Assembly (NCBI GenBank): GCA_963555995.3
Contig: OY821641.1
Span: forward strand, 3,008,001-3,072,000
Source of the DNA: Vicinamibacteria bacterium
Lineage (GTDB): Bacteria > Acidobacteriota > Vicinamibacteria > Marinacidobacterales > Marinacidobacteraceae
DNA: 64,000 nucleotides
Direction of reading: 5' to 3'
Part shown: positions 1 to 64,000 of the stretch, piece by piece
Position numbering within the stretch: position 1 is the first letter of the stretch
Layout of the letters: each line of letters opens with the position of its first letter
Notes under the pieces: generated by a model
What the model saw: the letters and a program-made list of their open reading frames with translations, nothing else
What the model was told of the DNA's origin: nothing
Databases searched by the model: none
Made by a program: the position numbers and the translations under genes

Positions 1-1688
1 TGTTCCCGCTGACGATCTCGCCGCACGACCGGAACACGGTCTACGTCGGCAGCCAGCACGTCCACCGGACCACGAACGGCGGCCAGAGCTGGGAGGAGAT
101 CAGCCCCGACCTGACCTCCAACAACAAGGACCGGCAGACGGTCTCCGGAGGACTGACCCCGGACAACATCGGCGTCGAGTACTGCTGCGTGGTGTACGCG
201 GTGGACGAGAGCCCGGTCGAGGCGGGGGTGATCTACGCCGGCACCAACGACGGCCTGATGCACGTGACCCGCGACGGCGGGGCGAACTGGACCGACGTCA
301 CCGCCAACATCCCCGGCATGCCCGAGGAAGGGGTGGTCCGGAACGTGGACGCCTCGAAGTGGGAGGCCGGGAAGGCGTACATGACCGTCGAGGCGCACCA
401 GGTGGGCAACTTCGCGCCCTACGTGTACAAGACCGAGGACTTCGGCGCGTCGTGGGAGCGGATCGTGAACGGGGTCAAGGACAGCCCGCTCAGCTACACC
501 CGGAACGTCCGCGAGGACCCGGCGCGGCCCGGGCTGCTCTACCTCGGCACCGAGAACTTCCTCTACGTGAGCTTCGACGACGGCGCCAACTGGCAGCGGC
601 TCGCGAACGGACTGCCGCCGAGCCCCATGTACTGGATCACCGTGCAGGAGCGGTTCAAGGACCTCGTGGTCGGCACCTACGGGCGCGGGTTCTGGATCAT
701 GGACGACATCTCGCCGCTCCAGCAGTGGACCGACGAGGTGGAGGCCGCGAGCGTGCACCTCTTCGAGCCGCGGTCGGTGTACCGGTTCCACCCGATCACG
801 GCGCCCTTCTCCCAGTTCGACGACTGGTCGGCCGGGGAGAACCCGCCCTACGGCGCCCCGATCAGCTATTGGCTCGACGACGAGACCGAAGGCGTCAAGG
901 TGGTCGTCACGAACGCCGCCGGCGAGACGGTCCGCACGATGGACGGCAGCGGAGACGCCGGACTCAACCGGGTCTGGTGGAACCTCCGCGAGGACCAGTC
1001 CACGGAGATGCGGCTGCGCACGCCTCCCACCGGCGCGGACTGGGTCGAGCTGGACGAGGACCGGTCACGGTCGGCGCCGGGAGGCGCCCGCGTCGCGGTC
1101 CTCGCCCCGCCGGGCACCTACCAGGTCGAATTGCAGGTCGGCGACGAGACGCGCGAGGCGAGCCTCGAGGTCCTGAAGGACCCGCACAGCGAGGGCACGC
1201 TGGAGGACATCGCCGCCCAGACGGCGCTGGTCCGCGAGCTCCGCGACGACATGGAAACGGTGGCCGGCATGGTCAACGAGATCGAGTGGCTGCGGCGGCA
1301 ACTGCTCGACGTGAAGTCGCTGGCGGAAGAGACGAACCAGGTCGAGGCGATCGCCTCGGCGGTGGACGGGCTCGAGGGCTCACTGATCGCGGTCGAGGAA
1401 CGGCTCATCCCGATGGCCGTCACCGGCACCGGACAGGACCAGATCCGCTGGCCCAACATGCTCGCGGGCCGCATCGGCTACCTCGCGGGCGCGGTCCAGA
1501 GCGCGGACTTCCCGCCGACCGACCAGATGCGCGAGGTGCACGGCATCCTGCGGGAGCGGCTCGCGGTCCAGCAGGCGGAACTCCAGCGGATCCTCGATAG
1601 CGAACTGCCCGAGGCGAACCGGATGCTCGAGGGCGAGGGCGTCCCGGGCGTGGTCCGGGTCCCGCCGGGGGACACGGGGAACCGATAA
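1..1688 (+). CDS. BNR-repeat/VPS10(sortilin)-like glycosyl hydrolase, 5' end outside the window
   Basis: The frame is open from the window start (FPLTISPHDRNTVYVGSQHVHRTTNGGQSW). It has Asp-box repeats (TRDGGANW, SFDDGANW) and is collinear with the paralog at 26803-28487. Confidence 0.85.
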   Translation, partial: FPLTISPHDRNTVYVGSQHVHRTTNGGQSWEEISPDLTSNNKDRQTVSGGLTPDNIGVEYCCVVYAVDESPVEAGVIYAGTNDGLMHVTRDGGANWTDVTANIPGMPEEGVVRNVDASKWEAGKAYMTVEAHQVGNFAPYVYKTEDFGASWERIVNGVKDSPLSYTRNVREDPARPGLLYLGTENFLYVSFDDGANWQRLANGLPPSPMYWITVQERFKDLVVGTYGRGFWIMDDISPLQQWTDEVEAASVHLFEPRSVYRFHPITAPFSQFDDWSAGENPPYGAPISYWLDDETEGVKVVVTNAAGETVRTMDGSGDAGLNRVWWNLREDQSTEMRLRTPPTGADWVELDEDRSRSAPGGARVAVLAPPGTYQVELQVGDETREASLEVLKDPHSEGTLEDIAAQTALVRELRDDMETVAGMVNEIEWLRRQLLDVKSLAEETNQVEAIASAVDGLEGSLIAVEERLIPMAVTGTGQDQIRWPNMLAGRIGYLAGAVQSADFPPTDQMREVHGILRERLAVQQAELQRILDSELPEANRMLEGEGVPGVVRVPPGDTGNR

Positions 1689-1859
1689 CCGCCGGTGGAA
1701 CACATCACGCGGCCCGGTTGCGGTGAACATGCGGTTCCGGCGAGATGCTGACGGCGTCTAGCCGGAGCTGCATTCTCACGGCGACTGGGTCCGTCGGGCG
1801 CCCCGGGGGCTCGGCGTTCACGTGATCTTCACCACCGGCTGCCGGCGGAGGACGCCGGA

Positions 1860-4298
1860 TTGACGGGGAGTGCGGGCCGGCCGCGCCTCGTGGGACTGGT
1901 GGGAACGATCAAGGGACGGGCGTTCCCCATGGACCGCCCATCCCTGACGCTCGGTCGCGACCCGGAGTGCGAGATCGTCCTCGAGCACGCCTTCCTCTCC
2001 CGGCGACACGCAGCCTTCGAACGGGACAGCGCGGGCCGCGTCGTGGTCCGTGACCTCGGGTCCACCCAGGGGACCTGGGTTCATGGGTCGCGCATCGAAG
2101 AGAGTCCCCTGCGCCACGGCGACGTCGTCGGTTTCGGCCCCGAGGGGATCGTCAGGTTCCGGTTCGAGGTCGCGGCGGCTCGTCCGCGCCCGCCGTCCGA
2201 CCGCCCGTCCCAACCGTCCGTCCTGACGATCGGCCGGGCGCCCGACAACGACGTCGTGCTCGACGCTCCCGGCGTTTCGCGGCGCCACGCCCGCATTGAC
2301 TACGCGACCGGGGAGCCGCGTCTTTCGGACGCCGGGAGCCTGAACGGCACCTTCGTGAACGGCGAGCCCGTCCGGGGAGCCACTCCGCTGGCCCCGACGG
2401 ACCTCGTCTTCCTCGGCGGGTGCCTGCTCCGGGTGGACGGCCGCGAGGTATCGAGCCGCGATCTCGGCGGCAGCCGCCTGACCGCTTCCGGCCTGACGAA
2501 GTCCTACGGCGAAAAGACGGTGCTCCACGACGTGTCCTTCGCCATTCTTCCGAGGGAGTTCGTCGGCCTGATGGGACCTTCCGGCTGCGGCAAGTCCACG
2601 CTGATGGACGCCCTCAACGGGCTTCGTCCGGCCACCCGCGGCGCGGTGTTCATTGACGAGCTCGACCTCTACGGGAACTTCGACGCGGTGCGGCGTTCCA
2701 TGGGCTACGTGCCCCAGCAGGACATCCTCCACGACGCGTTGACCGTCGAGCGGACGCTCCACTACGTCGCGCGGCTCCGCCTGCCCGAACACACCTCCCG
2801 GAGGGACGCCCAGGAGACCATTGACGAGGTGATCCAGGCGGTGGGACTGGCGGAACATCGCGAGACCACCTTCAAGCAGCTCTCGGGAGGCCAGCGCAAG
2901 CGGCTCAGCCTGGCGATGGAACTCCTGACCAAACCGAAGTTCCTGTTCCTTGACGAACCGACGTCACCGCTCGATCCGGAGACCTCCGAGAACCTGATGG
3001 TGCTGTTCCGGCAACTGGCCGACGAGGGCCGCATCCTCGTGATGGTCACGCACAAGTTCGAGAAGTTCGAGCTGATGCACCAGATCCTCCTGCTGACCCG
3101 GGGCGGACATCTCGCATACTTCGGCCCGCCGAAGGACGCGCTCCGGTACTTCGACTGCGAGAAACCGAGCGGGCTCTACCGCCAGGTCGGCGCGCGGGAA
3201 CCGGCCGAGGTGAGTCAGGCGTTCCGGGCGTCGGGCGACTTCCGCAACCACGTCACGGCCCGCGTCCATGCGGGAGCGGCGGTCGGCGCGACGGGCGACC
3301 GCGGGACCGCGGCGGCCGCCCCGGCGCGTTCCTCCGGGTTCCGGCAGTGGCGAATCCTCACCGAGCGCTACCTCGAGACCAAGCTCAAGGACAAGCGCAA
3401 CACGCTGCTGCTGATCGGCCAGGCACCGGTCATCGCGTTCGTCCTGTCGCTGATCGCGAGCGGCACGGTCAGCGACGCGAAGACCCTCTTCATCGCCGCG
3501 ATCATCGCCGTCTGGTTCGGAGGGAACAGCGCGATCCGCGAGATCGTCGCGGAGCAGCCGATCTACCGGCGGGAACGGCTGGTCAACCTGAAGATCCCGG
3601 CGTACTTGGGCTCGAAGTTCGCGGTCCTGGGAGGCATCACGGTCGTGCAGTGCCTGCTCTTCGTCGGAACGCTCGTCGGCTTCGAAAGGCTGGCGTCGGA
3701 GGATGCGGTCGCCGTGGCCGCCACCCTCTGCCTGACCGCGTTCGGGGGCGTCGGCCTGGGCCTGCTCTGCTCCGCGGCGGTCAATTCGTCGGAGAAGGCC
3801 ATGAGCGTGCTGCCGCTCATCCTCATTCCCCAACTGCTCCTCAGCGGCTTCATGAAACCGCTCGACGATTTCTACGTGAACCCCCTCGACCAGACCCCGG
3901 CGACGGAGGAGCAGTACCTCGAATACAAGCGGCTGACGTCGCCGGAGGCGTCCGCCGAGCCGCCGCCCCCCGGGGTCCCGCCGGGCGCCGCCGGCGAGCC
4001 GGTCACGATGATGGAAGGGCTCGGCAACGTGAGACTCGCGAGCGTCATGATTCTCGCCCGGTGGTCGGTGGACGCGCTGGTGCATTCCGTGAGCGCCGCG
4101 AACCCGGAGACGCGCGACCGGCTGGCGAGCCGGTTCTACGTCGCCGCGTACGAGGAGGTCTGGGACGGCGGGTCGGCGGCCGCGGTCGAGGAGGCGTTCC
4201 GGCGTCACCTGTACCTGAACTGGTTCGTGCTGCTCCTGACCACCGGGGCGTATCTCTGGCTGGCGGGCAGGGCGCTGCGGTCCAGGGACAGCCTCTGA
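1860..4298 (+). CDS. Two-FHA-domain ABC transporter (ATPase + ABC-2 permease; Rv1747-like architecture)
   Basis: Two FHA motifs (LGR..SRRHA..GSTQGT; IGR..SRRHA..GSLNGT), Walker A GPSGCGKS, LSGGQ signature, LFLDEPT, and C-terminal TM helices. The start codon is uncertain. Confidence 0.9.
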   Translation: MTGSAGRPRLVGLVGTIKGRAFPMDRPSLTLGRDPECEIVLEHAFLSRRHAAFERDSAGRVVVRDLGSTQGTWVHGSRIEESPLRHGDVVGFGPEGIVRFRFEVAAARPRPPSDRPSQPSVLTIGRAPDNDVVLDAPGVSRRHARIDYATGEPRLSDAGSLNGTFVNGEPVRGATPLAPTDLVFLGGCLLRVDGREVSSRDLGGSRLTASGLTKSYGEKTVLHDVSFAILPREFVGLMGPSGCGKSTLMDALNGLRPATRGAVFIDELDLYGNFDAVRRSMGYVPQQDILHDALTVERTLHYVARLRLPEHTSRRDAQETIDEVIQAVGLAEHRETTFKQLSGGQRKRLSLAMELLTKPKFLFLDEPTSPLDPETSENLMVLFRQLADEGRILVMVTHKFEKFELMHQILLLTRGGHLAYFGPPKDALRYFDCEKPSGLYRQVGAREPAEVSQAFRASGDFRNHVTARVHAGAAVGATGDRGTAAAAPARSSGFRQWRILTERYLETKLKDKRNTLLLIGQAPVIAFVLSLIASGTVSDAKTLFIAAIIAVWFGGNSAIREIVAEQPIYRRERLVNLKIPAYLGSKFAVLGGITVVQCLLFVGTLVGFERLASEDAVAVAATLCLTAFGGVGLGLLCSAAVNSSEKAMSVLPLILIPQLLLSGFMKPLDDFYVNPLDQTPATEEQYLEYKRLTSPEASAEPPPPGVPPGAAGEPVTMMEGLGNVRLASVMILARWSVDALVHSVSAANPETRDRLASRFYVAAYEEVWDGGSAAAVEEAFRRHLYLNWFVLLLTTGAYLWLAGRALRSRDSL

Positions 4299-4385
4299 CG
4301 GACGTGGGACTCCAGTCCACGCGATCGTCGCCACGACGACCGGCGGCGGTGGCGGGGTGCTGATAGTTTTTCCTGGAGGCTGACG

Positions 4386-6818
4386 ATGGTCTGCAGGAAT
4401 TGCGGTCGGCGAGTGGGAGGTGGCGCAGGGCCCTGCGTGTGGTGCGGAGCCGAGAGCGGCGCCGGCGGCCCACCGGACGGCAAACACGACGCCCGCATCG
4501 GCACCACCCTGGAGGGCAAGTACCGGCTCGACGCCCGGATCGGCGCCGGCGGCATGGGCGCCGTCTATCGCGCGACGAGGGTCACGATCGGAGATCGGGT
4601 CGCCGTGAAGATCCTGCACGCGGACCGGCTCCGGGACCCCGAGGCCCCGGAGAGGTTCCGGCGTGAGGCGCGGGCGGCAGCCAGGCTCAAACATGAGAAC
4701 GTCGTGACGATCCACGACTTGGGCGTGACAAACGACGGCACGCCCTACCTGGTGATGGAGCTCGTCGAAGGCGACTCCCTGCGGCATCTGATCGAGCGGG
4801 ATGGCCCGCTCCCGCCGTCGCTCGCGGCGGAGATCCTCGCGCAGGTCTGCTCCGCACTCGACGAGGCGCACGCTCAGGGGATCGTGCACCGGGACATCAA
4901 GCCCGACAACATCCTCGTGACGCGGCGACCGGCGGGGCTGCATGTGGAGGTGCTCGACTTCGGCATCGCACGGGTGGGCTACATGGCGCCGGCGGGGGAC
5001 CTGACGCAAGTGGGCCGGGTCCTCGGCACGCCGCACTACATGTCGCCGGAACAGTGTCTCGGAGAGGAACTCGACGGGAGGTCGGACCTCTACAGCATGG
5101 GTGTCGTTCTCTACGAGATGCTGTCGGGGACCGTGCCGTTCGATGCGACGACGGCGATGGGCATCGTGGTGCAGCACGTGAACGACGCGCCGCCCCCGCT
5201 GCATGAGCGGAAGCCGGACGTTCCGCCGGCGGTCGAGGCGGTCGTGGACGGGGCGCTCCGGAAACGGCGCGAGGACCGGCCGGCGAGCGCCGGTGCGCTG
5301 GCGACGCAACTGACGCGCGCCGTAGCGGACGCAGCCGGGACGCGGCCGCCGGCATCCGCCGGCGCGGGTACTCGACGGCCGACCGGCGGTCCGGCGCCCA
5401 CGGTGCAGATGGGGGCGGCGGGAACCGGGGGCCCCGGGGGAACCGGCGCGGCCGGCGGTGGCCGCCGGCGGCGGAGGGTCGGATTCTGGACGGGAGTGGC
5501 CGCCGCGGCGGCGGTGGCGACGACGGTGCTCGTGCTCGACGAGGGGTGGTTGCCGTGGCGCAGGGACACGGGACAGCCGAAACCCGCAACGGCCGGCGCC
5601 GATGCGTCTCCGGTCAAGCCGGAGGTTCCGGCGAGCGCGCCGGAAGCAAGCGTTGCGGCGGACGCGGCCGCACCCCGGATGGAGGAAGGAACTGCATCGC
5701 GGACGCCGGAGCCGGAACGACCGCCGGGCCGGGCGCCGGCCAGCGCCGTTCCTCCCGCCGCCCCGGCCCCGGCGCCCGCCGCCGCGAATCCGCCGGCCCG
5801 CAGGCCGGCGTCGGCGTCGGCGCGCGTGGGCAGCCTGACGATTCGGGCGCTGCCGGGGAGCGCCGTGCAACTGGACGGCGTGGACACCGGAACGACGGAC
5901 GACTCGGGCATCCTCGGCGTGACCGGGATTCCGGCCGGCCGGCACCTGCTGATGGCGCGGAAGGAGGGCTACGCCGACGCGCAGGCCATCGTGAGCGTGG
6001 TCGCGGACCAGTCGGACGTGGTGGAACTGTCGCTGGTCGCGTTGCCGGGGGCGCTCACGGTCACCGCCAACACGCCGGACGTGACGGTGCAGATCGAGGG
6101 CGTCGGTGAATACCGCCTGCCGGTGACGGGACTGGAGGTCCCCGCCGGACTGCAGCGGGTGGCGGCGAGCAAGCCGGGGTTCCTGCCCGTGGAGGACGCC
6201 GTCGAAGTCCGGAGCGGGAAGGCGGCGACGCTGGAACTCGTGCTGGAACGCGTTCCCCCGGAGGTGGCCCTGCAGGAGGCCCAGGGTCTCTTCAACGTGC
6301 GGCAGTATCGGGACGCGGCCCGCGCCGCCGAGGCGGTCGTGACCGAATACGGCGATTCCGGCGAGGCGTATCTCCTGCTCGGAAAGTCAATGCACGAACT
6401 GGGAAGATTCGACGACAGCGCGAACTTCCTGGGACGGGCCATCGAGCTCGGTCAGGCGGTCGAACTGCCCGCAAAGCACCGCCATGGCGGGTTGGGGCTT
6501 CGAGACGGTTTCTGCGAAGGCGTGATCGCCGTGAGCCGGAGCGTGGTCACCTTCCGGTCAGCGGCGGGACTCGACCACAGCTTCGTCACCACCCCGGACC
6601 GGATCCGCGCGGTAAGCCTCCGGGATGACCGGATCGCCATGAGGATCGCGGTCCTCGAAGCCAACCGGGAGCGGGAGCGCAACTTCGACTTCATCCATCC
6701 GGACACGGTGCAACGGGCGGCGGACGACCGGGGGTTGCTGACCGAGCTCTCCTGCCGGCGCTGCGATGCGTCGTTGACGGTGCTCCTCGCGCTGCTGCAA
6801 GAGGCCCGCGGGTTCTGA
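4386..6818 (+). CDS. Hanks-type Ser/Thr kinase: N-terminal Cys4 ribbon, TM, PEGA repeats, TPR-like segment, C-terminal beta domain
   Basis: GAGGMG, VAVK, HRDIKPDN, DFG and GTPHYMSPE are intact. CRNC..CVWC at the N-terminus, a hydrophobic span, and PEGA-like GRHLLMARKEGY repeats. Confidence 0.92.
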   Translation: MVCRNCGRRVGGGAGPCVWCGAESGAGGPPDGKHDARIGTTLEGKYRLDARIGAGGMGAVYRATRVTIGDRVAVKILHADRLRDPEAPERFRREARAAARLKHENVVTIHDLGVTNDGTPYLVMELVEGDSLRHLIERDGPLPPSLAAEILAQVCSALDEAHAQGIVHRDIKPDNILVTRRPAGLHVEVLDFGIARVGYMAPAGDLTQVGRVLGTPHYMSPEQCLGEELDGRSDLYSMGVVLYEMLSGTVPFDATTAMGIVVQHVNDAPPPLHERKPDVPPAVEAVVDGALRKRREDRPASAGALATQLTRAVADAAGTRPPASAGAGTRRPTGGPAPTVQMGAAGTGGPGGTGAAGGGRRRRRVGFWTGVAAAAAVATTVLVLDEGWLPWRRDTGQPKPATAGADASPVKPEVPASAPEASVAADAAAPRMEEGTASRTPEPERPPGRAPASAVPPAAPAPAPAAANPPARRPASASARVGSLTIRALPGSAVQLDGVDTGTTDDSGILGVTGIPAGRHLLMARKEGYADAQAIVSVVADQSDVVELSLVALPGALTVTANTPDVTVQIEGVGEYRLPVTGLEVPAGLQRVAASKPGFLPVEDAVEVRSGKAATLELVLERVPPEVALQEAQGLFNVRQYRDAARAAEAVVTEYGDSGEAYLLLGKSMHELGRFDDSANFLGRAIELGQAVELPAKHRHGGLGLRDGFCEGVIAVSRSVVTFRSAAGLDHSFVTTPDRIRAVSLRDDRIAMRIAVLEANRERERNFDFIHPDTVQRAADDRGLLTELSCRRCDASLTVLLALLQEARGF

Positions 6819-6881
6819 CGAGCACGGACGCCGGCGTCGCGGACGGCGTGGTGGACGACGCTCCGTCCTGAGTGACCCTAG

Positions 6882-7060
6882 CAGCCTGTGGATAAAGTGA
6901 CGTGAGCACCGAGAAGGCCGAGGCGCCCGGCTGACAAGGCGCGTGAGGGAGGAATACCGAGTGTATTCCGACCGAAACGCAACGCAGAGCGCCTCGTAGA
7001 GGCGCGGTTCAGGCGGGATGCTTCGGCGTCCGAATGCCGCGTGACTTTGTCCACAGGCTG
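6882..7060 (+). mobile_element. 179-bp MITE, copy 1 (flanked by CTAG)
   Basis: Terminal inverted repeats CAGCCTGTGGATAAAGT...ACTTTGTCCACAGGCTG, with CTAG at 6878-6881 and 7061-7064. Confidence 0.85.
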
Positions 7061-7083
7061 CTAGCCCTCGGGCTGACTCGCTG

Positions 7084-7659
7084 CTACCAGGAGCCGAACG
7101 ACGGGCCGAGACCGCCGAAAAACCCGGACAAGCCCAGAACGATCGCGGGCACCACCGCCGCGATCAGCACGATCAGCACCGCCTTGTCCGTCGTGCAACC
7201 GGACATGTCCTTGATGGCGAATACGTGCAGAACCAAACAGTAAATGCCCCCGACGAAGCCGCCCAGCAACGGCACGATCCCGAAGACCAGGGGTGCGGCA
7301 GCGAACATCTGTGCCCGAACCCAATCCGGGTAGGACGGCAGGCCGTAGGCATCCGCTTCACCGAGGGCTCGCCCTGTCAGGAACCTGCAGACGCACGCGT
7401 GAAAGACCACCGACACCAGCCCAACCAACGGATATCTCACACGGAACGTTGCGACCAGGGTGCCGAGGCTGCCTGCCAGCGCGAACCCGATCAGAAACAC
7501 GAGCAAACTCTGCCGGGTCTCGGGAAAGTCCGCGATCGCGCGGAAGCTCCCAGGCTTGAGAGACATGACTGCCGTGACCCGCTCCAGCAATTTGCTACCG
7601 GGAGGAGCCGCCGGGATCTCTGTCGTGGGAGGATCCGGAAAGGGATTGCCAGTCGTCAT
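7084..7659 (-). CDS. Yip1-family-like membrane protein
   Basis: 191 aa with about 5 TM segments. Yip1-like pattern: PGSFRAIA...FAAAPLVFGIVPLLG...FAIKDMSGCTTDKAVLIVL. Confidence 0.65.
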   Translation of the reverse strand: MTTGNPFPDPPTTEIPAAPPGSKLLERVTAVMSLKPGSFRAIADFPETRQSLLVFLIGFALAGSLGTLVATFRVRYPLVGLVSVVFHACVCRFLTGRALGEADAYGLPSYPDWVRAQMFAAAPLVFGIVPLLGGFVGGIYCLVLHVFAIKDMSGCTTDKAVLIVLIAAVVPAIVLGLSGFFGGLGPSFGSW

Positions 7660-7757
7660 CAGTGACTACGGTAATGTTTGCCAGGCTCTCTTGCAAACAG
7701 TTTTGCTGTCCTCTGCCATACGGCGGATTTGAAAGAGCCATCGCTCCCTCACACTAG

Positions 7758-7936
7758 CAGCCTGTGGTGAAACCCCCGTGAGCGCCGAGAGCGGCGAGGC
7801 GCCTCGCTGACAAGGCGCGTGAGGGAGGAATACCGGGTGTATTCCGACCGAAACGCAACGCAGAGCGCCTCGCAGAGGCGTGGTTCAGCGAGGATGCGTC
7901 GCCGCTCGAACGCCGCGAGGGTTTTGCCACAGGCTG
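7758..7936 (+). mobile_element. 179-bp MITE, copy 2 (flanked by CTAG)
   Basis: CAGCCTGTGG...CCACAGGCTG ends, CTAG at 7754-7757 and 7937-7940, same interior as copy 1. Confidence 0.85.
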
Positions 7937-8074
7937 CTAGGATCTGCCCCCCGCTCCGAAGAACTGCCACCCGTCACTCGGGTTCACCACTGCGGCCGCT
8001 GAGGCATGCATCGCGCGTGCTTTCGCTGTCTCCGTCCCGTGGGAGGACCAACCCGCGGTCTCCGAGGGATTTAA

Positions 8075-8253
8075 CAGCCTGTGGTGAAACCCCCGTGAGC
8101 GCCGAGAGCGGTGAAGCGCCCCGCTGACAAGGCGCGTGAGGGAGGAATACCGAGTGTATTCCGACCGAAACGCAACGCCGAGCGCCGCACAGCGGCGCGG
8201 TTCAGCGGGGATGCATCAATGCTTGAACGCCACGGGGGTTTTGCCACAGGCTG
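8075..8253 (+). mobile_element. 179-bp MITE, copy 3 (flanked by TTAA)
   Basis: Same ends and interior. TTAA at 8071-8074 and 8254-8257; the right TTAA supplies the TAA stop of the adjacent minus-strand gene. Confidence 0.85.
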
Positions 8254-11199
8254 TTAACTCCTCGGCTGGAACGCAGCGGAATAGCAGGTTGTCTCCGTAC
8301 CGCGCGCGCTGACGATCACTGCATGCTCCGTTGGCTCTCGCTGGCCCAACTGCACGCTTACTTCCGGAAGCGGCGCTTCGCCAACTGCGATGATCTCGTC
8401 CCCGTGCAACAGTGCTATGGGCCCGATCGAAGCTCCCGCCCCCATCTCACTTCCACACCGACTCACCGGGCGCACGGAAACGAGGCCAGGGTGCACCACG
8501 TTCGTGTCTTCGGACCCAATCGTCCAAGCGTGAGCCTCTCCGCCAGCCAGGCAACGACAGCGCTCCTGCTCGTTCTGCAGGCGTCCGGCTGGAGTGACCC
8601 AATATGCTGCCACCTGCGCGAACGTGTCGCCCAGGATGTCCCCCCCTCCCCCAAGAGAGACGAGGTACTCACCAATCTGGGTGCCCACTGAAAGTCTCGC
8701 AATCATCCACGACCGGTACTCTCCGCTTCCTTCGACCTCCGGTGGGACTCGGCTCACTTGCTCCACGAAGAACTCTCCGCCAATGCGTTGGCTATCAGGG
8801 CCGGTCAAGCTCAGGATGAGCCGCTCGCGCGATCGAGCCGTCACCATGAGCGTGCCCTTCGCCATCCGGGAGGGCCGTTGTCCGGGCCTCCCGAAAGTCT
8901 CGTCGTCATCTCGGAGGATTCGCAGCGTGTGGCCATCCTGAATCATCCGCTCCATAGCGTCACCGGGGACTAGCTCCTCCGCCACCGTGTCCAGACGGAT
9001 CATGTACGGGATGTCGCCACTACGATCTGTCAAGTTGTGCTCTTGGGAGACCCTAACGATGTGGGTGGAATCGCGTTCAAGCCGTCGTTTCAGGAAATAC
9101 GCCCCGTCACCACTGTAGATCAGGTTCGCCAGGTGTGGCGGTTGTCCGCTTGAGAACACGAAGATCGATGGCACGAAACCGTCCACTTCCGAGATGAGGG
9201 TCATTCCTATCTCGCTATCCTGTGCACTTTTGAATTCCCAGAGCTGGCCTTCGATCGGAAGCTGGTTCGCCCTGTCGACCCCGCGGTCGAGAGACAAGGC
9301 GTTCGTGGACCTCAAATGGATGCCGTAGTTGCAGTCAGCACCAGCCTCTTGGCACTCCGGGTCCGCCCCGTTGAGACAGACGTCGTGATCGTTAGCAGTT
9401 ACCTGCACGAGGTGTTCTCCAATCCAATCCGACGGCCACACGAGTTCCACCGATCTCTCACCCGACGGACCGACGGCTGCGGCAAGCACATTGCCATCCG
9501 GTGACATCAATCGAATGCACGGAGTGAACTGACTCGCCGAAGCGACCAGCACTACGCCCACAGACAGGTGGTCGCTCTCGGACGCGTCGATGCTCCAGTA
9601 CTTCTTCTGCGCTAGCGAAGCCCTATGCAGGGTATTCGGGCGGAGAACCTCGGGGCGTCCTATTTCAGCCTCGATCCCATACGATCCCGGGGTCCCGGCG
9701 GTGATAAGAATCAGGGGCGCCCGGGTTTCCGTTTCATTGCCCTCCTGCTGCTGGCGGAGGTATGCGGCTTGGGTCAACGCGGGAGCGCCCGGATATGACG
9801 GCAGGTCATCGCCGTCCGGCGTATAGAGAGTGACTTGTGGATTGAAGCCCTCTCCTTCTGGAGTTATGTCGACATTGATGACCGGGCTGAGGGCGAGCTG
9901 GTCTTGATCGACCGGATTCAACTCCCATGCGTGCACCGTCTGCTGGTCATACTGGACGTTTCTCCTAGTCGTGAATTTCCCGGACGCAGAATCGAGATCC
10001 AAAGATGCCTGACGCAGTGCCTCGGCCGTGATGGCGGTGTCGCCGCTGCCACCACCTCGCGCTTGAACGACTGCCAAATACGTGGCGTCCGACGGAAGCG
10101 GCCGAGCGACCCTGGCCGCTGTTGAGTGGGTATCGCCACCGATGTCGTCGTCACTTGCCAGCCATGCACTGCTCGCAGCCGGACCTAGGCGGAAGAGCCC
10201 CAAGAAGGGGTCGAAGTCGTCCGACGCGGCAGTGACGCTCACTACGTCTGACTCTTGGCCGGCAAATGTCCAGGCGACCAGAGGTATGCGAGAGTCGCCA
10301 TGCCACCAAGGCGGTTCCAGATGCGGGACTTCCTCCAAAGCGGCGTGGGAAGGAATGCCGTGGGTCAAGGTTTGAACATCGAAGACATAAGCCGTGAGTT
10401 CATAAGCACCAGCCGACGCACTGAAGTCCTTCCCCGAGACATGGATGGCATAGGAGCCGGGTGTGAGCGCGGGCAGCACCATCCACGGATTCTTGCCCGG
10501 TCCGGCATCGGCGTCCTGAGCCAATGCACTCTCTCCCGACGTCAGGACCAAGTCTGGGTCGAAATCATCAGAATGCGCGGCCAGACTGATGAACTGGCCC
10601 TCCCGCATCTCGTCTTCCCCCACGTCCAGGACCCAGTTGGCCGTCCCTGATTCTTCCGGAGTGCAGTCGCTTTCCGAGGAATCGCAAGACTCGAGAACTC
10701 CCAGAACGGGGGCATTGAGTTGAAGGGCGAGGCTCCCAAGTGGCCGCATTCTTAGCGCTGTCCGTTCCACGACCGGTTTGCCCTCACAGTCGGTTGGATG
10801 CCAAGCCAGCCGATATGTATCGTCCCGCGGAAGCCAATGCACGAGTCGGTGGTGCAGTCCGGGTTTGGTTATCGCGTGTCTCTCTTCGTCATCAAAGGAA
10901 AGCTGGCATTCCTCCCGATCAGTGGCCGCACTGATGATCACTGCATCCCCCGCTCGCCCCTCGAAAGTGAAGAGCCCTGACTGCTCTTCGGTGACCGCCT
11001 CACCGCGAGAGACCCAGCCAGAAACCAGTTCCCACGTACCGTGCAGGTCGGTCAGAGTGATCAGGACCGGAATGGGGACCAAGTAAGGGGCAAACCGGCG
11101 CAGGCCGCGTCCACCCTTTGTCAGCTTGCCGGCGAAGCGTTTCCAACTGATCATCGAGAAGCGCCTCGAGGAGCCGCCTTCCTTACTGGAACTGACCAT
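8254..11199 (-). CDS. Membrane-anchored protein with multiple pre-peptidase C-terminal (PPC)-like beta domains
   Basis: 981 aa with an N-terminal hydrophobic span. Repeated motifs S.DFDP.L.L...A.D.D.G...LP..G.Y. Visibly more A/T-rich than the flanks. Confidence 0.7.
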   Translation of the reverse strand: MVSSSKEGGSSRRFSMISWKRFAGKLTKGGRGLRRFAPYLVPIPVLITLTDLHGTWELVSGWVSRGEAVTEEQSGLFTFEGRAGDAVIISAATDREECQLSFDDEERHAITKPGLHHRLVHWLPRDDTYRLAWHPTDCEGKPVVERTALRMRPLGSLALQLNAPVLGVLESCDSSESDCTPEESGTANWVLDVGEDEMREGQFISLAAHSDDFDPDLVLTSGESALAQDADAGPGKNPWMVLPALTPGSYAIHVSGKDFSASAGAYELTAYVFDVQTLTHGIPSHAALEEVPHLEPPWWHGDSRIPLVAWTFAGQESDVVSVTAASDDFDPFLGLFRLGPAASSAWLASDDDIGGDTHSTAARVARPLPSDATYLAVVQARGGGSGDTAITAEALRQASLDLDSASGKFTTRRNVQYDQQTVHAWELNPVDQDQLALSPVINVDITPEGEGFNPQVTLYTPDGDDLPSYPGAPALTQAAYLRQQQEGNETETRAPLILITAGTPGSYGIEAEIGRPEVLRPNTLHRASLAQKKYWSIDASESDHLSVGVVLVASASQFTPCIRLMSPDGNVLAAAVGPSGERSVELVWPSDWIGEHLVQVTANDHDVCLNGADPECQEAGADCNYGIHLRSTNALSLDRGVDRANQLPIEGQLWEFKSAQDSEIGMTLISEVDGFVPSIFVFSSGQPPHLANLIYSGDGAYFLKRRLERDSTHIVRVSQEHNLTDRSGDIPYMIRLDTVAEELVPGDAMERMIQDGHTLRILRDDDETFGRPGQRPSRMAKGTLMVTARSRERLILSLTGPDSQRIGGEFFVEQVSRVPPEVEGSGEYRSWMIARLSVGTQIGEYLVSLGGGGDILGDTFAQVAAYWVTPAGRLQNEQERCRCLAGGEAHAWTIGSEDTNVVHPGLVSVRPVSRCGSEMGAGASIGPIALLHGDEIIAVGEAPLPEVSVQLGQREPTEHAVIVSARGTETTCYSAAFQPRS

Positions 11200-11559
11200 C
11201 GCGTGCCCGCTCGTCGCAGATTCTTGATAGGACGGCCTGTAGTGGACTCATCTGAAATCTGTTGCCGTCGGATTCGGCCTAGTACAGGAGAGGAAACCGA
11301 AACAGAAAGTGAAGTTTCTGGGCACCTTTCCGGTCCCAGAGGTCGCATGAGCCAGAGCGGCAACCCGTACGGTTCGTAGCATGTTACCCCCTCGCTCGGA
11401 GCACAACATCACATTGCAGGCGTCGCTGAATCCGTCGGACGGTCCAGTTCTTCCAGCTCGACCAGAGCCACCGGCATGAGTTAGCCGGAAGTTTCGGGCC
11501 TGTTTTGGTAAGGCCCGTATTTTGATAGACATGCTGGATTCTTCGCTGTCGGTTAGTGG

Positions 11560-12540
11560 CTACAAGCTGTCCAACCAGCCGACTGTGGTCCCCGTCTCCT
11601 CGGGTGGCAGGTCGCTGCCGCAATTTGCGCATCCGCCCCTCCTGTTCCAATGCCTCCCCGTCGCCGTCGCGCCGCAACTCTGGCACTTCACTATGTGCCT
11701 GCCAGAACTCCCCGAGGTGAAGCTGTCCAACCAGCCGACTGTGGTCCCCGTCTCCTCGGGTGGCAGGTCGCTGCCGCAATTTGCGCATCCGCCCCTCCTG
11801 TTCCAATGCCTCCCCGTCGCCGTCGCGCCGCAACTCTGACACTTCACTATGTGCCTGCCGGAACTCCCCGAGGTGAAGCTGTCCAACCAGCCGACTGTGG
11901 TCCCCGTCGCCTCGGGTAGCAGGTCGCTGCCGCAATTTGCGCATCCGCCCCTCCTGTTCCAATGCCTCGACGTCGCCGTCGCGCCGCAACTCTGGCACTT
12001 CATTATGTGCCTGCCGGCACCGCGCCAGAGGTAGATCAAACGAGGGAGCACTACGAAACCCACCACGAAGAACAGGAAGAATTCTCCGCTACTAGAGCTG
12101 AAAACACCGCCATACTCAGCGATGGCCATGATCAACCAGGAGTTGACCCAGAACAACACCCAAGCGACCCACAGATGACTCACGATGATGTGCCGGTTGG
12201 CACGCTCCGACGAAAGATACCGAACATAGTACCAACGAGAAAAGACTGTAAATCCCCCCGCGACGAGCAGGGCATCCACCCAAATTGCCAAGCTGAAAAG
12301 ACCGCGCTCGATGACGCTCAACAGGCAAAAGCTGATGACGAACCCGACCCACAGGACCCACAGCTTGCTCTTGAAGCCGAGCTTCGAGAACTTGGACCAA
12401 GCCTCGGACCCGTCGGCCTTGATCTCCGCCGAGGTCTCCCCTGCGTGTTTGGCGATCTTGGACCTCACCTCGGCCCAGCGCTGCGACGACGCCGTCGGAT
12501 TTCGCCTCTTGGCTTTACGAGGAACTTCCGATTCATTCAT
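11560..12540 (-). CDS. Membrane protein with three tandem C-terminal CxxC-CxxC zinc-ribbon-like repeats
   Basis: About 4 TM segments followed by 3 x (KCQSCGATAT.RHWNRRGGCANCGSDL). GAAGGAAG precedes the ATG. The N-terminal part is homologous to 24369-24905. Confidence 0.75.
   Translation of the reverse strand: MNESEVPRKAKRRNPTASSQRWAEVRSKIAKHAGETSAEIKADGSEAWSKFSKLGFKSKLWVLWVGFVISFCLLSVIERGLFSLAIWVDALLVAGGFTVFSRWYYVRYLSSERANRHIIVSHLWVAWVLFWVNSWLIMAIAEYGGVFSSSSGEFFLFFVVGFVVLPRLIYLWRGAGRHIMKCQSCGATATSRHWNRRGGCANCGSDLLPEATGTTVGWLDSFTSGSSGRHIVKCQSCGATATGRHWNRRGGCANCGSDLPPEETGTTVGWLDSFTSGSSGRHIVKCQSCGATATGRHWNRRGGCANCGSDLPPEETGTTVGWLDSL
11564..12017. repeat. 156-bp tandem repeat, ~2.9 copies (coding)
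   Basis: AAGCTGTCCAACCAGCC recurs at 11564, 11720 and 11876; the units are nearly identical. Confidence 0.95.
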
Positions 12541-12763
12541 TGTGTGCTTCCTTCAATCGCAAGCAAGGTAAATGACAGGACGGTACCGCCGCATTTCCGG
12601 CGCCGGCCCGAAGCATTCCGCCCGAGGTCGGCGTCAGCGCGCTCGTGTACCGCCTGTACCGTCCTTCCGAATGTGGGGCGGCCCTCCAGCCGGCGGTGGA
12701 ACCCGCGCGACCGCGGAAACGCCCGCCGGGAGAACCGGGTCGCGTGTGACCTGCCACAGCCAG

Positions 12764-14770
12764 TCAGAACCCGCGGGCCTTTTGCAGCAGCGCGACGAGC
12801 ACCGTCAACGACGCGTCGCAGCGCCGGCAGTAGAGCTCGGTCAACAACCCCGATTCGTCCGCCGACCGCTGCACCGTGTCCGGATGGATGAAATCGAAGT
12901 TGCGCTCCCGCTCCCGATTGCCTTCGAGGACCGCGATCTTCATTGCGATCCGATCATCCCGGAGGCGGACTTCCCTGATCCGGTCCGGGGTAGTGACGAA
13001 GCTGTGGTCGAGTCCCTGCGCAGACCGGTAGGTGACCACGCTTCGGCTCACGGCGATCACGCCCTCACAGAAACCGGCTCGAAGCCCCAAACCGCCATGC
13101 CGGTGCTTCGCGGGCAGCTCGACCGCCTGGCCGAGCTCGATGGCCCGTCCCAGGAAATTTGCGCTGTCGTCGAGTCTTCCCAGCTCGTGCACCGACTTTC
13201 CGAGCAGGAGATACGCCTCGCCGGAATCGCCATATTCGGTCACGACCACGCCGGCGGCGCGGGCCGCGTCCCGATACTGCCGCACGTCGAAGAGACCTTG
13301 CGCCTCCCGCAGGGCCACCTCCACGGGAACGCGTTCCAGCGCGAGTTCCAGCGTCGCCGGTTCTCCGGCACGGACTTCGACGGCGTCCTCGACGGACAGG
13401 AACCCCGGCTTGCTCGCCGCCACCCGTCGCAATCCGGCGGGGACCTCCAGTCCGGTCACCGGCAGGCGGTATTCGCCGACGCCCTCGATCCGCACCGTCA
13501 CGTCCGGGACGTTGGCGGTGACCGTGAGCGCCCCGCGCAACGCGACCAGCGACAGTTCCACCACTTCCGACTGGCCCGCGACCACGCTCACGGTGGCCTG
13601 AGCGTCGGCGTAGCCCTCCTTCCGCGCCACCAGCAGGTGCCGGCCGGCCTGGATCCCCGGCAGGCCGAGGATGCCGGAGTCGTCCGTAGTTCCGGCGTCC
13701 ACGCCGTCCAGTTGCACGGCGCTCCCCGGCAGCGCCCGAATCGTCAAGCTGCCCTCACGGGCCGACGCCGGCGCCGGCTTGCGGGCAGGCGGATTCGATA
13801 CGGCGGGCGCCGTGGCCAGTGGGGCGGGTTCGGGAGCGGTCGGTCCGCGCACCGTCTGGGTCGGCGCGGGAGGGGCAGGATCAGGCGCGGGAGGGGCAGG
13901 ATCAGGCGCGGGAGGGGCAGGATCAGGCGCGGGAGGGGCAGGATCAGGCGCTGGAGCGTCGGGAGCAGGAGCCGCGGCGGAATCGGGAGCCACCGAGACG
14001 CTCAGTGCATAGTCGCCGGTTGCGGTCCCCTCAAAGCCATCTACGGCAAGGAAGTAGGTGCCGGCGGACACTCGCTGCGAAATCCTGAAGTTGCCGCCCG
14101 AACCGCCGTCATTGTCTGTGGCTTCCACTCCGTTCCCGCGAAGTACACCCACGGTGTCCGTACTTCCGGAGGTCTCGAGCGTCACGGTGGACATGTCGGG
14201 AACCTCGACGATGAAACAGTCCCGCTCGTTCGGCCGATCCAGTCGACCGGCTGTGGAGGAACCGGCCTGCACGAGGGTCTCGCTTCCCTGCCCGCACGGG
14301 TGATCGTTGGCCATCTGCGGGCCCAAAGCCTGGTCGCCGGAAAAACAGCTCCGCACGATCCAGACCCCGAGCAACACCGTCGCCGCGAGGGCGCTCCTGC
14401 CGCGCCACCTGCGAGGCCGCGTACCGCCGGCGTCCGGCGCCCACCGCTCGCGCTCTTCACGAGCCCGCCGCTCCTCCTCCGCCCTGGCCGCGCCACGTTC
14501 TTCCTGACGGCACTTCTCGATCAGCGCATCGAACTTGCTGCGGCTCTCCTCCGTGCGGAAGTACTTCCTGAGCTTGCCGGCAAGGGTCTTCCGGTCGTCA
14601 GCCCGAGCCTTCCTGCTCTTCTTGTAAACATCGCCGCACCGGTTCCAGAGGTCGTCCTTCGGGCAACCCCTCGTGGCGCCGAGAAACGAATAGTGATCCT
14701 CCTCGCCGAGAGCACGAAGTTCCCGGTAGATCCGCTCCACCTGGAGTCTCGTGTTCTCACCGCCGGACAT
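12764..14770 (-). CDS. J-like domain (no HPD) - TM - PPC - Pro-rich linker - PEGA - TPR-like protein
   Basis: Start MSGGENTR follows GAGGAAG. DHYSFLG...SRSKFD J-like helices, PPC motif DTVGVL...DNDGGSGGNFRI, and a C-terminal 1,032 bp shared with the kinase. Confidence 0.8.
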   Translation of the reverse strand: MSGGENTRLQVERIYRELRALGEEDHYSFLGATRGCPKDDLWNRCGDVYKKSRKARADDRKTLAGKLRKYFRTEESRSKFDALIEKCRQEERGAARAEEERRAREERERWAPDAGGTRPRRWRGRSALAATVLLGVWIVRSCFSGDQALGPQMANDHPCGQGSETLVQAGSSTAGRLDRPNERDCFIVEVPDMSTVTLETSGSTDTVGVLRGNGVEATDNDGGSGGNFRISQRVSAGTYFLAVDGFEGTATGDYALSVSVAPDSAAAPAPDAPAPDPAPPAPDPAPPAPDPAPPAPDPAPPAPTQTVRGPTAPEPAPLATAPAVSNPPARKPAPASAREGSLTIRALPGSAVQLDGVDAGTTDDSGILGLPGIQAGRHLLVARKEGYADAQATVSVVAGQSEVVELSLVALRGALTVTANVPDVTVRIEGVGEYRLPVTGLEVPAGLRRVAASKPGFLSVEDAVEVRAGEPATLELALERVPVEVALREAQGLFDVRQYRDAARAAGVVVTEYGDSGEAYLLLGKSVHELGRLDDSANFLGRAIELGQAVELPAKHRHGGLGLRAGFCEGVIAVSRSVVTYRSAQGLDHSFVTTPDRIREVRLRDDRIAMKIAVLEGNRERERNFDFIHPDTVQRSADESGLLTELYCRRCDASLTVLVALLQKARGF
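13863..13951. repeat. 21-bp tandem repeat x4 encoding an (APDPAPP)n linker
   Basis: GGCGCGGGAGGGGCAGGATCA occurs 4 times; the paralog at ~23030 lacks the expansion. Confidence 0.95.
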
Positions 14771-14799
14771 GGCTTCCTCAGATTTGCGGGAACTTCCTT

Positions 14800-14938
14800 C
14801 CCCCGTCAGCCGCGGCTGGTTCACGGCATGGCTCGGTCAGATCGTCCAACTCGTTTCGGCCTTCTTCGGTGACGAGGCGCTGCCGGCTCGTCCCCGCAAA
14901 GTTCATCCGGGCGTCGTCCTTCTGCTTCATCCTCTCCA
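14800..14938 (-). pseudogene. 3' remnant of the vWA-TM-J-like gene
   Basis: RMKQKDDARMNFAGTSRQRLVTEEGRNELDDL matches the C-terminus of the ORF ending at 22174. Confidence 0.75.
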
Positions 14939-14987
14939 GTTCGCTTCCAGATCGCTGTCGTGTCACCAGGGGTTCGCGCCGACCGGC

Positions 14988-16622
14988 TCAGGACGTCACC
15001 TTGATCGTGACGTTCCTCCTCCTCTTCCGCTCCATGTCCTCGGCTGTCAGGAGCGCGTCGCTCCTCAGGACCGCGGTGGCGGTCTGATGGGTCGTGAGGT
15101 CCTCGCCGTACACCGTCAGCAGCCCGTCCTCACTCAGGGTGAACCGGACCACGATCTGGGAGCCCCTTGGCAACGGTCTGGTGAAGGCGACGTGAGTGGT
15201 TCCGATCACCCAGGACGGATCGAAATCGAACGGCTCGTCGCGCGTCCGCTCGAGGTTCTCGATGCAGGCCACACTCACGCCCGTTTGCCCGTCCTTCACC
15301 GTGCGATTCCTCATCTCGCGCTCCGCCGGAACCGGTTCATCCATCAGGATGAGGTTCAGGCACCGCTTCCTCCCAACATCCTCATAGTAGAGATCGGTGC
15401 CGTAACTCTTGGAGGTGACGTTGCGGATCGTCTTCCGACTGAGGTCCCGGACCGTCGGCAGCGAAAGGCCAAGGTCCGCGGCCACGGTCCTTTCGGCCTG
15501 CTCACGGGGAAAACCTCGCTCAATCAAGGCCTCGATCGAGTCGCCCATCTCGCACTTCAGCCCCATCAGCGCCGCCCCCTTGGCGACGACTTCATCGGGA
15601 TCGAAGGAGAGCGCCCGGAACTCGGGGAACCGCCGCTCCAGCGCCTCCCGCACCTGCGGCATGTGCGTCGAGCCGCCGACCAGGAGCATCTTGTCAATCT
15701 GCTGATGACCCTTTTCGCGAGCGATCTTCAGCAATTCCTCGGTGAGCATGAGGGTGTTCTCCAGCAGGCCGTAGGTCAGGTCCCGGAACGCCTCGCGGGT
15801 GACTTCGACCGTTTCGCGGGTCCCCTCGTGGTAGAGAACGGTACGGACCTTCTCCCTGCTGCTCAGGCCGATCTTCACCCCTTCGGCCGCCTCCATCAGG
15901 TACTCCCAGGTCTCCTTGTCATCCTTCACTGCCTGCTTCGACACCCTCGCGACCGTGGCCAACCGTTCCGCGAAGGACTCGGCGAGGGCCTCGTCCCAGT
16001 TCCTGCCGCCCAGTTTGTGATCTCCACCGGTGCACACGACCGCGATGGAGCCCGCCTTGATGTCGAGCACGGTGATGTCGAAGGTGCCGCCGCCGAGGTC
16101 ATAGACCAGGATCGTCTCGTCGCCGCCCGTCTCCAGCAGTCCATACGCCACCGCCGCCGCCGTCGGTTCGGGAACGACGTAGCGGACGATGAGCCCCGCC
16201 AACTCTCCCGCCTGCTTCGTTGCCTCCTTCTGCGCCACGCCGAAGTACGCCGGACAGGTGATGACCGCCTCGGTGATTGCCTCGCCGGTGATGGTTTCGG
16301 CGTCCCGCACCAACCGCTGGAGGATGTGCGCGGAAACGTCGGTGGGCGTGACCTCCCGCCCCTGCATGATCCTCTTCCACTCGGGATCCCCCATGTGGCG
16401 CTTCACCGCGGAGACGACGAGTTCGGGGCTGAGCGGAGCCTCGGCCCTGGCCGACTTGCCGACGGCCACGTTGTCCTCCGACTCGAAATAGACGACCGAG
16501 GGCGTGGTCCGGTCGTTTTCGGAATTCGGGATCACGACCGGCCGGCCGTTCTCCTCCACCCGCGCGATGCACGAGAAAGTCGTCCCGAGGTCAATCCCGA
16601 AGACCCGTCGCGCCCCACTCAT
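14988..16622 (-). CDS. Hsp70-family protein B (non-canonical, lid-less)
   Basis: [28 protein letters not shown] and LVGGSTHMP. 544 aa, ending soon after the substrate-binding beta domain. Confidence 0.93.
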   Translation of the reverse strand: MSGARRVFGIDLGTTFSCIARVEENGRPVVIPNSENDRTTPSVVYFESEDNVAVGKSARAEAPLSPELVVSAVKRHMGDPEWKRIMQGREVTPTDVSAHILQRLVRDAETITGEAITEAVITCPAYFGVAQKEATKQAGELAGLIVRYVVPEPTAAAVAYGLLETGGDETILVYDLGGGTFDITVLDIKAGSIAVVCTGGDHKLGGRNWDEALAESFAERLATVARVSKQAVKDDKETWEYLMEAAEGVKIGLSSREKVRTVLYHEGTRETVEVTREAFRDLTYGLLENTLMLTEELLKIAREKGHQQIDKMLLVGGSTHMPQVREALERRFPEFRALSFDPDEVVAKGAALMGLKCEMGDSIEALIERGFPREQAERTVAADLGLSLPTVRDLSRKTIRNVTSKSYGTDLYYEDVGRKRCLNLILMDEPVPAEREMRNRTVKDGQTGVSVACIENLERTRDEPFDFDPSWVIGTTHVAFTRPLPRGSQIVVRFTLSEDGLLTVYGEDLTTHQTATAVLRSDALLTAEDMERKRRRNVTIKVTS

Positions 16623-16715
16623 TCGTTGCTACCGGGCGCCTCGGCGCCGGATCTTGTCCCATCGGCGTCCGACAACCACCGGGCGAAAACTCGCTCCCAG
16701 TCAGCGCCGAACTGC

Positions 16716-18344
16716 TCAGTTCGACACCGTGATGCCAGCATGGCGTCGCGTCTCCTCCCGCAACTCCTCTTCCGTCTTGATCGCGTCGCTCTTGAGCTTC
16801 GTCTCCGCTTCCTGCTGGGTGGTCAGATCCTTGCCGTACATGGTCAGCAGTCCGTCCTCGCTCAGGTGGAAGCGGACGATCAACGGGGAATTGCTCGGCA
16901 GCTCCCTTGCGAAGGTGATGTGGGCTTCTCCGACCACGTCGTTTTCGGGATCGAAGTCCACGGTACCACGCTCGCGCTCAACGTTCTCGACGCACCGAAG
17001 GCGGACTCCGTTTCCTGCGTGGGCGGTGGAATACTTCTTCTCCGTCTCCATCGGAACCTGATCGTCCACCAGGATGAGGTTGTCGCACATGGTTTTTCCG
17101 CCCCCCACGTTGACAACCACGCCGAAGCTCTTGGAGGTGACGTTCTTGATCTCGGTTTCCGTCACGCGCCGGGTGACCGCCAGCGAGACGCCGCTCTCGC
17201 GAGACACCTGCTCTACGGCCTGATCGTGGCGGAAACCACGCTTGATCAAGTCGTCAATGGACTCGCCCAGCGCGAACTTCAGACCCATGAGCGCCGCTCC
17301 CTTGGCGACGACCTCGTCGGGATCGAAGGACTGGATTTCGAAATCGGGAAACCGCCGCTGCAGAGCCGCCTTCACCTGCGGCATGTGCGTGGAGCCGCCG
17401 ACCAGGAGCACCTTGTCAATCCGCGAATGGCCCTTTTCCCGAGCGACTTCCAGCAACTCCTCGGTGAGCATCAGGGTGTTTTCCAGCAAACCCTCGGTCA
17501 ACTCGACGAACGTGTCACGGGTGAGTTCCACCTTCGCGCGGGTCGTGTCGTGGTACAGGATCGTTCGGACCTTCTCCTTGCTGCTCAGGCCGACTTTCGC
17601 GATCTCCGCTTCCAGCAGCACCTTCTCCCGGGTCTCCGGGTTCTCCTTCACCTCGTCCTTCGACACGCCCGCGGCATTGGCCAACTGCTTGAAGAACCAC
17701 TCCGCGAGAGCCTCGTCCCAGTTCTTGCCGCCGAGGTAATGGTCCCCGCCGGTGCAGACGACCGAGATGTCCTTCTCCTTGACGTCGAGCACCGTGATGT
17801 CGAAGGTGCCTCCGCCAAGGTCGTAAACGAGGATGGTCTGGTCATCGGAAGCTTCCAGCATGCCGAACGCCACCGCGGCCGCGGTGGGCTCCGGAATGAC
17901 GTAGCGCACGTTGAGGCCCGCAATCGTTCCCGCCTGCTTCGTCGCCTCCTTCTGGGCCACGCCGAAGTAGGCCGGGCAGGTGACCACCACATCCTCGACT
18001 TTGTCGGTCGTGATGGTGCGCGCGTCCTGAACCAGGCGTTTGAGGATGTGGGACGAGACGACGGTCGGGTCCACCTCCTCGCCGTGCATGACCCTTTTCC
18101 ACTCGGGATCGCCCATGTGGCGCTTCACCGTGGCGACTACGAGATCCGGACTCAGCGGGGCCTCCGCCTTGGCCGACTTGCCGACGGCCACGTTGTCCGC
18201 GGACTCGAAATAGACGACGGACGGGGTGGTGCGATCGTTTTCGGAGTTCGGGACCACCACCGGCTTGCCGTGTTCGTCCACGTGGGCGACGCACGAATAC
18301 GTGGTTCCGAGGTCAATCCCGTAAACCCTCTTGGGCGCACTCAT
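16716..18344 (-). CDS. Hsp70-family protein A (non-canonical, lid-less)
   Basis: MSAPKRVYGIDLGTTYS follows an AAAGGAG RBS. Same Hsp70 motifs; 542 aa; paralog of protein B. Confidence 0.93.
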   Translation of the reverse strand: MSAPKRVYGIDLGTTYSCVAHVDEHGKPVVVPNSENDRTTPSVVYFESADNVAVGKSAKAEAPLSPDLVVATVKRHMGDPEWKRVMHGEEVDPTVVSSHILKRLVQDARTITTDKVEDVVVTCPAYFGVAQKEATKQAGTIAGLNVRYVIPEPTAAAVAFGMLEASDDQTILVYDLGGGTFDITVLDVKEKDISVVCTGGDHYLGGKNWDEALAEWFFKQLANAAGVSKDEVKENPETREKVLLEAEIAKVGLSSKEKVRTILYHDTTRAKVELTRDTFVELTEGLLENTLMLTEELLEVAREKGHSRIDKVLLVGGSTHMPQVKAALQRRFPDFEIQSFDPDEVVAKGAALMGLKFALGESIDDLIKRGFRHDQAVEQVSRESGVSLAVTRRVTETEIKNVTSKSFGVVVNVGGGKTMCDNLILVDDQVPMETEKKYSTAHAGNGVRLRCVENVERERGTVDFDPENDVVGEAHITFARELPSNSPLIVRFHLSEDGLLTMYGKDLTTQQEAETKLKSDAIKTEEELREETRRHAGITVSN

Positions 18345-18444
18345 GTTCGTTTCTCCTTTGGGTCCCCATCGGTTGAGGGGTTCGGATGCTGGGTTCTCGT
18401 CGCGATCCGCGTCCCACACTCTTGCGTCGTTTCCGGAAGGTTCC

Positions 18445-19308
18445 TCACTTCGGCCTCTCGAATCGGTACACGGCGACCTTGGCCGTCTCCATGACTTGCC
18501 CGTTCCACACGAAGCCGAGCTGGAGGCACTCGTGGACGGTCCGGTCCTGATCCTTCTCGTGCGTCGGCCTCACGCTCACGATCGTCTGCATGCGGGCATC
18601 GAACGGTTCGCCGGGCTCCGGACGATGGGGATCGAGACCGAAGTTCTCTAGCAGAACCTCCATGTCCTCCTGGAAGTTCGCCAGGAGATCGAGCGCCCGC
18701 TCGGGGGTGAGTTCCTCAGGCTTCCTGCTCCAGGCGGCGGCCTGCTTCCCCATGTCGCGCTGAAGACTCAGCACGGCGCGGACCAACGGTCGAACGGCCT
18801 TCCCGAGGAGGTCGCGCTTGAACTCCTCGTTTTCCTTGTGGAGGGTGTCAATCGTCTGCTGTTTGGTCGCGTCGTAACGCAGCTTGGCCTCGAACTCGTT
18901 GAGGATCCTGCCGAGCAGCGCTTCCATCGAGACGAGACGCTCATTGAGTCGCTCTTGGGCAGCGTCGCCATTCGTCGCCTCGCTCCCGTCGGACGTGGCC
19001 GACCCGGCGGCCGGGACGGAGCGCTGCGCGCGAGCGCCGCCCGTATCGGGGGCGGTTGGCGGACATGTGCTCTCGGCAGGCTTTTCGGGTTGGTCAGGGC
19101 CGGCTCCGGTTGCCGGGCCGCCGCCATCCCCGGCGGCGTCGCCGGCCCCCGCTGGAACAGGCGTCTCGCCCGGGGCATCGAGCTCGGCGGCGGAGTTCTC
19201 AGGCGCAGAATGAGGCAACGTTTCGATTGCCGGCGGTTGTTCTGCTCCGGCGGAGGCCGGACCCATGGCCGGGGTATCGTTCCGTCGCCGGTTCAACCAA
19301 CCCATCAC
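18445..19308 (-). CDS. GrpE-like nucleotide exchange factor with a long disordered N-terminus
   Basis: Coiled coil followed by GEPFDARMQ...VHECLQLGFVWNGQVMETAKVAV (GrpE beta-head pattern); directly upstream of the Hsp70 genes. Confidence 0.8.
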   Translation of the reverse strand: MMGWLNRRRNDTPAMGPASAGAEQPPAIETLPHSAPENSAAELDAPGETPVPAGAGDAAGDGGGPATGAGPDQPEKPAESTCPPTAPDTGGARAQRSVPAAGSATSDGSEATNGDAAQERLNERLVSMEALLGRILNEFEAKLRYDATKQQTIDTLHKENEEFKRDLLGKAVRPLVRAVLSLQRDMGKQAAAWSRKPEELTPERALDLLANFQEDMEVLLENFGLDPHRPEPGEPFDARMQTIVSVRPTHEKDQDRTVHECLQLGFVWNGQVMETAKVAVYRFERPK

Positions 19309-19374
19309 CAGGGGATCCTCACGCCGGCCGAGGGGCTCGGCCGGTGGACGCCAACAGCGAACTCAACTCGACCG

Positions 19375-19523
19375 GTGTCGAGTCGGTACTTGCCCTCCAG
19401 GGTAGTGCCGACACGGTGGTCGTATTCGTCATCCGGCGGACCCTCGGCGCCTCGCTCGGCTCCCCACCAGACGCAAGGCCCCGTGCCGCCATTCATCCGC
19501 CTACCGCAGTCTCTACAGATCAT
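19375..19523 (-). pseudogene. 5' remnant of a Ser/Thr kinase paralog
   Basis: MICRDCGRRMNGGTGPCVWWGAE...VGTTLEGKYRLD matches the N-terminus of 4386-6818, and the homology then stops. Confidence 0.8.
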
Positions 19524-19610
19524 TGCCAACTGTTGGGCTGGCAACATTATCATTATTTTTCTCTCGATTGCCACCGGCGGTCCCGCGCACTCCGGCGGGC
19601 TCGCCAGCGG

Positions 19611-19648
19611 CTAACTGGCTGTGGCCAAACCCAGGTGAGCGCCGAGAC
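19611..19648 (+). mobile_element. Degenerate left end of the 179-bp MITE
   Basis: CTAA-CTGGCTGTGGCCAAACCCAGGTGAGCGCCGAGA resembles the MITE left end. Confidence 0.5.
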
Positions 19649-19710
19649 CCCCACCGGGAGAAATGCCCATGATCGGGACTTTCCGCACAACCCGCCGGGC
19701 ATGAAAATGG

Positions 19711-19750
19711 CTGGAGCGCCGATCTTCAGATCTGAAGACCGGCGCTTCAG
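19711..19750. repeat. Collapsed REP-like palindrome
   Basis: CTGGAGCGCCGATCTTCAGA|TCTGAAGACCGGCGCTTCAG, the same motif family as 36029-36204. Confidence 0.65.
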
Positions 19751-19774
19751 GCTGGGACTGCCATCAGGACGGCC

Positions 19775-20227
19775 AGCGGCTTGCCAAGACACGCTGCGGT
19801 TCTAACTGTCCACCTTCGCCATGATCCTGTTCCGGGGGCTGCAGGAGGCGCTGCGCAACACCCGGCTGGCCGTGGCCGGCGCAGAACCGATCCGGCTCCG
19901 CCTGCTGAAGATCGGAGTTCTGGTCCGGATATCGGTGCGGCGCGTCCGCCTCGCCATGTCCTCCGCCTGCCCCGACCAGGACTGTTCCGCCTCGCCTGCG
20001 AACGCCTGAACCGCACCTCAGGCCCGCCACACGGCCGCCCCCCCGAGAGGCGGCGCCCTGTGCCCAAAGGTGCTCGTCACCCCGGATGAGCGAGCCCAGC
20101 CCCCCCAGCGGATACCGCATCCGACCCGACGCCTACCTCCGCACTCGTGCCAAACGGTGCCGCCCGCTCCCCACGCCTCCCGAAACCTCCAATTCCGCCG
20201 TCCCGCCAGCAGTATGAGAAGTCCGGG
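19775..20227 (+). mobile_element. IS1380-family remnant (transposase C-terminus and right end)
   Basis: IRLRLLKIGVLVRISVRRVRLAMSSACP is typical of IS1380 transposase C-termini. The segment ends in TGAGAAGTCCGGG followed by TTAG. Confidence 0.7.
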
Positions 20228-20289
20228 TTAGAGAGCCCTCCCACGAGCGGCCGGACAGTTCGGGGCGCGGTTCTTCGGCGACCGCTGGG

Positions 20290-20520
20290 TGTCAATGGGC
20301 TCCGAAAATGTCCCACTTTTGGGTTTCTGGCGGGCCGGGAGTTGAGTAACGGGGCTGATGGGGGGAGTTTTGACCGGTCGGCAGCCGCGGACGGAGTGAA
20401 CGTAGGGGGCCGAGCGAACGGAGCTCCGCGGCTGCCGACCGAGTCTCACCTTGATTGTCGCTGGCGTCTCACCCTGATTGACGCGCCACAGGTTCCAAGC
20501 TGTCCGCCACTTTTGGTGAC
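20290..20520. mobile_element. Possible IS21-family end remnants
   Basis: TGTCAATGGGCTCCGAAAATGTCCCACTTTTGG and a second CCACTTTTGG box resemble IS21 terminal repeats. No transposase is present. Confidence 0.35.
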
Positions 20521-20696
20521 CAGCGGGGTGCGCAGGAGGACCGATCATGGGGGTTTCTCCCGGTGGGGGTTCCAAGCCGACGGGGAGTTCAGCCGGAAGA
20601 CCCGGAACCTCGCGGCGTTCAAGGTGGAGCGGGCCTGGGCGTCGGTGCCGGCGCCAGCCCGCTGCCGGGACGTCACGCAGCAGTGGCTCCCCGACG

Positions 20697-20786
20697 CTAT
20701 CCCGACCGGACCTGACTGAGCAGCGACAACAGCGAATCCCCCGTCAGCGAGTCCACCTCGTCCAGCAGCAGCACCAGCGGACGCGG
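20697..20786 (-). pseudogene. AAA-type ATPase fragment (Walker B region)
   Basis: [29 protein letters not shown], then a stop. Confidence 0.5.
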
Positions 20787-20952
20787 ACGGCTGCGGCGGT
20801 GGCCTATGGACTGCTGGAGACGGGCGGCGACGAGACGATCCTGGTCTATGACCTCGGCGGCGGCACGTTCGACATCACCGTGCTCGACATCAAGGCGGGC
20901 TCCATCGCGGTCGTGTGCACCGGTGGGGATCACAATCTGGGCGGCAGGAACT
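20787..20952 (+). pseudogene. 166-bp inverted copy of the Hsp70-B interior
   Basis: Matches the reverse complement of 15998-16163 with about 5 mismatches by eye ([29 protein letters not shown]...). Confidence 0.9.
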
Positions 20953-22174
20953 CACCTCCTCGGACCGCGTGGCCATTGTGGACTTCGACCACGTGGCGAG
21001 GGTTCACTTGCCGCTCACCTCGCTTGCCGACGAACGGGCGCGGTCCCGGGTCGAATCCGCAATTGACGAGGTGGACAGTGACGGCGGCACCGATCTCGGG
21101 GCAGGGCTCGCCGCCAGCTTCGCCGAGTTGCAGCGGGCGTCCGCCAGCGAGGGGCGCGATCGGCATGTGATCTTCCTCACCGACGGTGTAGGGCAATACT
21201 CACCAGAGGTGCTCGAAGCCGGAATCGCTGCGAAAGCAACCGTTCATACGGTGGGTCTCGGCGATGGAGTGGATGCGGCTCTGCTCACGGCGATCGCCAC
21301 CGCTACCGGAGCGTCGTACTACGCGGTGAGCGATGCCTCCGATCTGGTGGACGTCTTCGAGAGCGTCTTCGACCAGCAGTTGGCCATGAACGCGGTCGCG
21401 GCGGGCGGCGAGCGGGGAGAACTCCTGACGTCGGGCTGGCTGCTGCTGGTGGTGCGCACCCTGAGTTGGGGGGTCATGGGTCTGCTCATCGGCATGGGGC
21501 AGGGGTTGGCGTACAACACCCGGGAGGACTTCCGGGCCTGCGCCTTTGGAGGGCTCGCCGGCGGGCTGGCCGGTGGCGCGCTGTTCAACCCGGTCAGCCA
21601 ACTTGCCGTTCTGGGCTCGGGCCTCTCGGCACGAGCGGTCGCGGACGTGATCGTGGGCGCGACCATCGGTGGCTCGATGAGGATTGCGCAGACCACGCTG
21701 GCCGAGTCCGACAACCCGAAGACCACGATGCTCACGATTCTGCCGGAGCCCCCTCGGGATGCCGGATTGAGGGCTGACGGATCCGGAAACACGAGGCTCG
21801 AAGACCGGGGCGCGAGCCATCTGGGGCTACGGGATTTCCTCCGTCACGGATTCGGGAAGAGCCGAGGGAGTTCGGCCGCGCCCGGAGCAGCCGTGTCCGG
21901 CGCCGGGACCACCGGACGAAAGGTGGAGGAAATCTTCCGGGGGCTGACGGCCCTGGGCGAGCGGGATCACTATTCCTTCCTCGGCGCGGATCGGAGTTGG
22001 ACGCTGGCGCAGCTCCAGAAGACGTGCCGCGAGATCCATTTGGCGCGGATGAAGCAGAAGGACGACGCCCGGATGAAACTTGCCGGGAAGATCAGGCAGC
22101 GTCTTGTCACCGAAAAAGACCGCAAGGAATTGGACGAACTGATCGAGAAGTACCATGAAACCAGTCGCGACTGA
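20953..22174 (+). pseudogene. 5'-truncated vWA domain - TM helices - J-like domain protein
   Basis: [17 protein letters not shown] and VHTVGLG are vWA motifs, but the N-terminal DxSxS is absent. Gly-rich TM helices and a C-terminal DHYSFLG domain. Joined out of frame to the Hsp70 fragment. Confidence 0.75.
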
Positions 22175-22209
22175 CGGGGGAAGGGAGTTCCCGCAAATCT
22201 GAGGAAGCC

Positions 22210-24158
22210 ATGTCCGGCGGCGAGAACACGAGACTCCAGGTAGAGCGGATCTACCGGGAACTTCGTGCGCTGGGCGAGGAGGATCACTATTCGTTTCTCG
22301 GCGCCGCGAGGGGTTGCCCGAAGGACGACCTCTGGAACCGGTGCGGGGAGGTTTACAAAGAGAGCAGGAAGGCTCGGGCTGACGACCGGAAGACCCTTGC
22401 CGGCAAGCTCCGGAAGTACTTCCGCACCGAGGAGAGCCGCAGCAAGTTCGATGCGCTGATCGAGAAGTGCCGTCAGGAAGAACACGCCGCGGCGGCACGT
22501 GGAGCAGCGGACGCCCGACGGGCCAGGGCGGAGGAGGAGCGGCGGGCTTGGGATGCCGGCGGTACGCGGCTTGGCAGGTGGCGCCGCCGGAGCGCCCTCG
22601 CGACGACGGTGTTGCTCGGGGTCTGGGTCGTGCGGAGCTGCCTTTCCGGCGACCAGGCTTCGGGCCCGCAGATGGCCAACGATCACCCGTGCGGTCAGGC
22701 GGGCGGGACCCTCGTGCAGGCCGGCTCCTCCACACCCGGTCGCCTGGACCAGCCCAACGAGCAGGACTGTTTCGTCGTCGAGGTTCCCGGCGGGTCCACC
22801 TTGACGCTCGAGACCTCCGGAACTACGGACACCATGGGTGTACTTCGCGGAAACGGAGTGGAAGCCAGAGACGATGACGGCGGTTCGGACGCCAACTTCA
22901 GGATTTCGGAGCGCGTGTCCGCTGGCACGGATTTCCTTGCCGTGGTCGGCTACGACGGAACAGCAACGGGCGACTACGCGCTGAGCGTCCAGGTGGCTCC
23001 CGATTCCGCCGCGGCTCCTGCTCCCGTCGCTCCCGCGCCTGATTCTGCCCGTCCCGCGCCGACCCCGACGGTGCGCCGACCGACCGCTCCCGAACCCGCC
23101 CCAGCGTCCCCGGCGCCCACCGTCTCGAATCCGCCCGCCAGCAGGCCGGCGCCGGCGTCGGCCCGTGAGGGCAGCTTGACGATTCGGGCGCTGCCGGGGA
23201 GCGCCGTGCAACTGGACGGCGTGGACGCCGGAACGACGGACGACTCGGGCATCCTCGGCCTGCCGGGGCTCCAGGCCGGCCGGCACCTGCTGGTGGTCCG
23301 GAAGGAGGGCTACGCCGACGCCCAGGCCACCGTAAGCGTGGTCGCGGGCCAGTCGGAGGTGGTGGAACTGTCGCCGGTCGCGTTGTCGGGGGCGCTCACG
23401 GTCACCGCCAATGTCCCGGACGTGACGGTGCAGATCGAGGGCGTCGGCGAGTACAGCCTGCCGGTGACGGGACTGGAGGTCCTGGCCGGACTGCGGCGGG
23501 TGGCGGCGAGCAGACCGGGATTCCTCCCCGTCGAGGACGCCGTCGAAGTCCGTGGCGGAGAAGCGGCGACACTGGAACTCGTGCTGGAACGCGTCCCCGT
23601 GGAGGTGGCCCTGCGGGAGGCCCAGAGTCTCTTCAACGTGCGGCAGTATCGGGACGCGGCCCGCGCCGCCGAGGCGGTCGTGACCGAAAACGGCGATGCC
23701 GGAGAGGCGTATCTCCTGCTCGGGAAATCGGTGTACGAGTTGGGAAGACTCGAGGACAGCGCGAACTTTCTGGGACGGGCCATCGAGCTCGGCCAGGCAG
23801 TCGAGCTGCCCGCGAAGCACCGGCATGGCGGTTTGGGGCTTCGAGCCGGTTTCTGTGAGGGCGTGATCGCCGTGAGCCGGAGCGTGGTCACCTACCGGTC
23901 AGCACAGGGACTGGACCACAGCTTCGTCACCACCCCGGACCGGATCCGTGCGGTCACCTTCCGGGATGACCGGATCGCCATGAGGATCGCGGTCCTCGAA
24001 GGCAATCGGGAGCGGGAGCGCAACTTCGACTTCATCCATCCGGACGCCGTGCAGCGGTCGGCGGACGAACGGGGTTGAGGACCGAGCTCTACTGCCGGCG
24101 CTGCGATGCGTCGTTGACGGTGCTCCTCGCGCTGCTGCAAAGCGCCCGCGGGTTCTGA
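22210..24158 (+). CDS. J-like - TM - PPC - PEGA - TPR-like paralog with a 1-nt frameshift near the 3' end (stop at 24078)
   Basis: Inverted paralog of 12764-14770. CGGGGTTGAGGACC here versus CGGGGGTTGCTGACC in the kinase; the homologous tail continues to TGA at 24158. Confidence 0.8.
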
Positions 24159-24368
24159 CGGGCTGTGACAACATCCACGCAACACGGTTCTCCCAGTGGC
24201 GGCTTCGGCGCTCGCGCGGGTTTCACCACCGGCTGTACAACCATCCCTCATGCGGACGGACAGTTCGGGTCGCGGGCCGTGTTGACCGCTGGGCCGCGTC
24301 GGGCGGCAGGTCGCTCGTGGCTGATGCAGCTCGGCTTCCGTGATTTGTTCTGACCAGGAAGGAGTGCC

Positions 24369-24905
24369 TTGACCGAGGAGAATCGGAACCTGACAGCGGC
24401 GGCGCAGCGCTGGGCCGAGCTGAGGTCCCGGATCGCCACCTACAGAAGAGAGCCCTTGGCGGTCGTCAAGGCCGATGCGGCCGCGGCCGTTTCCGAGGCT
24501 TGGTCCAGGTTCCTGAAGCTTGGCTTCATGAGCAAGCTGTGGGTCGTGTGGGTGGCATTCGTCGTCAGCTACTGCCTGTTGTTGGTGGTCGGGCGCGGTG
24601 TTTTCGACCTTGGCAATTGGGTGGAGTCCCTGTTCCTCGTGGGCGGGTTGGCCATCTTCCCTCGTTGGTACTCTGTCCGGCACCTTTCCTCGAGAGGTGC
24701 CGGCCTGCACATCCTGAGTAGGCTGTGGGTCGTGTGGGTGGTGTTCGTCGTCAACAACGGCCTGTTCTTCGTGATCTTGGGAGATGGTGTTTTCGCCTTG
24801 ACAAGTTGGGTGTTTTTCCTGGGCTTCGTGGGGGCTCTGGTGGTCCTCCCTCGTTTGTTCTACTTTTGGCTCTTTCCGTGGAAGCTCTTGACTCGAAAAT
24901 CGTGA
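24369..24905 (+). CDS. Membrane protein, paralog of 11560-12540 without the zinc ribbons
   Basis: QRWAELRSRIA...AWSRFLKLGFMSKLWVVWV...VVLPRL aligns with the paralog; AAGGAG RBS before the TTG start. Confidence 0.7.
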   Translation: MTEENRNLTAAAQRWAELRSRIATYRREPLAVVKADAAAAVSEAWSRFLKLGFMSKLWVVWVAFVVSYCLLLVVGRGVFDLGNWVESLFLVGGLAIFPRWYSVRHLSSRGAGLHILSRLWVVWVVFVVNNGLFFVILGDGVFALTSWVFFLGFVGALVVLPRLFYFWLFPWKLLTRKS

Positions 24906-24956
24906 AGCGCCGGAGTTGCGGCGCGATGAAGCCCTTCCGCCTCGCTCCGCTCGGCG

Positions 24957-25127
24957 GTGCCGGCCCCCACCGGGAGGACTGGCCGGAGGTCGGCGTTCCA
25001 AGCCGGGGGTGTCACCTCCGCCCTTGAGGTCCGCGCCGGGACGGGCATCATCTTGGCTGCGTCGGGTTGGGACGTGCGCAGCGCGGAGCGCTGCGCGTGC
25101 AGGTCTGGAGACCGGCGTTCCAAGCCG
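24957..25127. repeat. REP/BIME-like repeat
   Basis: Two CGGCGTTCCAAGCCG motifs; the interior is similar to 54042-54332. Confidence 0.7.
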
Positions 25128-25256
25128 TACGTGCCACAGGGCGGGTCTGGCTCTTCACGGCCGCGGGGATTCCCGGGTACCTTTGTGTCTTGAGACATGA
25201 CGCGGAACGTGCCTCCGCGGTATCCCCGGTTCCCATCCCTCCGGAGGACGACTCCC

Positions 25257-28200
25257 ATGCGTAACGCGCTGCGCCGTCACGGCGCCCTCTTGCTGAGCCT
25301 CGCCCTCGGGCTCCCCGCGGCCGCGCTCGCCCAGCCGGCGCCCGACGAACTCGGGGGGCTGCGGTTCCGCCACATCGGGCCGGTCGGGAACCGCACCCTC
25401 GCGGTGGCCGGCATCCCGGGCAACCCGGACATCTACTACGCCGGGGCCGCCACCGGGGGGATCTGGAAGACCGAGGACGGGGGCATCAAGTGGCGCCCGG
25501 TGTTCGACGATCAGGACGTCCACGCCATCGGGGCGCTGGCGGTCTCGGAATCGGACCCGAACATCGTCTGGGCGGGCACCGGCGAGACCTTCATCCGGGC
25601 GAACGTGTCCATCGGCATCGGGGTCTTCAAGTCCACCGACGCCGGGGAGACCTGGGAACACAGGGGCCTCGACGCGACCGCGAGGATCGGCCGGATCGTC
25701 ATCCATCCCACGAACCCGGACATCGTCTATGCGGCGTCGCTCGGCCACGCCTACACCCCGCAGCCGGAGCGCGGCATCTACCGGACCACGGACGGGGGCG
25801 AGACCTGGGAACACGTCCTGTTCGTGGACGAGCACACCGGGGCCTCGGACCTCATCATGGACCCGAACAACCCCCGGATCCTCTACGCCGGGATGTGGCA
25901 CCTCGAGCTCAAGACCTGGACCCGGGTGAGCGGCGGGCCCGGCAGCGGGCTCTTCGTGACCCGGGACGGCGGCGACACCTGGACGCGGCTCGAAGGCAAC
26001 GGCCTTCCGGAGCTCGATGTGGGGAAGGTCGCACTCTGCATGAGCAAGGCGGACTCCCGGCGGGTGTACGCGTTGATCGAGACCGCGGACGGGGTCTCCC
26101 TCGCCGGCGAGGAAGCGGAGAGCGGCGAACTGTGGATGACGAGCGACGGCGCGCATACCTGGACGCTCCAGACCCACAACCGCAACCTCTCCGGGCGGAA
26201 CGCCTACTACGCCCGCTGCGCCGCCGCGCCGGACGACCCGGACGAGACCTATTTCCTCACCGCTTCCTACGCCCGGTCGCTGGACGCCGGCAGGTCCCAC
26301 GAGCTCATGCGTTTCGACGACGCGCCCGGCTGGGACCACCACGACATGTGGATTGACCCCACGGACGGCGACCGGCAGGCGGTGGCGCACGACGGCGGGG
26401 TCTCCATCTCGCTGAACCGCGGCATGTCCTGGTACAAGATCCAGTTGCCGATCGCCCAGATGTACCACGTGACCGTGGACAACGACATTCCCTACAACGT
26501 GCTCGGCAACCGGCAGGACGGCCCCTCCACGCGCGGCCCGAGCCGGGCCTGGGTCAGCGGGTTCATCGGCGGCGGCCTCTCGCGGGGCATGTGGCACGGG
26601 GTCGGCGGGGGCGAGAGCGGCTTCGCGACCCCCGATCCGGAGGACCCGAACATCGTCTGGTCCACGGCTTCGGGCGCCGGCGCCGCCGGCGGGATCGTGA
26701 CCCGCTACGACGAGCGCGCCCGGCAGTTCCGCCAGCTCGAGGTCTGGCCGGAGAGCACCCGCGGCCGGCCCGCCGAGGACCTGCGCTACCGCTTCCAGTG
26801 GGTCTTCCCGCTGCTGATCTCGCCGCACGACCGGAACACGGTCTATGTGGGCAGCCAGCACGTCCACCGGACCACCAACGGGGGCCAGAGCTGGGACGAG
26901 GTCAGCCCCGACCTGACCACCAACGACAAGTCCCGCCAGACCATCTCGGGCGGCCTCACCCCGGACAACATCGGGGTCGAGTACTGCTGCGTGATCTACG
27001 CGATTGACGAGAGCCCGGTCACCGAGGGCGTCCTCTGGGCGGGGACCAACGACGGCCTGATCCAGCTCACGCGGGACGGCGGCGCGACCTGGACCGACGT
27101 GACCGCGAACGTCCCCGACATGCCGGTGGACGGGGTGGTCCGCAACATTGACGCCTCCAAATGGGACGCCGGCAAGGCGTACATGACCGTCGAGGCCCAC
27201 CAGGTCGGGAACTTCGAGCCCCACGTGTACCGGACCGACGACTTCGGGGCGTCGTGGACGAAGATCGTGAACGGCGTGGCCGACAGCCCGCTCAGCTACA
27301 CCCGGAACGTGCGGGAAGACCCGGTGCGGCCCGGCCTCCTCTACCTCGGGACCGAGAACTTCCTCTACGTGAGCTTCGACGACGGCGACAACTGGCAGCG
27401 GCTCGCGAACGGCCTGCCCCCGAGCCCGATGTACTGGATCGCCGTGCAGGAGCACTTCGGCGACCTCGTGGTGGGCACCTACGGCCGCGGTTTCTGGATC
27501 ATGGACGACATCTCGCCGCTCCAGCAGTGGACGGAGGAGGTGGCGGACAGCAGCGTCCACCTGTTCCAGCCCCGCGGGGCCTACCGCTTCCACCCCATCA
27601 CCCCGCCGTTCGCCCACTTCGACGACTGGTCGGAGGGGGAGAACCCGCCCTACGGCGCCCCGATCAGTTTCTGGCTCGCCGAGGCGGCCGAGGACCTCTC
27701 CATCGAGATCCGGAACGCGGTGGGCGAGACCATCCGCACTCTGGACGGAAAGGGCGAGAAGGGCCTGAACCGGATCTGGTGGGACCTCCGCGAGGAGGCC
27801 TCGACGCAGGCGGTGCTGCGGACGAAGCCCCTTTTCGCCGACTGGGTCACTCTCGACGAAGAGCGGACCCGCGCGGGGACGATCGGGCGCATCTCGATCC
27901 TCGCCCCGCCGGGCGACTACACCGTGGCGCTACGGGTCGGCGACACCGAGCGGACCGCGCCCCTCGAGGTGCGGAAGGACCCGAAGAGCGAGGGCGCGCT
28001 CGAGGACATCGCCGCCCAGACCGCGCTGCTCCGCCTGCTGCGGGCCGACCTCGAAACCGTGGTCGGGACGGTGAACGAGATCGAGTGGCTGCGGCGTCAG
28101 GTGCTCGACCGGAAGACGCTGGCCGAAGAGACCGGGCGGGTCGAGGCCATCGCCTCGGCGGTGGACGGGCTCGACGGCTCGCTGCTCGCCGTGGAGGAGC

Positions 28201-28487
28201 AGTTGATCCAGTTGCTCATCACCGGCACCGGCCAGGACCACCTCCGCTGGCCGACGCAGCTTGCCGGGCGGATCCTCTACCTTGCGGGCGTGGTGGCGAC
28301 GAGCGACTTCCGACCGACCGACCAGATGCAGGAGGTTTACGACCAGCTCCACGAGCAGGTGGAAGCCCGCGCCCGAGAGTTCGCCGGGATCGTGGGGTCC
28401 GAGCTGACCGGCGTCAACAGCGCCCTCGACGCCGCCGGGATGCCCGGGGTGGTCCGGGTGGAAGGAAAGGAGTCCGGTTCGCGCTGA
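25257..28487 (+). CDS. Secreted BNR-repeat/VPS10-like glycosyl hydrolase
   Basis: GGAGG RBS, signal peptide MRNALRRHGALLLSLALGLPAAALAQ, FRHIGP, and many Asp-boxes (TEDGGIKW, TDAGETW, TDGGETW). Confidence 0.88.
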   Translation: MRNALRRHGALLLSLALGLPAAALAQPAPDELGGLRFRHIGPVGNRTLAVAGIPGNPDIYYAGAATGGIWKTEDGGIKWRPVFDDQDVHAIGALAVSESDPNIVWAGTGETFIRANVSIGIGVFKSTDAGETWEHRGLDATARIGRIVIHPTNPDIVYAASLGHAYTPQPERGIYRTTDGGETWEHVLFVDEHTGASDLIMDPNNPRILYAGMWHLELKTWTRVSGGPGSGLFVTRDGGDTWTRLEGNGLPELDVGKVALCMSKADSRRVYALIETADGVSLAGEEAESGELWMTSDGAHTWTLQTHNRNLSGRNAYYARCAAAPDDPDETYFLTASYARSLDAGRSHELMRFDDAPGWDHHDMWIDPTDGDRQAVAHDGGVSISLNRGMSWYKIQLPIAQMYHVTVDNDIPYNVLGNRQDGPSTRGPSRAWVSGFIGGGLSRGMWHGVGGGESGFATPDPEDPNIVWSTASGAGAAGGIVTRYDERARQFRQLEVWPESTRGRPAEDLRYRFQWVFPLLISPHDRNTVYVGSQHVHRTTNGGQSWDEVSPDLTTNDKSRQTISGGLTPDNIGVEYCCVIYAIDESPVTEGVLWAGTNDGLIQLTRDGGATWTDVTANVPDMPVDGVVRNIDASKWDAGKAYMTVEAHQVGNFEPHVYRTDDFGASWTKIVNGVADSPLSYTRNVREDPVRPGLLYLGTENFLYVSFDDGDNWQRLANGLPPSPMYWIAVQEHFGDLVVGTYGRGFWIMDDISPLQQWTEEVADSSVHLFQPRGAYRFHPITPPFAHFDDWSEGENPPYGAPISFWLAEAAEDLSIEIRNAVGETIRTLDGKGEKGLNRIWWDLREEASTQAVLRTKPLFADWVTLDEERTRAGTIGRISILAPPGDYTVALRVGDTERTAPLEVRKDPKSEGALEDIAAQTALLRLLRADLETVVGTVNEIEWLRRQVLDRKTLAEETGRVEAIASAVDGLDGSLLAVEEQLIQLLITGTGQDHLRWPTQLAGRILYLAGVVATSDFRPTDQMQEVYDQLHEQVEARAREFAGIVGSELTGVNSALDAAGMPGVVRVEGKESGSR

Positions 28488-28602
28488 TTCGCGGAGCGGT
28501 CCCTCGGCCTCGGGCGCGGCGCCCACCCACAGGTAGGTCGCCGCGCCGTGCTCGCTGAACGGGGAAGTCGAGCCGCGCCGCGTCCGGAACCTCCGAATTC
28601 CG

Positions 28603-28647
28603 GCAGGACGGTTGCGGGAAAAGGGGGTTTTTCCGCAACTGTCCTGC
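28603..28647. other. 20-bp-stem hairpin
   Basis: GCAGGACGGTTGCGGGAAAA-GGGGG-TTTTTCCGCAACTGTCCTGC (18/20 Watson-Crick pairs). Confidence 0.6.
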
Positions 28648-28737
28648 GGAGAACCCGGACTTCGGGGCGGGGTTCCGCCGCGACCGCGGAGGCGCGCTAA
28701 GGTCCCGCCCCGCTCAGCAATCCAGGAGGGACGTGGC

Positions 28738-29841
28738 ATGGCGCAGTTCGAGGTTCCGGTGGTCCGGGTGGACCGCATCGAAGACCATCCCGGCGCGGAC
28801 GCGCTGGAGATCGCGGTGGTGCGCGGCTACCGCTGCGTCACGAAGATCGGGGCGCACCGGGCGGGCGATCTGGTCGCCTACATCCCCGAGGACGCCATCG
28901 TCCCCGAGGCGCTGATCCGGGAGATGCGGCTCTGGGACGAGGCAAAGGGCCGGGGGATGCTCGCCGGGAAGAAGGGCGACCGGGTGAAGGCGATCCGCCT
29001 CCGGGGCGTCGTCAGCCAAGGCCTCCTCTACCCCGTCGAAGGCCGCGACGAGGGCGAGAACCTCGCCGAGGCGCTCGACATCGTCAAGTACGAGCCGCCA
29101 ATTCCGGTGCACATGCAGGGCGAGGTCTGCAACCTGCGCGGGCGGACGATCCACTACGACATCGAGAGCGTCCAGAAGTTCCCCGGCCTGCTGCAGGACG
29201 GCGAGGAGGTCGTCTTCACCGAGAAGCTCCACGGCACCTGGACCTGCTTCGGGTTCTGGCCCGGACTGGACCACCCGGAGCTCCTCGAGGGCGCGACCAT
29301 CATCACCTCGAAGGGGATGAGCGACACCGGACTCGCCTTCAAGTGGAACGACGCGAACAAGAGCAACCTTTACGTCATGAGCTTCACCGCCGCGATGCTC
29401 GAGGACGGCCGCTGGGACCGGGTACGGGCCGCCGCCGAGCGGACCGGCGAGCCGATCTTCATCCTCGGGGAGACCTTCGGGAAGAAGGTGCAGGACCTCG
29501 ACTACGGCCAGCAGGGCCGCGCCTTCCGCGCGTTCGACGTCTATGTCGGCGAGCCCCGCAAGGGCCGCTACCTCGACTACGACGAGCTGCTCGCGCGGGT
29601 CAAGGGCGAGTGGGGCCTCGACCTGACGCCGCGGCTCTACCGGGGGCCGTTCTCGATGGAGGCGGCGGAACAGCACCGGGACGGGAAGACCACCTTCCGG
29701 GGCGGCCACGTCCGCGAGGGCATCGTCATCGCGCCGGTGAAGGAGCGCGAGTGCCCGGACCTACCGGGGAACCGGGTGAAGCTGAAGTACGTCTCCCCGA
29801 AGTACCTGCTCCGCCGCGGCAACGTCACGGACTTCCAGTAG
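28738..29841 (+). CDS. ATP-dependent RNA ligase, DRB0094/Rnl5-like family
   Basis: N-terminal HPGADALEIA OB-like domain; motifs EKLHGT, GETFG, FRAFDV, REGIVI, KYVSP; AGGAGG RBS. Confidence 0.85.
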   Translation: MAQFEVPVVRVDRIEDHPGADALEIAVVRGYRCVTKIGAHRAGDLVAYIPEDAIVPEALIREMRLWDEAKGRGMLAGKKGDRVKAIRLRGVVSQGLLYPVEGRDEGENLAEALDIVKYEPPIPVHMQGEVCNLRGRTIHYDIESVQKFPGLLQDGEEVVFTEKLHGTWTCFGFWPGLDHPELLEGATIITSKGMSDTGLAFKWNDANKSNLYVMSFTAAMLEDGRWDRVRAAAERTGEPIFILGETFGKKVQDLDYGQQGRAFRAFDVYVGEPRKGRYLDYDELLARVKGEWGLDLTPRLYRGPFSMEAAEQHRDGKTTFRGGHVREGIVIAPVKERECPDLPGNRVKLKYVSPKYLLRRGNVTDFQ

Positions 29842-29886
29842 GGACGCGCCCACGGCGCGCTGGCGGACGCCTTCTGCTGCCCGGCG

Positions 29887-31536
29887 TCAGGGCTCCACGC
29901 CGAAGGCCCGGCAGATCGCGTCCAGCTTTTCCGCGACTTCCGGATGAATCTCCTCCGGAAGCATCCGGTCGGCAATCTCGTGGTAGGCGGTGTAGGGAAC
30001 ATCCCCGAGTCCGGCTGCGGTGAGCAGCGGCGGGATGAGATGCCGCCGGGCCTTGGTCGCCTTGAGGAACTCGTGGTCACCGAGGGGGTCGGCGACCATC
30101 GCGGGCGGGAACTGCGCGTGGAGGAAGGAGCGCATGGCGTCCACCCGTGCGGCTGCATCCGCCGCCGGGGAGCGGGCTTCGATGAACCGGGCGAGGGCGT
30201 CCGGATGGAACAAATAGCTCTCGATCTCGTAGCGCCGCCAGCGGAGGCGCTGCAGGCCCCCGCCGGTGATGGCGGTGTCCGGGACGTCCGGATGCGCGTC
30301 TCCATCCAGCAGTTCGAGCCCCGGCAGGTCTTCACGCACAAGACGCATCGCCTCGTAGTGGTCGCGTGACCGGATTCCGGACGCGCCTCGCCCGGGATCG
30401 AACACGACCGGCTTCCACAGGATCTCGGTGAGCAGCAGCCGGTGCGCACGGTGCCCCAGGCGCGCGGCCCACGCTCTCAGGATGTTGATGTCCGTGAAGT
30501 TCTCCACATAGAGCACGCCTTTCGCTTCCGAGGCCGCGACGATGTCCGCGTTGCCCAGCACGCGGAGTGAGGAGATCAGGCGGTTCCGCTCCTCCGTGTC
30601 CGCGACCATCCGTGGAGTGCCTACGGTCAGACACAGTTCCCGCGGTTCGACGGCGGAAACCACGACTTCTGAATGGGTGGCGACGATCAGTTGCGAATCC
30701 TGCCGGGCGGCCAACGTCCGCAGTTCGCGATAGATGGCGTCCTGCAGGATCACATGAAGGTGCGCGTCGGGCTCGTCCACGAGCAGGACCGCACCTTTCC
30801 GGGTGTGGAGCAGGGCAAGCAACATGAGCACTTGTTGAAACCCGCTGCCCGCGCTGGTCAGGTCCAGTTCCCGTTTGCCTCCCGTTTCGCGGTAACCGGC
30901 CCGGATGTCCGGGCCGGAGGCGTCCGGCGCGTTCAGTTCGTATCCGAAGAGCCGGGAAACCACTTCCATGAGCCCGGCCCAGGCAGCGTCGTCGGCGTAC
31001 GCCTCGACGAGCAGATTGCGCAGGACCTCGCCCGGCCGGCCCCGGCCGAGGAGCTGGGTGATCTTCGGAGCCTGGAAGACGGGTTCCTCAACGGCGAGCC
31101 CGGTCATCGGAGGAATGAACACGACCGGCAGCACGATCTCCCGGAGCAACCGGGGGTCGGCGTCCCAACGGGGCCGTACGTATGCCTGCTCGGAGCTGTT
31201 GAACTTGACTTCAACCGCGACGGTCCAACCACTTCCATGCTCGATTTCGATCTCTATGTCCCTTCCCGGGCGACGATTGGTCCACAGGAGGTCGAAGTTG
31301 CGCAGCGGCACCGCAGTGAACGCCTGCCGAGCGATCGGAGCGCGCTGGTAGCCACGGCGGGGGTTGAAGTTACGGAGTTCCCTCCAGCGGTCGAGGACCA
31401 GCGCCCAAGCGGAGACGGCCTGCAGCAGCGTGGTTTTCCCCGTGTTGTTCGGCCCCGCCAGCACCACATGCCCCGGCAGGCGGAACTCGGTGTCGTCGAA
31501 CCGCTTGAACCCGCGGATCCGGACCCGGCGGATCAT
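29887..31536 (-). CDS. ABC-type ATPase with C-terminal TOPRIM-like domain (OLD-family-like)
   Basis: IRGFKRF, GPNNTGKT, GSGFQQ, VDEPDAHLH and ATHS, followed by YVENFTD...LDGD...RYEIESYL. Confidence 0.75.
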   Translation of the reverse strand: MIRRVRIRGFKRFDDTEFRLPGHVVLAGPNNTGKTTLLQAVSAWALVLDRWRELRNFNPRRGYQRAPIARQAFTAVPLRNFDLLWTNRRPGRDIEIEIEHGSGWTVAVEVKFNSSEQAYVRPRWDADPRLLREIVLPVVFIPPMTGLAVEEPVFQAPKITQLLGRGRPGEVLRNLLVEAYADDAAWAGLMEVVSRLFGYELNAPDASGPDIRAGYRETGGKRELDLTSAGSGFQQVLMLLALLHTRKGAVLLVDEPDAHLHVILQDAIYRELRTLAARQDSQLIVATHSEVVVSAVEPRELCLTVGTPRMVADTEERNRLISSLRVLGNADIVAASEAKGVLYVENFTDINILRAWAARLGHRAHRLLLTEILWKPVVFDPGRGASGIRSRDHYEAMRLVREDLPGLELLDGDAHPDVPDTAITGGGLQRLRWRRYEIESYLFHPDALARFIEARSPAADAAARVDAMRSFLHAQFPPAMVADPLGDHEFLKATKARRHLIPPLLTAAGLGDVPYTAYHEIADRMLPEEIHPEVAEKLDAICRAFGVEP

Positions 31537-31742
31537 CTTGCCCCTGGGAGTCGAGCGTGAGGGCGGACGGCGACGGGCACGGCGGGCAGTTCCCGTACCC
31601 TACCGAATCGGGGCGGAGCGAATTGGCACGGAGCCGTTGAGCCCGCCATCCATTGGATGGCGCGCACTGGCCCGGAACGCCAAACTCCAGGGTACGATCC
31701 AAACCAGCCGGGATGCGAACGCCGGGTCCCTTGCGTCCAATC

Positions 31743-32654
31743 GTGCCGATCAACGATTTCGCCGTCCGCCAAGCAGCGTTCGCCTGGCTTGCCGAGCAGA
31801 AGGCGATCCACGGACCGGTTCTCCCGACCACGCTGCTGATTACAGGGTTCGAGGTCGAGGGGCAAAGGGTTTCCATCATGAACCGGCCAAGAGGCATTTT
31901 TCGGCCGCGACAGTGCGAGCTTCCACTCTCGGTCAAAACCTCTTTGACCAGCCCGTACGCAGACTGCTGGACCCCGGACGGCTCTCTCCTTTATTCCTAC
32001 CAAGGCACGGACCCGAATCACCCCAACAACGTCGGGCTCCGCGAGGCTTGTCGCCGACAGATTCCACTCGTCTATTTCTTCGCCGTCGTGAAGGGCCAGT
32101 ATCTGGCCGAGTTCCCCATCTACGTGGTCCACGACGATCCGGCGGCGCTGACCTTCACGCTGCAACTTGACGACCCGAGCACCGTGGTGGAGACCGGTGC
32201 GGCCGAGGGAGTTCAGGAACCGGCAACAGCACGCCGACTCTATCTGACCGGATCCATGCGCGTTCGCCTCCACCAGGCACCCTTCCGGGAGCGCGTCCTC
32301 CGAGCGTACCGCTCACAGTGCGCGGTCTGCCGACTGCGACTGCGGCAGTTGCTCGACGCCGCCCACATCAAACCGGACCACGAGGGAGGGGAGCCGGTCG
32401 TGAGCAACGGGCTCGCGCTCTGCAAGATTCACCACACGGCATTCGACAGGATGTTCCTTGGCATCCGGCCAGACGGCGTGATCCGCATTCATCGTGAGGT
32501 TCTCAAGGCGGAGGATGGCCCGATGCTCCGCTACGGGTTGCAGGAGCTTCACGACCGACCCATTCACGTTCCGCGAAGAACTCAGGATCAGCCCGATCCT
32601 TCGTTGCTCGCTGGGCGTTACGCGGCGTTCGAACAGTCACCGCTGCACCTTTGA
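31743..32654 (+). CDS. HNH endonuclease with SRA-like N-terminal domain (putative restriction nuclease)
   Basis: RLHQAPFRERVLRAY..CAVC..LDAAHI..NGLALCKIHH.AFD. The N-terminal PYAD..LLYSYQG..N..L pattern is SRA-like (inference). The start is uncertain. Confidence 0.8.
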   Translation: MPINDFAVRQAAFAWLAEQKAIHGPVLPTTLLITGFEVEGQRVSIMNRPRGIFRPRQCELPLSVKTSLTSPYADCWTPDGSLLYSYQGTDPNHPNNVGLREACRRQIPLVYFFAVVKGQYLAEFPIYVVHDDPAALTFTLQLDDPSTVVETGAAEGVQEPATARRLYLTGSMRVRLHQAPFRERVLRAYRSQCAVCRLRLRQLLDAAHIKPDHEGGEPVVSNGLALCKIHHTAFDRMFLGIRPDGVIRIHREVLKAEDGPMLRYGLQELHDRPIHVPRRTQDQPDPSLLAGRYAAFEQSPLHL

Positions 32655-32863
32655 GGCGCCCCCCGGGCGAGAGGAGTGCTATGGGCGTTACGTGTTCTTG
32701 GGTTGGACCTGTTTCAGTCACCAACTGGGCAGGAATCCCGTTGGCAGGACGACGATCTCTGAGTGCACCTGCTCCAGAAAAACGTCGCACCGAAGCACCT
32801 GAATTCGATCCGGGGCCTGATTCTGAGCCTTGTCCTCTGGAGCCCTTCGGCTTCAACTGCCCG

Positions 32864-33109
32864 ATGGGACTCTGGTGGAACTACGTGCCGCAGGAGGAGT
32901 ACCTGCCGATTCTGCTGGTGTCCGACTGGCTGCCGCATCTGCACTCCGAAATCGTCACGAAGCGTGAACCGGTGGCCATATTCCACGCGTGGATGGAGTA
33001 CGAAAAGGTGGTGGAAGAACTTCGCAAGGCGAAGGGAGACGCACGCAGGCGACGCCAGATCATGTCGGCCATCTTCGCGGCAGTGGAGGAAATCCGGTCC
33101 TGGCACTGA
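32864..33109 (+). CDS. Small hypothetical protein
   Basis: The 3' half of ORF 32651-33109 has protein-like helical composition (MGLWWNY...EEIRSWH); no motif recognised. Confidence 0.3.
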   Translation: MGLWWNYVPQEEYLPILLVSDWLPHLHSEIVTKREPVAIFHAWMEYEKVVEELRKAKGDARRRRQIMSAIFAAVEEIRSWH

Positions 33110-33146
33110 GGGCGACCCGCGCCGCCGACCGGCGGTCCCGTCTGGC

Positions 33147-34277
33147 CTACGCGTCGCCCAGCCGGTCCAGGATCAGCCGGTCGATCTGCCAGAGCTGGTC
33201 TTCGCGGTTGGAGTAGGGGCCGGGGCGGTAGGCGGAGGACGCGATCCCCTGCTGGGCGAGTTCGGAGACATGCCAGTCCTGGAGGTTCGTGGTGTGCCAA
33301 AACTCCACGGCGCGGCCCGGATCGAAGTCCTCGCGGGAGAGCGCTTCCCCGCTGAACAGCCAGTCGCAGCGGATCGTGGTGCGGTCCATCGCGAGCGGGC
33401 GCATCAGGTAGCGCACCACGTAGTCGGGGTGCAGGCAGAGCATCACGTTGGGGAGCAGGATGTCGTAGCCCACGCGCCGCCGGCCGGCCTCCGAAAGGCC
33501 CGGCAGCGGCGCTCCCACGAGACGCCCGTCGGTGGACATGGTCTCGACGCCCTCCGCCATGTCCATCGCCGAGCCAACCGCGCCGGGGGTCACCGGGTAG
33601 TTCTCGCCGCTCAGGTAGTGGGAGAGGCGCTGGAGCTGGGGGTGGATCACCGGGCAGTGGAGGCACTCGGAGAAGTTCTGGACCACCAGCTTCCAGTTCG
33701 CCCTCAGGTCGTAGCGTTCGGTGTGCGCGGAGCGGAGGTCGCCGATCCCCCACGGCTCGAGCCGGGGGGCGGCGGGGCCGAGTTGCTCCAGCAGTCCCTC
33801 CCCCTCCTCCGCCACCCGCACGAAGACGATCCCGCCCCACTCCTCGCACCGCGCCGAGGCGAGCGGGTAGTCCTCGACCGAGAACCCCTCCACCCGGTCC
33901 ATGTGCGGCGCCCGGCGCAACGTCCCGTCCAGGCCGTAGGTCCACGCGTGGTACGGGCACTGGATGGAGCCCGGCAGACAGCCGCTCGCCGCCTCCACCA
34001 TCCGAGTCCCCCGGTGCCGGCAGACGTTGTGGTGGGCCCGGACCCGGCCGTCCGGGCCGCGCACCACGATCAGGCAGTCGCCCGCGACCTCCACCAGCCG
34101 GTAATCCCCCGGCTCCCGGAGGTCCTCCACCGGACAGGCCGCGTTCCACATCGCGCGGTGGACCCGCTCGCCCTCACGCGCGAAGACCGCCGGATCGGCG
34201 TAGTAGCGGGCGGGCAGCGTCATCGCCCCCGCCGGAGCGGGCGGACGGGTGTCGGCGTACGCCCCGTCGGACGCCAC
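33147..34277 (-). CDS. Rieske non-heme iron oxygenase alpha subunit (betaine/choline monooxygenase-like)
   Basis: CRHRG...CPYHAW Rieske motif, NWK...ECLHCPVIHP mononuclear Fe motif, and QDW. Confidence 0.88.
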   Translation of the reverse strand: MASDGAYADTRPPAPAGAMTLPARYYADPAVFAREGERVHRAMWNAACPVEDLREPGDYRLVEVAGDCLIVVRGPDGRVRAHHNVCRHRGTRMVEAASGCLPGSIQCPYHAWTYGLDGTLRRAPHMDRVEGFSVEDYPLASARCEEWGGIVFVRVAEEGEGLLEQLGPAAPRLEPWGIGDLRSAHTERYDLRANWKLVVQNFSECLHCPVIHPQLQRLSHYLSGENYPVTPGAVGSAMDMAEGVETMSTDGRLVGAPLPGLSEAGRRRVGYDILLPNVMLCLHPDYVVRYLMRPLAMDRTTIRCDWLFSGEALSREDFDPGRAVEFWHTTNLQDWHVSELAQQGIASSAYRPGPYSNREDQLWQIDRLILDRLGDA

Positions 34278-34282
34278 GTCGC

Positions 34283-35485
34283 CTATCCCGCCGCCGGGGT
34301 GGCGCGCTTCCTCGGCGGATCGAAGAACGGCAGAGGCGCCACGTGGGAGCGCGCCCGCCGCCGGCTGTATTCCACCGTCACCTCGATGTCCAGCGGGGTC
34401 CCCGGGCGCTCGTAGCCCCGATCCACGGTGGCGAGCGCGAGCTGCCGCTTGAGGAGGGGCGACCAGGCGACGCTCGTGGCCCGGCCGACCTGCTCGCCGC
34501 CCGCATAGACCGGAACGCCGTCGCGGTTCACCTCGTCGCAGACCTCGGGCGCGAGATCGTCCACCGCGAACAGCCGCTCGAGCTCCATGATCGAGGTCTC
34601 GATCCCCACGAAGAACCGCTCCGGACCCCGCGCCCGCTCGGCCATGAGCGCCGCCTGCCCGATGAACGGCCCCTTCTTCGCGCTCACCGCCCACCCGAGC
34701 CCGACCTCGTAGGGCGTGGACCTCTGCTGGTCGGTGAGCGCGAAGTCCGCGTTCCAGAAGTCCACGTCAATCAGCGGGAAGCCGGCCTCCACCCGCGCGC
34801 GGTCGAGGGCGAGCATCCCCGCGGGGACGAGCCCGCGCGCGTCGCCTGCTTCGAGCAGCAGGTCCCAGAGCGCGACCGCCGCCTCCCGGTCCACCCAGAG
34901 TTCGTAGCCGAGGTCGCCCGTGTAGCCCGTCCGGGTCACGACCACCGGGATCCCGCCGAGCTGCGCTTCCCGGAGCCGGAAGAAACCGAGGTCCGAAAGA
35001 TCCCGGTCCGCGAGGACGTTCAAGATCCCGCAGGACGTCGGCCCCTGGAGCGCGAGCGCCCCGAGTTCCTCGGAGACGTCCTCGATCGCGACGTCCATCC
35101 CCGCCGCCACCCGCTCGAACCAGACGAGCGCCGGGTCCACCGCGGTGGCCCGCACGAAGTCCTGGGCGAAGCGCTGGAAGCAGCCGTCCTGGAGTAGCTT
35201 CCCGCGCTCGTCGCACCAGCCGGAATAGAGCACCTGCCCGACCCGGGAGCGCTTCACGTTGCGGGTGATGAGCCGGTCGGTGAGCGCCGTGGCGTCGGGG
35301 CCGACGAAGTTGTACTTGTAGAGTGGCGAGACATCCATCAGCGCCGCCCCCGAGCGCACCGCGTGGTACTCGGGGTCGTGGAACGGCTCGAAGGCGTTCA
35401 CCACGAAGTAGCCGGCCCACTCCTTCCAGCGCATGCTGGTGCAGAGCGCCTGGGTGCGGGGGTGGAAGGGAGTGCCGCGGGCCAT
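34283..35485 (-). CDS. GcvT-family aminomethyltransferase/demethylase
   Basis: TPFH, DVSPLYK, ALQGP, TRTGYTGDLGYELW and ARVEAG. Confidence 0.88.
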   Translation of the reverse strand: MARGTPFHPRTQALCTSMRWKEWAGYFVVNAFEPFHDPEYHAVRSGAALMDVSPLYKYNFVGPDATALTDRLITRNVKRSRVGQVLYSGWCDERGKLLQDGCFQRFAQDFVRATAVDPALVWFERVAAGMDVAIEDVSEELGALALQGPTSCGILNVLADRDLSDLGFFRLREAQLGGIPVVVTRTGYTGDLGYELWVDREAAVALWDLLLEAGDARGLVPAGMLALDRARVEAGFPLIDVDFWNADFALTDQQRSTPYEVGLGWAVSAKKGPFIGQAALMAERARGPERFFVGIETSIMELERLFAVDDLAPEVCDEVNRDGVPVYAGGEQVGRATSVAWSPLLKRQLALATVDRGYERPGTPLDIEVTVEYSRRRARSHVAPLPFFDPPRKRATPAAG

Positions 35486-35545
35486 GGTGGGGACCGCCCG
35501 GACGGGCGGGACCCGAGAATGGTATTCAGAGGTGTGGCGGTGAGG

Positions 35546-35974
35546 TCACTTCCACATCTTTTCGTCAACCACCCGCATTTCCCGAAGCAAGGCGTTGAAA
35601 TCATCGGCCTCCTCCTGCGTCCAGGTCGCGAACCGGAGCAGGCGCTTGCGGCGGGCTTCCACTTCAACGGCGTCCCTAACAGCCTGTGGCAAAACCCACG
35701 CGGCGTTCGACGGGCGATGCATCCCGGCTGAACCGCGCCTCTACGAGGCGCTCATCGTTGCGTTTCGGTCGGAATACACCCGGTATTCCTCCCTCACGCG
35801 CCTTGTCAGCCGGGCGCCTCGCCCGTCTCGGCACTCACGTGGGTTTCACCACAGACTGCTAAGAATGCGGAGCACCGTCGTGTTCAGGCTCTCGCCCGCC
35901 TCCTCGCTCATGGCGCGCAGGCCCCGCAAGAGGTCCTCGTCCACGTTGCGGATGGTGAGCCGGGTGGAGGGCAT
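35546..35974 (-). pseudogene. FitA-like ribbon-helix-helix antitoxin interrupted by a MITE
   Basis: Removing the MITE and one CTAA gives an intact 81-aa ORF: MPSTRLTIRNVDEDLLRGLRAMSEEAGESLNTTVLRILRDAV...WTQEEADDF...DEKMWK. Confidence 0.8.
35680..35858 (-). mobile_element. 179-bp MITE, copy 4 (reverse orientation, flanked by CTAA)
   Basis: Reverse complement of copies 1-3, with CTAA at 35676-35679 and 35859-35862. Confidence 0.9.
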
Positions 35975-36028
35975 TTCGTCTGGATTGTGACTTCAAACCT
36001 GCACTTGGATAACGGGAGTGAAACGGCC

Positions 36029-36287
36029 GCTGGGAGCGCCGGTCTTCAGACCGGCATCGCCCGCGCAGCGGGCGAAACTCCCGTGGCCAGGAGGCCGGAT
36101 GGCGTACGGCCATCCCGTGTGGCGCTCTGCCATGCGGCGCACAACGATGGGAATTTCGTCCCCCTCCGGGGGACGATGCCGGTCTGAAGACCGGCGCTCC
36201 CAGCCGGCGCTCGGCATCACGACGGTCAGCGCCTCGTGGAAAGTGCTTTTTCATAGCAACCGGGCCGGTCTGGAGACCGGCGCTCCC
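36029..36287. repeat. REPIN-like inverted REP pair plus a single REP
   Basis: GCTGGGAGCGCCGGTCTTCAGACCGGCATC...GATGCCGGTCTGAAGACCGGCGCTCCCAGC, with a third motif at 36264-36287. Confidence 0.75.
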
Positions 36288-36329
36288 GTTCCCTTGTTAC
36301 AGTCCGCCGCACTGGAGGACGGACAATCC

Positions 36330-37112
36330 ATGCGCAACAAGGGACCCGGTCGGCTCGCGCTGCTGGCCGCTCTGCTGCTCGCCGCGCCCGCCGCCGCCCA
36401 GCCGCTGGCCGAGGCCAGCCCCGACGACGTGACCCACGGCAAACGGATCTTCGAGATCCACTGCGCCCGCTGCCACGGCCTCGACGGGGTCGGCGGCGAA
36501 GGACCGAACCTGATGCGGGAGAACCTGCGCCGCTCCACGGAGGACGACGCGCTCATCGAGATCGTGGACAACGGGATCGCCGGCACCGACATGCCGGGCC
36601 ACGGGTCGCTGAACACCCGCGAGATCCGGAACGTCGCCGCCTACGTCCGCTCGCTGGGCGTGGCGCCGCGCGAGGAACTTCCGGGAGACCCGGTGGCGGG
36701 CAAGGACCTCTACGACATGACGCTCTGCTCGACCTGCCACATCACGAACGGCGAGGGGATCGCGCTCGGGCCGGACCTCTCCGACGTCGGCCTGCTGCGC
36801 GGGAGCGCCTTCCTCCGCGAGTCCATCCAGGACCCGCCGAAGGTGGTGAACCCCCGCTACCGGACCGTGCTCCTCGAGACCGCGGACAGCCGCACGGTCA
36901 TGGGAGTGCGCACGGGCGAGGACACCTTCACGGTCCAACTGATTGACGAGGCCGGCCGGCACCGCTCGTTCCGCAAGAGCGACCTGCGCGAGTTCCAGTT
37001 GCTCCCCGAGGAGAGCATGATGATGAGTTACGCCGACTTCACGGACGCGGAACTGAACGATCTGGTCGCCTACCTGATGACCCTGCGCGGCCCCGAAGGA
37101 GGCTCCGAATGA
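36330..37112 (+). CDS. Exported di-heme c-type cytochrome
   Basis: Signal peptide, CARCH and CSTCH, GPDLS; GGAGG RBS. Confidence 0.85.
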   Translation: MRNKGPGRLALLAALLLAAPAAAQPLAEASPDDVTHGKRIFEIHCARCHGLDGVGGEGPNLMRENLRRSTEDDALIEIVDNGIAGTDMPGHGSLNTREIRNVAAYVRSLGVAPREELPGDPVAGKDLYDMTLCSTCHITNGEGIALGPDLSDVGLLRGSAFLRESIQDPPKVVNPRYRTVLLETADSRTVMGVRTGEDTFTVQLIDEAGRHRSFRKSDLREFQLLPEESMMMSYADFTDAELNDLVAYLMTLRGPEGGSE

Positions 37113-38734
37113 CGACCCGCAGACTGGTTGGCGCCGCCATCCTCTTCGCCCTGACCGCCGCTCCGGCGCTCGGCCAGGTGTCCTACTCGCGGCTCGTGAA
37201 CGCCGACGACGAACCGGAGGTCTGGCTCACCTATTCCGGCAACTACAAGTCGGAGCGGTTCAGCCGGCTCGACCAGATCAACAAGGACAACGTTTCGCGG
37301 CTGCGTCCGGCGTGGATCTACCAGACCGGCACCGTCGGCCGGGTCGAGGTGACGCCGCTGGTCGCGGACGGGGTCATGTACATCGCCGAGCCGCCGAGCA
37401 CCATCGCCGCGCTCGACGCCCACACCGGCCGGCGCCTCTGGCGCTACGACCCGATCGTCCCCGACGAAACGCTCAACATCGGCTTCCCGCGCACCAACCG
37501 CGGGATCGCCATCCTGGGCGACACCCTGTTCTTCGGGACGCTCGACGCCCGCCTGATCGCGCTTGACCGGACGCAGGGCGACGTCCGTTGGGTCACGCAG
37601 ATCGCCGACAACGCGGTCGGCTACGCCGTCACCGCGGCGCCGCTCGCGGTGGACGGCAAGGTCATCGTCGGGATCAGCGGCGGCGAGGCCGGGGTGCGCG
37701 GGTTCCTGGACGCCTACGACGCCGAGACCGGGGAACTCGCCTGGCGCTGGTGGTCCGTTCCCGCCGAGGGGGAACCGGGCAACGACACCTGGGGCGGCGA
37801 CAGCTGGAAGACCGGAGGGGGGGCCACCTGGTTGACCGGCTCCTACGACCCCGACCTCGGACTCGTCTACTGGCCGATCGGGAACCCGGCCCCGGACTGG
37901 AACGGCGACTCCCGGCCCGGGGACAACCTCTACACGGACTCGCTGGTCGCGCTCGACGTGAACACCGGCGAGATGCAGTGGTACTTCCAGTACACCCCGC
38001 ACGACGTCCACGACTGGGACGCCAACCAGATCCCCGTGCTGGTGGACGCCGAGTGGGAAGGCGCGACGCGGAAGCTCGTCATCCACGCCAACCGCAACGC
38101 CTTCTACTACGTGCTCGACCGCGAGACGGGACAGTTCCTGCGGGCCACCCAGTACGCGACCCAGACCTGGGCGGAGCGGATTGACGAGAACGGCCGGCCG
38201 GTGCGCGTTCCCAACATGGAGCCAAGCGAGGAGGGCACGCTGGTGTGGCCGAGCCTCGCCGGCTCGACGAACTGGTACAGCCCCGCCTACGACCCGGACC
38301 GGATGTCGCTCTTCGTGCCGACCCGCGAGATGTCGTCCATCTACTTCAAGAGCGAGGCCGAGTACGAGCCGGGCACGCCCTTCCTCGGGGGCGGCGAGCG
38401 GCGGCCCGACGCCGACGAGACCTACGGCGCGGTCCGCGCCCTCGACGCCCTGACCGGAGAACTGAAGTGGGAGTTCCGGCAGCTCACGCCCGCGGTATCC
38501 GGGGTGCTCGCCACCGCCGGCGGGGTGGTGGTCTCCGGGACGCAGGAGGGCAACCTCTTCGCGCTCGACGCCGACACGGGGGAGGCGCTCTGGGACTTCT
38601 ACGTGGGTGGCGGTGTCCGGGCGGCCCCGATGAGCTTCGCGCTGGAGGGAACGCAGTACATCTCGGTCGCGGCCGGCCAGTCCATCTTCACCTTCGCGGT
38701 GGCGCCGGACGCGGACGCCGGGGGGAACGACTGA
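37109..38734 (+). CDS. PQQ-dependent dehydrogenase, methanol/ethanol family-like
   Basis: Signal peptide, WLTYSGNY...S.LDQIN, GVRGFLDAYD, GGGATW, GNPAP, PGDNLYT and TPHDVHDWD. Confidence 0.9.
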   Translation: MTTRRLVGAAILFALTAAPALGQVSYSRLVNADDEPEVWLTYSGNYKSERFSRLDQINKDNVSRLRPAWIYQTGTVGRVEVTPLVADGVMYIAEPPSTIAALDAHTGRRLWRYDPIVPDETLNIGFPRTNRGIAILGDTLFFGTLDARLIALDRTQGDVRWVTQIADNAVGYAVTAAPLAVDGKVIVGISGGEAGVRGFLDAYDAETGELAWRWWSVPAEGEPGNDTWGGDSWKTGGGATWLTGSYDPDLGLVYWPIGNPAPDWNGDSRPGDNLYTDSLVALDVNTGEMQWYFQYTPHDVHDWDANQIPVLVDAEWEGATRKLVIHANRNAFYYVLDRETGQFLRATQYATQTWAERIDENGRPVRVPNMEPSEEGTLVWPSLAGSTNWYSPAYDPDRMSLFVPTREMSSIYFKSEAEYEPGTPFLGGGERRPDADETYGAVRALDALTGELKWEFRQLTPAVSGVLATAGGVVVSGTQEGNLFALDADTGEALWDFYVGGGVRAAPMSFALEGTQYISVAAGQSIFTFAVAPDADAGGND

Positions 38735-39792
38735 TGCGGCGGGCCGCGATGCTTCCCGCAGCGCTGCTGGGGATGTTCGCGGCCGGCTGCGGAGGGACCG
38801 GAGAGCCGGAGCCGGCCCCCGAGTCCGTTCCACCTGACCCGGCCGCCGGTCCGCTGCTGCTCGTCACGAACGAGGACGCCGGCACCCTGAGCGTCGTCGC
38901 CACCACCACCCACGAGGTGCTGGCCGAGATCGAGGTCGGCCGCCGGCCCCGCGGCGTGCGCGCGTCCCCGGACGGCGGCATGGCCTACGTGGCGGTCTCC
39001 GGATCGCCCAAGTGCCCGCCGTGGATGGAGGAAGAGGGCTGCGCCGAGCCCGACAAGCGGTTCGACGGCATCGCCGAGGTGGACCTCCGCCAGCAGGTCC
39101 GCACCCGGATGCTCCCCGGCGGCTCCGACCCCGAGAGCTTCGACATCACCCCCGACGGCGCCCGGATCGTGGTCTCCAACGAGGACACCGACGAGGCGAG
39201 CCTCGTGGACCTGGAATCGGGCGAAATCTTCCGCACCGTCCCGGTGGGCGTCGAACCGGAGGGCGTGCGGATCAGCCCCGACGGCACCCTCGCCTACGTG
39301 ACCGGCGAGACCGACCACGACGTGACCGTGCTGGACACGTCCACCGGCGACGAGATCACCCGCATCACGGTCGGCCACCGCCCCCGCGACCTGGTCTTCA
39401 CCCCCGACGGAACCTACGCCTACGTCTCCGCCGAGATCTCCGGCACGGTCTCCGAGATCGTGGTCGCCGAGAACCGGGTCAGCCGCACCATCCCGCTCCC
39501 CGAAGGCTCCCGCAGCATGGGCGTCGCCCTCTCCCCGGACGCCTCGACGCTCTACGTGGCGAACGGCCGCTCCAAGACGGTCTCGGTGATTGACCTCGCT
39601 TCCGGCGAAGTCACCGCCAACGTCGAGGTCGGCGAACGCCCCTGGGGCCTCGCCCTCTCCTTCGACGGCGCCCACCTCTACACCGCCAACGGCCCCTCCA
39701 ACGACATCACGGTCCTCGACACCACCACCCTGGAGATCATCACCCGCATCGAGGTCGGCGCCGGCCCCTGGGGCCTCGCCCTCGTCCCCTGA
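38734..39792 (+). CDS. YVTN-type beta-propeller lipoprotein
   Basis: Lipobox FAAGC and repeated VG..P.G...SPDG...YV motifs; TGATG coupling to the dehydrogenase gene. Confidence 0.85.
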   Translation: MRRAAMLPAALLGMFAAGCGGTGEPEPAPESVPPDPAAGPLLLVTNEDAGTLSVVATTTHEVLAEIEVGRRPRGVRASPDGGMAYVAVSGSPKCPPWMEEEGCAEPDKRFDGIAEVDLRQQVRTRMLPGGSDPESFDITPDGARIVVSNEDTDEASLVDLESGEIFRTVPVGVEPEGVRISPDGTLAYVTGETDHDVTVLDTSTGDEITRITVGHRPRDLVFTPDGTYAYVSAEISGTVSEIVVAENRVSRTIPLPEGSRSMGVALSPDASTLYVANGRSKTVSVIDLASGEVTANVEVGERPWGLALSFDGAHLYTANGPSNDITVLDTTTLEIITRIEVGAGPWGLALVP

Positions 39793-39813
39793 CGCTGACC
39801 CCGGTGGCCGGTA

Positions 39814-39878
39814 CGGCTTGGAACGCCGGTCTCCAGACCGGCACGCGCGGTGCTCCGCACCGCGCACGGCGCCACCCC
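39814..39878. repeat. REP/BIME-like unit
   Basis: CGGCTTGGAACGCCGGTCTCCAGACCGGCACGCGCGGTGCTCCGCACCGCGCAC is the reverse complement of the 54-kb unit. Confidence 0.75.
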
Positions 39879-39987
39879 ATGCGCAGGGGCGTTTCGCCCG
39901 GTGGGAGTCTCGGTGCGCGCGCAGTTCCACCGCAGGCTGTTAGCGTTCGGCCGCAGGGGGTTCCGGCCCTTGCCAAGGAGGTCCTTC

Positions 39988-40626
39988 ATGTCCGACAACC
40001 GCGCTCCGTCTCACGTGCGCCACCCCGTCCCGCTCGTCGTCCTTGTCACGGTCGGGCTGCTGGCCAGCGGGTGCGACGACGGCGATTCGCCGACCACTCC
40101 GGCGCCTGCGCCTGCGCCCGCCCCCGCACCGGCCCCGCCGCCACCGCCCGAGCCGGCGACCGTCCAGATGTACCTGCTCACCGAGACCGGAAACGGGGAG
40201 CCGGTGGGCACGGTGGAGATCGCAGACAGCGATGACGGCGCCGTCTTCACTCCCGACCTCGCCGGACTGACGCCCGGCGACCACGGCTTCCACGTCCACC
40301 AGAACGGCGACTGTGGTCCGTCCACGAAGGACGACGGGGCGGTGGTTCCCGGCGGCGCCGCCGGCGGCCACTACGACCCGGAAGAGACGGGGGTCCATCT
40401 CGGGCCGGACGGGAACGGGCATCTCGGCGATCTGCCGGTACTGGCCGCGGCGGAAGACGGGACCGCGACCACGGCGGTCACCGCGCCGCGAATTAGCGAT
40501 CGTTCGGAGATCGCCGGACTCGCGCTGATGATCCACGCCGGTGGTGACAACTATTCCGACGATCCCGCCCCGCTTGGCGGCGGCGGCGCCCGGTTCGCCT
40601 GCGGCGTCATCGAGCCCGCCGGCTGA
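39988..40626 (+). CDS. sodC: Cu/Zn superoxide dismutase lipoprotein
   Basis: HGFHVH, AGGHYDP, HLGDLP, IHAGGDN and RFACG; lipobox LASGC; AAGGAGG RBS. Confidence 0.93.
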   Translation: MSDNRAPSHVRHPVPLVVLVTVGLLASGCDDGDSPTTPAPAPAPAPAPAPPPPPEPATVQMYLLTETGNGEPVGTVEIADSDDGAVFTPDLAGLTPGDHGFHVHQNGDCGPSTKDDGAVVPGGAAGGHYDPEETGVHLGPDGNGHLGDLPVLAAAEDGTATTAVTAPRISDRSEIAGLALMIHAGGDNYSDDPAPLGGGGARFACGVIEPAG

Positions 40627-40671
40627 TTCCGGGTCCGGAGCGGCTGACGCGGCGACGCCGCCAAGCCCTCG

Positions 40672-41862
40672 TCAGCCAGCCGGACGGGGCGTCCGGCGCG
40701 CGAGCAACTCCGCCGCCAGTTCGCGGAGGCCGATGGCCTCGACCTCATCGGACACCGGATAACGATCCGGGCCGGTACCCACCAAAAAGCACCTGTCCGG
40801 TGCCAATGCCTCCCGCGCCAAGTGGAAGCCCTTCGTCGTCCGGGGGACCCGGCTCCACTTGATCTCCACGGCCCAGCGCTCGCCGCTCGGGAAGTCGAGC
40901 ACCAGGTCCATCTCGGCGCCGGCGGCGGTGCGGAAGAAACTCGCCTGGGTCCGGTCGGGGGCTGCCGCGAGCAGGTTCTCGATCACGAAGCCCTCCCAGG
41001 AAGCCCCGACCACCGCGTGTCCGGCAAGAGTGTCGAACGACGCCAGATCGAGGAGGGCGTGCAGGAAGCCGCTGTCCCGGAGGTAGATCTTCGGAGACTT
41101 GACCAGGCGCTTTCCGATGTTGACGTGGACCGGCGGCAACCTGCGGACGAGCAGAAGGTCGCTGAGCACCGACAGATAGCGGTTGACGGTGCGGACAGCG
41201 ATGTCGAGCGAGCCGGCGAAACGTGAGGCGTTCAGGAGAGCGCCCTGCGTGTGGGCGAGCATCGTCCAGAGCCGGCCCAGTGTTTCGGCGGGGATCCGCG
41301 GGTTCATCCACGCCAGTTCCCGCTCCAGGTAGGTGCGGATGAAATCGCGCCGGCGGCCGAAACTCACCTCGTCGGTAGGAGCGAGAAAGGACTCCGGATA
41401 CCCGCCGCGGAGGAACAGGGCGTCCCGTGACCCGGCGTCATCGGGAATCTCCAATACGTCCAGTGGAAGGAGGTCCCGATAGGCGATCCTCCCCGCCAGC
41501 GTCTCGCCGGTCTCCCGCAGCACATCGAGGGACGCGGAGCCGAGGATCAGGAACCGTCCGGATCGCCGTCCCCGGCTCCGTCCCCGGTCAATGGCTCCGC
41601 GCAGCGAGAGCAACAGTTCGGGAAACCGGTGGATCTCGTCGAGGATGACGAGGCGGTCTTCGTACCGGTCGAAGAGGGCCTGGGCCTGTTGCAGCTTGTC
41701 GCGGTCATCCGGATCCTCAAGGTCGAAGTACACCGCGTTCAATTCGCTGCCGATCGCCTGCGCGAGGGTGGTCTTGCCCACTTGGCGCGGGCCGAGGAGC
41801 GCGACGGCCGGTTGCCAGCGCAGCGCCTCGCGCACGTCAATCGCGACTCGGCGGGCGATCAT
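40672..41862 (-). CDS. AAA+ ATPase with C-terminal DUF4143-like PD-(D/E)xK domain
   Basis: GPRQVGKTT, ILDEIH, ILGS, GGYP, KSPKIY.RDSG and EMDLV...AVEIK. Confidence 0.88.
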   Translation of the reverse strand: MIARRVAIDVREALRWQPAVALLGPRQVGKTTLAQAIGSELNAVYFDLEDPDDRDKLQQAQALFDRYEDRLVILDEIHRFPELLLSLRGAIDRGRSRGRRSGRFLILGSASLDVLRETGETLAGRIAYRDLLPLDVLEIPDDAGSRDALFLRGGYPESFLAPTDEVSFGRRRDFIRTYLERELAWMNPRIPAETLGRLWTMLAHTQGALLNASRFAGSLDIAVRTVNRYLSVLSDLLLVRRLPPVHVNIGKRLVKSPKIYLRDSGFLHALLDLASFDTLAGHAVVGASWEGFVIENLLAAAPDRTQASFFRTAAGAEMDLVLDFPSGERWAVEIKWSRVPRTTKGFHLAREALAPDRCFLVGTGPDRYPVSDEVEAIGLRELAAELLARRTPRPAG

Positions 41863-41863
41863 T

Positions 41864-41898
41864 CTTGTATTTTGTGCCGTACAGAACAAATATACAAG
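41864..41898. promoter_or_regulatory. AT-rich inverted repeat at a gene start (putative operator/promoter)
   Basis: CTTGTATTTTGT...ACAAATATACAAG directly abuts the ATG of the ATPase gene. Confidence 0.45.
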
Positions 41899-42052
41899 GA
41901 CAAACATGGCATCATCCGTATTCTGGTGACGAAATACGGAGCCCGATCTGCGTCGCAGACACACAAGCAGAAGACCCGGCAACCCGGAACGCCCGAGAAT
42001 TGCGCTCCGCGTTGTTCCTGCGTTATGTTCCTACGTGCGGGGACCACAAACC

Positions 42053-42418
42053 ATGAAAGCAGTCAGCGTTCGAGAACTCAAGAACAACCCTTCGGAGGCC
42101 CTTCGGGAGGCTCGAAAGGAACCGGTGTTGGTACTCAAGCGCAACCATCCGGAAGCGTTGATCGTCCACCTAAGCGATGACTCGCTGCTGGCCAAAGCGG
42201 GCATCCGGGAAGCCATCGCGACCGCGCTCTTCCGGAGCCGCAGCGTGTCTCTCGGCCGGGCGGCGGAAATCTCGGGCCTGCCGATTGCGGAATTCATGCA
42301 ACATGTCTCCCGTCTGGGGATTCCGATCGTGGACGGTGACGCCGCGAGCCTGCGCGAGGAACTGGAAGCGTTCGCCGAGTGGAGCGCACGCTCGTCATTG
42401 CCGACGCCAGTCCGCTGA
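42053..42418 (+). CDS. Phd/YefM-like plus UPF0175-like antitoxin
   Basis: MKAVSVRELKNNPSEALR (Phd-like) and VSLGRAAEISGL..EFMQHV (UPF0175-like HTH). Confidence 0.8.
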   Translation: MKAVSVRELKNNPSEALREARKEPVLVLKRNHPEALIVHLSDDSLLAKAGIREAIATALFRSRSVSLGRAAEISGLPIAEFMQHVSRLGIPIVDGDAASLREELEAFAEWSARSSLPTPVR

Positions 42419-42885
42419 TCGGGCTGGCGTCGGCTGGCGCATTCGATCTGCTTCGCCGGCTGTTCGGCCAAATCACGGTCACCGCTGTCGTCCGGGACGA
42501 AGTTTGCGCCGGCGGCAGCCGCCGGGGAGCGGCCGAAATGAGAGCCGCGATTGACGCTGGTTGGATCCTGGTGGAGCCAATCAGTGTGGAGGACCCGCCA
42601 ATCGGGAGGGCGGATCGCGGCGAGGCAAGTGTCCTCGCCCTTGCGCGGGATCGCGAGGAGTGGTCCCTATTGCTGATGGACGACTCCACCGGTAGAGCGC
42701 ACGCGCGAAGTTCGGGTATCGCCGTGATGGGCGTCGTGGGGATCCTGCTGACCGCAAAGCGCGAAGGCTTGGTGGCCAAGGTCGGTCCGTTGCTGCACCG
42801 CCTCAGAGACGGCGGATTCCGGCTGTCGGACCGGGTGCTGGACGCCGCACTCGCGGAGGCCGGCGAGGCCGATAGGGAACTCTGA
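42379..42885 (+). CDS. PIN-domain toxin (DUF3368-like)
   Basis: VIADASPLI, DRGEASVLALA, LLMDD and GFRLS; overlaps the antitoxin gene. Confidence 0.85.
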   Translation: MERTLVIADASPLIGLASAGAFDLLRRLFGQITVTAVVRDEVCAGGSRRGAAEMRAAIDAGWILVEPISVEDPPIGRADRGEASVLALARDREEWSLLLMDDSTGRAHARSSGIAVMGVVGILLTAKREGLVAKVGPLLHRLRDGGFRLSDRVLDAALAEAGEADREL

Positions 42886-42913
42886 GGCGACCGCGAAAAC
42901 GGGCGCTCCGGTC

Positions 42914-44299
42914 CTACCGCAGGGCCGTGAGGACGGTTTCCGCGGTGATCTCGTGGGTGCCGGTCACCCGGGAACGCCGCGGGGCGGGCGCCGGAACGAA
43001 ACGGGCCTGGATCACCTCCGCGGTCCCCACGCCGGGCAGGTGGGCCGTTGCGGGCATTTCCGGAGACGCCGGCGACGGACCCTCCGTCCACTTGACCTCA
43101 CCCACCAGCAACCGGCTGCCGTCCACGGAGCGGGCCACCAGGTCCAGTTCGGGCTCGTTCCGCCGCCAGTAGCGCTGCGCAGGTTCCCACGGACCGAGCG
43201 CGCCCAGCGGGGCGTCGGTGCGGTGGAGGGTGGGAACGGCCAGCCGGCAGAGTTCCTCCCACGCCTGGGACGCGAGGGCGGTGCGGGCGCGTTTCCAGTA
43301 GTCGAGGCGCGTCTCCCGCGGAGCGGCGGCGAGCGCCGCGCGGTGGGGCGCGACCACGCGGAACCAGAGGCGCAGGAACGGGTCCTCGATCCGGTAGAGG
43401 CTGCGCTTGCCGGAACGCGGCGGGCTCCCGAAGGGGGTCTCGCGCCGCAGGAAACGCATCGCGCCGAGGGTGGCGAGCGGGCCGGACAGGCTCGACGCGG
43501 GCTTGCCCAGCCGTCCGGCGATCTCGCTCATCCGGTGCGCGCCCGCGCCGATCACGTCCAGCAGCGGCCGCAGCGTGGCGGCGGACGGGATCTCCGCGCG
43601 GAGCAGGCGGCCGGGCTCGTCGTGGAGCGGCCCGGCGGGGTCGAGCACGAGGAAGTCCACCGCCGCATCCAGATCGGTCCCGAACGGCTCGGCGAGTTCC
43701 CAGTACCGCGGCGTCCCACCCCAGAGCGCGTAGAGCGCCACCTGCTCGCGCGGGCTCGCGCCCGGGAAAGCGTCGCCCAGATAGCCCGGGCGGAGAGGCT
43801 GCACCGCGAACGCCTCCACCGCCCGACCGTAGAGCGGCGCGCCCGCGCCGAGGAGCGCGCCGTGCATCATCCGCCAGCTCGACCCGCTGACGACCAGCGA
43901 CGGGCGCGGTCCGGGGCGGTCGAGCCAGTTCTGGAGAACGCTCGCGAACGAGGGATCGGCGGCAAGGAGATAGGGCAGTTCGTCAAGGATGAACGGCCCC
44001 GGCCAGTTCGTGGCCGCGGCCTCGGCCCGCAACCGGTCCAGGAACGATCGCCAGTCCGGGTACTCGACGGACGCGAACTCCGGGAACCGCTGCGCCACCG
44101 CCTCGGCCAGGTACCGCCGCTGCACCGGCGCGGCCGAGAGGTCCGCGACCGTGTAGAGGCCGTCGTGGCGGGCTGACCATTCGAGCAGCAACCGGGACTT
44201 CCCGACCCGCCGGCGTCCCCAGATCGCCGTGAAACTGCCCGGCTGCCTCAAGACTCCGTCGAGGCGGTGGAGTTCGTCGGTGCGATCGAGGAAGCGCAT
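42914..44299 (-). CDS. Archaeal-type ATPase with HTH and DUF234-like C-terminus
   Basis: FLDRTDEL, GRRRVGKS, LDELPYL, SGS, GGTPRY, YRIEDPFLRLWFR and ELDLV..GEVKW. Confidence 0.85.
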   Translation of the reverse strand: MRFLDRTDELHRLDGVLRQPGSFTAIWGRRRVGKSRLLLEWSARHDGLYTVADLSAAPVQRRYLAEAVAQRFPEFASVEYPDWRSFLDRLRAEAAATNWPGPFILDELPYLLAADPSFASVLQNWLDRPGPRPSLVVSGSSWRMMHGALLGAGAPLYGRAVEAFAVQPLRPGYLGDAFPGASPREQVALYALWGGTPRYWELAEPFGTDLDAAVDFLVLDPAGPLHDEPGRLLRAEIPSAATLRPLLDVIGAGAHRMSEIAGRLGKPASSLSGPLATLGAMRFLRRETPFGSPPRSGKRSLYRIEDPFLRLWFRVVAPHRAALAAAPRETRLDYWKRARTALASQAWEELCRLAVPTLHRTDAPLGALGPWEPAQRYWRRNEPELDLVARSVDGSRLLVGEVKWTEGPSPASPEMPATAHLPGVGTAEVIQARFVPAPAPRRSRVTGTHEITAETVLTALR

Positions 44300-44300
44300 G

Positions 44301-44340
44301 GTTATTGTTTCTTACATTATATTTGACAATATAAATTAGA
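44301..44340 (-). promoter_or_regulatory. AT-rich promoter-like patch
   Basis: Minus-strand TATAAT (44321-44316) lies 16 nt upstream of the ATG at 44299; plus-strand TTGACA at 44323. Confidence 0.5.
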
Positions 44341-44379
44341 TCCACCACACACGGAACCCTGGTCAGGAGAATGGCGAAA

Positions 44380-44600
44380 CGGCTTGGAACGCCGGCTTCA
44401 GCCGGCACAGCCCGCCGCAGGCGGGCGGCGGGACGGACCTCATTCCCCGGGGTGGCTCGGCTGCGCGCGCCAATGCACGCGGGGTAGCAACGAACCGCCC
44501 GCGGCCCTGCGGGCCGCCGTGCCGGCTGAAGCCGGCGTTCCAAGCCGGTGGCGACATCACGGCTCGTTGGCTGACCCGCGGGACCCCGTTCTCGCAGTAA
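44380..44600. repeat. REPIN-like element
   Basis: CGGCTTGGAACGCCGGCTTCAGCCGGCAC...GTGCCGGCTGAAGCCGGCGTTCCAAGCCG; the interior and flank match the reverse complement of 63521-63690. Confidence 0.8.
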
Positions 44601-44686
44601 CGGTGCTGTCCGTGGAATCCGGGGTACGATCGCGCGCTTCCGGCGCCCCCGACGCCCCGAACCTCTCCAAGCTCCCGATCCAATCC

Positions 44687-46276
44687 TTGAACCGCTACGA
44701 CGACATCGTCATCGGGGGTGGGCACAACGGACTGATCGCCGCCGCCTACCTCGCGCGGGCGGGCCGGAACGTCCTGCTCGTCGAGAAGAACGAGCGGGTG
44801 GGCGGCGCGACCTACAGCGAAGAGATCCTGCCGGGCTTCACGGTCACGGTCTTCTCCTACGTGGTCAGCCTGCTGCGGCCGCAGATCATCGCCGACCTCG
44901 ACCTCGCCCGGCACGGCCTGCAACTCCAGGCGCTCGACGGCACCTTCACGCCGCTGCCGGACGGACGGGCGCTGACCCGCTGGCACGACCCCGCCAAGAC
45001 CCGCGAGTCGCTGCTCCAGTTCTCCCGCCGGGACGCGGACAACTACCCGCTCTTCGGGCTGCGGATGCACCAACTCGGCCGGGGGATCCGGAGGCTGCTC
45101 ACCATGACGCCCCCGCGGGTGGGCTCGGTGCGGCCAAGGGAACTCCGCGGCCTCGTGGAACTGGCCGCGCACTTCTCCGGCCTCGGAGACCAGCGCTTCC
45201 ACGAGCTGGCGCGGCTCATGACGGCAAGCGCCAGCGACTACCTCGAACGCTGGTTCGAGACCGACGCCCTCAAGGCCACCATGGCGGCGAGCGGCATCGT
45301 CGGCACCTTCCTGAGCATCTCCTCGCCCGGGACCGCCTACGTGCTCCTCCACCACTACATGGGCGAGATTGACGGCGCCTCGCGGTCGTGGGGCTTCCAG
45401 CGCGGCGGGATGGGCGCGGTCGCCGAGACGCTCGCGAACGCGGCCCGGAGCTTCGGCGCCGAGATCCGCACGAACGCCGGCGTCGAGCGCATCCTGACGA
45501 GCGGCGGGCGGGCCGCCGGGGTGGTCCTCGAGGGCGGCGAGGAGGTCTTCGCCGGCCAGGTCGCATCGAGCGTGGATCCCCGCCGCACCTTCCTCGGGAT
45601 GCTGGATGCCGATGAGCTGCCCGGCGAGTTCGTGGAGGCGATCCGGCGCTACCGGTTCCAGGGCTCCTCCGGCAAGGTGAACCTGGCCCTCGACGCCCTG
45701 CCCGACTTCACGGCAATGCCCGGCCCCGGGCCGCATCTCCGGGGCGCCATTTCGATCAGTCCCGACAGCCCCACCCTCGAACGCGCCTACGACGACGCCA
45801 AGTACGGGTGCTTCTCCCGGCGCCCCTTCCTCGACGTGATGATCCCGTCGCTCATTGATCCCGGCATGGCGCCCCCGGGGAAGCACGTCATGTCCATCTT
45901 CGTGCAGTACGCGCCCTACCACCTGAACGGCGAGGGCGGCGACTGGGACGCCCAACGCGACGCCTTCGGGGACGCCGTGATCCGGACGCTGGCCGAGTAC
46001 GCCCCGAACCTGCCGGACATCATCCTCGAGCGTCAGGTGCTGACCCCGCTGGACATCGAGCGGCGCACCGGGCTGACCGAGGGCAACATCTTCCAGGGCG
46101 AGCTCGGTCTCGACCAGCTCTTCTTCCTGCGGCCGGCGGCCGGCTGGGCCCAGTTCCACACCCCCATCCGCGGGCTCTTCCAGTGCGGCTCCGGCGTCCA
46201 TCCGGGCGGCGGGGTGATGGGCGCGCCCGGCAAGCTGGGGGCGGAAGCGATGCTCCGCGCCGCGGGCGCGGCCTGA
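44687..46276 (+). CDS. Phytoene dehydrogenase-family (PYROXD2-like) FAD oxidoreductase
   Basis: YDDIVIGGGHNGL, YVVSLLRP, GTAYVLLHH, GNIFQG and HPGGGVMGAPG; likely TTG start. Confidence 0.9.
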   Translation: MNRYDDIVIGGGHNGLIAAAYLARAGRNVLLVEKNERVGGATYSEEILPGFTVTVFSYVVSLLRPQIIADLDLARHGLQLQALDGTFTPLPDGRALTRWHDPAKTRESLLQFSRRDADNYPLFGLRMHQLGRGIRRLLTMTPPRVGSVRPRELRGLVELAAHFSGLGDQRFHELARLMTASASDYLERWFETDALKATMAASGIVGTFLSISSPGTAYVLLHHYMGEIDGASRSWGFQRGGMGAVAETLANAARSFGAEIRTNAGVERILTSGGRAAGVVLEGGEEVFAGQVASSVDPRRTFLGMLDADELPGEFVEAIRRYRFQGSSGKVNLALDALPDFTAMPGPGPHLRGAISISPDSPTLERAYDDAKYGCFSRRPFLDVMIPSLIDPGMAPPGKHVMSIFVQYAPYHLNGEGGDWDAQRDAFGDAVIRTLAEYAPNLPDIILERQVLTPLDIERRTGLTEGNIFQGELGLDQLFFLRPAAGWAQFHTPIRGLFQCGSGVHPGGGVMGAPGKLGAEAMLRAAGAA

Positions 46277-46280
46277 TCCG

Positions 46281-47833
46281 ATGCGGGACTCCTACGACGT
46301 CGCCGCCATCGGCGGGGGGCCGGACGCCCTGGTCGCGGCGGCCGGGCTGGCCGACGCCGGGCACTCGGTCCTCGTGGTCGGCGAACGGGGCCAGCCCGGT
46401 GGCGTCGCCGCGAACGTGCCGATCGCGCCCGGATTCCAGTTCCCGGTGTTCCGGAGACCCTGCCGTCGCTGGACCCCGCGGTCGCGCTGGATCTCGACCT
46501 CGGGCGTCACGGCCTCGAACTCGTGGCTTCCGATCCGGTGCTGACCGCCGTCGGGTCGGACGGCGCCGCCTTCGCGCTGCCGCGCGATCCCGAACGGGCC
46601 CGCCTCGCCATCGCCGGACTCTCGGCGCGGGACGCCGCGCGTTTCCCGGAGTTCGTCGCCGAGCTCGGTGCGTTCGGCGGCTTCCTGCGGAAACTGCTCG
46701 ACCAGCCGCCGCTCCAGCTCGATGCCGGCCTGCCCGACGCCATTCCCGCGGCGTTCGCGGCCCTCGGACTCGGGGCGAAGCGGGTGAACGCGCTGCTTCG
46801 GGCGCTCCCGATGCCCCTCACCGACTACCTGAACGACTGGTTCGAGAGCGACTCCCTGAAGGCGGCGCTCGCCGGCTCCGCGCTCACCGGAACGCGGCTC
46901 GGCCACCGCGCCCCGGGAACCGCGGGGCTCTTCCTCCACTTCCACGCCTTCGGCCACCCGGAGCCGCTCGCCTGGATCCGTCCCGCCCGCGGCGGTTCTT
47001 CGGCCGTCGGACGGGCGCTCCGCGAGGCGGCGAGCGCCGCCGGGGCCCACCTCGAGTCGGAGTCCGGAGGGGTCCGCCGGATCGCGACCGGCCGCGCCGG
47101 GGTGACGGGCGTGGAGTTGCTGGACGGACGGACGATCGCCTGCGACATCGTGATCTCGGACGCCGCGCCGGGAACCACGCTCCTCGGCTGGACCGGAGCG
47201 GAGAAGCTGTTCCCCGACTTCGTCCACGAGGTCGAGAACATCCGCTACCGGGGGACGGCGGCGCGGGTGGGCCTCGCGCTCTCGGCGCTGCCGCGCATCG
47301 GCGGCGCCCCGGAGCACGACCCGCGGCTCGGCGGGGTGGTTCAGATCGGCGCCCGGATGGACGACCTGGAGCGGGCCTCGGACGCCTTCAAGTACGGCCG
47401 GATCGCGGACGAGCCGCTCGTGTTCGCGGCGCTGCCGTCGGTTCACGATCCCGAGCTGGCGCCCCCGGGCGGCGCGGTGCTGGCGGCGACCGTCCAATCG
47501 GTGCACCGGGACGCGGACGAGGGAGCGGTGCTCGAAGCGACGCTCACCGCCCTCGAACGGGCCCTTCCCGGGGTTTCGGATCTCGTGACCGCGTCCCGGG
47601 TGCTGACGCCCCGCACGCTCGAACGCGGCTTCGGCCTGATCGAGGGGAGCTTCCACCAGGGCGAGCCGACCCTCGACCAGTTCTACTCGCTCCGTCCGGT
47701 CCCCGGCTTCGCGCGTCACCGGACGCCGGTCGCCGGGCTCTACCTCGCCGGGCCGGGGACATACCCTTACGGCGGACTCCACGGCGTCTCGGGGCGGAAC
47801 GCCGCCCGCGCCGTGGCGGAGGATCTTTCCTAG
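46281..47833 (+). pseudogene. Second phytoene dehydrogenase-family oxidoreductase, frameshifted near 46450
   Basis: The N-terminal YDVAAIGGGP Rossmann fold is in one frame. From ETLPSLDPAVALDLDLGRHGL to YPYGGLHGVSGRNAA it is in another; one added base joins them. Confidence 0.75.
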
Positions 47834-47846
47834 CGAGGAGGCCCCA

Positions 47847-49070
47847 ATGCCCCGCTTCAAAGCCGGACCGGGATTCCTGGTCACCGCCGCCTTCATCGGG
47901 CCGGGCACCGTCGTCACCGCCAGCCGGGCGGGCGCCGGATACGGAACGACGCTTCTCTGGGCGGTCCTGTTCTCCGTCATCGCCACCATCGTGCTCCAGG
48001 ACATGGCGGCGCGGGTGGGTCTCGCCAGCCGCCGCGGCCTCGCCGAGGCCATCCGCGACAGCCTGGCGAACCCGGCCGTCCGGGTGGCAGCGCTCGGCCT
48101 CATCGCCTTCACCATCCTGATCGGCAACGCCGCCTTCCAGACGGGCAACCTGCTCGGCGCCTCGCTCGGCCTCAGCCTGCTCACCGGGCTGCCGGCGGGG
48201 CTCCTCGTCCTGATTGTGGGGACGCTCGCGGGCGGCCTGCTGATGACCGGGACCTACAAGATCATCCAGAACGCGCTGGTCTTTCTCGTGGGGCTGATGA
48301 GCGTCGTGTTCTTCCTGGTCGCGATCCTCAGCGCCCCGAGCCTCGGCGACCTGCTGAGCGGGTTCTTCATCCCGCGCATCCCGCCGGACCCGCAGGGCCT
48401 CATCACCGTGATGGCGCTCATCGGCACCACCGTCGTCTCCTACAACCTCTTCCTCCACACGAGCGCCACCCTCGAGCGGTGGCCGGACGCCGGGCGCACC
48501 GACGAGAGCATCCGCGAGAGCCGGCAGGACACCCTGTTCTCGGTGGTGCTCGGGGGCCTGATCACGGCGGCGGTGGTGGTGGCCGCCACCCCGCTGCTCG
48601 GGCAGGGCGCGGACGCGGCCGACGCCGCCACCGTCGCTTCGCGCCTCGAACCGCTGCTCGGACGGGCGGCCCCGGTGTTCTTCGGGATCGGCCTCTTCGC
48701 CGCCGGGCTCACCTCCGCGATCACCGCGCCGCTCGCCGCCGCCTACGCCGCCGGCGGAGCGCTCGGCTGGGGAGCGGACCTGAAGAGCACCCGGATCCGC
48801 CTGCTGTGGGGATTCGTCCTCCTGACCGGAATGGGCTTCGGGATCTTCCTCGGCGCCTCGCCCTACCAGATCATCCTGCTGGCGCAGGCCGGGAACGGAG
48901 TGGTCCTCCCGCTCGCCCTGATCCTGCTGCTCCTGGTGGTCAACAAGACCGGAATCATGGGCAAGTACCGGAACTCGCGGACTGCGAACGTCCTCGGCGC
49001 GCTCGTCGTCGCAGTCATCTCCGGCCTCGCGCTGTTCCAGCTGGCGCGGCTCTTCGGACTGGCGGGGTAG
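47847..49070 (+). CDS. NRAMP-family divalent metal transporter
   Basis: GPGFLVTAAFIGPGT, FQTGN, GTTVVSYNLFLH and about 11 TM segments. Confidence 0.88.
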   Translation: MPRFKAGPGFLVTAAFIGPGTVVTASRAGAGYGTTLLWAVLFSVIATIVLQDMAARVGLASRRGLAEAIRDSLANPAVRVAALGLIAFTILIGNAAFQTGNLLGASLGLSLLTGLPAGLLVLIVGTLAGGLLMTGTYKIIQNALVFLVGLMSVVFFLVAILSAPSLGDLLSGFFIPRIPPDPQGLITVMALIGTTVVSYNLFLHTSATLERWPDAGRTDESIRESRQDTLFSVVLGGLITAAVVVAATPLLGQGADAADAATVASRLEPLLGRAAPVFFGIGLFAAGLTSAITAPLAAAYAAGGALGWGADLKSTRIRLLWGFVLLTGMGFGIFLGASPYQIILLAQAGNGVVLPLALILLLLVVNKTGIMGKYRNSRTANVLGALVVAVISGLALFQLARLFGLAG

Positions 49071-49131
49071 CGCCCCGCCCGGGGCCGCCGACCTCCCCGG
49101 TCGGGCGCGCGCCCCGGCGTAGCATTCCGGC

Positions 49132-51429
49132 GTGCGCGCATCCGTTCCGGCCCGTGGCGCGGAGCCGCCACCGGCCGGCGCCGATCCGCTCCGCACGCTG
49201 CTCCGGCGGCGCTTCGGCCACGACGCCTTCCGGCCGCTCCAGGAGCGGGCCATCCGCCTGGCGCTCAACGGGCGGGACACTGTGGTGCTCATGCCCACCG
49301 GCGGCGGCAAGTCGCTCTGCTACCAGCTTCCGGCGCTCGCGCGCGACGGGCTGACGCTGGTGGTCTCCCCGCTGATCGCGCTGATGAAGGACCAGGTGGA
49401 CGCGCTCCGCGCCCGCGGCATCGCCGCCGGCTGCCTGAACAGTTCGATGGGCGCGGACGAAACCGGAGCGGTCCGGAGCGCGGCGCTCCGGGGCGATCTC
49501 GAGCTGCTCTACGTGGCGCCCGAACGGATCGCGCTGCCCGGCTTCCCGGGCTTCCTCGAGCGTCTCCGCGTCGGCTTCGTCGCCGTGGACGAGGCGCACT
49601 GCATCTCGCAGTGGGGGCACGAGTTCCGGCCCGACTACCTGACCCTCGGGGCGCTCCGCGAGGACCTGCCCGAGGTCCCCTTCATGGCGCTGACCGCCAC
49701 CGCCACCCCGCGCGTCCGCAACGACGTCGCGGAACGCCTCGGGATGCACGACCCCGAGTTCCTGGTCGCGAGCTTCAACCGCCCGAACATCCGCTACGCG
49801 GTCCGCCCGAAGCGGCGTTCGCTGCCGGTGCTGATCTCCATGCTTCGCGAGCGGGCCGGCGAGTCCGCCATCGTGTACTGCCTCTCCCGCCGGGAAACCG
49901 AGAACGTGGCGGCCTCCCTGCGGGACGCCGGGATCGAAGCGCTTCCGTACCACGCCGGGCTCGAACACGACGAGCGCCGCGACACCCACGACCGGTTCAC
50001 CAGCAAGGCGACCCCCGTCATCGTGGCGACCATCGCCTTCGGGATGGGGATTGACGTCCCGGACATCCGGCTCATCGTCCACTACAACCTGCCCAAGTCC
50101 CTCGAGGGCTACTACCAGGAGACCGGGCGCGCCGGCCGGGACGGCAAGCCGAGCGACTGCGTCCTCTTCTACACCACCGCCGACCGGAGCACCCAGGAGA
50201 AGTTCATCCGGGAGATCGAGGACCCGGACGAACAGGAACGGGCGCTCGCCCGGCTACGCCGGGTGCTCGGGTACTGCCAGTTGCGCTCCTGCCGCCGCCG
50301 CCACCTGCTCGACTACTTCGGCGAGCCGACCCCGGAGGGCCGGGACAACTGCGGCAACTGCGACAACTGCCTCGATCCGGACGCGGACCTCGCGGAGTTC
50401 GACGGCACCGAGATCGCCCAGAAGATCCTCTCCGCCGTCCATCGCACCGGCGCGCGGTTCGGCATGGCCCACGTGACCGAGGTGCTGCGCGGGTCGCGCA
50501 GCCGCAAGGTGCTCCAGTTCCGCCACGACCGGCTCAGCGTCCACGGCATCGCCCGCGACGTCGCGGCGGAGGAGCTCCGCGACCTCGCCGACCAGCTCGT
50601 GGACCGCGGGCTGCTCCACCGCGCCGCCGGGGAGTTCCCGACGGTCTCGATCGCGCCCGCGGGCTGGAGGTTCCTGCGCACCGGCGAGCGGATCACCCTG
50701 ACCCGCCCGCGGGCCGCGCCGCCGGACCCGCGGAAGAGCCGCGCCGCGAAGGCCGCCGCCGCCCGTTCACCGGACACCCCGTCCGACATCCCGCCACCAC
50801 CGGAGATCGAGGCCGACCTGTTCGAGGCGCTAAGGGACGTCCGCCGCCGGCTCGCCGAGCGCGACGGGCTCCGTCCCTTCCACGTCTGCGGCGACCGGAC
50901 GCTCCGCGAGATGGCGGCCTACCTGCCGCAGAGCGAGGACGGCCTGCTCCGCATCCACGGGTTCGGCCCGGTGAAGCTGGAACGGTACGGCGCGCCCCTC
51001 CTCGAAGCCGTGCGCGGTCACGCCGCGGCGAAGGATCTGCCCGACCGTACCGCGACCCTCCGTCCGCCCGCGAAACCCCGCGCCTCCGACACCGCGAAGC
51101 CGTCTTCGACGCTCGCCGCCACCCGGGAACTCCTCGACGCGGGCCGCTCCGTCACCGAGATCGCGGAGCTCCGCGCGGTGAACGTCGAGACCGTGCTCCA
51201 TCACCTCGAACGCCTGGTCCGGGACGGCGCCGCCCTCGATCTCTCCCCGAGCCTGCCGGCCCCGGAGCGCACCGCCCGCATCCGGGACGCGCTGGCCGCG
51301 ATGGGCACTGAGGCGCTGCGCCCAGTCCGCGACCGGCTGGGCTCCGCTTACTCCTACGAAGAGATCCGCATCGTCCGCGCGAGCCTCCAGGCCGGGAAAC
51401 CGAATCCGCCCCCCGCCCATGACGACTGA
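49132..51429 (+). CDS. recQ: DNA helicase RecQ
   Basis: PTGGGKSLCYQLP, DEAHCISQWGHEFRP, QETGRAGRDG, zinc site C..CGNCDNC, and RQC/HRDC-like domains. Confidence 0.95.
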   Translation: MRASVPARGAEPPPAGADPLRTLLRRRFGHDAFRPLQERAIRLALNGRDTVVLMPTGGGKSLCYQLPALARDGLTLVVSPLIALMKDQVDALRARGIAAGCLNSSMGADETGAVRSAALRGDLELLYVAPERIALPGFPGFLERLRVGFVAVDEAHCISQWGHEFRPDYLTLGALREDLPEVPFMALTATATPRVRNDVAERLGMHDPEFLVASFNRPNIRYAVRPKRRSLPVLISMLRERAGESAIVYCLSRRETENVAASLRDAGIEALPYHAGLEHDERRDTHDRFTSKATPVIVATIAFGMGIDVPDIRLIVHYNLPKSLEGYYQETGRAGRDGKPSDCVLFYTTADRSTQEKFIREIEDPDEQERALARLRRVLGYCQLRSCRRRHLLDYFGEPTPEGRDNCGNCDNCLDPDADLAEFDGTEIAQKILSAVHRTGARFGMAHVTEVLRGSRSRKVLQFRHDRLSVHGIARDVAAEELRDLADQLVDRGLLHRAAGEFPTVSIAPAGWRFLRTGERITLTRPRAAPPDPRKSRAAKAAAARSPDTPSDIPPPPEIEADLFEALRDVRRRLAERDGLRPFHVCGDRTLREMAAYLPQSEDGLLRIHGFGPVKLERYGAPLLEAVRGHAAAKDLPDRTATLRPPAKPRASDTAKPSSTLAATRELLDAGRSVTEIAELRAVNVETVLHHLERLVRDGAALDLSPSLPAPERTARIRDALAAMGTEALRPVRDRLGSAYSYEEIRIVRASLQAGKPNPPPAHDD

Positions 51430-51501
51430 GGACGCGAGCCCGACCCAAAGACTCCGGCGGCAGACCCGCCCACGACCGCTCCGGGACCCGATGCCGTCGC
51501 T

Positions 51502-51722
51502 TTGCTGTGAAAATGCAGTCGTGCGGGGTTGGCCAGCAGCCGTGATGGCGCCGCCGACTTGGAACGCCGGCTTCAGCCGGCACCCGCTGCGCGAAGCGCA
51601 GCGCGCGGCACAACACTGACCTGCCCGCTAGCGCTCGGCTTGCGGGACACGACTGCGAAATACGACACGACGTCCGCGGGCGTTCGGCCCGCTGTGCCGG
51701 CTGAAGCCGGCGTTCCAAGCCG
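51502..51722. repeat. REPIN-like element
   Basis: Inverted CTTGGAACGCCGGCTTCAGCCGGCAC pair; the leader TTGCTGTGAAAATGCAGTC is shared with 63521. Confidence 0.8.
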
Positions 51723-51831
51723 TTTCGGCAGTCGTTCCGCCAGAACGACAGCAGAAATGGCATCTGCGCCGCCGCTTTTGCAGCCTCCAGACGCGCGGCT
51801 CGATGGTTTCATGCGCGGTTACCCGTGGCCC

Positions 51832-52800
51832 CTACGGCAGTTCGCCGTTCAGCTCCATATACACCCGGCGGAGCGCCATCCCGCGTTGGCTCTCCCGGAG
51901 CGACCAGGTCTCGAGGTCGCTGAAGTCGGCATCGGCATCGGCTTCCTCGGGGCTGAGCCCCATCCCGTGGAGCCGGGTGGACTCGGCGATGACCGTCTCG
52001 AGCGCCTCGATGGCGACCTGGAGCTCGTCCCGGAGCACCTCCGCGCTGTCCACGAAGCCGTGTCCGGGAATGTTGACGCGGGCGTTCATCTCCTGGGCGC
52101 GGCGCAGCATCGCGACCCACTCGGTGGGGTAGGCGGAGCGCATCGCGGGATAGACCCGGTGGAGATACGCCTCGGTCAGGAAGAGGACGCTCTCCTCCGG
52201 CAGGTGGACGACCAGGTCGCCGCCGGTGTGGGCGCGGCCGAGGAACAGGATCTCGATCGCCCTGCCGCCTAGCGTCAGGTCCATCCGGTCGGAGATCACG
52301 GTCTCCGGCTTCGGGATCTCGGGAATCCGCTCGCTCATCCGCTCCATCGCGGCCACCGAGTTCTCGTGGACGATGTACTCGACGCCCTCGGGGAACGCGC
52401 CGTTGCCGGCGGTGTGGTCCCCGTGGTCGGAGCAGACCACCACGTGGGTGATCGGCTGGTCGGTGAGCTTGCCGATCTCCTCGACCATCCGGGCGGTCTC
52501 CTCGAAGTTCCCCTGCCCGTCGGCGACCAGCACCCCCTCGCCCGTCACCACGAACATGCTGACGGTGGTGAAAAGTTCCTCGCCGGCGGCGCGGAGCTGT
52601 TCGTAGGAATAGACGCCGGGCGCGAGTTCCTGGATCCGGGGGAAGTCCGCCTCGGTCAGGCCGCGTTGGAAGGGGTCGGCGGTGCGGGCGGGAACCTCGG
52701 GCGCCTCGGCTTCGGGCTCCGGGGCGGGCGCCGGTTCCGGAGCGCCGCAGGCCAACAACCCCAGCGCGCAAAGCGACATCGTCAGCAAATCACGAAGCAC
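51832..52800 (-). CDS. MBL-fold hydrolase lipoprotein
   Basis: Lipobox LLAC, SDHGDH, AHTGGD and IPGHG. Confidence 0.8.
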   Translation of the reverse strand: MLRDLLTMSLCALGLLACGAPEPAPAPEPEAEAPEVPARTADPFQRGLTEADFPRIQELAPGVYSYEQLRAAGEELFTTVSMFVVTGEGVLVADGQGNFEETARMVEEIGKLTDQPITHVVVCSDHGDHTAGNGAFPEGVEYIVHENSVAAMERMSERIPEIPKPETVISDRMDLTLGGRAIEILFLGRAHTGGDLVVHLPEESVLFLTEAYLHRVYPAMRSAYPTEWVAMLRRAQEMNARVNIPGHGFVDSAEVLRDELQVAIEALETVIAESTRLHGMGLSPEEADADADFSDLETWSLRESQRGMALRRVYMELNGELP

Positions 52801-52998
52801 AACCAGCCTCCCTCGCTCCGCGCGCCGGACGGCGCGTCACCGAGCAACCGGAGCGTACCCGTTCCCTCGGCGTTGATGCGGGGTCGCCGGTACGCCGCTT
52901 GCGCAACCGGCGCGAGATTCCGAAACTGGTCGGTCCGCCCGCGATCTCGGCGGGCGCCGGCCCCCTGAACGGACCGGGGACGGTCCCGGGAGAACCCC

Positions 52999-53934
52999 AT
53001 GACGAACCCACGCAAACACTTGTCCGCAGCGCGCCGGCCGGCGCCGCTACTGGCGCTTTCGCTCGGCCTGACGCTTCTCGGCGCGGGGAGCGGGGCAGCG
53101 GAACAGCCCCCGCTCGACCCGGGGGGCGGAAACCCCGCGCCGTGCCCGGACGATGCGGGGCAGGGCTGCGATACCGAACCGCGGGCGGGCCTGCGCGGTT
53201 TCTACGTGAGTGTCGGGGGCGGCGGAGACTTTCTCTTCAACGACGACCGCTACGGCCTCGACGAGGCCGGCGCCGTCGGCGCCGCCGTGGGCTACGCGCG
53301 CGGGTCGCTGCGGTTCGAACTCGAACTCGTCGGCCGGGGCGCAGGTGGCGGGGAGCGCCACGGCCCGGATGGGGCGGTCAGCATTTCCCGCGGCGGGTTC
53401 GGGAGGTTCCCCGGGCGGTGGGCGTTCGGCGGAGAGCAGGCCGAACTGGAAATCGGACAGGTCTTCGTCAACTTCTACTACGACTTCCACAACAGTTCGC
53501 GGTTCACGCCCTGGATCGGGGCCGGCGGCGGCTGGGCCGCCACGGAACTGGAGTACGCGGTGGGAGCCGGCGAGTGGTTTGCGGCGATTCCGGACGTTCC
53601 GGGCCGGGGCGGGCCGGGGAGGAGCGGTTTCCCGCGGGGCGGCGGCTTCGGCGGTGCGGAGATCGAGGTTTCGGACACGGTGCCGGGAGTGCAGCTCCTC
53701 GCGGGTCTGGATATCGCCCTCGGAAACCGCTTCTCGGTCGAGACGAGGTTGCGCTGGAGCCACTTCGGTCAGGCGCGTGGAGACGGGGCGTTCGACGACG
53801 GACCGATCGGGTGGTCGTACGCGGGGCGCTCGTCAGAGCATGGTCCGTTCTTCGGGCGTGGCTTCCGGGGAGCGGCGCCACCCCTCGACCTGTCCTCGGT
53901 CGGGGCGTCGCTCGCCTTCAAGTACCGCTTCTGA
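52999..53934 (+). CDS. Outer-membrane beta-barrel protein (Opa/OmpA-TM-like)
   Basis: Signal peptide, GFYVSVGGG, VNFYYDF..FTPWIGAGGG and C-terminal KYRF. Confidence 0.8.
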   Translation: MTNPRKHLSAARRPAPLLALSLGLTLLGAGSGAAEQPPLDPGGGNPAPCPDDAGQGCDTEPRAGLRGFYVSVGGGGDFLFNDDRYGLDEAGAVGAAVGYARGSLRFELELVGRGAGGGERHGPDGAVSISRGGFGRFPGRWAFGGEQAELEIGQVFVNFYYDFHNSSRFTPWIGAGGGWAATELEYAVGAGEWFAAIPDVPGRGGPGRSGFPRGGGFGGAEIEVSDTVPGVQLLAGLDIALGNRFSVETRLRWSHFGQARGDGAFDDGPIGWSYAGRSSEHGPFFGRGFRGAAPPLDLSSVGASLAFKYRF

Positions 53935-54041
53935 CGGATGCCCGCTCGCGGCCGGAGCTGCCGCCGGCCGGGGACAGGTACCCGGACCTCCGTCGCCCGG
54001 GGCGGAGAGCGGTACGTCGTCCGCGGGCCTCCGGCCCGCTG

Positions 54042-54332
54042 TGCCGGCCGTCACCGGGAGGACTGGCCGGAGGTCGGCGTTCCAGGCCGGTGTGTCGCCT
54101 CTGCTGTTGAGGTCCGCGCCGCGTTGGGCGCCACTTTCCTGGGTGGGGGTGCGACGTGCGCGGTGCGGAGCACCGCGCGTGCCGGTCTGGAGACCGGCGT
54201 TCCAAGCCGGTGTGGCGCCTCGGCTGTTGAGTTCCGTGCCGAGGTGGGCACCGACTTTCCTGGGTGGGGTTGCGACGTGCGCGGTGCGGAGCGCCGCGCG
54301 TGCCGGTCTGGAGACCGGCGTTCCAAGCCGGT
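54042..54332. repeat. BIME-like tandem array of ~121-bp units
   Basis: Three CGGCGTTCCA(A/G)GCCGGTG motifs separated by two similar spacers. Confidence 0.85.
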
Positions 54333-54418
54333 GCGCCATCCCGGCTGGCGTGGACCTCGCGGCGGCCTCGGGCTCGCGTAAGATGGGGGGTTCCCCCGAC
54401 CGGGGAGGAGGGACCGTC

Positions 54419-56869
54419 ATGCGGCTTCCGTTGTTTCGTCTGCTGATCGTTCCGGCCGTTGCCCTGGCCGGCCTCGCCGCCGCGCAGGACGGCTACCAAC
54501 TGCCGCCCGAAGACATCGTGCGGATCGCGGAGGCGCCCCCGACGCCCGGGATCTCGGTGTCCCCCGACAAGGCCCACGTGGTGCTCACCCACCGCGAGAG
54601 CCTGGTCCCGCTCGCCGAGCTGTCGCGGGCCGAACTGCGGATTGCGGGGCTCCGGATTGATCCGGCGGCCAACGCGGCGAGCCGGCGGCGGATGTTCCGG
54701 GGTCTCACCCTCGAGGCGCTCGACGGCGGCGCGGAAACGGCGATCACCGGGCTGCCGGACCCGCTCCGCGGCGACCACCTGAGCTGGGCGCCGGACGGCT
54801 CGCGCTTCGCCTTCACCCACACCGGGGACGACGGTGTGGAGCTGTGGACCGTGGACGCGGCGAGCGGCACGGCGAGCCGGGTCCTCGCGGGCGTGAACGC
54901 GATCTTCCGGAACACCCCGTTCCACTGGCTGAGCGACAGCGCCCATCTCGCCGTCCGGATCGTGGACGCGGACCGCGGTATGCCGCCGGAGGCCCCGGCG
55001 GTTCCCGAGACGCCGGTGATCCAGGAGACCACCGGACGCGTCGCGCCGGCGCGGACCTACCAGGACCTGCTCACGAGCCCCCACGACAACGCGCTCTTCT
55101 CCTACTACGGAGCGGCCCGCGCGGTCGTCGTGGATCTCTCCGGAGCCGCCACCGAGATCGCCGGGCCGGGCATCCTGGACCGCTTCGCGCCGTCCCCGGA
55201 CGGGAACTACCTGCTCGTCAGCACCATCCACGAGCCCTTCTCGTGGCTCGTTCCGTACTCGCGGTTCCCGCACCGGATCGAGATCCGGGACCGCAGCGGG
55301 GCGGTGGTGCGCGAGATCGTGGACCTGCCGCTCCACGAGGAGATCCCGATCGGACGCGACTCGGCGCCGACCGGCCCGCGGTCCATCAACTGGCGCGGCG
55401 ACCACGACGCCAGCCTGGTCTGGACCGAGGCCCGCGACGGCGGCGACCCGCACGCCGAGGCGTCGGTCCGCGACGTGCTGGTGCAGCTCTCCGCCCCCTT
55501 CGAGGGCGATCCCGAGGTGCTGCTCCAGGTGCCGCTGCGCATGAGCGGCGCGACCTTCGGCGGCGGGCGCGGGGTGGCGATCACCCGCTGGTGGATCACC
55601 CGCGCCGAGCAGATCTGGAGCATTCCGACCGCAGGCGACGGGGAACCGATGCTGGCCTTCGACACCTCCTACGAGGATCGCTACGCCGCGCCGGGGACGC
55701 CGCTGACCACCCGGAACGAGCGGGGCGCGCGGGTGCTGCTCACCTCGGCGGACGGCTCGAAGGCGTACCTGACCGCGGAGGGCGCGTCGCCGGAGGGCAA
55801 CCGGCCCTTCGTGGACGAGTGGGATCTCGCGACCGGCGAGACCCGCCGCCTCTTCCAGTCGGACGCCGACTCCTACGAGACGCCGCTGGCGCTCCTCGAT
55901 CCGGAGGCCGGGCTGCTCCTGACCCGGAAGGAGACCCGGACCACGCCTCCCAACTACTACGTCCGCGACCTCGGTAACGGCGGCGAGGCGAGCGCCATCA
56001 CCGACATCGCCCACCCGTACCCCGGTCTTGAGGGCGCGGGACGCGAACTCATCCGCTACCAGCGGAACGACGGCGTCGAACTGAACGCCCTCCTCCACAC
56101 CCCGCCGGGCTACGACGCGGCCCGCGACGGACGCCTGCCGTTGATCGTCTGGGCCTACCCCCGCGAGTACAAGAGCGCGGCGGCCGCCGCCCAGGTGCGG
56201 GATTCACCGCAGCGGTTCAGCTTCGTCAGTTGGGGTTCGGCGCTCTACTGGCTGACCCAGGGATACGCGGTCATGGAGAACGCGACCATCCCGATCATCG
56301 GCGAGGGCGACGAGGAACCGAACGACAGCTACGTCGAGCAGCTCGTGGGGAGCGCCCAGGCGGCGGTGGACGAGGCGGTCCGGCGCGGCGTCGCCGATCC
56401 GGAGCGGACCGCGATCGCGGGACACTCCTACGGGGCGTTCATGACCGCGAACCTGCTGGCGCACTCGGACATCTTCCGGGCGGGCATCGCCCGCAGCGGC
56501 GCCTTCAACCGCAGCCTGACCCCCTTCGGCTTCCAGAGCGAGCCGCGGACCTTCTGGGAGGCCCCGGAGATCTACTTCCGGATGTCCCCGTTCATGCACG
56601 CCCACCAGGTGAACGAGCCGATCCTGCTGATCCACGGCATCGTGGACAACAACTCGGGCACTTTCCCGGTGCAGAGCCGCCGCTTCTACCACGCCCTCAA
56701 GGGCCACGGCGCGATCGCGCGGCTCGTGATGCTCCCCCACGAGAGCCACGGCTACGTCGCCCGCGAGTCGGTGATGCACACCCTCTGGGAGCAGCACCAG
56801 TGGCTGGAGCGCCACGTCAAGCAGGCCGCGCCGCGCCTGGAGACGACCCAGGAGAGCGGTCGGCGGTAG
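54419..56869 (+). CDS. S9-family serine peptidase (glutamyl endopeptidase-like)
   Basis: Signal peptide, GHSYG, ARSGAFNR, DNNSGT and HESHGY; GAGGAGG RBS. Confidence 0.9.
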   Translation: MRLPLFRLLIVPAVALAGLAAAQDGYQLPPEDIVRIAEAPPTPGISVSPDKAHVVLTHRESLVPLAELSRAELRIAGLRIDPAANAASRRRMFRGLTLEALDGGAETAITGLPDPLRGDHLSWAPDGSRFAFTHTGDDGVELWTVDAASGTASRVLAGVNAIFRNTPFHWLSDSAHLAVRIVDADRGMPPEAPAVPETPVIQETTGRVAPARTYQDLLTSPHDNALFSYYGAARAVVVDLSGAATEIAGPGILDRFAPSPDGNYLLVSTIHEPFSWLVPYSRFPHRIEIRDRSGAVVREIVDLPLHEEIPIGRDSAPTGPRSINWRGDHDASLVWTEARDGGDPHAEASVRDVLVQLSAPFEGDPEVLLQVPLRMSGATFGGGRGVAITRWWITRAEQIWSIPTAGDGEPMLAFDTSYEDRYAAPGTPLTTRNERGARVLLTSADGSKAYLTAEGASPEGNRPFVDEWDLATGETRRLFQSDADSYETPLALLDPEAGLLLTRKETRTTPPNYYVRDLGNGGEASAITDIAHPYPGLEGAGRELIRYQRNDGVELNALLHTPPGYDAARDGRLPLIVWAYPREYKSAAAAAQVRDSPQRFSFVSWGSALYWLTQGYAVMENATIPIIGEGDEEPNDSYVEQLVGSAQAAVDEAVRRGVADPERTAIAGHSYGAFMTANLLAHSDIFRAGIARSGAFNRSLTPFGFQSEPRTFWEAPEIYFRMSPFMHAHQVNEPILLIHGIVDNNSGTFPVQSRRFYHALKGHGAIARLVMLPHESHGYVARESVMHTLWEQHQWLERHVKQAAPRLETTQESGRR

Positions 56870-56881
56870 CCCCGCGGGACA

Positions 56882-57011
56882 GGGAGCGCCGGCCAATTCT
56901 CCCGGTGGGGGCCTTCAACCGGCGCTCCTGACGTCGCGCCATACGGCCGGATAGCGACGGGAGTTTCGTCCCGCTGCGGGGGATGGCGCCGATCTGAAGA
57001 TCGGCGCTCCC
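56882..57011. repeat. REPIN-like element between convergent genes
   Basis: GGGAGCGCCGG...GCCGATCTGAAGATCGGCGCTCCC; the interior resembles 36100-36200. Confidence 0.65.
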
Positions 57012-57045
57012 TTGGCGCTCCTTGCGTGCGATGGGCGGTGGGCCG

Positions 57046-57930
57046 TTACGGCTCCTGGCAGCCCTTCTCGCCGGGGAAGAGTTCGCGGGCGTAGAGGAAG
57101 ATCCGTTCGTCGTCGTACACCCAGCGAGTGGCGATGTGCGCGTTGCCGAAGAGTTCCAGCAGCCGGGTGGCGGTCGCGCCGTCGAAGACGTGGCAGGGAA
57201 AGGAACCGTCGTCGTTGCGGGTGGGCGGGTCCGGCAGGGGCCACTCCTGATCGTCGCGATCCTCTTCCTCCGGCGGGGGGAGATCGAAGCCCACGATCAC
57301 CTGCACCCGGTCGCCCCGGTAGGCTCCGGCCATCGAGGCGGCGGTCTCGAGCTTGTCCACGAGCGCCTTGAGGCTCACCGCGCGGGGGTCCAGGTGCTCA
57401 ACGGCCCATAGTCCCTCCACCCCGATCACATGCGTCCCGGCGGTGTCGTTGAAAGAGAACTCGGTGAACGACGCGTCCATCAGCAGGCCGGTGGGCTCCG
57501 TGATCTGCAGGTCGTCCACTTCCGGCAGGGTGGAGACGGCGATGTCTTCGAGCACCGCGTTGAAATCGGCTTCGTTGAGCGCGGTCGCCAGCAGGTTCGG
57601 GAGCAACCGCTGGGGCCAGATCTCCATCACCGGCCCCTCCGCGTACAGGTCCCCGCCGGCGGTGAGCCAGTAGAGCGGCGGCCTGCCGAACTGGAACTCG
57701 GGCATCACCTCGGGGCCGCCGTGGACCCAGACCTCGAGGATCACCGCCTCGGGATCGTCGGGCAGGTTCAGGGCCGGCGGCGGCGGGGGACTTGGCGGGG
57801 GCGTCGGGGCGGGCGGCACGGTCGGCGCGTCCGAACCCCCGCCGCAGGCGCCGAGGGCCAGCGCGGCGGCCAGCGCGGCGCTCGGGACGATCCGCCGCAA
57901 AAGAGAGGAATGCGTTCGCTGTTCGGCCAT
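57046..57930 (-). CDS. Hypothetical lipoprotein
   Basis: Lipobox LGAC, a Pro-rich linker and an acidic globular domain. Confidence 0.7.
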   Translation of the reverse strand: MAEQRTHSSLLRRIVPSAALAAALALGACGGGSDAPTVPPAPTPPPSPPPPPALNLPDDPEAVILEVWVHGGPEVMPEFQFGRPPLYWLTAGGDLYAEGPVMEIWPQRLLPNLLATALNEADFNAVLEDIAVSTLPEVDDLQITEPTGLLMDASFTEFSFNDTAGTHVIGVEGLWAVEHLDPRAVSLKALVDKLETAASMAGAYRGDRVQVIVGFDLPPPEEEDRDDQEWPLPDPPTRNDDGSFPCHVFDGATATRLLELFGNAHIATRWVYDDERIFLYARELFPGEKGCQEP

Positions 57931-58055
57931 CACTTCGGCAATGTAGCGCGCCTCCGCACGGTCCCTCCGGGCGCGGCGTTCCGCGTTTTTCCCCGGGTTG
58001 ACCCGGTGGACTCGCCGGTGATTCCCGGTGGTCGGATAAGGTGTTTCCCATGTGG

Positions 58056-59612
58056 ATGCACCGGCGACTCTTCCTTCGGCAATCGGCGCGGGCGGGGGCC
58101 GCGATCCCGTTCGCGCGGGCGCTGCCCGTCCTGGGCCAGGACACCGTCTTCCGGCACGGGGTGGCGAGCGGAGACCCGCTGGCGGACCGGGTGCTGCTCT
58201 GGACCCGCGTGTCCGGATCGTCGGACGACCGGGTTCCCGTCCGCTGGCAGGTGGCGCGCGATCCCGGGATGCGGGAAATCGTCGCGGAGGGCGTAGCGGC
58301 GACCGGACCGGAGCGGGACTACACGTTCAAGGTCACCGCTCCCGGCCTGCGGCCGGGAACGACGTACCACTACCGCTTCGAGGCGCTCGGGGAGCGGTCG
58401 CCGGTGGGCCGGACGCGGACCCTGCCCCGGAACACCGACCATGTCCGGCTGGCCTTCGCCTCCTGCTCCAACCTGCCGTTCGGCTACTTCAACGTGTACC
58501 GGCGGATCGCGGAGCGGGACGACCTGAACGCCGTCCTCCACCTCGGGGACTACCTCTACGAGTACCCGAACCGCGGCTACGGCGACGGGACCCGCTTCGG
58601 ACACGCGCCGCGGCCGGACAAGGAGATCACCACCCTCTCCGACTACCGGATCCGGCACGCCCAGTACAAGTCGGACCCCGACCTCCAGGAGGTCCACCGG
58701 CTCCACCCGTTCGTCTGCGTCTGGGACGACCACGAGATCACGAACAACGCCTACACCGACGGGGCGCAGAACCACCAGATCGAGGACGAGGAGGGCGACT
58801 GGTTCGTGCGCCGGACGGCGGCGGTGAAGGCCTACTTCGAGTGGATGCCCATCCGCGAGCCCGAGCCGTGGCCCAGCCAGCGCACCTGGCGGACCTTCCG
58901 CTTCGGCAAGCTCCTCGACCTCATCATGCTGGACACCCGGCTCGTCGGCCGGTCCCGGCAGGCGGAGTGGGGCGACGTCGAGGGAATGCGGCATCCCGAC
59001 CGCACCCTCCTCGGCGAGCGGCAGGAACGCTGGCTCTACGGCGAGCTCGCGGCGGCGAAGGCGGCGGGAGTCCGCTGGCCGGTGCTCGGCCAGCAGGTGA
59101 TGATGGGACCGATGCTGGACGCGGACGGGAACCCCCAGAATCCGGACCAGTGGGACGGCTACGAGGCGAGCCGCAACCGGCTCTTCGACTTCCTCGAGAG
59201 CGAGCGGATCGGCAACCTGGTGGTGCTCACCGGCGACGTCCACCAGTCGTGGGGGATGGACGTCCCGCGGAACCCGCTCGCCGGCTACGACCCGGACACC
59301 GGCGCCGGGTCCTACGGCGTGGACTTCGTGACCACCGCGGTGTCCTCACCCAGTTCGAAGCTGCGCCGGCTCGGGACCGAGGAGGCCGTCGCCGCCGAGG
59401 TGCGGGAGGAACTCGCCCACAACCCGCACAAGAAGTTCGGGGAGGCGTTCCACCGCGGCTACTGCATCCTCGACCTCCGGCCCGACCGCATCCAGAACGA
59501 CTGGTACTTCGTACCGACCGTCGAGGAGAAGACGGACGAGCAGCGCTGGGCGGCCGGGATCCGGGTGGCGTCGGGAACGCAGCACGGGGTGCGCGCGGAC
59601 GGCCCGGCCTGA
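58056..59612 (+). CDS. phoD: Alkaline phosphatase D (Tat-exported)
   Basis: RRLFL Tat motif, FRHGVASGDP, SCSN, HLGDYLYE, WDDHE, LDTR, DQWDGY and TGDVH. Confidence 0.92.
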   Translation: MHRRLFLRQSARAGAAIPFARALPVLGQDTVFRHGVASGDPLADRVLLWTRVSGSSDDRVPVRWQVARDPGMREIVAEGVAATGPERDYTFKVTAPGLRPGTTYHYRFEALGERSPVGRTRTLPRNTDHVRLAFASCSNLPFGYFNVYRRIAERDDLNAVLHLGDYLYEYPNRGYGDGTRFGHAPRPDKEITTLSDYRIRHAQYKSDPDLQEVHRLHPFVCVWDDHEITNNAYTDGAQNHQIEDEEGDWFVRRTAAVKAYFEWMPIREPEPWPSQRTWRTFRFGKLLDLIMLDTRLVGRSRQAEWGDVEGMRHPDRTLLGERQERWLYGELAAAKAAGVRWPVLGQQVMMGPMLDADGNPQNPDQWDGYEASRNRLFDFLESERIGNLVVLTGDVHQSWGMDVPRNPLAGYDPDTGAGSYGVDFVTTAVSSPSSKLRRLGTEEAVAAEVREELAHNPHKKFGEAFHRGYCILDLRPDRIQNDWYFVPTVEEKTDEQRWAAGIRVASGTQHGVRADGPA

Positions 59613-59704
59613 CGGCGCGGCCGGGGACCAGTCGCGCGGCCGCTTTCTTCCGGAGGGGCCTCGGCGCCCACCTCACCCGGTCCGCAGGCCCGGCGTCCGG
59701 TCCA

Positions 59705-60541
59705 TCAGGGATGGGCTCCGGACTCCTGGGCCGGGTTGCCGCCGCTCCCGGATTCCGGCGCCGGCGTCACCAGCCCGCGCCGGGCGAAATGCCGTCGGGC
59801 CCGGATGGTGATGTCGCTCTTCATGTGCGGCTCGAACCGGTGATCGTGGACGTACGCCTTGATCTTCAGGAGGACGTATGGCTGATCCCGAATCTCGTCG
59901 CTGATCAGGCACACGACCGGTTTGCGCAGGAGCAGATACGGCGACGCGAGCGCGGCTTCCCGGCCGATACGCAGCGCCCTCTCGGCATCCACGTGGAAGG
60001 GCAGGATCAGTTCGGTCACGACCTGACCTTCGGGAACCCCCGAATTGGTATTGGCGATCTGACCGGTCAGGACGGCCGCGTTCGGGACGGTCACGCGGGC
60101 GTCGTCGGTCGTGGTCAGCGTGATGCTGTGCAACCCGATGCGGACGATCTCGCCGAAGGCGTTGCCGATCCGCACCCGGTCGCCCAACTGGAAAGGCTGG
60201 TCCGCAAGCAGGACGATCCCGCCGATGACGTTCTTGATCAGATCCTGGGCGCCGAGCCCGAGCGCGATCGCGATGGAGCCGATGCCGGCGAGGAAGGTGT
60301 CGCGCGTCGGCGACAACGTGCTCAGGATCAGGAACGCTGCGACGAACCAGATGCCCGTACTGACGAAGGGTTCGAGACGTTTGAAGAAGAAACGCGCCCG
60401 CCGCACCCGGTTCCCGAGCAGCGCGAGCCCGAACCGGGCGCTGCGGATGGCGACCCACGCCGCGACGATCGTGAGCGCGACGAAGACGATGCGCGCCGGG
60501 GTCAGATAGTCCAGCAGGGACTGCGTGTCTGCCTGAAGCAC
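59705..60541 (-). CDS. MscS-family mechanosensitive channel
   Basis: IALGLGAQDLIKNVIGG, PFQLGDRV, GEIVRIGL and VTVPN. Confidence 0.9.
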   Translation of the reverse strand: MLQADTQSLLDYLTPARIVFVALTIVAAWVAIRSARFGLALLGNRVRRARFFFKRLEPFVSTGIWFVAAFLILSTLSPTRDTFLAGIGSIAIALGLGAQDLIKNVIGGIVLLADQPFQLGDRVRIGNAFGEIVRIGLHSITLTTTDDARVTVPNAAVLTGQIANTNSGVPEGQVVTELILPFHVDAERALRIGREAALASPYLLLRKPVVCLISDEIRDQPYVLLKIKAYVHDHRFEPHMKSDITIRARRHFARRGLVTPAPESGSGGNPAQESGAHP

Positions 60542-60607
60542 GATTACCGCCGCGAACTCAGGGGCGTTACCCCGGTTCTGGCAGAGTCCATACGGCTCAC
60601 GCCGGCC

Positions 60608-63382
60608 TCACACCAGGTTGCGCGCGCTCAACGCCGCTCGCGCGAGCATCGCCGCAGGTGCATGGATCCGGACGCCGGGCGCTCCGGGATCGGCTTCGAT
60701 CATGTGGCGTCCCAGCAGACGCTCGACCACCGCGCGGCTGACCTCCCGGCGCCAACCGAAGATCTCGGCGTGCTCGTCCAGGGTGAGGCTGCCGTGCTGC
60801 TGCAGCAGGTGCAGCGTGAACAGCTCGTCGCGGCTGAACTCGCCCGTAATCTCGGCGTGGTCCACGACGTCGGGAAAGCGCATGTACAGCACGCCGCCCG
60901 CGGCGCGGTCAATGTTGTGTCGCCAGAGCCCGAACGCGGACCGGAAGATCCCTCCGGACTGCCGGTAGAGCGCGGCGAAGAACGCGGCTTCGGATTCGTC
61001 GTCGCCGGCGCCGGCCCAGGCATGGAACCGGGCGCCGAAACGCTGGCCGGCCGGATGTCCCTCGAACTTGAGCCGCAACCCCGACAGGTGGTGCCGCTGG
61101 AGGATGGCTTCCCGCAGATCGGCGGGCGGGACGGCCGAAGCGTTGATGCGGTGCGAGAAGTGCTGTCCCAGATCCACCGCCGCGTCGAGAAAGTGGAACG
61201 CCTCGCTGGCCAGACTGACGATCCAGACGGTGGAGGGGACGCTGCGCGTCATGATCCGCAACAGTTCCTTCAGCGCCTCGAGGCCTCCCACCGCTCTCAG
61301 GAAGGTGCGCTCCAGCTCTTCGATGACGATGACGCGCCGCCGGGACGAGAGGTCCGCGACCAGGCCGTCGAGGTCGCCGGATCCCGTACCGAGCAGCTCG
61401 GCAAGGAAGGACCGCACGGCCTGCCGGGTCAGGACGCGGTCGCGGAAACTGCCCCGAACCACGTCCAGGCCCGTGAACGACCGGGCGACGGCGCAGTTGA
61501 TCAGACTGGTCTTGCCGCTGCCCCGCTGGCCGTAGATGACAACGGCCGTACTGCGCCCGGCGTCCCAGAGAGCGCGGGCGTCGGCCAGGGCCGCCATCTC
61601 GGCCTCGCGACCGACCAGAAAACGGAGATCCTCGACCGGTTCGGAGCGGAACAGCCGGTGGTAGATCAGCGGCAGGCGGCGTGCTTCGACATCCACGTCG
61701 GCGGCGTCCGGGAACGCGCGCCAGCGTACGACGGGCGATTCCACCGTCTCCGGTGGCGCTTCCAGGCCGATCTTGATGAGGGCCGCGTGGTAGAACCGCG
61801 CGCTGGCCACCCGGGTCGCCGATCCGATGCGCCGCGCCTGCTCCACCGCCAGCCGGGAGGCCCGCCGCGCCGCCCGGGCGATGCCCTCGCGCGCCAGATA
61901 GGTCAGCAGGGTGAGGCGGCCCTGTTCGACCCCGACGTGATACCGGTGAAAGCACGCCGCCGTGGCCTCGACGTAGGCGGCTTCGACCACGCCCCCGCGT
62001 TCCGGCAGGGTCCGCTGGGTGCGCCCCAGGAGCAGGGCGGCATTGCCGACGCTTTCCCGCACCATCACCTCACGTGACGCGCGGCCGGCCGCCGTCCGGA
62101 TGCCGAAGGTCACCACCTCACGCGCCCGTTCGATGTCGCGCAGCACGGCCTTGTGATCCCCGCCCACGTCATCGAGCACCGCGGCGACGGGCTTCGCGGC
62201 CAGGTCGAGCGCGGCGAGGAAGGTCTGCGCCGGTCGCACGGTACGCCACGGGACCCGCCATCCCGGTAGCGCCCGCCGCGGATCCACCGCCTCGATCTCG
62301 GCCGGCAGCAGAGTTCGCGCGTGCCCGCCCAGCAGCCGCTTCCATTGCCGCAGGTGCTGGCTGGCGGGAGTGAGCTGCGCGGAACCCGGTGGCAGCGGAT
62401 TCTCCCGGCCGGGCTGCCAACGCTCGAGCGCCTCGAGGCCCGCCCCCAGTTCGGCGACGACCGCCCCGCGTTCCTCCCCGAGGGCGCGGGCGCTCCGTTC
62501 GACCGCGACGATCGTCCGTTTGCCGAGGCGGACCAGGCTGTGTTCGGTCTCCACGAGAGCCCGGACCGAGCGCTGCTGGCGCTCCCAATAGTCCTCCCAG
62601 GCCGCGTGGCGCCGGGCGCGCTTGCCGCCGAGCCGCCGGTAGCGCTCCGGCCCGAGAACCGCGCCCAGCAGCCGCACCTCGATTCCGCTCAGCGCCGCAT
62701 CCAGCGATGCAAGGGCTCGCTGGAGACCTGCCTCCCGCGCTTCGGCCTGCTGTTTCCAGGCGGCATGGCCCCCTCGTGGGTCAGTCGCGGCGTCGTCGCC
62801 CTGCAGGCGAAGGAGAGCCGCGTCGCGGAGGGCCTGCCAGGGATCGAGCAGGGCCAGCGTCGCCTGCGCGAAAGCCAGGTAGATGCGACCTTCCAGAGGC
62901 CCGGTCCGGAAGGCCAGCAGGTGGAGGCCGCCCCGTACGGACCGCCGGACCTCGACGGTGCGCACCCGTTTCCGCCGCCCGGCCCAACGCGCAAGAAACG
63001 GCAGTTTCGCGCTCGCGGGCAACGTTTCGATCAGGGAGACGGGAGCGAGTTCGGTGCGGCCGGGCAGTTTCCGGGTGGCCTCCGCCAACTCGGACCGGAA
63101 GTCCTCGAAACTGCCCGGCAGCCGGTCGTGGATGCGTGATTGCGTATGGCGCTCCAGAGGGTCCAGCAGCAGCGCCGTCGCGTTCGTCTCGAAGATCGTC
63201 CTCAGCGTGGCGGTTTGCCCCCGCGGCCAGTCGAGTTCCGCCACCGCGCGGCGCTTGCCGAGTTCGGCGGTGATGTCCCGCACGTTGCGGTGGAGATCGG
63301 CCAGCTCCCCGAGGAGCTTGGCGCGACTGGCGGCGACGTCTTCCAGGAAGGCCGACCAGGCAGCCGCCGGAGCGTCAGCCAT
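60608..63382 (-). CDS. Large helical protein with a C-terminal P-loop (AAA/STAND-like) ATPase
   Basis: LVGREAEM, GQRGSGKT and IVIEELE; start MADAP follows GGAG. Confidence 0.75.
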   Translation of the reverse strand: MADAPAAAWSAFLEDVAASRAKLLGELADLHRNVRDITAELGKRRAVAELDWPRGQTATLRTIFETNATALLLDPLERHTQSRIHDRLPGSFEDFRSELAEATRKLPGRTELAPVSLIETLPASAKLPFLARWAGRRKRVRTVEVRRSVRGGLHLLAFRTGPLEGRIYLAFAQATLALLDPWQALRDAALLRLQGDDAATDPRGGHAAWKQQAEAREAGLQRALASLDAALSGIEVRLLGAVLGPERYRRLGGKRARRHAAWEDYWERQQRSVRALVETEHSLVRLGKRTIVAVERSARALGEERGAVVAELGAGLEALERWQPGRENPLPPGSAQLTPASQHLRQWKRLLGGHARTLLPAEIEAVDPRRALPGWRVPWRTVRPAQTFLAALDLAAKPVAAVLDDVGGDHKAVLRDIERAREVVTFGIRTAAGRASREVMVRESVGNAALLLGRTQRTLPERGGVVEAAYVEATAACFHRYHVGVEQGRLTLLTYLAREGIARAARRASRLAVEQARRIGSATRVASARFYHAALIKIGLEAPPETVESPVVRWRAFPDAADVDVEARRLPLIYHRLFRSEPVEDLRFLVGREAEMAALADARALWDAGRSTAVVIYGQRGSGKTSLINCAVARSFTGLDVVRGSFRDRVLTRQAVRSFLAELLGTGSGDLDGLVADLSSRRRVIVIEELERTFLRAVGGLEALKELLRIMTRSVPSTVWIVSLASEAFHFLDAAVDLGQHFSHRINASAVPPADLREAILQRHHLSGLRLKFEGHPAGQRFGARFHAWAGAGDDESEAAFFAALYRQSGGIFRSAFGLWRHNIDRAAGGVLYMRFPDVVDHAEITGEFSRDELFTLHLLQQHGSLTLDEHAEIFGWRREVSRAVVERLLGRHMIEADPGAPGVRIHAPAAMLARAALSARNLV

Positions 63383-63470
63383 CTCCGGTTCCTTCAGGAT
63401 GTCGCTGGTGTCGGGTGCTGGAAACGTACATACCGGAGACGCCGGACTGAGGTGATCCCTCATGGACAGG

Positions 63471-63690
63471 TTAACAGCCTGTGGTGAGACCCCGTGAGCG
63501 CCGAGACGGGCGAGGCCCAGTTGCTGTGAAAATGCAGTCCTGCGGGGTTGGCCAACAGCCGTGACGGCGCCGCCGGCCGGGAACGCCGGCTTCAGCCGGC
63601 ACCGCGGCCCGCAGGGCCGCGGGCGGTTCCTCGCTACCCCGGGCGCGTTGGCACGCGCAGCCGAGCCATCCCGGCGCATGAGGTCCGTCT
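63471..63690 (+). repeat. MITE left end (TTAA + ~44 bp) fused to a REPIN-like element
   Basis: TTAA-CAGCCTGTGGTGAGACCCCGTGAGCGCCGAGA, then the 51502/44380 repeat family from 63521. Confidence 0.75.
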
Positions 63691-63745
63691 CGCCGCCAGC
63701 GAGACGCCGACCGTCGGGCCGGGACGAAGGTCTCCAGTACCCCGT

Positions 63746-64000
63746 CTATGGGATTTCGGCGACCACGACGGACAGGTCACCACGCGCGAATCCCTCGAGG
63801 CGCAGGGATTCCGCGCCGAGCTGGATGCCCATCAAGCCCAGCTCGTCCATCGTTCCGCGCACTTCGAACGGATCGGATGAAAGGTCCTCGATCGCGTCGT
63901 TCGCGGCGCTCAGGAGTTGCCCATAGGTCGGTCCCAGATCAAACGCATGGCGCTCGATGGCGCGCTCGAAGAACGGTTCGCCGAGTTCGGCAACGGCTGC
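63746..64000 (-). CDS. C-terminal fragment of a hypothetical protein
   Basis: Open frame from the window end (AAVAELGEPFFERAIE...VVAEIP*) with GC3-rich codons. Confidence 0.5.
   Translation of the reverse strand, partial: AAVAELGEPFFERAIERHAFDLGPTYGQLLSAANDAIEDLSSDPFEVRGTMDELGLMGIQLGAESLRLEGFARGDLSVVVAEIP

Follow-up and report, generated by a model that had tools for sequence, protein, structure and literature searches.

A GrpE, lid-less Hsp70 and membrane J-like locus in a Vicinamibacteria bacterium: a putative GTPase-less derivative of GAP1-N2 systems

Background

Hsp70 and GrpE proteins constitute the second theme of the GAP1-N2 DO-GTPase conflict systems, a theme known by prediction only (Kaur 2020, PMC7159879). 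As outlined in the section of that work devoted to it, the theme includes a DO-GTPase, GAP1-N2, a soluble J1-J2-ZnR-TPR-FNIII protein and, optionally, an Hsp70 of the Hsp70-vWA type. A second point of comparison is HscC of E. coli, a specialised short Hsp70 with the membrane-anchored J proteins DjlB and DjlC alongside, which the relevant part of Mayer 2021 (PMC8215388) describes as GrpE-independent; this set presumably serves the folding or guarding of membrane proteins. The third is PknF/Rv1747, depicted in the corresponding part of Spivey 2011 (PMC3138270) as a kinase and a two-FHA ABC exporter, adjacent and co-oriented. Bacterial DnaK derivatives were called largely unexplored in the portion of a 2026 review that treats them (PMC13580251).

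Results and discussion

The window, that is, the whole stretch of 64,000 nt of contig OY821641.1 that was analysed, belongs to a 93%-complete host genome. The feature under study (1860..24905) lies in a 23.5-kb island, strain-variable and rearranged in the present genome. A preliminary description had presented it as a candidate undescribed system of paired Hsp70s, GrpE, membrane J-like receptors, vWA protein and kinase/FHA module. All the genes that it listed were identified by ORF calls and Pfam.

The minus-strand run comprises a second kinase copy reduced to a 5' remnant (19305..19574; 77% nucleotide identity to 4386-4535, 150 bp of the kinase start), whose stop overlaps the grpE start; a dedicated GrpE-like nucleotide exchange factor (18445..19308; PF01025, E 2e-12, over the cut-off); Hsp70-A (16716..18344; 542 aa, 64% identity to Hsp70-B); Hsp70-B (14988..16622; 544 aa); the ~130-bp 3' remnant of a vWA-TM-J2 gene (about 14806..14942; tblastn 63% over 43 aa, also seen by blastn); the intact receptor 1 (12764..14770) and a 4-TM protein that carries three Zn-ribbon repeats in tandem (11560..12540; Pfam and TM scan). 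Co-orientation thus holds from GrpE to the TM/Zn-ribbon gene, as had been described, except that the run keeps only the J-like end of the vWA gene: the minus-strand remnant is without any vWA sequence and the vWA-bearing gene proper (20951..22174) lies on the plus strand. Two minus-strand genes are taken as island cargo, a Yip1-like 4-TM protein (7084..7659; Pfam E 6e-6, below the cut-off, and TM scan) and a PPC-repeat-like protein of 981 aa (8254..11199; weak PPC match, low GC3 of 0.68). No effector gene is present in the locus, the promoter and terminator scan of the locus was at chance level, and PADLOC gave no match for any core gene and just generic kinase and ATPase matches. The piece at 20668-20781, which presumably resembles an ATPase fragment, had no match in the Pfam scan.

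Hsp70-A and Hsp70-B belong to a lid-less family. The residues after DnaK position 502 have a median of 24 in the family and of 137 in DnaK, and the predicted model (pLDDT 92.9) contains the NBD and SBD-beta with the lid absent. A 32-residue helical insert precedes a remodelled linker in which DVLLLD is replaced. Positions D8, T11, T12, K70, E171, D194, T199, D201 and G342, which we take to be the ATP-binding and catalytic positions of DnaK, are retained in 83/83 family Hsp70s, in a residue table that left out YegD, P0003 and most DnaKs of the phylum. Among the DnaK contacts of the HPD motif, taken from the part of Mayer 2021 (PMC8215388) that describes them, R167 and Q378 are each found in 0/83; P419 is found in 83/83. 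Since the lid is absent, these proteins would hold clients only briefly, which suits a switch or scaffold over a general foldase. The likeness to DnaK-DnaJ-GrpE extends to the NBD, the fold of SBD-beta (a TM-score of about 0.8 against open DnaK), the ATPase residues and the GrpE family, at about 35% identity between DnaK and the window Hsp70s.

In two trees both proteins nest in a starred clade with the GAP1-N2-bearing loci L044, L046, L047 and L049, the larger tree leaving out 21 of the 29 phylum DnaKs. Membership of the DnaK clade was rejected (AU test, p 5e-60, on a quick LG+G4 tree of 40 rows), and the scores against NF001413 (DnaK) were 314-328 bits, with a cut-off of 648. HscC, represented by one sequence on a long branch, fell outside the starred clade in both trees, though the family and HscC have a short subdomain-IIB loop in common (12 residues in both, 18 in DnaK); grouping of Hsp70-A with the vWA-fused Hsp70 type was rejected at p 2e-31. 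Hsp70-A and Hsp70-B are a recent, lineage-specific duplication, as opposed to the optional Hsp70-vWA type of the GAP1-N2 theme in the pertinent section of Kaur 2020 (PMC7159879). The dN/dS on the NBDs is 0.29. A single Hsp70 was identified in 21/21 loci with a TM-anchored J-like protein, so the "pair" of the preliminary description is not a conserved feature. Its statement that this is not the housekeeping dnaK operon agrees with the phylogeny. Canonical dnaK-dnaJ is located at C1:1171611 and grpE-dnaJ at C1:1547113 of the same genome; neither PF00226 (DnaJ) nor HrcA had a match in the window, as had been noted for the island, and a search of the whole genome, 93% complete, did not find HrcA either.

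The census of the family comprised 80 loci, four of which (L108, L112, L120 and L122) were dropped as DnaK. The remaining 76 carry GrpE in 60, J-like in 41, vWA in 33, DO-GTPase in 27 and GAP1-N2 in 19, a gene content in agreement with section 29 of Kaur 2020 (PMC7159879). The present locus shares with the theme as given there the same Hsp70 clade, the GrpE linkage, a homologous J-like domain, the recurrence of vWA and a patchy, mobile distribution. The claim of an undescribed system must therefore be narrowed: the Hsp70/GrpE/J set is already known by prediction, and only the GTPase-less membrane form may be new here. DO-GTPase (PF19993) gave nothing over the cut-off in the 93%-complete genome and GAP1-N2 (PF20013) gave 0 matches at E 0.1, with a control that matched in 1/14 genomes. 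Because the genome is without GTPase and GAP1, the locus is, on sequence grounds, a putative GTPase-less offshoot of the GAP1-N2 Hsp70/GrpE theme. There are further differences from the theme as laid out in that section: only J2 is retained in place of J1-J2, and the proteins bearing the J-like domain are membrane-anchored, with PPC/PEGA/TPR or vWA parts, where the theme has its soluble J1-J2-ZnR-TPR-FNIII protein. FNIII had no Pfam match in the window, although Pfam also missed FNIII in the soluble J proteins of the family.

The membrane form is not restricted to this genome, as 21 other GTPase-less TM-J loci were identified in several phyla, 15 of the 21 being from one Desulfobacterales-like clade and most of the genomes being incomplete MAGs. 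GAP1-N2 was present in 0/20 genomes tested with TM-anchored J and in 18/20 with soluble J, which reduces to five independent pairs (four concordant, none opposite, one tie; p 0.125). The literature searched, with most subscription papers outside its scope, contained no account of a membrane form without GTPase, nor any experiment on the lid-less Hsp70 family or the GAP1-N2 Hsp70 theme. A work by Barriot from 2020 is said to deal with J-domain proteins in bacteria; that work, or Figure 6B and the source data of Kaur 2020, could already list the membrane form. A conflict or surface-sensing role is predicted for the locus by analogy, being inherited from the prediction of Kaur 2020 (PMC7159879).

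The J-like domain was missed by Pfam DnaJ. Its profile retrieved J-domains in 39/41 PDB matches, with NdhU on top and best E of 1e-4 to 1e-3, and the fold search gave Z about 6 for J2, tied with non-J helical bundles. Its counterpart in the J protein of the family is the second of the J-like repeats, J2, and the J2 profile, built from family proteins, matches 3/3 window copies (E 3e-11 to 3e-7). The 1083 matches of this profile at E 0.001 are not a family count because ordinary J proteins are included, its top match (P0124) being a canonical HPD J-repeat protein. The HPD motif is found in 0/40 J2 rows and 0/33 J1 rows; J1, absent from the window, retains HP in 20/33 relatives. Loss of HPD abolishes stimulation in every tested system covered by the relevant part of Mayer 2021 (PMC8215388), so J2 may not activate Hsp70 at all. 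Pairing of J2 with the private Hsp70s is plausible, as both sides have lost the canonical contacts, and would be an example from nature of J and Hsp70 partners without the HPD-R167/Q378 contact on either side; the remodelled interface would also insulate the circuit from DnaK and DnaJ. Co-folding of Hsp70-B with J2 hints at the same pairing, with a score of 0.49 against 0.00 for the best control, runs sharing at least 50% of contacts and partner pLDDT of at least 84. That result may reflect memory, since DnaK-J complexes are solved; in the calibration the mark was reached at 0.60 or under by 18/157 solved complexes, and both of the mismatches that passed (2/215) were also at 0.60 or under.

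Receptor 1 has the architecture J2-type HPD-less J-like-TM-PPC-Pro-rich linker-PEGA-PEGA-TPR-beta (J2 profile E 1e-10; Pfam). Its TM is weak: of the two thresholds used in the hydropathy scan, it passes just the lower one. Independent J2-TM receptors were identified in L052 (two), P0125 (the same ectodomain at 36%) and P0166, and the parts beyond the TM are highly variable among relatives: PEGA/TPR, TonB-C, TPR-Lcl-C, PEGA-pentapeptide and vWA. A J1-Hsp70-J1-J2-TIR fusion is also present (P0236). Our preferred reading, to which we give somewhat better than even chances, is that the GrpE/lid-less Hsp70/J2-membrane core is a GTPase-less GAP1-N2 derivative whose membrane proteins are likely receptors docking an Hsp70 switch. 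With a presumed N-in topology, the private Hsp70s would dock on the cytoplasmic J-like domain and work there as a switch driven by ATP. A cue from the envelope or from an invader, bound on the outer side, would be relayed to Hsp70, and the private GrpE would reset the switch. GrpE, Hsp70 and one receptor would be the smallest version of such a device and so the easiest to test.

The same proteins could form a dedicated folding or quality-control set, where J-like tags the membrane proteins of the island itself, which the private Hsp70 and GrpE assemble or guard, with no signal relay. HscC and its TM-anchored J proteins, in the part of Mayer 2021 (PMC8215388) that covers them, show that specialised Hsp70 circuits at the membrane have a precedent; the SBD-beta groove residues are partly retained and, as noted, the locus is without effector. 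We consider this reading unlikely. The family is a clade separate from HscC, HPD is lost on the window J-like domain, and HscC as described in that source still has R167 and Q378 and some of the lid, all three absent from the window Hsp70s, and lacks the GrpE that is co-encoded here. Descent from a GTPase-centred system also stands against a folding set, and the replacement of a kinase by J2 on one ectodomain predicts a signalling role over a folding one.

That ectodomain belongs to the intact Ser/Thr kinase-TM-PEGA-PEGA-TPR-beta domain protein (4386..6818, plus strand; Pfam and blastp, catalytic motifs intact), whose outer part is 88-89% identical to the receptors by blastp. Beside it on the same strand is an FHA-FHA-ABC ATPase-ABC2 membrane exporter (1860..4298; Pfam FHA x2, ABC_tran and ABC2_membrane) with Walker A/B, signature and H-loop present. 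The preliminary description joined kinase, FHA-ABC, vWA and Hsp70 in a single conflict or sensing pathway, which we regard as quite improbable. The common ectodomain is in its favour, as are the kinase remnant adjoining grpE and two other contigs (3,719,154 and 178,780 bp, matched by size alone) carrying FHA-ABC, kinase, both Hsp70s and a receptor. These contigs, however, are from strains at least 90% identical, so that co-inheritance explains them, and for a contig of 1,761,451 bp kinase and FHA-ABC are present with no Hsp70 listed. Kinase is found in 6/76 family loci, FHA-ABC in 0/76 and FHA in 0/21 TM-J loci, and 11/15 ectodomain homologues are plain kinases. The linkage anticipated in the preliminary description stands for GrpE and J-like; it is not supported for the kinase/FHA module as a core part. 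Most likely the kinase and exporter form a module of their own, PknF/Rv1747-like, that shares the island. The likeness to the pair in the cited part of Spivey 2011 (PMC3138270) is one of architecture, the gene order being reversed here and the kinase having the PEGA/TPR outer domain common to the J-like receptors. That domain would have been copied from the kinase onto the J-like receptors, and both could respond to one cue. The TerY-P triad consists of vWA, PP2C and kinase; no PP2C family was found among the 14 island ORFs scanned, and this reading was rejected.

A broader proposal, which we hold as possible but tentative, is a class of "Hsp70-coupled receptors", in which the Hsp70 arm of a GTPase conflict system would have become, more than once among bacteria, an independent device for signalling across the membrane, with swappable outer domains, HPD-less J and a co-remodelled lid-less Hsp70 switch. 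In this locus one outer domain on both kinase and J-like would give parallel outputs, one cue driving phosphorylation and Hsp70 at once.

The plus-strand side of the island is rearranged: 22041-24264 is an inverted copy of 14938-12658 with 86% identity. The plus-strand side comprises an IS1380-type transposase C-terminal relic (19818..20009; PF13701, E 1e-9); a 165-bp internal fragment of Hsp70-B (20787..20951; 97% nucleotide identity), the scar of a deletion in the inverted copy of the operon; the 5'-truncated vWA-TM-J2 gene (20951..22174; J2 profile E 3e-7, 49% to the vWA-TM protein of L045 from residue 149), joined out of frame to that fragment and missing roughly 148 N-terminal residues that its homologue has, the first vWA strand among them; receptor 2 (22210..24078; blast to receptor 1), a paralogue of receptor 1 in inverted orientation, with a frameshift close to the 3' end in this assembly; and a TM protein without Zn ribbons (24369..24905), paralogue of the 11560-12540 gene (54% aa). 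An inverted duplication accompanied by reciprocal deletions would have broken the vWA gene, sparing grpE-hsp70A-hsp70B-receptor 1. An assembly chimera was rejected for the 20787 junction, spanned by window-identical contigs in X1, X2 and X3, a bridging that is not independent because these could come from the source study itself. No bridging was seen for the 14942-14988 junction.

With its deletions, IS1380 relic, frameshift and dispersed repeats, and with Hsp70-A in 0/60 relatives at 1e-80, the locus could be a decaying GAP1-N2 relic, left without GTPases and now drifting at a hotspot of insertion. This is very unlikely in view of the other GTPase-less TM-J loci, the retention of all ATPase residues and the purifying selection on the NBDs and on J2 (dN/dS 0.10 between the two receptors). 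Related strains also keep the operon order intact, and one of them has the vWA gene behind Hsp70-B; in the X5 run the end of Hsp70-B is followed by 599 other bases and the vWA-TM-J2 gene. The receptor 2 indel at 24070 is found in both X1 and X5, and P0286 is a full-length relative of receptor 2 with 703 aa.

J2 was found in 0/54 genomes of the same order, the ectodomain in 1/54 and FHA-ABC in 0/27 genomes of the same family at 1e-60. Among 400 same-phylum genomes, a tally that includes the unpublished genome G024, on which alone no claim rests, there were only weak matches (~30%, E 4e-6 or worse) to the C-terminal part of Hsp70-B. A metagenome scan with Hsp70-B gave one locus, DnaK-like, with a 37% match. 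In the atlas, J2 was without a match at 0.9 and Hsp70-A falls with generic Hsp70 clusters.

Organization of the island

All of the genes named in the preliminary description were recovered by ORF listing and Pfam/NCBIfam scans. The minus-strand run comprises a kinase 5' remnant, GrpE (18445-19308), Hsp70-A (542 aa), Hsp70-B (544 aa), a short 3' remnant of a vWA-TM-J gene, receptor 1 (J-like-TM-PPC-PEGA-PEGA-TPR-beta) and, at its end, a TM/Zn-ribbon gene (11560-12540), with intergenic gaps of 93-223 bp. The left side of the island carries FHA-FHA-ABC and the intact kinase on the plus strand. The right side, also on the plus strand, contains an IS1380 relic, a 165-bp copy of Hsp70-B (97% nucleotide identity), a 5'-truncated vWA-TM-J gene, receptor 2 and a TM gene (24369-24905) paralogous to the TM/Zn-ribbon gene. 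The Zn ribbons of the latter are coded by three repeats of about 156 bp, 97% identical (11560-12020), which the paralogue lacks.

The Hsp70 locus is a genomic island flanked by two tandem Vps10/BNR genes, 23.5 kb apart in the window (1688-25197). Both copies were found on one contig, 0.4-4.9 kb apart, in at least 7 of 15 congeners among the matches listed; the gap, which ranges within the genus from 0.4 to 23.5 kb, is an insertion hotspot. The window Hsp70 was not found in the 60 relatives searched, nor J2 (the second J-like repeat of the family's J protein) in 54 genomes of the order or FHA-ABC in 27 of the family. GC3 is 0.68-0.90 in the island vs 0.95 in the flank.

The segment 22041-24264 is an inverted copy (86%) of 14938-12658. 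In a contig of X5, a sequencing run from a study other than that of the best holders, the end of Hsp70-B (14939) is followed by 599 other bases and then by position 20951; this joint recurs in runs X1, X2 and X3 with short sides, and a contig of X6 also departs from the window sequence at 14941. The 599 bases would contain the missing start of the vWA gene, since the window piece begins at residue 149 of the homologue in locus L045. The original order was probably grpE-A-B-vWA/TM/J-receptor-TM gene, an inverted duplication and reciprocal deletions having then arisen in the window strain. Two other contigs putatively carry both Hsp70s, receptor, kinase and FHA-ABC (76-96% identity or within 90% clusters), and a third putatively carries three Hsp70s; the substrate-binding domain of one of these contains an inserted vWA domain with 67% identity to that of the window.

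Other elements were identified. The region 8254-11199 codes for a 981-aa protein with weak PPC matches only, and its GC3 (0.68) is the island minimum; it is covered in X1, X3 and X6 and barely in X5. A dispersed repeat of about 185 bp has three copies (6875-7064, 7751-7940 and 8072-8256) and well over 100 genome-wide matches, some tandem; further repeat families lie near 20494-20569 and 25064-25127. At 28612-31536 an RNA ligase (PF09414 and PHA02142) is convergent with an AAA_21 ATPase whose C-terminal domain is akin to defence ATPase-nuclease proteins.

The Hsp70 family and its neighbourhoods

An alignment-based scan of GTDB genomes was used, keeping the best 80 of 563 confirmed Hsp70 matches, 76 of them family members and 4 DnaK. 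In trees of the first 395 residues, Hsp70-A and Hsp70-B are a lineage-specific duplication within a lid-less clade whose sister is the Hsp70-vWA clade and which is separate from DnaK, HscA and HscC. Grouping with DnaK was rejected (p 5e-60), as was grouping of Hsp70-A with the Hsp70-vWA type (p 2e-31). Canonical dnaK-dnaJ and grpE-dnaJ sit elsewhere in the genome, and, in agreement with the preliminary description, the locus is not the housekeeping dnaK operon; a genome search found no HrcA.

The structure model (pLDDT 92.9) consists of the NBD with a helical insert and SBD-beta, without lid. ATPase residues are conserved in 83 of 83 sequences and R167 and Q378, which in DnaK bind the HPD aspartate as described in Mayer 2021 (PMC8215388), in none of the 83. 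The DnaK linker DVLLLD is replaced by RKTIRN/ETEIKN. That the locus is a relic seems very improbable; dN/dS is 0.29 for the NBDs and 0.10 for J2.

Neighbourhoods were taken from 76 loci of the best 80 of 563 matches, up to 10 kb per side with our own ORF calls. They contain GrpE in 60, J-like genes in 41, vWA in 33, DO-GTPase in 27, GAP1-N2 in 19, FHA in 12, kinase in 6 and FHA-ABC in none. Of the predicted linkage, that to GrpE and J-like genes is conserved, and that to the kinase and FHA-ABC is not supported. The full order is GrpE-Hsp70-(Hsp70-vWA)-J/TPR/FNIII-type protein-GTPase-GAP1-N2-TM GTPase, the "second theme" in Kaur 2020 (PMC7159879). The parts are already in print as one theme of a system known from prediction, and the preliminary label of undescribed system is not supported. 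GAP1-N2 and DO-GTPase2 were both unmatched in the window genome (93% complete); lacking GTPase and GAP1, two of its defining features, the locus is a derivative of the predicted system and not a member. No description of a GTPase-less membrane form was found in the accessible text of the literature searched, reviews and preprints included.

In a Planctomycete branch (L057, L060, L066, L068-L073, L075, L086, L088 and L094), TM-FHA proteins come after the lid-less Hsp70 and Hsp70-vWA; no J-like gene was detected, and GrpE is often several kb off. In P0003, a relative's Hsp70, the substrate-binding domain is interrupted between its first and second strands by a whole vWA domain. This re-creates the combination of Hsp70 and vWA found in the other Hsp70 type of the family, where vWA is C-terminal. 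Three named Acidobacteriota (L045, L046 and L053) have a vWA-TM gene without J2, transcribed away from grpE; compared with these, the J2 tail is a gain in the window's lineage.

J-like repeats and the membrane form

The family J protein contains two J-like repeats: J1, with HP in 20 of 33 and HPD never, and J2, with HPD in 0 of 40. The window has three copies, all J2. The J2 profile matches PDB J-domains; the fold search alone is not decisive for a J-domain fold. Among the best 80 of 563 matches, 21 loci code for a J protein that has a TM, as called by a simple hydropathy threshold, and distal domains that vary (Lcl-C, PEGA-pentapeptide, TonB-C, multi-TM); all of these loci have a single Hsp70 and none has GAP1-N2 or GTPase. 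At the genome level, in 50 of the 80 loci, picked so that the TM-J loci and the loci lacking GAP1 were included and mostly from incomplete MAGs, GAP1-N2 occurs in 0 of 20 TM-J genomes tested, vs 18 of 20 soluble-J loci with it in locus or genome. On the tree, four of five independent pairs are concordant and none opposite (p 0.125). The association of the TM-J form with absence of GAP1-N2 is suggestive.

The window locus belongs to the TM form. Locus L052 (GrpE-Hsp70-J2/TM-J2/TM) provides an independent example in minimal form, and protein P0125 carries two J2 on a window-type ectodomain (36% identity). P0236, a single protein of 1004 aa, fuses J1, the family Hsp70 NBD, J1, J2 and TIR and is possibly an effector-bearing form.

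Proposed function

Somewhat favoured is a switch in which membrane receptors would dock private Hsp70s through J2. The topology of the receptors, insulation of the circuit from DnaK/DnaJ, a conflict or envelope cue as input and the switch role of Hsp70 are all presumed. The proposed co-fold of the J-like domain with Hsp70 passed over its controls for J2 and Hsp70-B (0.49 vs 0.00 for the best), hinting at direct binding, a weak indication, as 18 of 157 solved complexes gave a pass of this kind and so did both of the mismatches, out of 215, that passed, and the score may carry memory of DnaK-J structures. A dedicated folding set is an unlikely reading.

The kinase and FHA-ABC both look active from their sequences, and their arrangement matches the PknF/Rv1747 genes as presented in PMC3138270. 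They are not linked to the family, and the integrated kinase pathway of the preliminary description is quite improbable. The kinase and the receptors have 330 residues in common at 88-89%, and 15 ectodomain homologues comprise 11 kinases, three J2 receptors and one neither; on this basis J2 most likely acquired a kinase's outer domain inside the window island. This takeover is the most specific hint of J2 as a signalling module.

Follow-up and report, generated by a model that had tools for sequence, protein, structure and literature searches.

A module with a predicted PH-like tip shared by a receptor-type kinase and HPD-less J-like proteins in a Vicinamibacteria bacterium

Why should the same stretch of coding sequence end both a Ser/Thr kinase and membrane proteins with a J-like N-terminus? 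The question arises in a window of 64,000 nucleotides (contig OY821641.1, positions 3,008,001 to 3,072,000), the whole stretch of DNA analyzed here, in which a repeat occupies 5787-6818 (1032 bp), 12764-13795 (1032 bp), and 23128-24158 (1031 bp; Table 1). A preliminary description had reported these copies as closely alike at the DNA level and proposed that recent domain shuffling lets one sensor drive either phosphorylation or Hsp70 recruitment; it called for structure prediction of the terminal part and a survey of N-terminal partners, and regarded assembly chimeras, or a module on the kinase's side of the membrane, as fatal. Positions and likeness hold: the copies differ pairwise in 93, 95, and 80 of 1032 columns (91.0, 90.8, and 92.2% identity), and tblastn searches with its PEGA, TPR, and terminal parts give exactly three copies in the 3.8-Mb genome. 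As described, each carries two PEGA stretches and a TPR (two PEGA and TPR_16 per protein by Pfam) as well as KHRH, C, DH, and CRRC, with CRRC alone lying beyond a 1-bp deletion near 24070 in copy 3.

The copies are not assembly chimeras, as short-read contigs run across the junction in copy 1 and in copy 3. The kinase-module junction is crossed by contigs from run X1 (4948-5857, one other letter) and run X5 (5141-5857), and an X5 contig (21507-23198) runs through the vWA, J-like, and PPC parts into the start of module copy 3. For copy 2, an X3 contig (11973-12923) joins the 3' end to neighboring sequence, and no contig among the matches listed spans the 5' junction. Runs X1, X3, and X4 come from a single study (the source sample may be part of it) and X5 from a second; both fusions are also encoded in other assemblies. 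The frameshift in copy 3 is real, an 85-nt X1 contig (24016-24100) being identical to the window; contigs with an extra G at this point occur in three of four runs and show other differences too, possibly representing other strains or copies. The deletion brings a stop at 24078, with loss of the CxxC and the last helix; P0192 is an intact orthologue of this gene.

The idea of three independent fusions has to be reduced to two. The operon was duplicated in inverted orientation, with reciprocal deletions in its two copies, and the third module copy is a frameshifted duplicate of the J-like-module gene (12658-14938 vs. 22041-24264, 86.5% identity); the downstream membrane genes are also alike (12024-12504 vs. 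24384-24870, 73% of nucleotides). As the likeness of copies 2 and 3 extends over the entire gene and its downstream neighbor, their common start is no independent junction. The Pro-rich linker that the preliminary description placed before a common NPPA junction is present, but homology between kinase and J-like genes begins ~33 bp before that point, at 5754 within the Pro/Ala linker, and continues to the stop codon. Both operon copies are damaged, leaving no intact vWA gene in this genome; an X5 contig joins 14939 via ~600 bp to 20951, and most of the 981-aa gene lacks coverage in that run. The kinase, intact J-like, intact vWA, Hsp70a, and ABC proteins persist in two other assemblies, where all five apparently lie together (on 3,719,154- and 178,780-nt contigs, judging by equal contig size), and the kinase 5' remnant preceding grpE suggests an old linkage of kinase and operon. 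Gene conversion among the copies, also raised earlier, left no detectable tracts (runs test p = 0.63); dS is ~0.18 and dN/dS 0.29-0.37. Given the absence of tracts and a protein divergence of 10-14% between kinase and J-like modules, recency alone may account for their likeness. As for the triple repeat, most of it comes down to duplication and decay.

Table 1. Features of the island, in window positions
Feature	Position	Strand	Remarks
FHA-FHA-ABC ATPase-ABC2 membrane protein, 812 aa	1860..4298	+	Pfam FHA x2, ABC_tran, ABC2_membrane; directly upstream of kinase
Hanks-type Ser/Thr kinase P0002, 810 aa	4386..6818	+	Pkinase E 1.7e-48
Module copy 1	5787..6818	+	PEGA-PEGA from 5826, TPR helices from 6255, PH-like domain 6453-6815
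Terminal PH-like domain of copy 1 (predicted)	6453..6815	+	AF2, VIA, conservation, co-loss
Tip residues of copy 1			H698 (6477), H700 (6483), C710 (6513), H731 (6576), R749 (6630), C790 (6753), C793 (6762)
Yip1-like membrane protein	7084..7659	-	Pfam Yip1 E 6e-6, below cut-off; between dispersed 188-bp repeats
981-aa protein, weak PPC similarity	8254..11199	-	PPC E 0.016; beta-rich
Membrane protein, three 156-bp tandem zinc-ribbon-like repeats	11560..12540	-	Last shared gene, operon copy A
J-like-PPC-module copy 2, P0009, 668 aa, intact	12764..14770	-	Likeliest start ATG 14770
Parts of P0009			J-like 14770-14495, marginal helix 14392-14336, PPC 14323-13988, Pro linker, module 13795-12764
3' remnant of vWA/J-like gene	14820..14942	-	tblastn 66% to vWA protein aa 363-403; rest deleted in copy A
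Atypical Hsp70a, 544 aa	14988..16622	-	Variable substrate domain
Atypical Hsp70b, 542 aa	16716..18344	-	64% identical to Hsp70a, same losses
GrpE-like nucleotide exchange factor	18445..19308	-	Pfam GrpE E 2.4e-12
Deleted second kinase paralogue, first 49 codons	19374..19523	-	77% nt to 4386-4535; 66 bp upstream of grpE, same strand
Internal Hsp70a fragment, 97% nt	20786..20952	+	Joined to truncated vWA gene; operon copy B starts here
5'-truncated membrane vWA protein ending in J-like unit (21893-22168)	20951..22174	+	Full length 565-571 aa elsewhere
J-like-helix-PPC-module copy 3	22210..24158	+	J-like 22210-22485, helix 22594-22650, PPC 22663-22998, module 23128-24158
Paralogue of 11560-12540 membrane gene, without zinc ribbons	24369..24905	+	73% nt

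The PEGA-PEGA-TPR-terminal module defines a family of >130 proteins, and the survey of homologues reveals many N-terminal partners, including kinases and HPD-less J-like units, the latter (two families) on 11 further module proteins of 139 scanned. The preliminary description had missed both this wide family with its many partners and the PH-like identity of the terminal domain. In the module tree, the window-type J-like modules fall inside three nested starred clades otherwise composed of kinases; because they nest among kinase modules, transfer probably ran from kinase to J-like protein, and the module was likely copied onto a J-like membrane protein. Tree and dS together uphold recent domain shuffling. 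A single group of J-like modules is rejected (AU p = 0.0017; the grouping was chosen with the tree already in view), and the sequences indicate that the combination of J-like unit and module arose more than once, in other branches. One could read all this as neutral shuffling in a decaying mobile island, in which low-complexity Pro/Ala linkers let the module hop and no coupling of kinase and chaperone is implied. The island is full of deletions, gene remnants, and repeats besides the frameshift, the module occurs in just two of 55 genomes of the order, partner types are mixed on the tree (12 label changes over 34 rows), and conversion tracts are missing, all as such a reading would have it. 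The dN/dS values argue against it, as do the intact J-like fusions in the two other assemblies, the repeated origin of the combination, and the retention of all seven conserved tip residues in intact copies, and we consider it unlikely.

Most homologues carry a signal peptide or membrane helix upstream of the module, which is therefore likely to be exported. A hydropathy scan of the 96 homologues that have 150 aa or more ahead of the module found a hydrophobic segment there in 79 (in 43, a lone N-terminal signal or anchor), and the protein carrying the G004 copy has a lipoprotein-type signal (lipobox read by eye). In the kinase, which has all six catalytic motifs intact, the catalytic domain is followed by one membrane helix (aa 365-383, nt 5478-5534, hydropathy 1.82, after RRRRR), the Pro/Ala linker, and module copy 1, so that the module is predicted to lie beyond the membrane and not on the kinase's side. 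For the window-type J-like proteins the helix is marginal, with a hydropathy of 1.5-1.65, and P0008 is missed at a stricter threshold.

The terminal domain gave a confident AF2 model (pLDDT 96, 106-sequence alignment) with seven strands, an inserted hairpin, and a C-terminal helix (DSSP); this predicted sandwich can be superposed on solved PH domains. All four non-TPR matches among the 50 listed VIA rows cover the domain, and three are PH-containing chains, two of them SIN1 (Z 12.5, rmsd 3.5, 104 aligned; and 7lc1_D, Z 11.9, rmsd 1.9, 92 aligned) and one neurofibromin (Z 11.3); the fourth is a Leishmania domain without a name (Z 10.8), the Z of ~12 for PH rows being level with that of TPR rows. 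Foldseek with the terminal domain returned nothing at E <= 0.001 (best 1.7e-3). Among profiles, PH_TFIIH of the PH clan matches 11 of 106 members (best E 7.8e-5, whole-protein queries), and the window domain matches no PH-clan profile at E 0.5. The bPH families (PF08000 and allies) gave no match for P0006 at E 0.5 and do not appear among the 25 commonest families listed for relatives (75 rarer ones lie beyond these), and the tip family has no Pfam or NCBIfam model. The module tip is predicted to have a PH-like fold.

That KHRH, C, DH, and CRRC form a single metal site, as first suggested, finds no support in conservation, which separates two groups. Across 134 rows, H698 is kept in 121, H700 in 119, C710 in 113, and H731 in 94, and C790 and C793 in 133 each. 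All 13 rows without H698 also lack H700 and C710, whereas all 21 rows without C710 keep both CxxC cysteines; of the 113 rows with the first three residues, 110 have His, Glu, or Asp at the fourth position. From this conservation and co-loss, the His-His-Cys-His cluster is likely a candidate metal or ligand site, its geometry being judged from strand register and from joint losses in related sequences, and the nearly invariant CxxC is likely a putative disulfide.

The proposed J-domain ancestry of the N-terminal unit is supported by transitive profile homology: the window unit aligns with family B (hhalign 96.3%, E 1.7e-9), and family B with DnaJ (63.6%, E 6.7e-5, 63 columns), so that homology over helices I-IV is reached only transitively, the direct comparison being weak (8-10%). 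Pfam DnaJ finds nothing in the window at E <= 1 (four matches elsewhere in the genome), and the best relative, P0055, scores E 0.0014 and 19.1 bits against a cut-off of 27.8; with a low-depth model, J-domains take four of the top six Foldseek rows, all non-significant (E 2-4.5). The HPD motif is absent from the three window units and from 10 of 10 family B/C proteins (first 160 aa checked). J-domain D35 contacts R167 of the Hsp70 and H33 contacts linker L391, and replacing the HPD His or Asp abolished stimulation in every tested system covered by PMC8215388. Hsp70a and Hsp70b both have Tyr at the DnaK R167 position, a linker replaced by a ~30-aa insert (described for Hsp70a, Hsp70b being the same), and no helical lid. 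With the HPD and the matching Arg, linker, and lid all gone, canonical Hsp70 activation is unlikely, and Hsp70 recruitment in that sense, as originally envisaged, is not supported. This matched loss makes the pair a natural test case for J/Hsp70 function in the absence of the canonical handshake.

Our preferred explanation, to which we give a little less than an even chance, is that the repeat is an exported kinase ectodomain copied to an HPD-less J-like protein of the operon, so that kinase and adaptor share a cue. The PH tip, projecting on a PEGA-TPR stalk, would bind a ligand in the envelope or outside the cell; its His-His-Cys-His cluster would likely serve as metal or ligand site and the CxxC as disulfide. 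Clustered by the ligand, the kinase would become active and phosphorylate the adjacent FHA-ABC transporter, its likely substrate (95-98% identical copies of this protein occur in three other assemblies). The same cue would reach the J-like protein through its matching ectodomain, and this protein would act as a non-catalytic adaptor, tethering or regulating the lidless Hsp70s by a non-canonical contact and not by classical ATPase stimulation. A bolder version is doubtful: an exported, metal-armed PH domain as a portable sensing tip of Acidobacteriota, wired repeatedly to kinases and HPD-less J-like proteins, here in an immune-like receptor/co-receptor pair in which one cue would reach phosphorylation and a co-evolved, non-canonical J-like/Hsp70 pair, the J-like partner lacking HPD and the Hsp70 lacking R167, linker, and lid but having a diversifying substrate domain.

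That the island is a conflict system analogous to the Hsp70/GrpE theme of GAP1-N2 loci, its module detecting an invader or host molecule and Hsp70a capturing foreign proteins with its variable substrate domain, concerns biological role, can coexist with ectodomain sharing, and is in our view unlikely. Section 29 of PMC7159879 describes GAP1-N2 GTPase-centric conflict systems with an Hsp70/GrpE theme and a kinase/vWA theme, and the sole GTDB relatives of Hsp70a returned (three loci, 39% identity) adjoin GAP1-N2 loci in Amycolatopsis. Between strains, residues 406-490 of Hsp70a show 66-85% identity and the stretches on either side 94-98%. The distribution is patchy: none of 400 phylum genomes has an Hsp70a-like match at E <= 1e-75. 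However, the genome (93% complete) has no match to GAP1-N2 (PF20013; control positive in Corynebacterium) or DO-GTPase2 (PF19993), tblastn with the proteins of comparison locus L052 recovers only Hsp70s. PADLOC finds only generic kinase, FHA, and ABC domains (nine of 11 proteins have no match), and the island has no toxic effector. Pfam fn3 is not matched in 12 island proteins, although the 981-aa protein is beta-rich.

The J-like protein could also act as decoy or co-receptor, pairing with the kinase through its ectodomain or competing for ligand and so damping the signal, its HPD-less unit being inhibitory or a scaffold with no Hsp70 role; we regard this as rather improbable. The ectodomains are 86-90% identical in protein, HPD is missing from all J-like units examined, and ring formation is described for bacterial PF08000 PH domains (PMC2817789), as would suit such pairing, but the same J-like unit ends the operon's vWA protein, which carries no module, and the J-like gene sits in an Hsp70-GrpE operon. 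A functional J-domain able to stimulate ATP hydrolysis by Hsp70, with one sensor leading to phosphorylation or canonical Hsp70 activation, is very improbable in view of the missing motif, docking Arg, and linker, for all the homology chain to DnaJ and the Foldseek rows in its favor.

How, then, does ectodomain sharing by kinase and J-like adaptor compare with known systems? PH domains are known as intracellular modules, and an exported one with a conserved His/Cys cluster in >130 bacterial proteins would be a new type of sensor for receptor kinases, directly testable at 120 aa with a confident model. The tip has its predicted seven-strand sandwich and C-terminal helix in common with the SIN1 PH, FERM F3, neurofibromin PH-like, and bacterial PHb domains, and departs from them in its inserted hairpin, His/Cys cluster, and CxxC. 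The PHb domains of membrane proteins described in PMC2817789 are predicted to be intracellular, whereas the module tip is predicted to be exported, and the hydropathy scan of homologues places the family accordingly. The kinase follows the plan of PknB/Stk1-type receptors (cytoplasmic kinase, one membrane helix, outer sensor); their sensor is PASTA, for which Pfam gave no match here, and the window kinase instead has PEGA-PEGA-TPR-PH, which a non-kinase also carries (NF033483 matches the kinase part alone, 342 bits, cut-off 450). Pairs of a kinase and an FHA-ABC transporter are known from PknF-Rv1747, and the window likewise has an FHA-FHA-ABC gene adjoining the kinase gene. With the GAP1-N2 systems of PMC7159879 the island shares an Hsp70 pair, GrpE, a J-domain fusion, vWA, PEGA, and a zinc-ribbon-type kinase N-terminus, differing in that no GAP1, DO-GTPase, or FNIII protein was detected. 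Class C membrane J-proteins, such as E. coli DjlB/DjlC with HscC (PMC8215388), are also membrane-anchored, J-derived, and placed beside a specialized Hsp70; unlike them, the window unit lacks HPD and bears a large ectodomain, and where HscC, as PMC8215388 presents it, has no GrpE signature, the window pairs two lidless Hsp70s with a GrpE of their own.

The observation in the preliminary description, that one module recurs on proteins with different cytoplasmic parts, is confirmed, and its interpretation is partly supported. The module (two PEGA domains, TPR-type helices and a terminal domain predicted to be PH-like) is present in three copies exactly where it had been placed (see the table), with pairwise identities of 91.0, 90.8 and 92.2%, and the genome holds no further copy. 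Homology between the kinase gene and the J-like genes, whose DnaJ-derived N-terminal unit has no HPD motif, starts in the Pro/Ala linker (position 5754) and ends at the stop codon. Short-read contigs extend 70 nt past the junction in copies 1 and 3, which rules out an assembly chimera for these two, and another contig links the 3' end of copy 2 with the neighbor gene. Both fusions are also found in other assemblies (kinases P0190, P0191 and P0007; J-like proteins P0192 and P0008).

Features of the window and their positions
Feature	Position	Strand	Remarks
Module copy 1	5787-6818	+	on Ser/Thr kinase P0002
Module copy 2	12764-13795	-	on J-like protein P0009
Module copy 3	23128-24158	+	on frameshifted J-like gene
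Operon copy A		-	order: kinase remnant, grpE, hsp70b, hsp70a, vWA 3' remnant, J-like gene, membrane gene
Operon copy B		+	order: hsp70a fragment, truncated vWA, J-like gene, membrane gene
hsp70a	14988-16622	-	
Three 156-bp tandem repeats	11564-12020		97% identical; end of membrane protein
Membrane-protein paralogue	24369-24905		156-bp repeats missing
Island	1860-24905		
Flanking ~1,090-aa paralogues	1-1688; 25197-28487		secreted-type
188-bp element	6877-7064; 7751-7940; 8072-8265; 35676-35861		inverted ends (CTAGCAGCCTGTGGA)
Second dispersed repeat	24945-25150		
Transposase-like frame fragment	~19870-19990	+	between the two inverted operon copies

The three separate fusions originally envisaged reduce to two, as copies 2 and 3 sit on genes that are paralogous over their full length and lie in inverted copies of an Hsp70-GrpE-vWA-J-like operon. 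The intact operon is co-directional, because a short-read contig (set X5) runs from the end of hsp70a through ~600 bp into the vWA gene, and full-length vWA proteins occur in other assemblies (P0182, P0193). Copy 3 is the orthologue of the intact J-like protein P0192 (98.4% in the module), and the allele in copy 2 is more divergent (91%). The frameshift of copy 3, which removes the CxxC and the last helix, is matched by an identical short-read contig, ruling out a long-read homopolymer error as its cause. Between copies, dS is 0.17-0.19 and dN/dS 0.29-0.37. Gene conversion, for which a test had been suggested, left no tract in a runs test on 104 collapsed singleton sites (p = 0.63; three sequences, low power). 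Beyond one kinase-to-J-like transfer, ordinary duplication and decay account for the threefold repeat. The 156-bp tandem repeats in the window code for zinc-ribbon-like CxxC...CxxC units.

In a 47-row module tree, the modules of window-type J-like proteins lie inside three nested starred clades (98/92, 99/95 and 96/87) otherwise made up of kinases, and another tree agrees. Because J-like modules are nested among kinase modules, the sequences indicate that transfer ran from kinase to J-like protein, by new fusion or by overwriting of an older module. The nesting, together with the low dS between copies, bears out the proposal of recent domain shuffling. HPD-less J-like N-termini also occur on 11 other module proteins of 139 (six of one type, family B, and five of another, family C); a single clade of window-type and family B modules is rejected (p = 0.0017; the group was named after the tree was seen); and on 34 rows the seven partner labels undergo 12 changes, versus a shuffled mean of 20.8. 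Thus, partner swapping is a habit of the family, with some phylogenetic signal.

The family was collected with phmmer, using the TPR and terminal domain as query against 1.84 billion representatives (252 matches at E <= 0.001, 150 listed), and a terminal-domain profile matched 139 of the 167 stored proteins. No Pfam or NCBIfam model covers the terminal domain. N-terminal partners in the 69 proteins scanned include kinases and RDD, ankyrin, PG_binding_1, caspase-like and zinc-ribbon domains, and in many module proteins a signal peptide is the sole upstream feature. Pyrinomonadaceae are the source of one named member. Within the phylum, 15 of 401 genomes matched at E <= 1e-8; besides the host genome, only G261 and G074 gave strong matches confirmed by the domain profile, the other 12 being weak and mostly in the TPR range. 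A metagenome scan with the J-like protein P0009 found four loci, each matching the PPC region only. An unnamed N-terminal domain of ~75 aa, starting MP(E/D)Y, is common to module proteins P0019, P0027, P0032, P0037, P0041 and P0044, with no Pfam match over it in those scanned. In genome G004, a module (50% identity) sits on a lipoprotein-type N-terminus (L022:1385-3064, -) amid abundant insertion sequences, with no match to other island genes within ~19 kb on either side.

In an AlphaFold2 model (pLDDT 96), four TPR-type helices are followed by a seven-stranded domain that has an inserted hairpin and closes with a helix. PH and FERM domains head the Foldseek list, none at E <= 0.001, and VIA aligns the terminal domain to the SIN1 PH domain at Z 11.9-12.5 and to neurofibromin at 11.3. 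The PH_TFIIH profile matches 11 of 106 family members, and the top Atlas match, taken as a lead only, is "PH domain-containing protein" (0.90, 134 shared features). In a PDB sequence search with the same 106-member set (A2), the best 60 of 199 matches were all TPR proteins, and a homodimer prediction for the TPR-PH part with zinc scored 0.00, which speaks neither for nor against a dimer.

KHRH, C, DH and CRRC had been proposed to form a single metal site, a reading that is not supported, as the residues behave as two groups. Conservation across 134 rows (2 of 136 left out as partial; kinase numbering) is 121 for H698, 119 for H700, 113 for C710, 94 for H731 and 133 each for C790 and C793. H698, H700 and C710 are lost together, and the CxxC, whose Cys spacing ranges from 2 to 4, is kept through every loss of C710, although the rows are related to each other and co-loss counts are therefore overstated. 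In the model, strand 1 ends with H698 and H700 and strand 2 begins with C710, a hairpin position that could bring these residues together. Strand register and co-loss point to two distinct features, a putative His-His-Cys-(His/Glu/Asp) site and a putative disulfide.

Under the positive-inside rule, an arginine flank marks the cytoplasmic side of a membrane helix. Five arginines precede the kinase helix, which points to an N-in, C-out topology. Of 133 homologues, 37 have too little sequence before the module to be scored; among the other 96, 79 carry a hydrophobic segment there, in 43 as a lone N-terminal one. The membrane helix of window-type J-like proteins is marginal. As a passage of PMC2817789 predicts PHb domains of membrane proteins to be intracellular, an exported PH fold would be the unusual point. 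The literature searched, with most subscription journals outside its scope, holds no description of the terminal domain or locus. What seems new is an unnamed domain, probably exported, with a predicted PH fold and two His/Cys groups, repeatedly wired to kinases and HPD-less J-like proteins.

Functional roles of the module, J-like unit and Hsp70s are putative throughout. For the suggested recruitment of Hsp70, J-domain ancestry finds support via family B, but canonical activation does not. The J-like unit has neither a Pfam DnaJ match nor an HPD, its homologue search returned only three near-identical proteins, and fold searches with its model (pLDDT 76, five sequences) gave nothing significant. 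The unit shares homology with family B (hhalign 96.3%, E 1.7e-9). Family B can in turn be aligned over 63 columns (E 6.7e-5) with J-domains encoded in the host genome, and one of its proteins (P0055) has a sub-threshold DnaJ match. According to a passage of PMC8215388, HPD changes abolish stimulation, D35 binding R167 and H33 the linker. Aligned with the genome's DnaK, both operon Hsp70s (Hsp70a and Hsp70b) lack the lid, carry Tyr at the R167 position and have ~30 inserted residues where the hydrophobic linker would be. The canonical contact is missing on both sides, which would suit partners that bind in a non-canonical way as well as proteins that do not interact. The J-like unit also forms the end of the vWA protein (43% identity); in this membrane vWA family (P0182-P0189) C-termini vary, being J-like in the window, other short domains in P0185-P0188 and FHA in P0189. 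Residues 406-490 of Hsp70a, in the substrate-binding region, are 66-85% identical among three strains, with flanks at 94-98%, possibly through diversifying selection or paralogue recombination.

The host genome is 3.8 Mb in two contigs and 93% complete. Named proteins that cluster with its DnaK and DnaJ come from Acidobacteriota; one run containing half of the sampled words is labeled sponge metagenome. Two paralogous genes (82% nt), with more paralogues elsewhere in the genome, bracket the island, whose genes have GC3 of 0.68-0.90 versus 0.95-0.96 in the brackets. Because the module is present in 2 of 55 genomes of the order, and 400 sampled genomes of the phylum gave no Hsp70a-like match at E <= 1e-75, we infer that the region was acquired. 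The 188-bp element is MITE-like, with dozens of copies across the genome, sometimes in tandem. The frame fragment between the operon copies is a candidate C-terminus of an IS1380-type transposase. Rfam gave no matches within the window, and no RNA run was among the listed runs carrying its words.

Section 29 of PMC7159879 describes an Hsp70/GrpE/DnaJ theme and a kinase/vWA theme at GAP1-N2 loci. The island resembles these accessory themes without belonging to the GAP1-N2 conflict systems, since neither GAP1-N2 nor DO-GTPase2 was found in its genome. Three Hsp70a relatives in GTDB genomes (39%; L050-L052, Amycolatopsis) adjoin GAP1-N2 loci, and in L052 both GAP1-N2 and DO-GTPase2 are confirmed by Pfam. 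These relatives sit on the opposite strand to the GAP1-N2 loci; those of L050 and L052 carry a comparable insert behind the nucleotide-binding domain, and their R167 position is not Arg. PADLOC matches on the island are limited to generic domains. PknF-Rv1747 is a pairing of a kinase with an FHA-ABC protein, and the kinase and FHA-ABC pairing of the window matches it.
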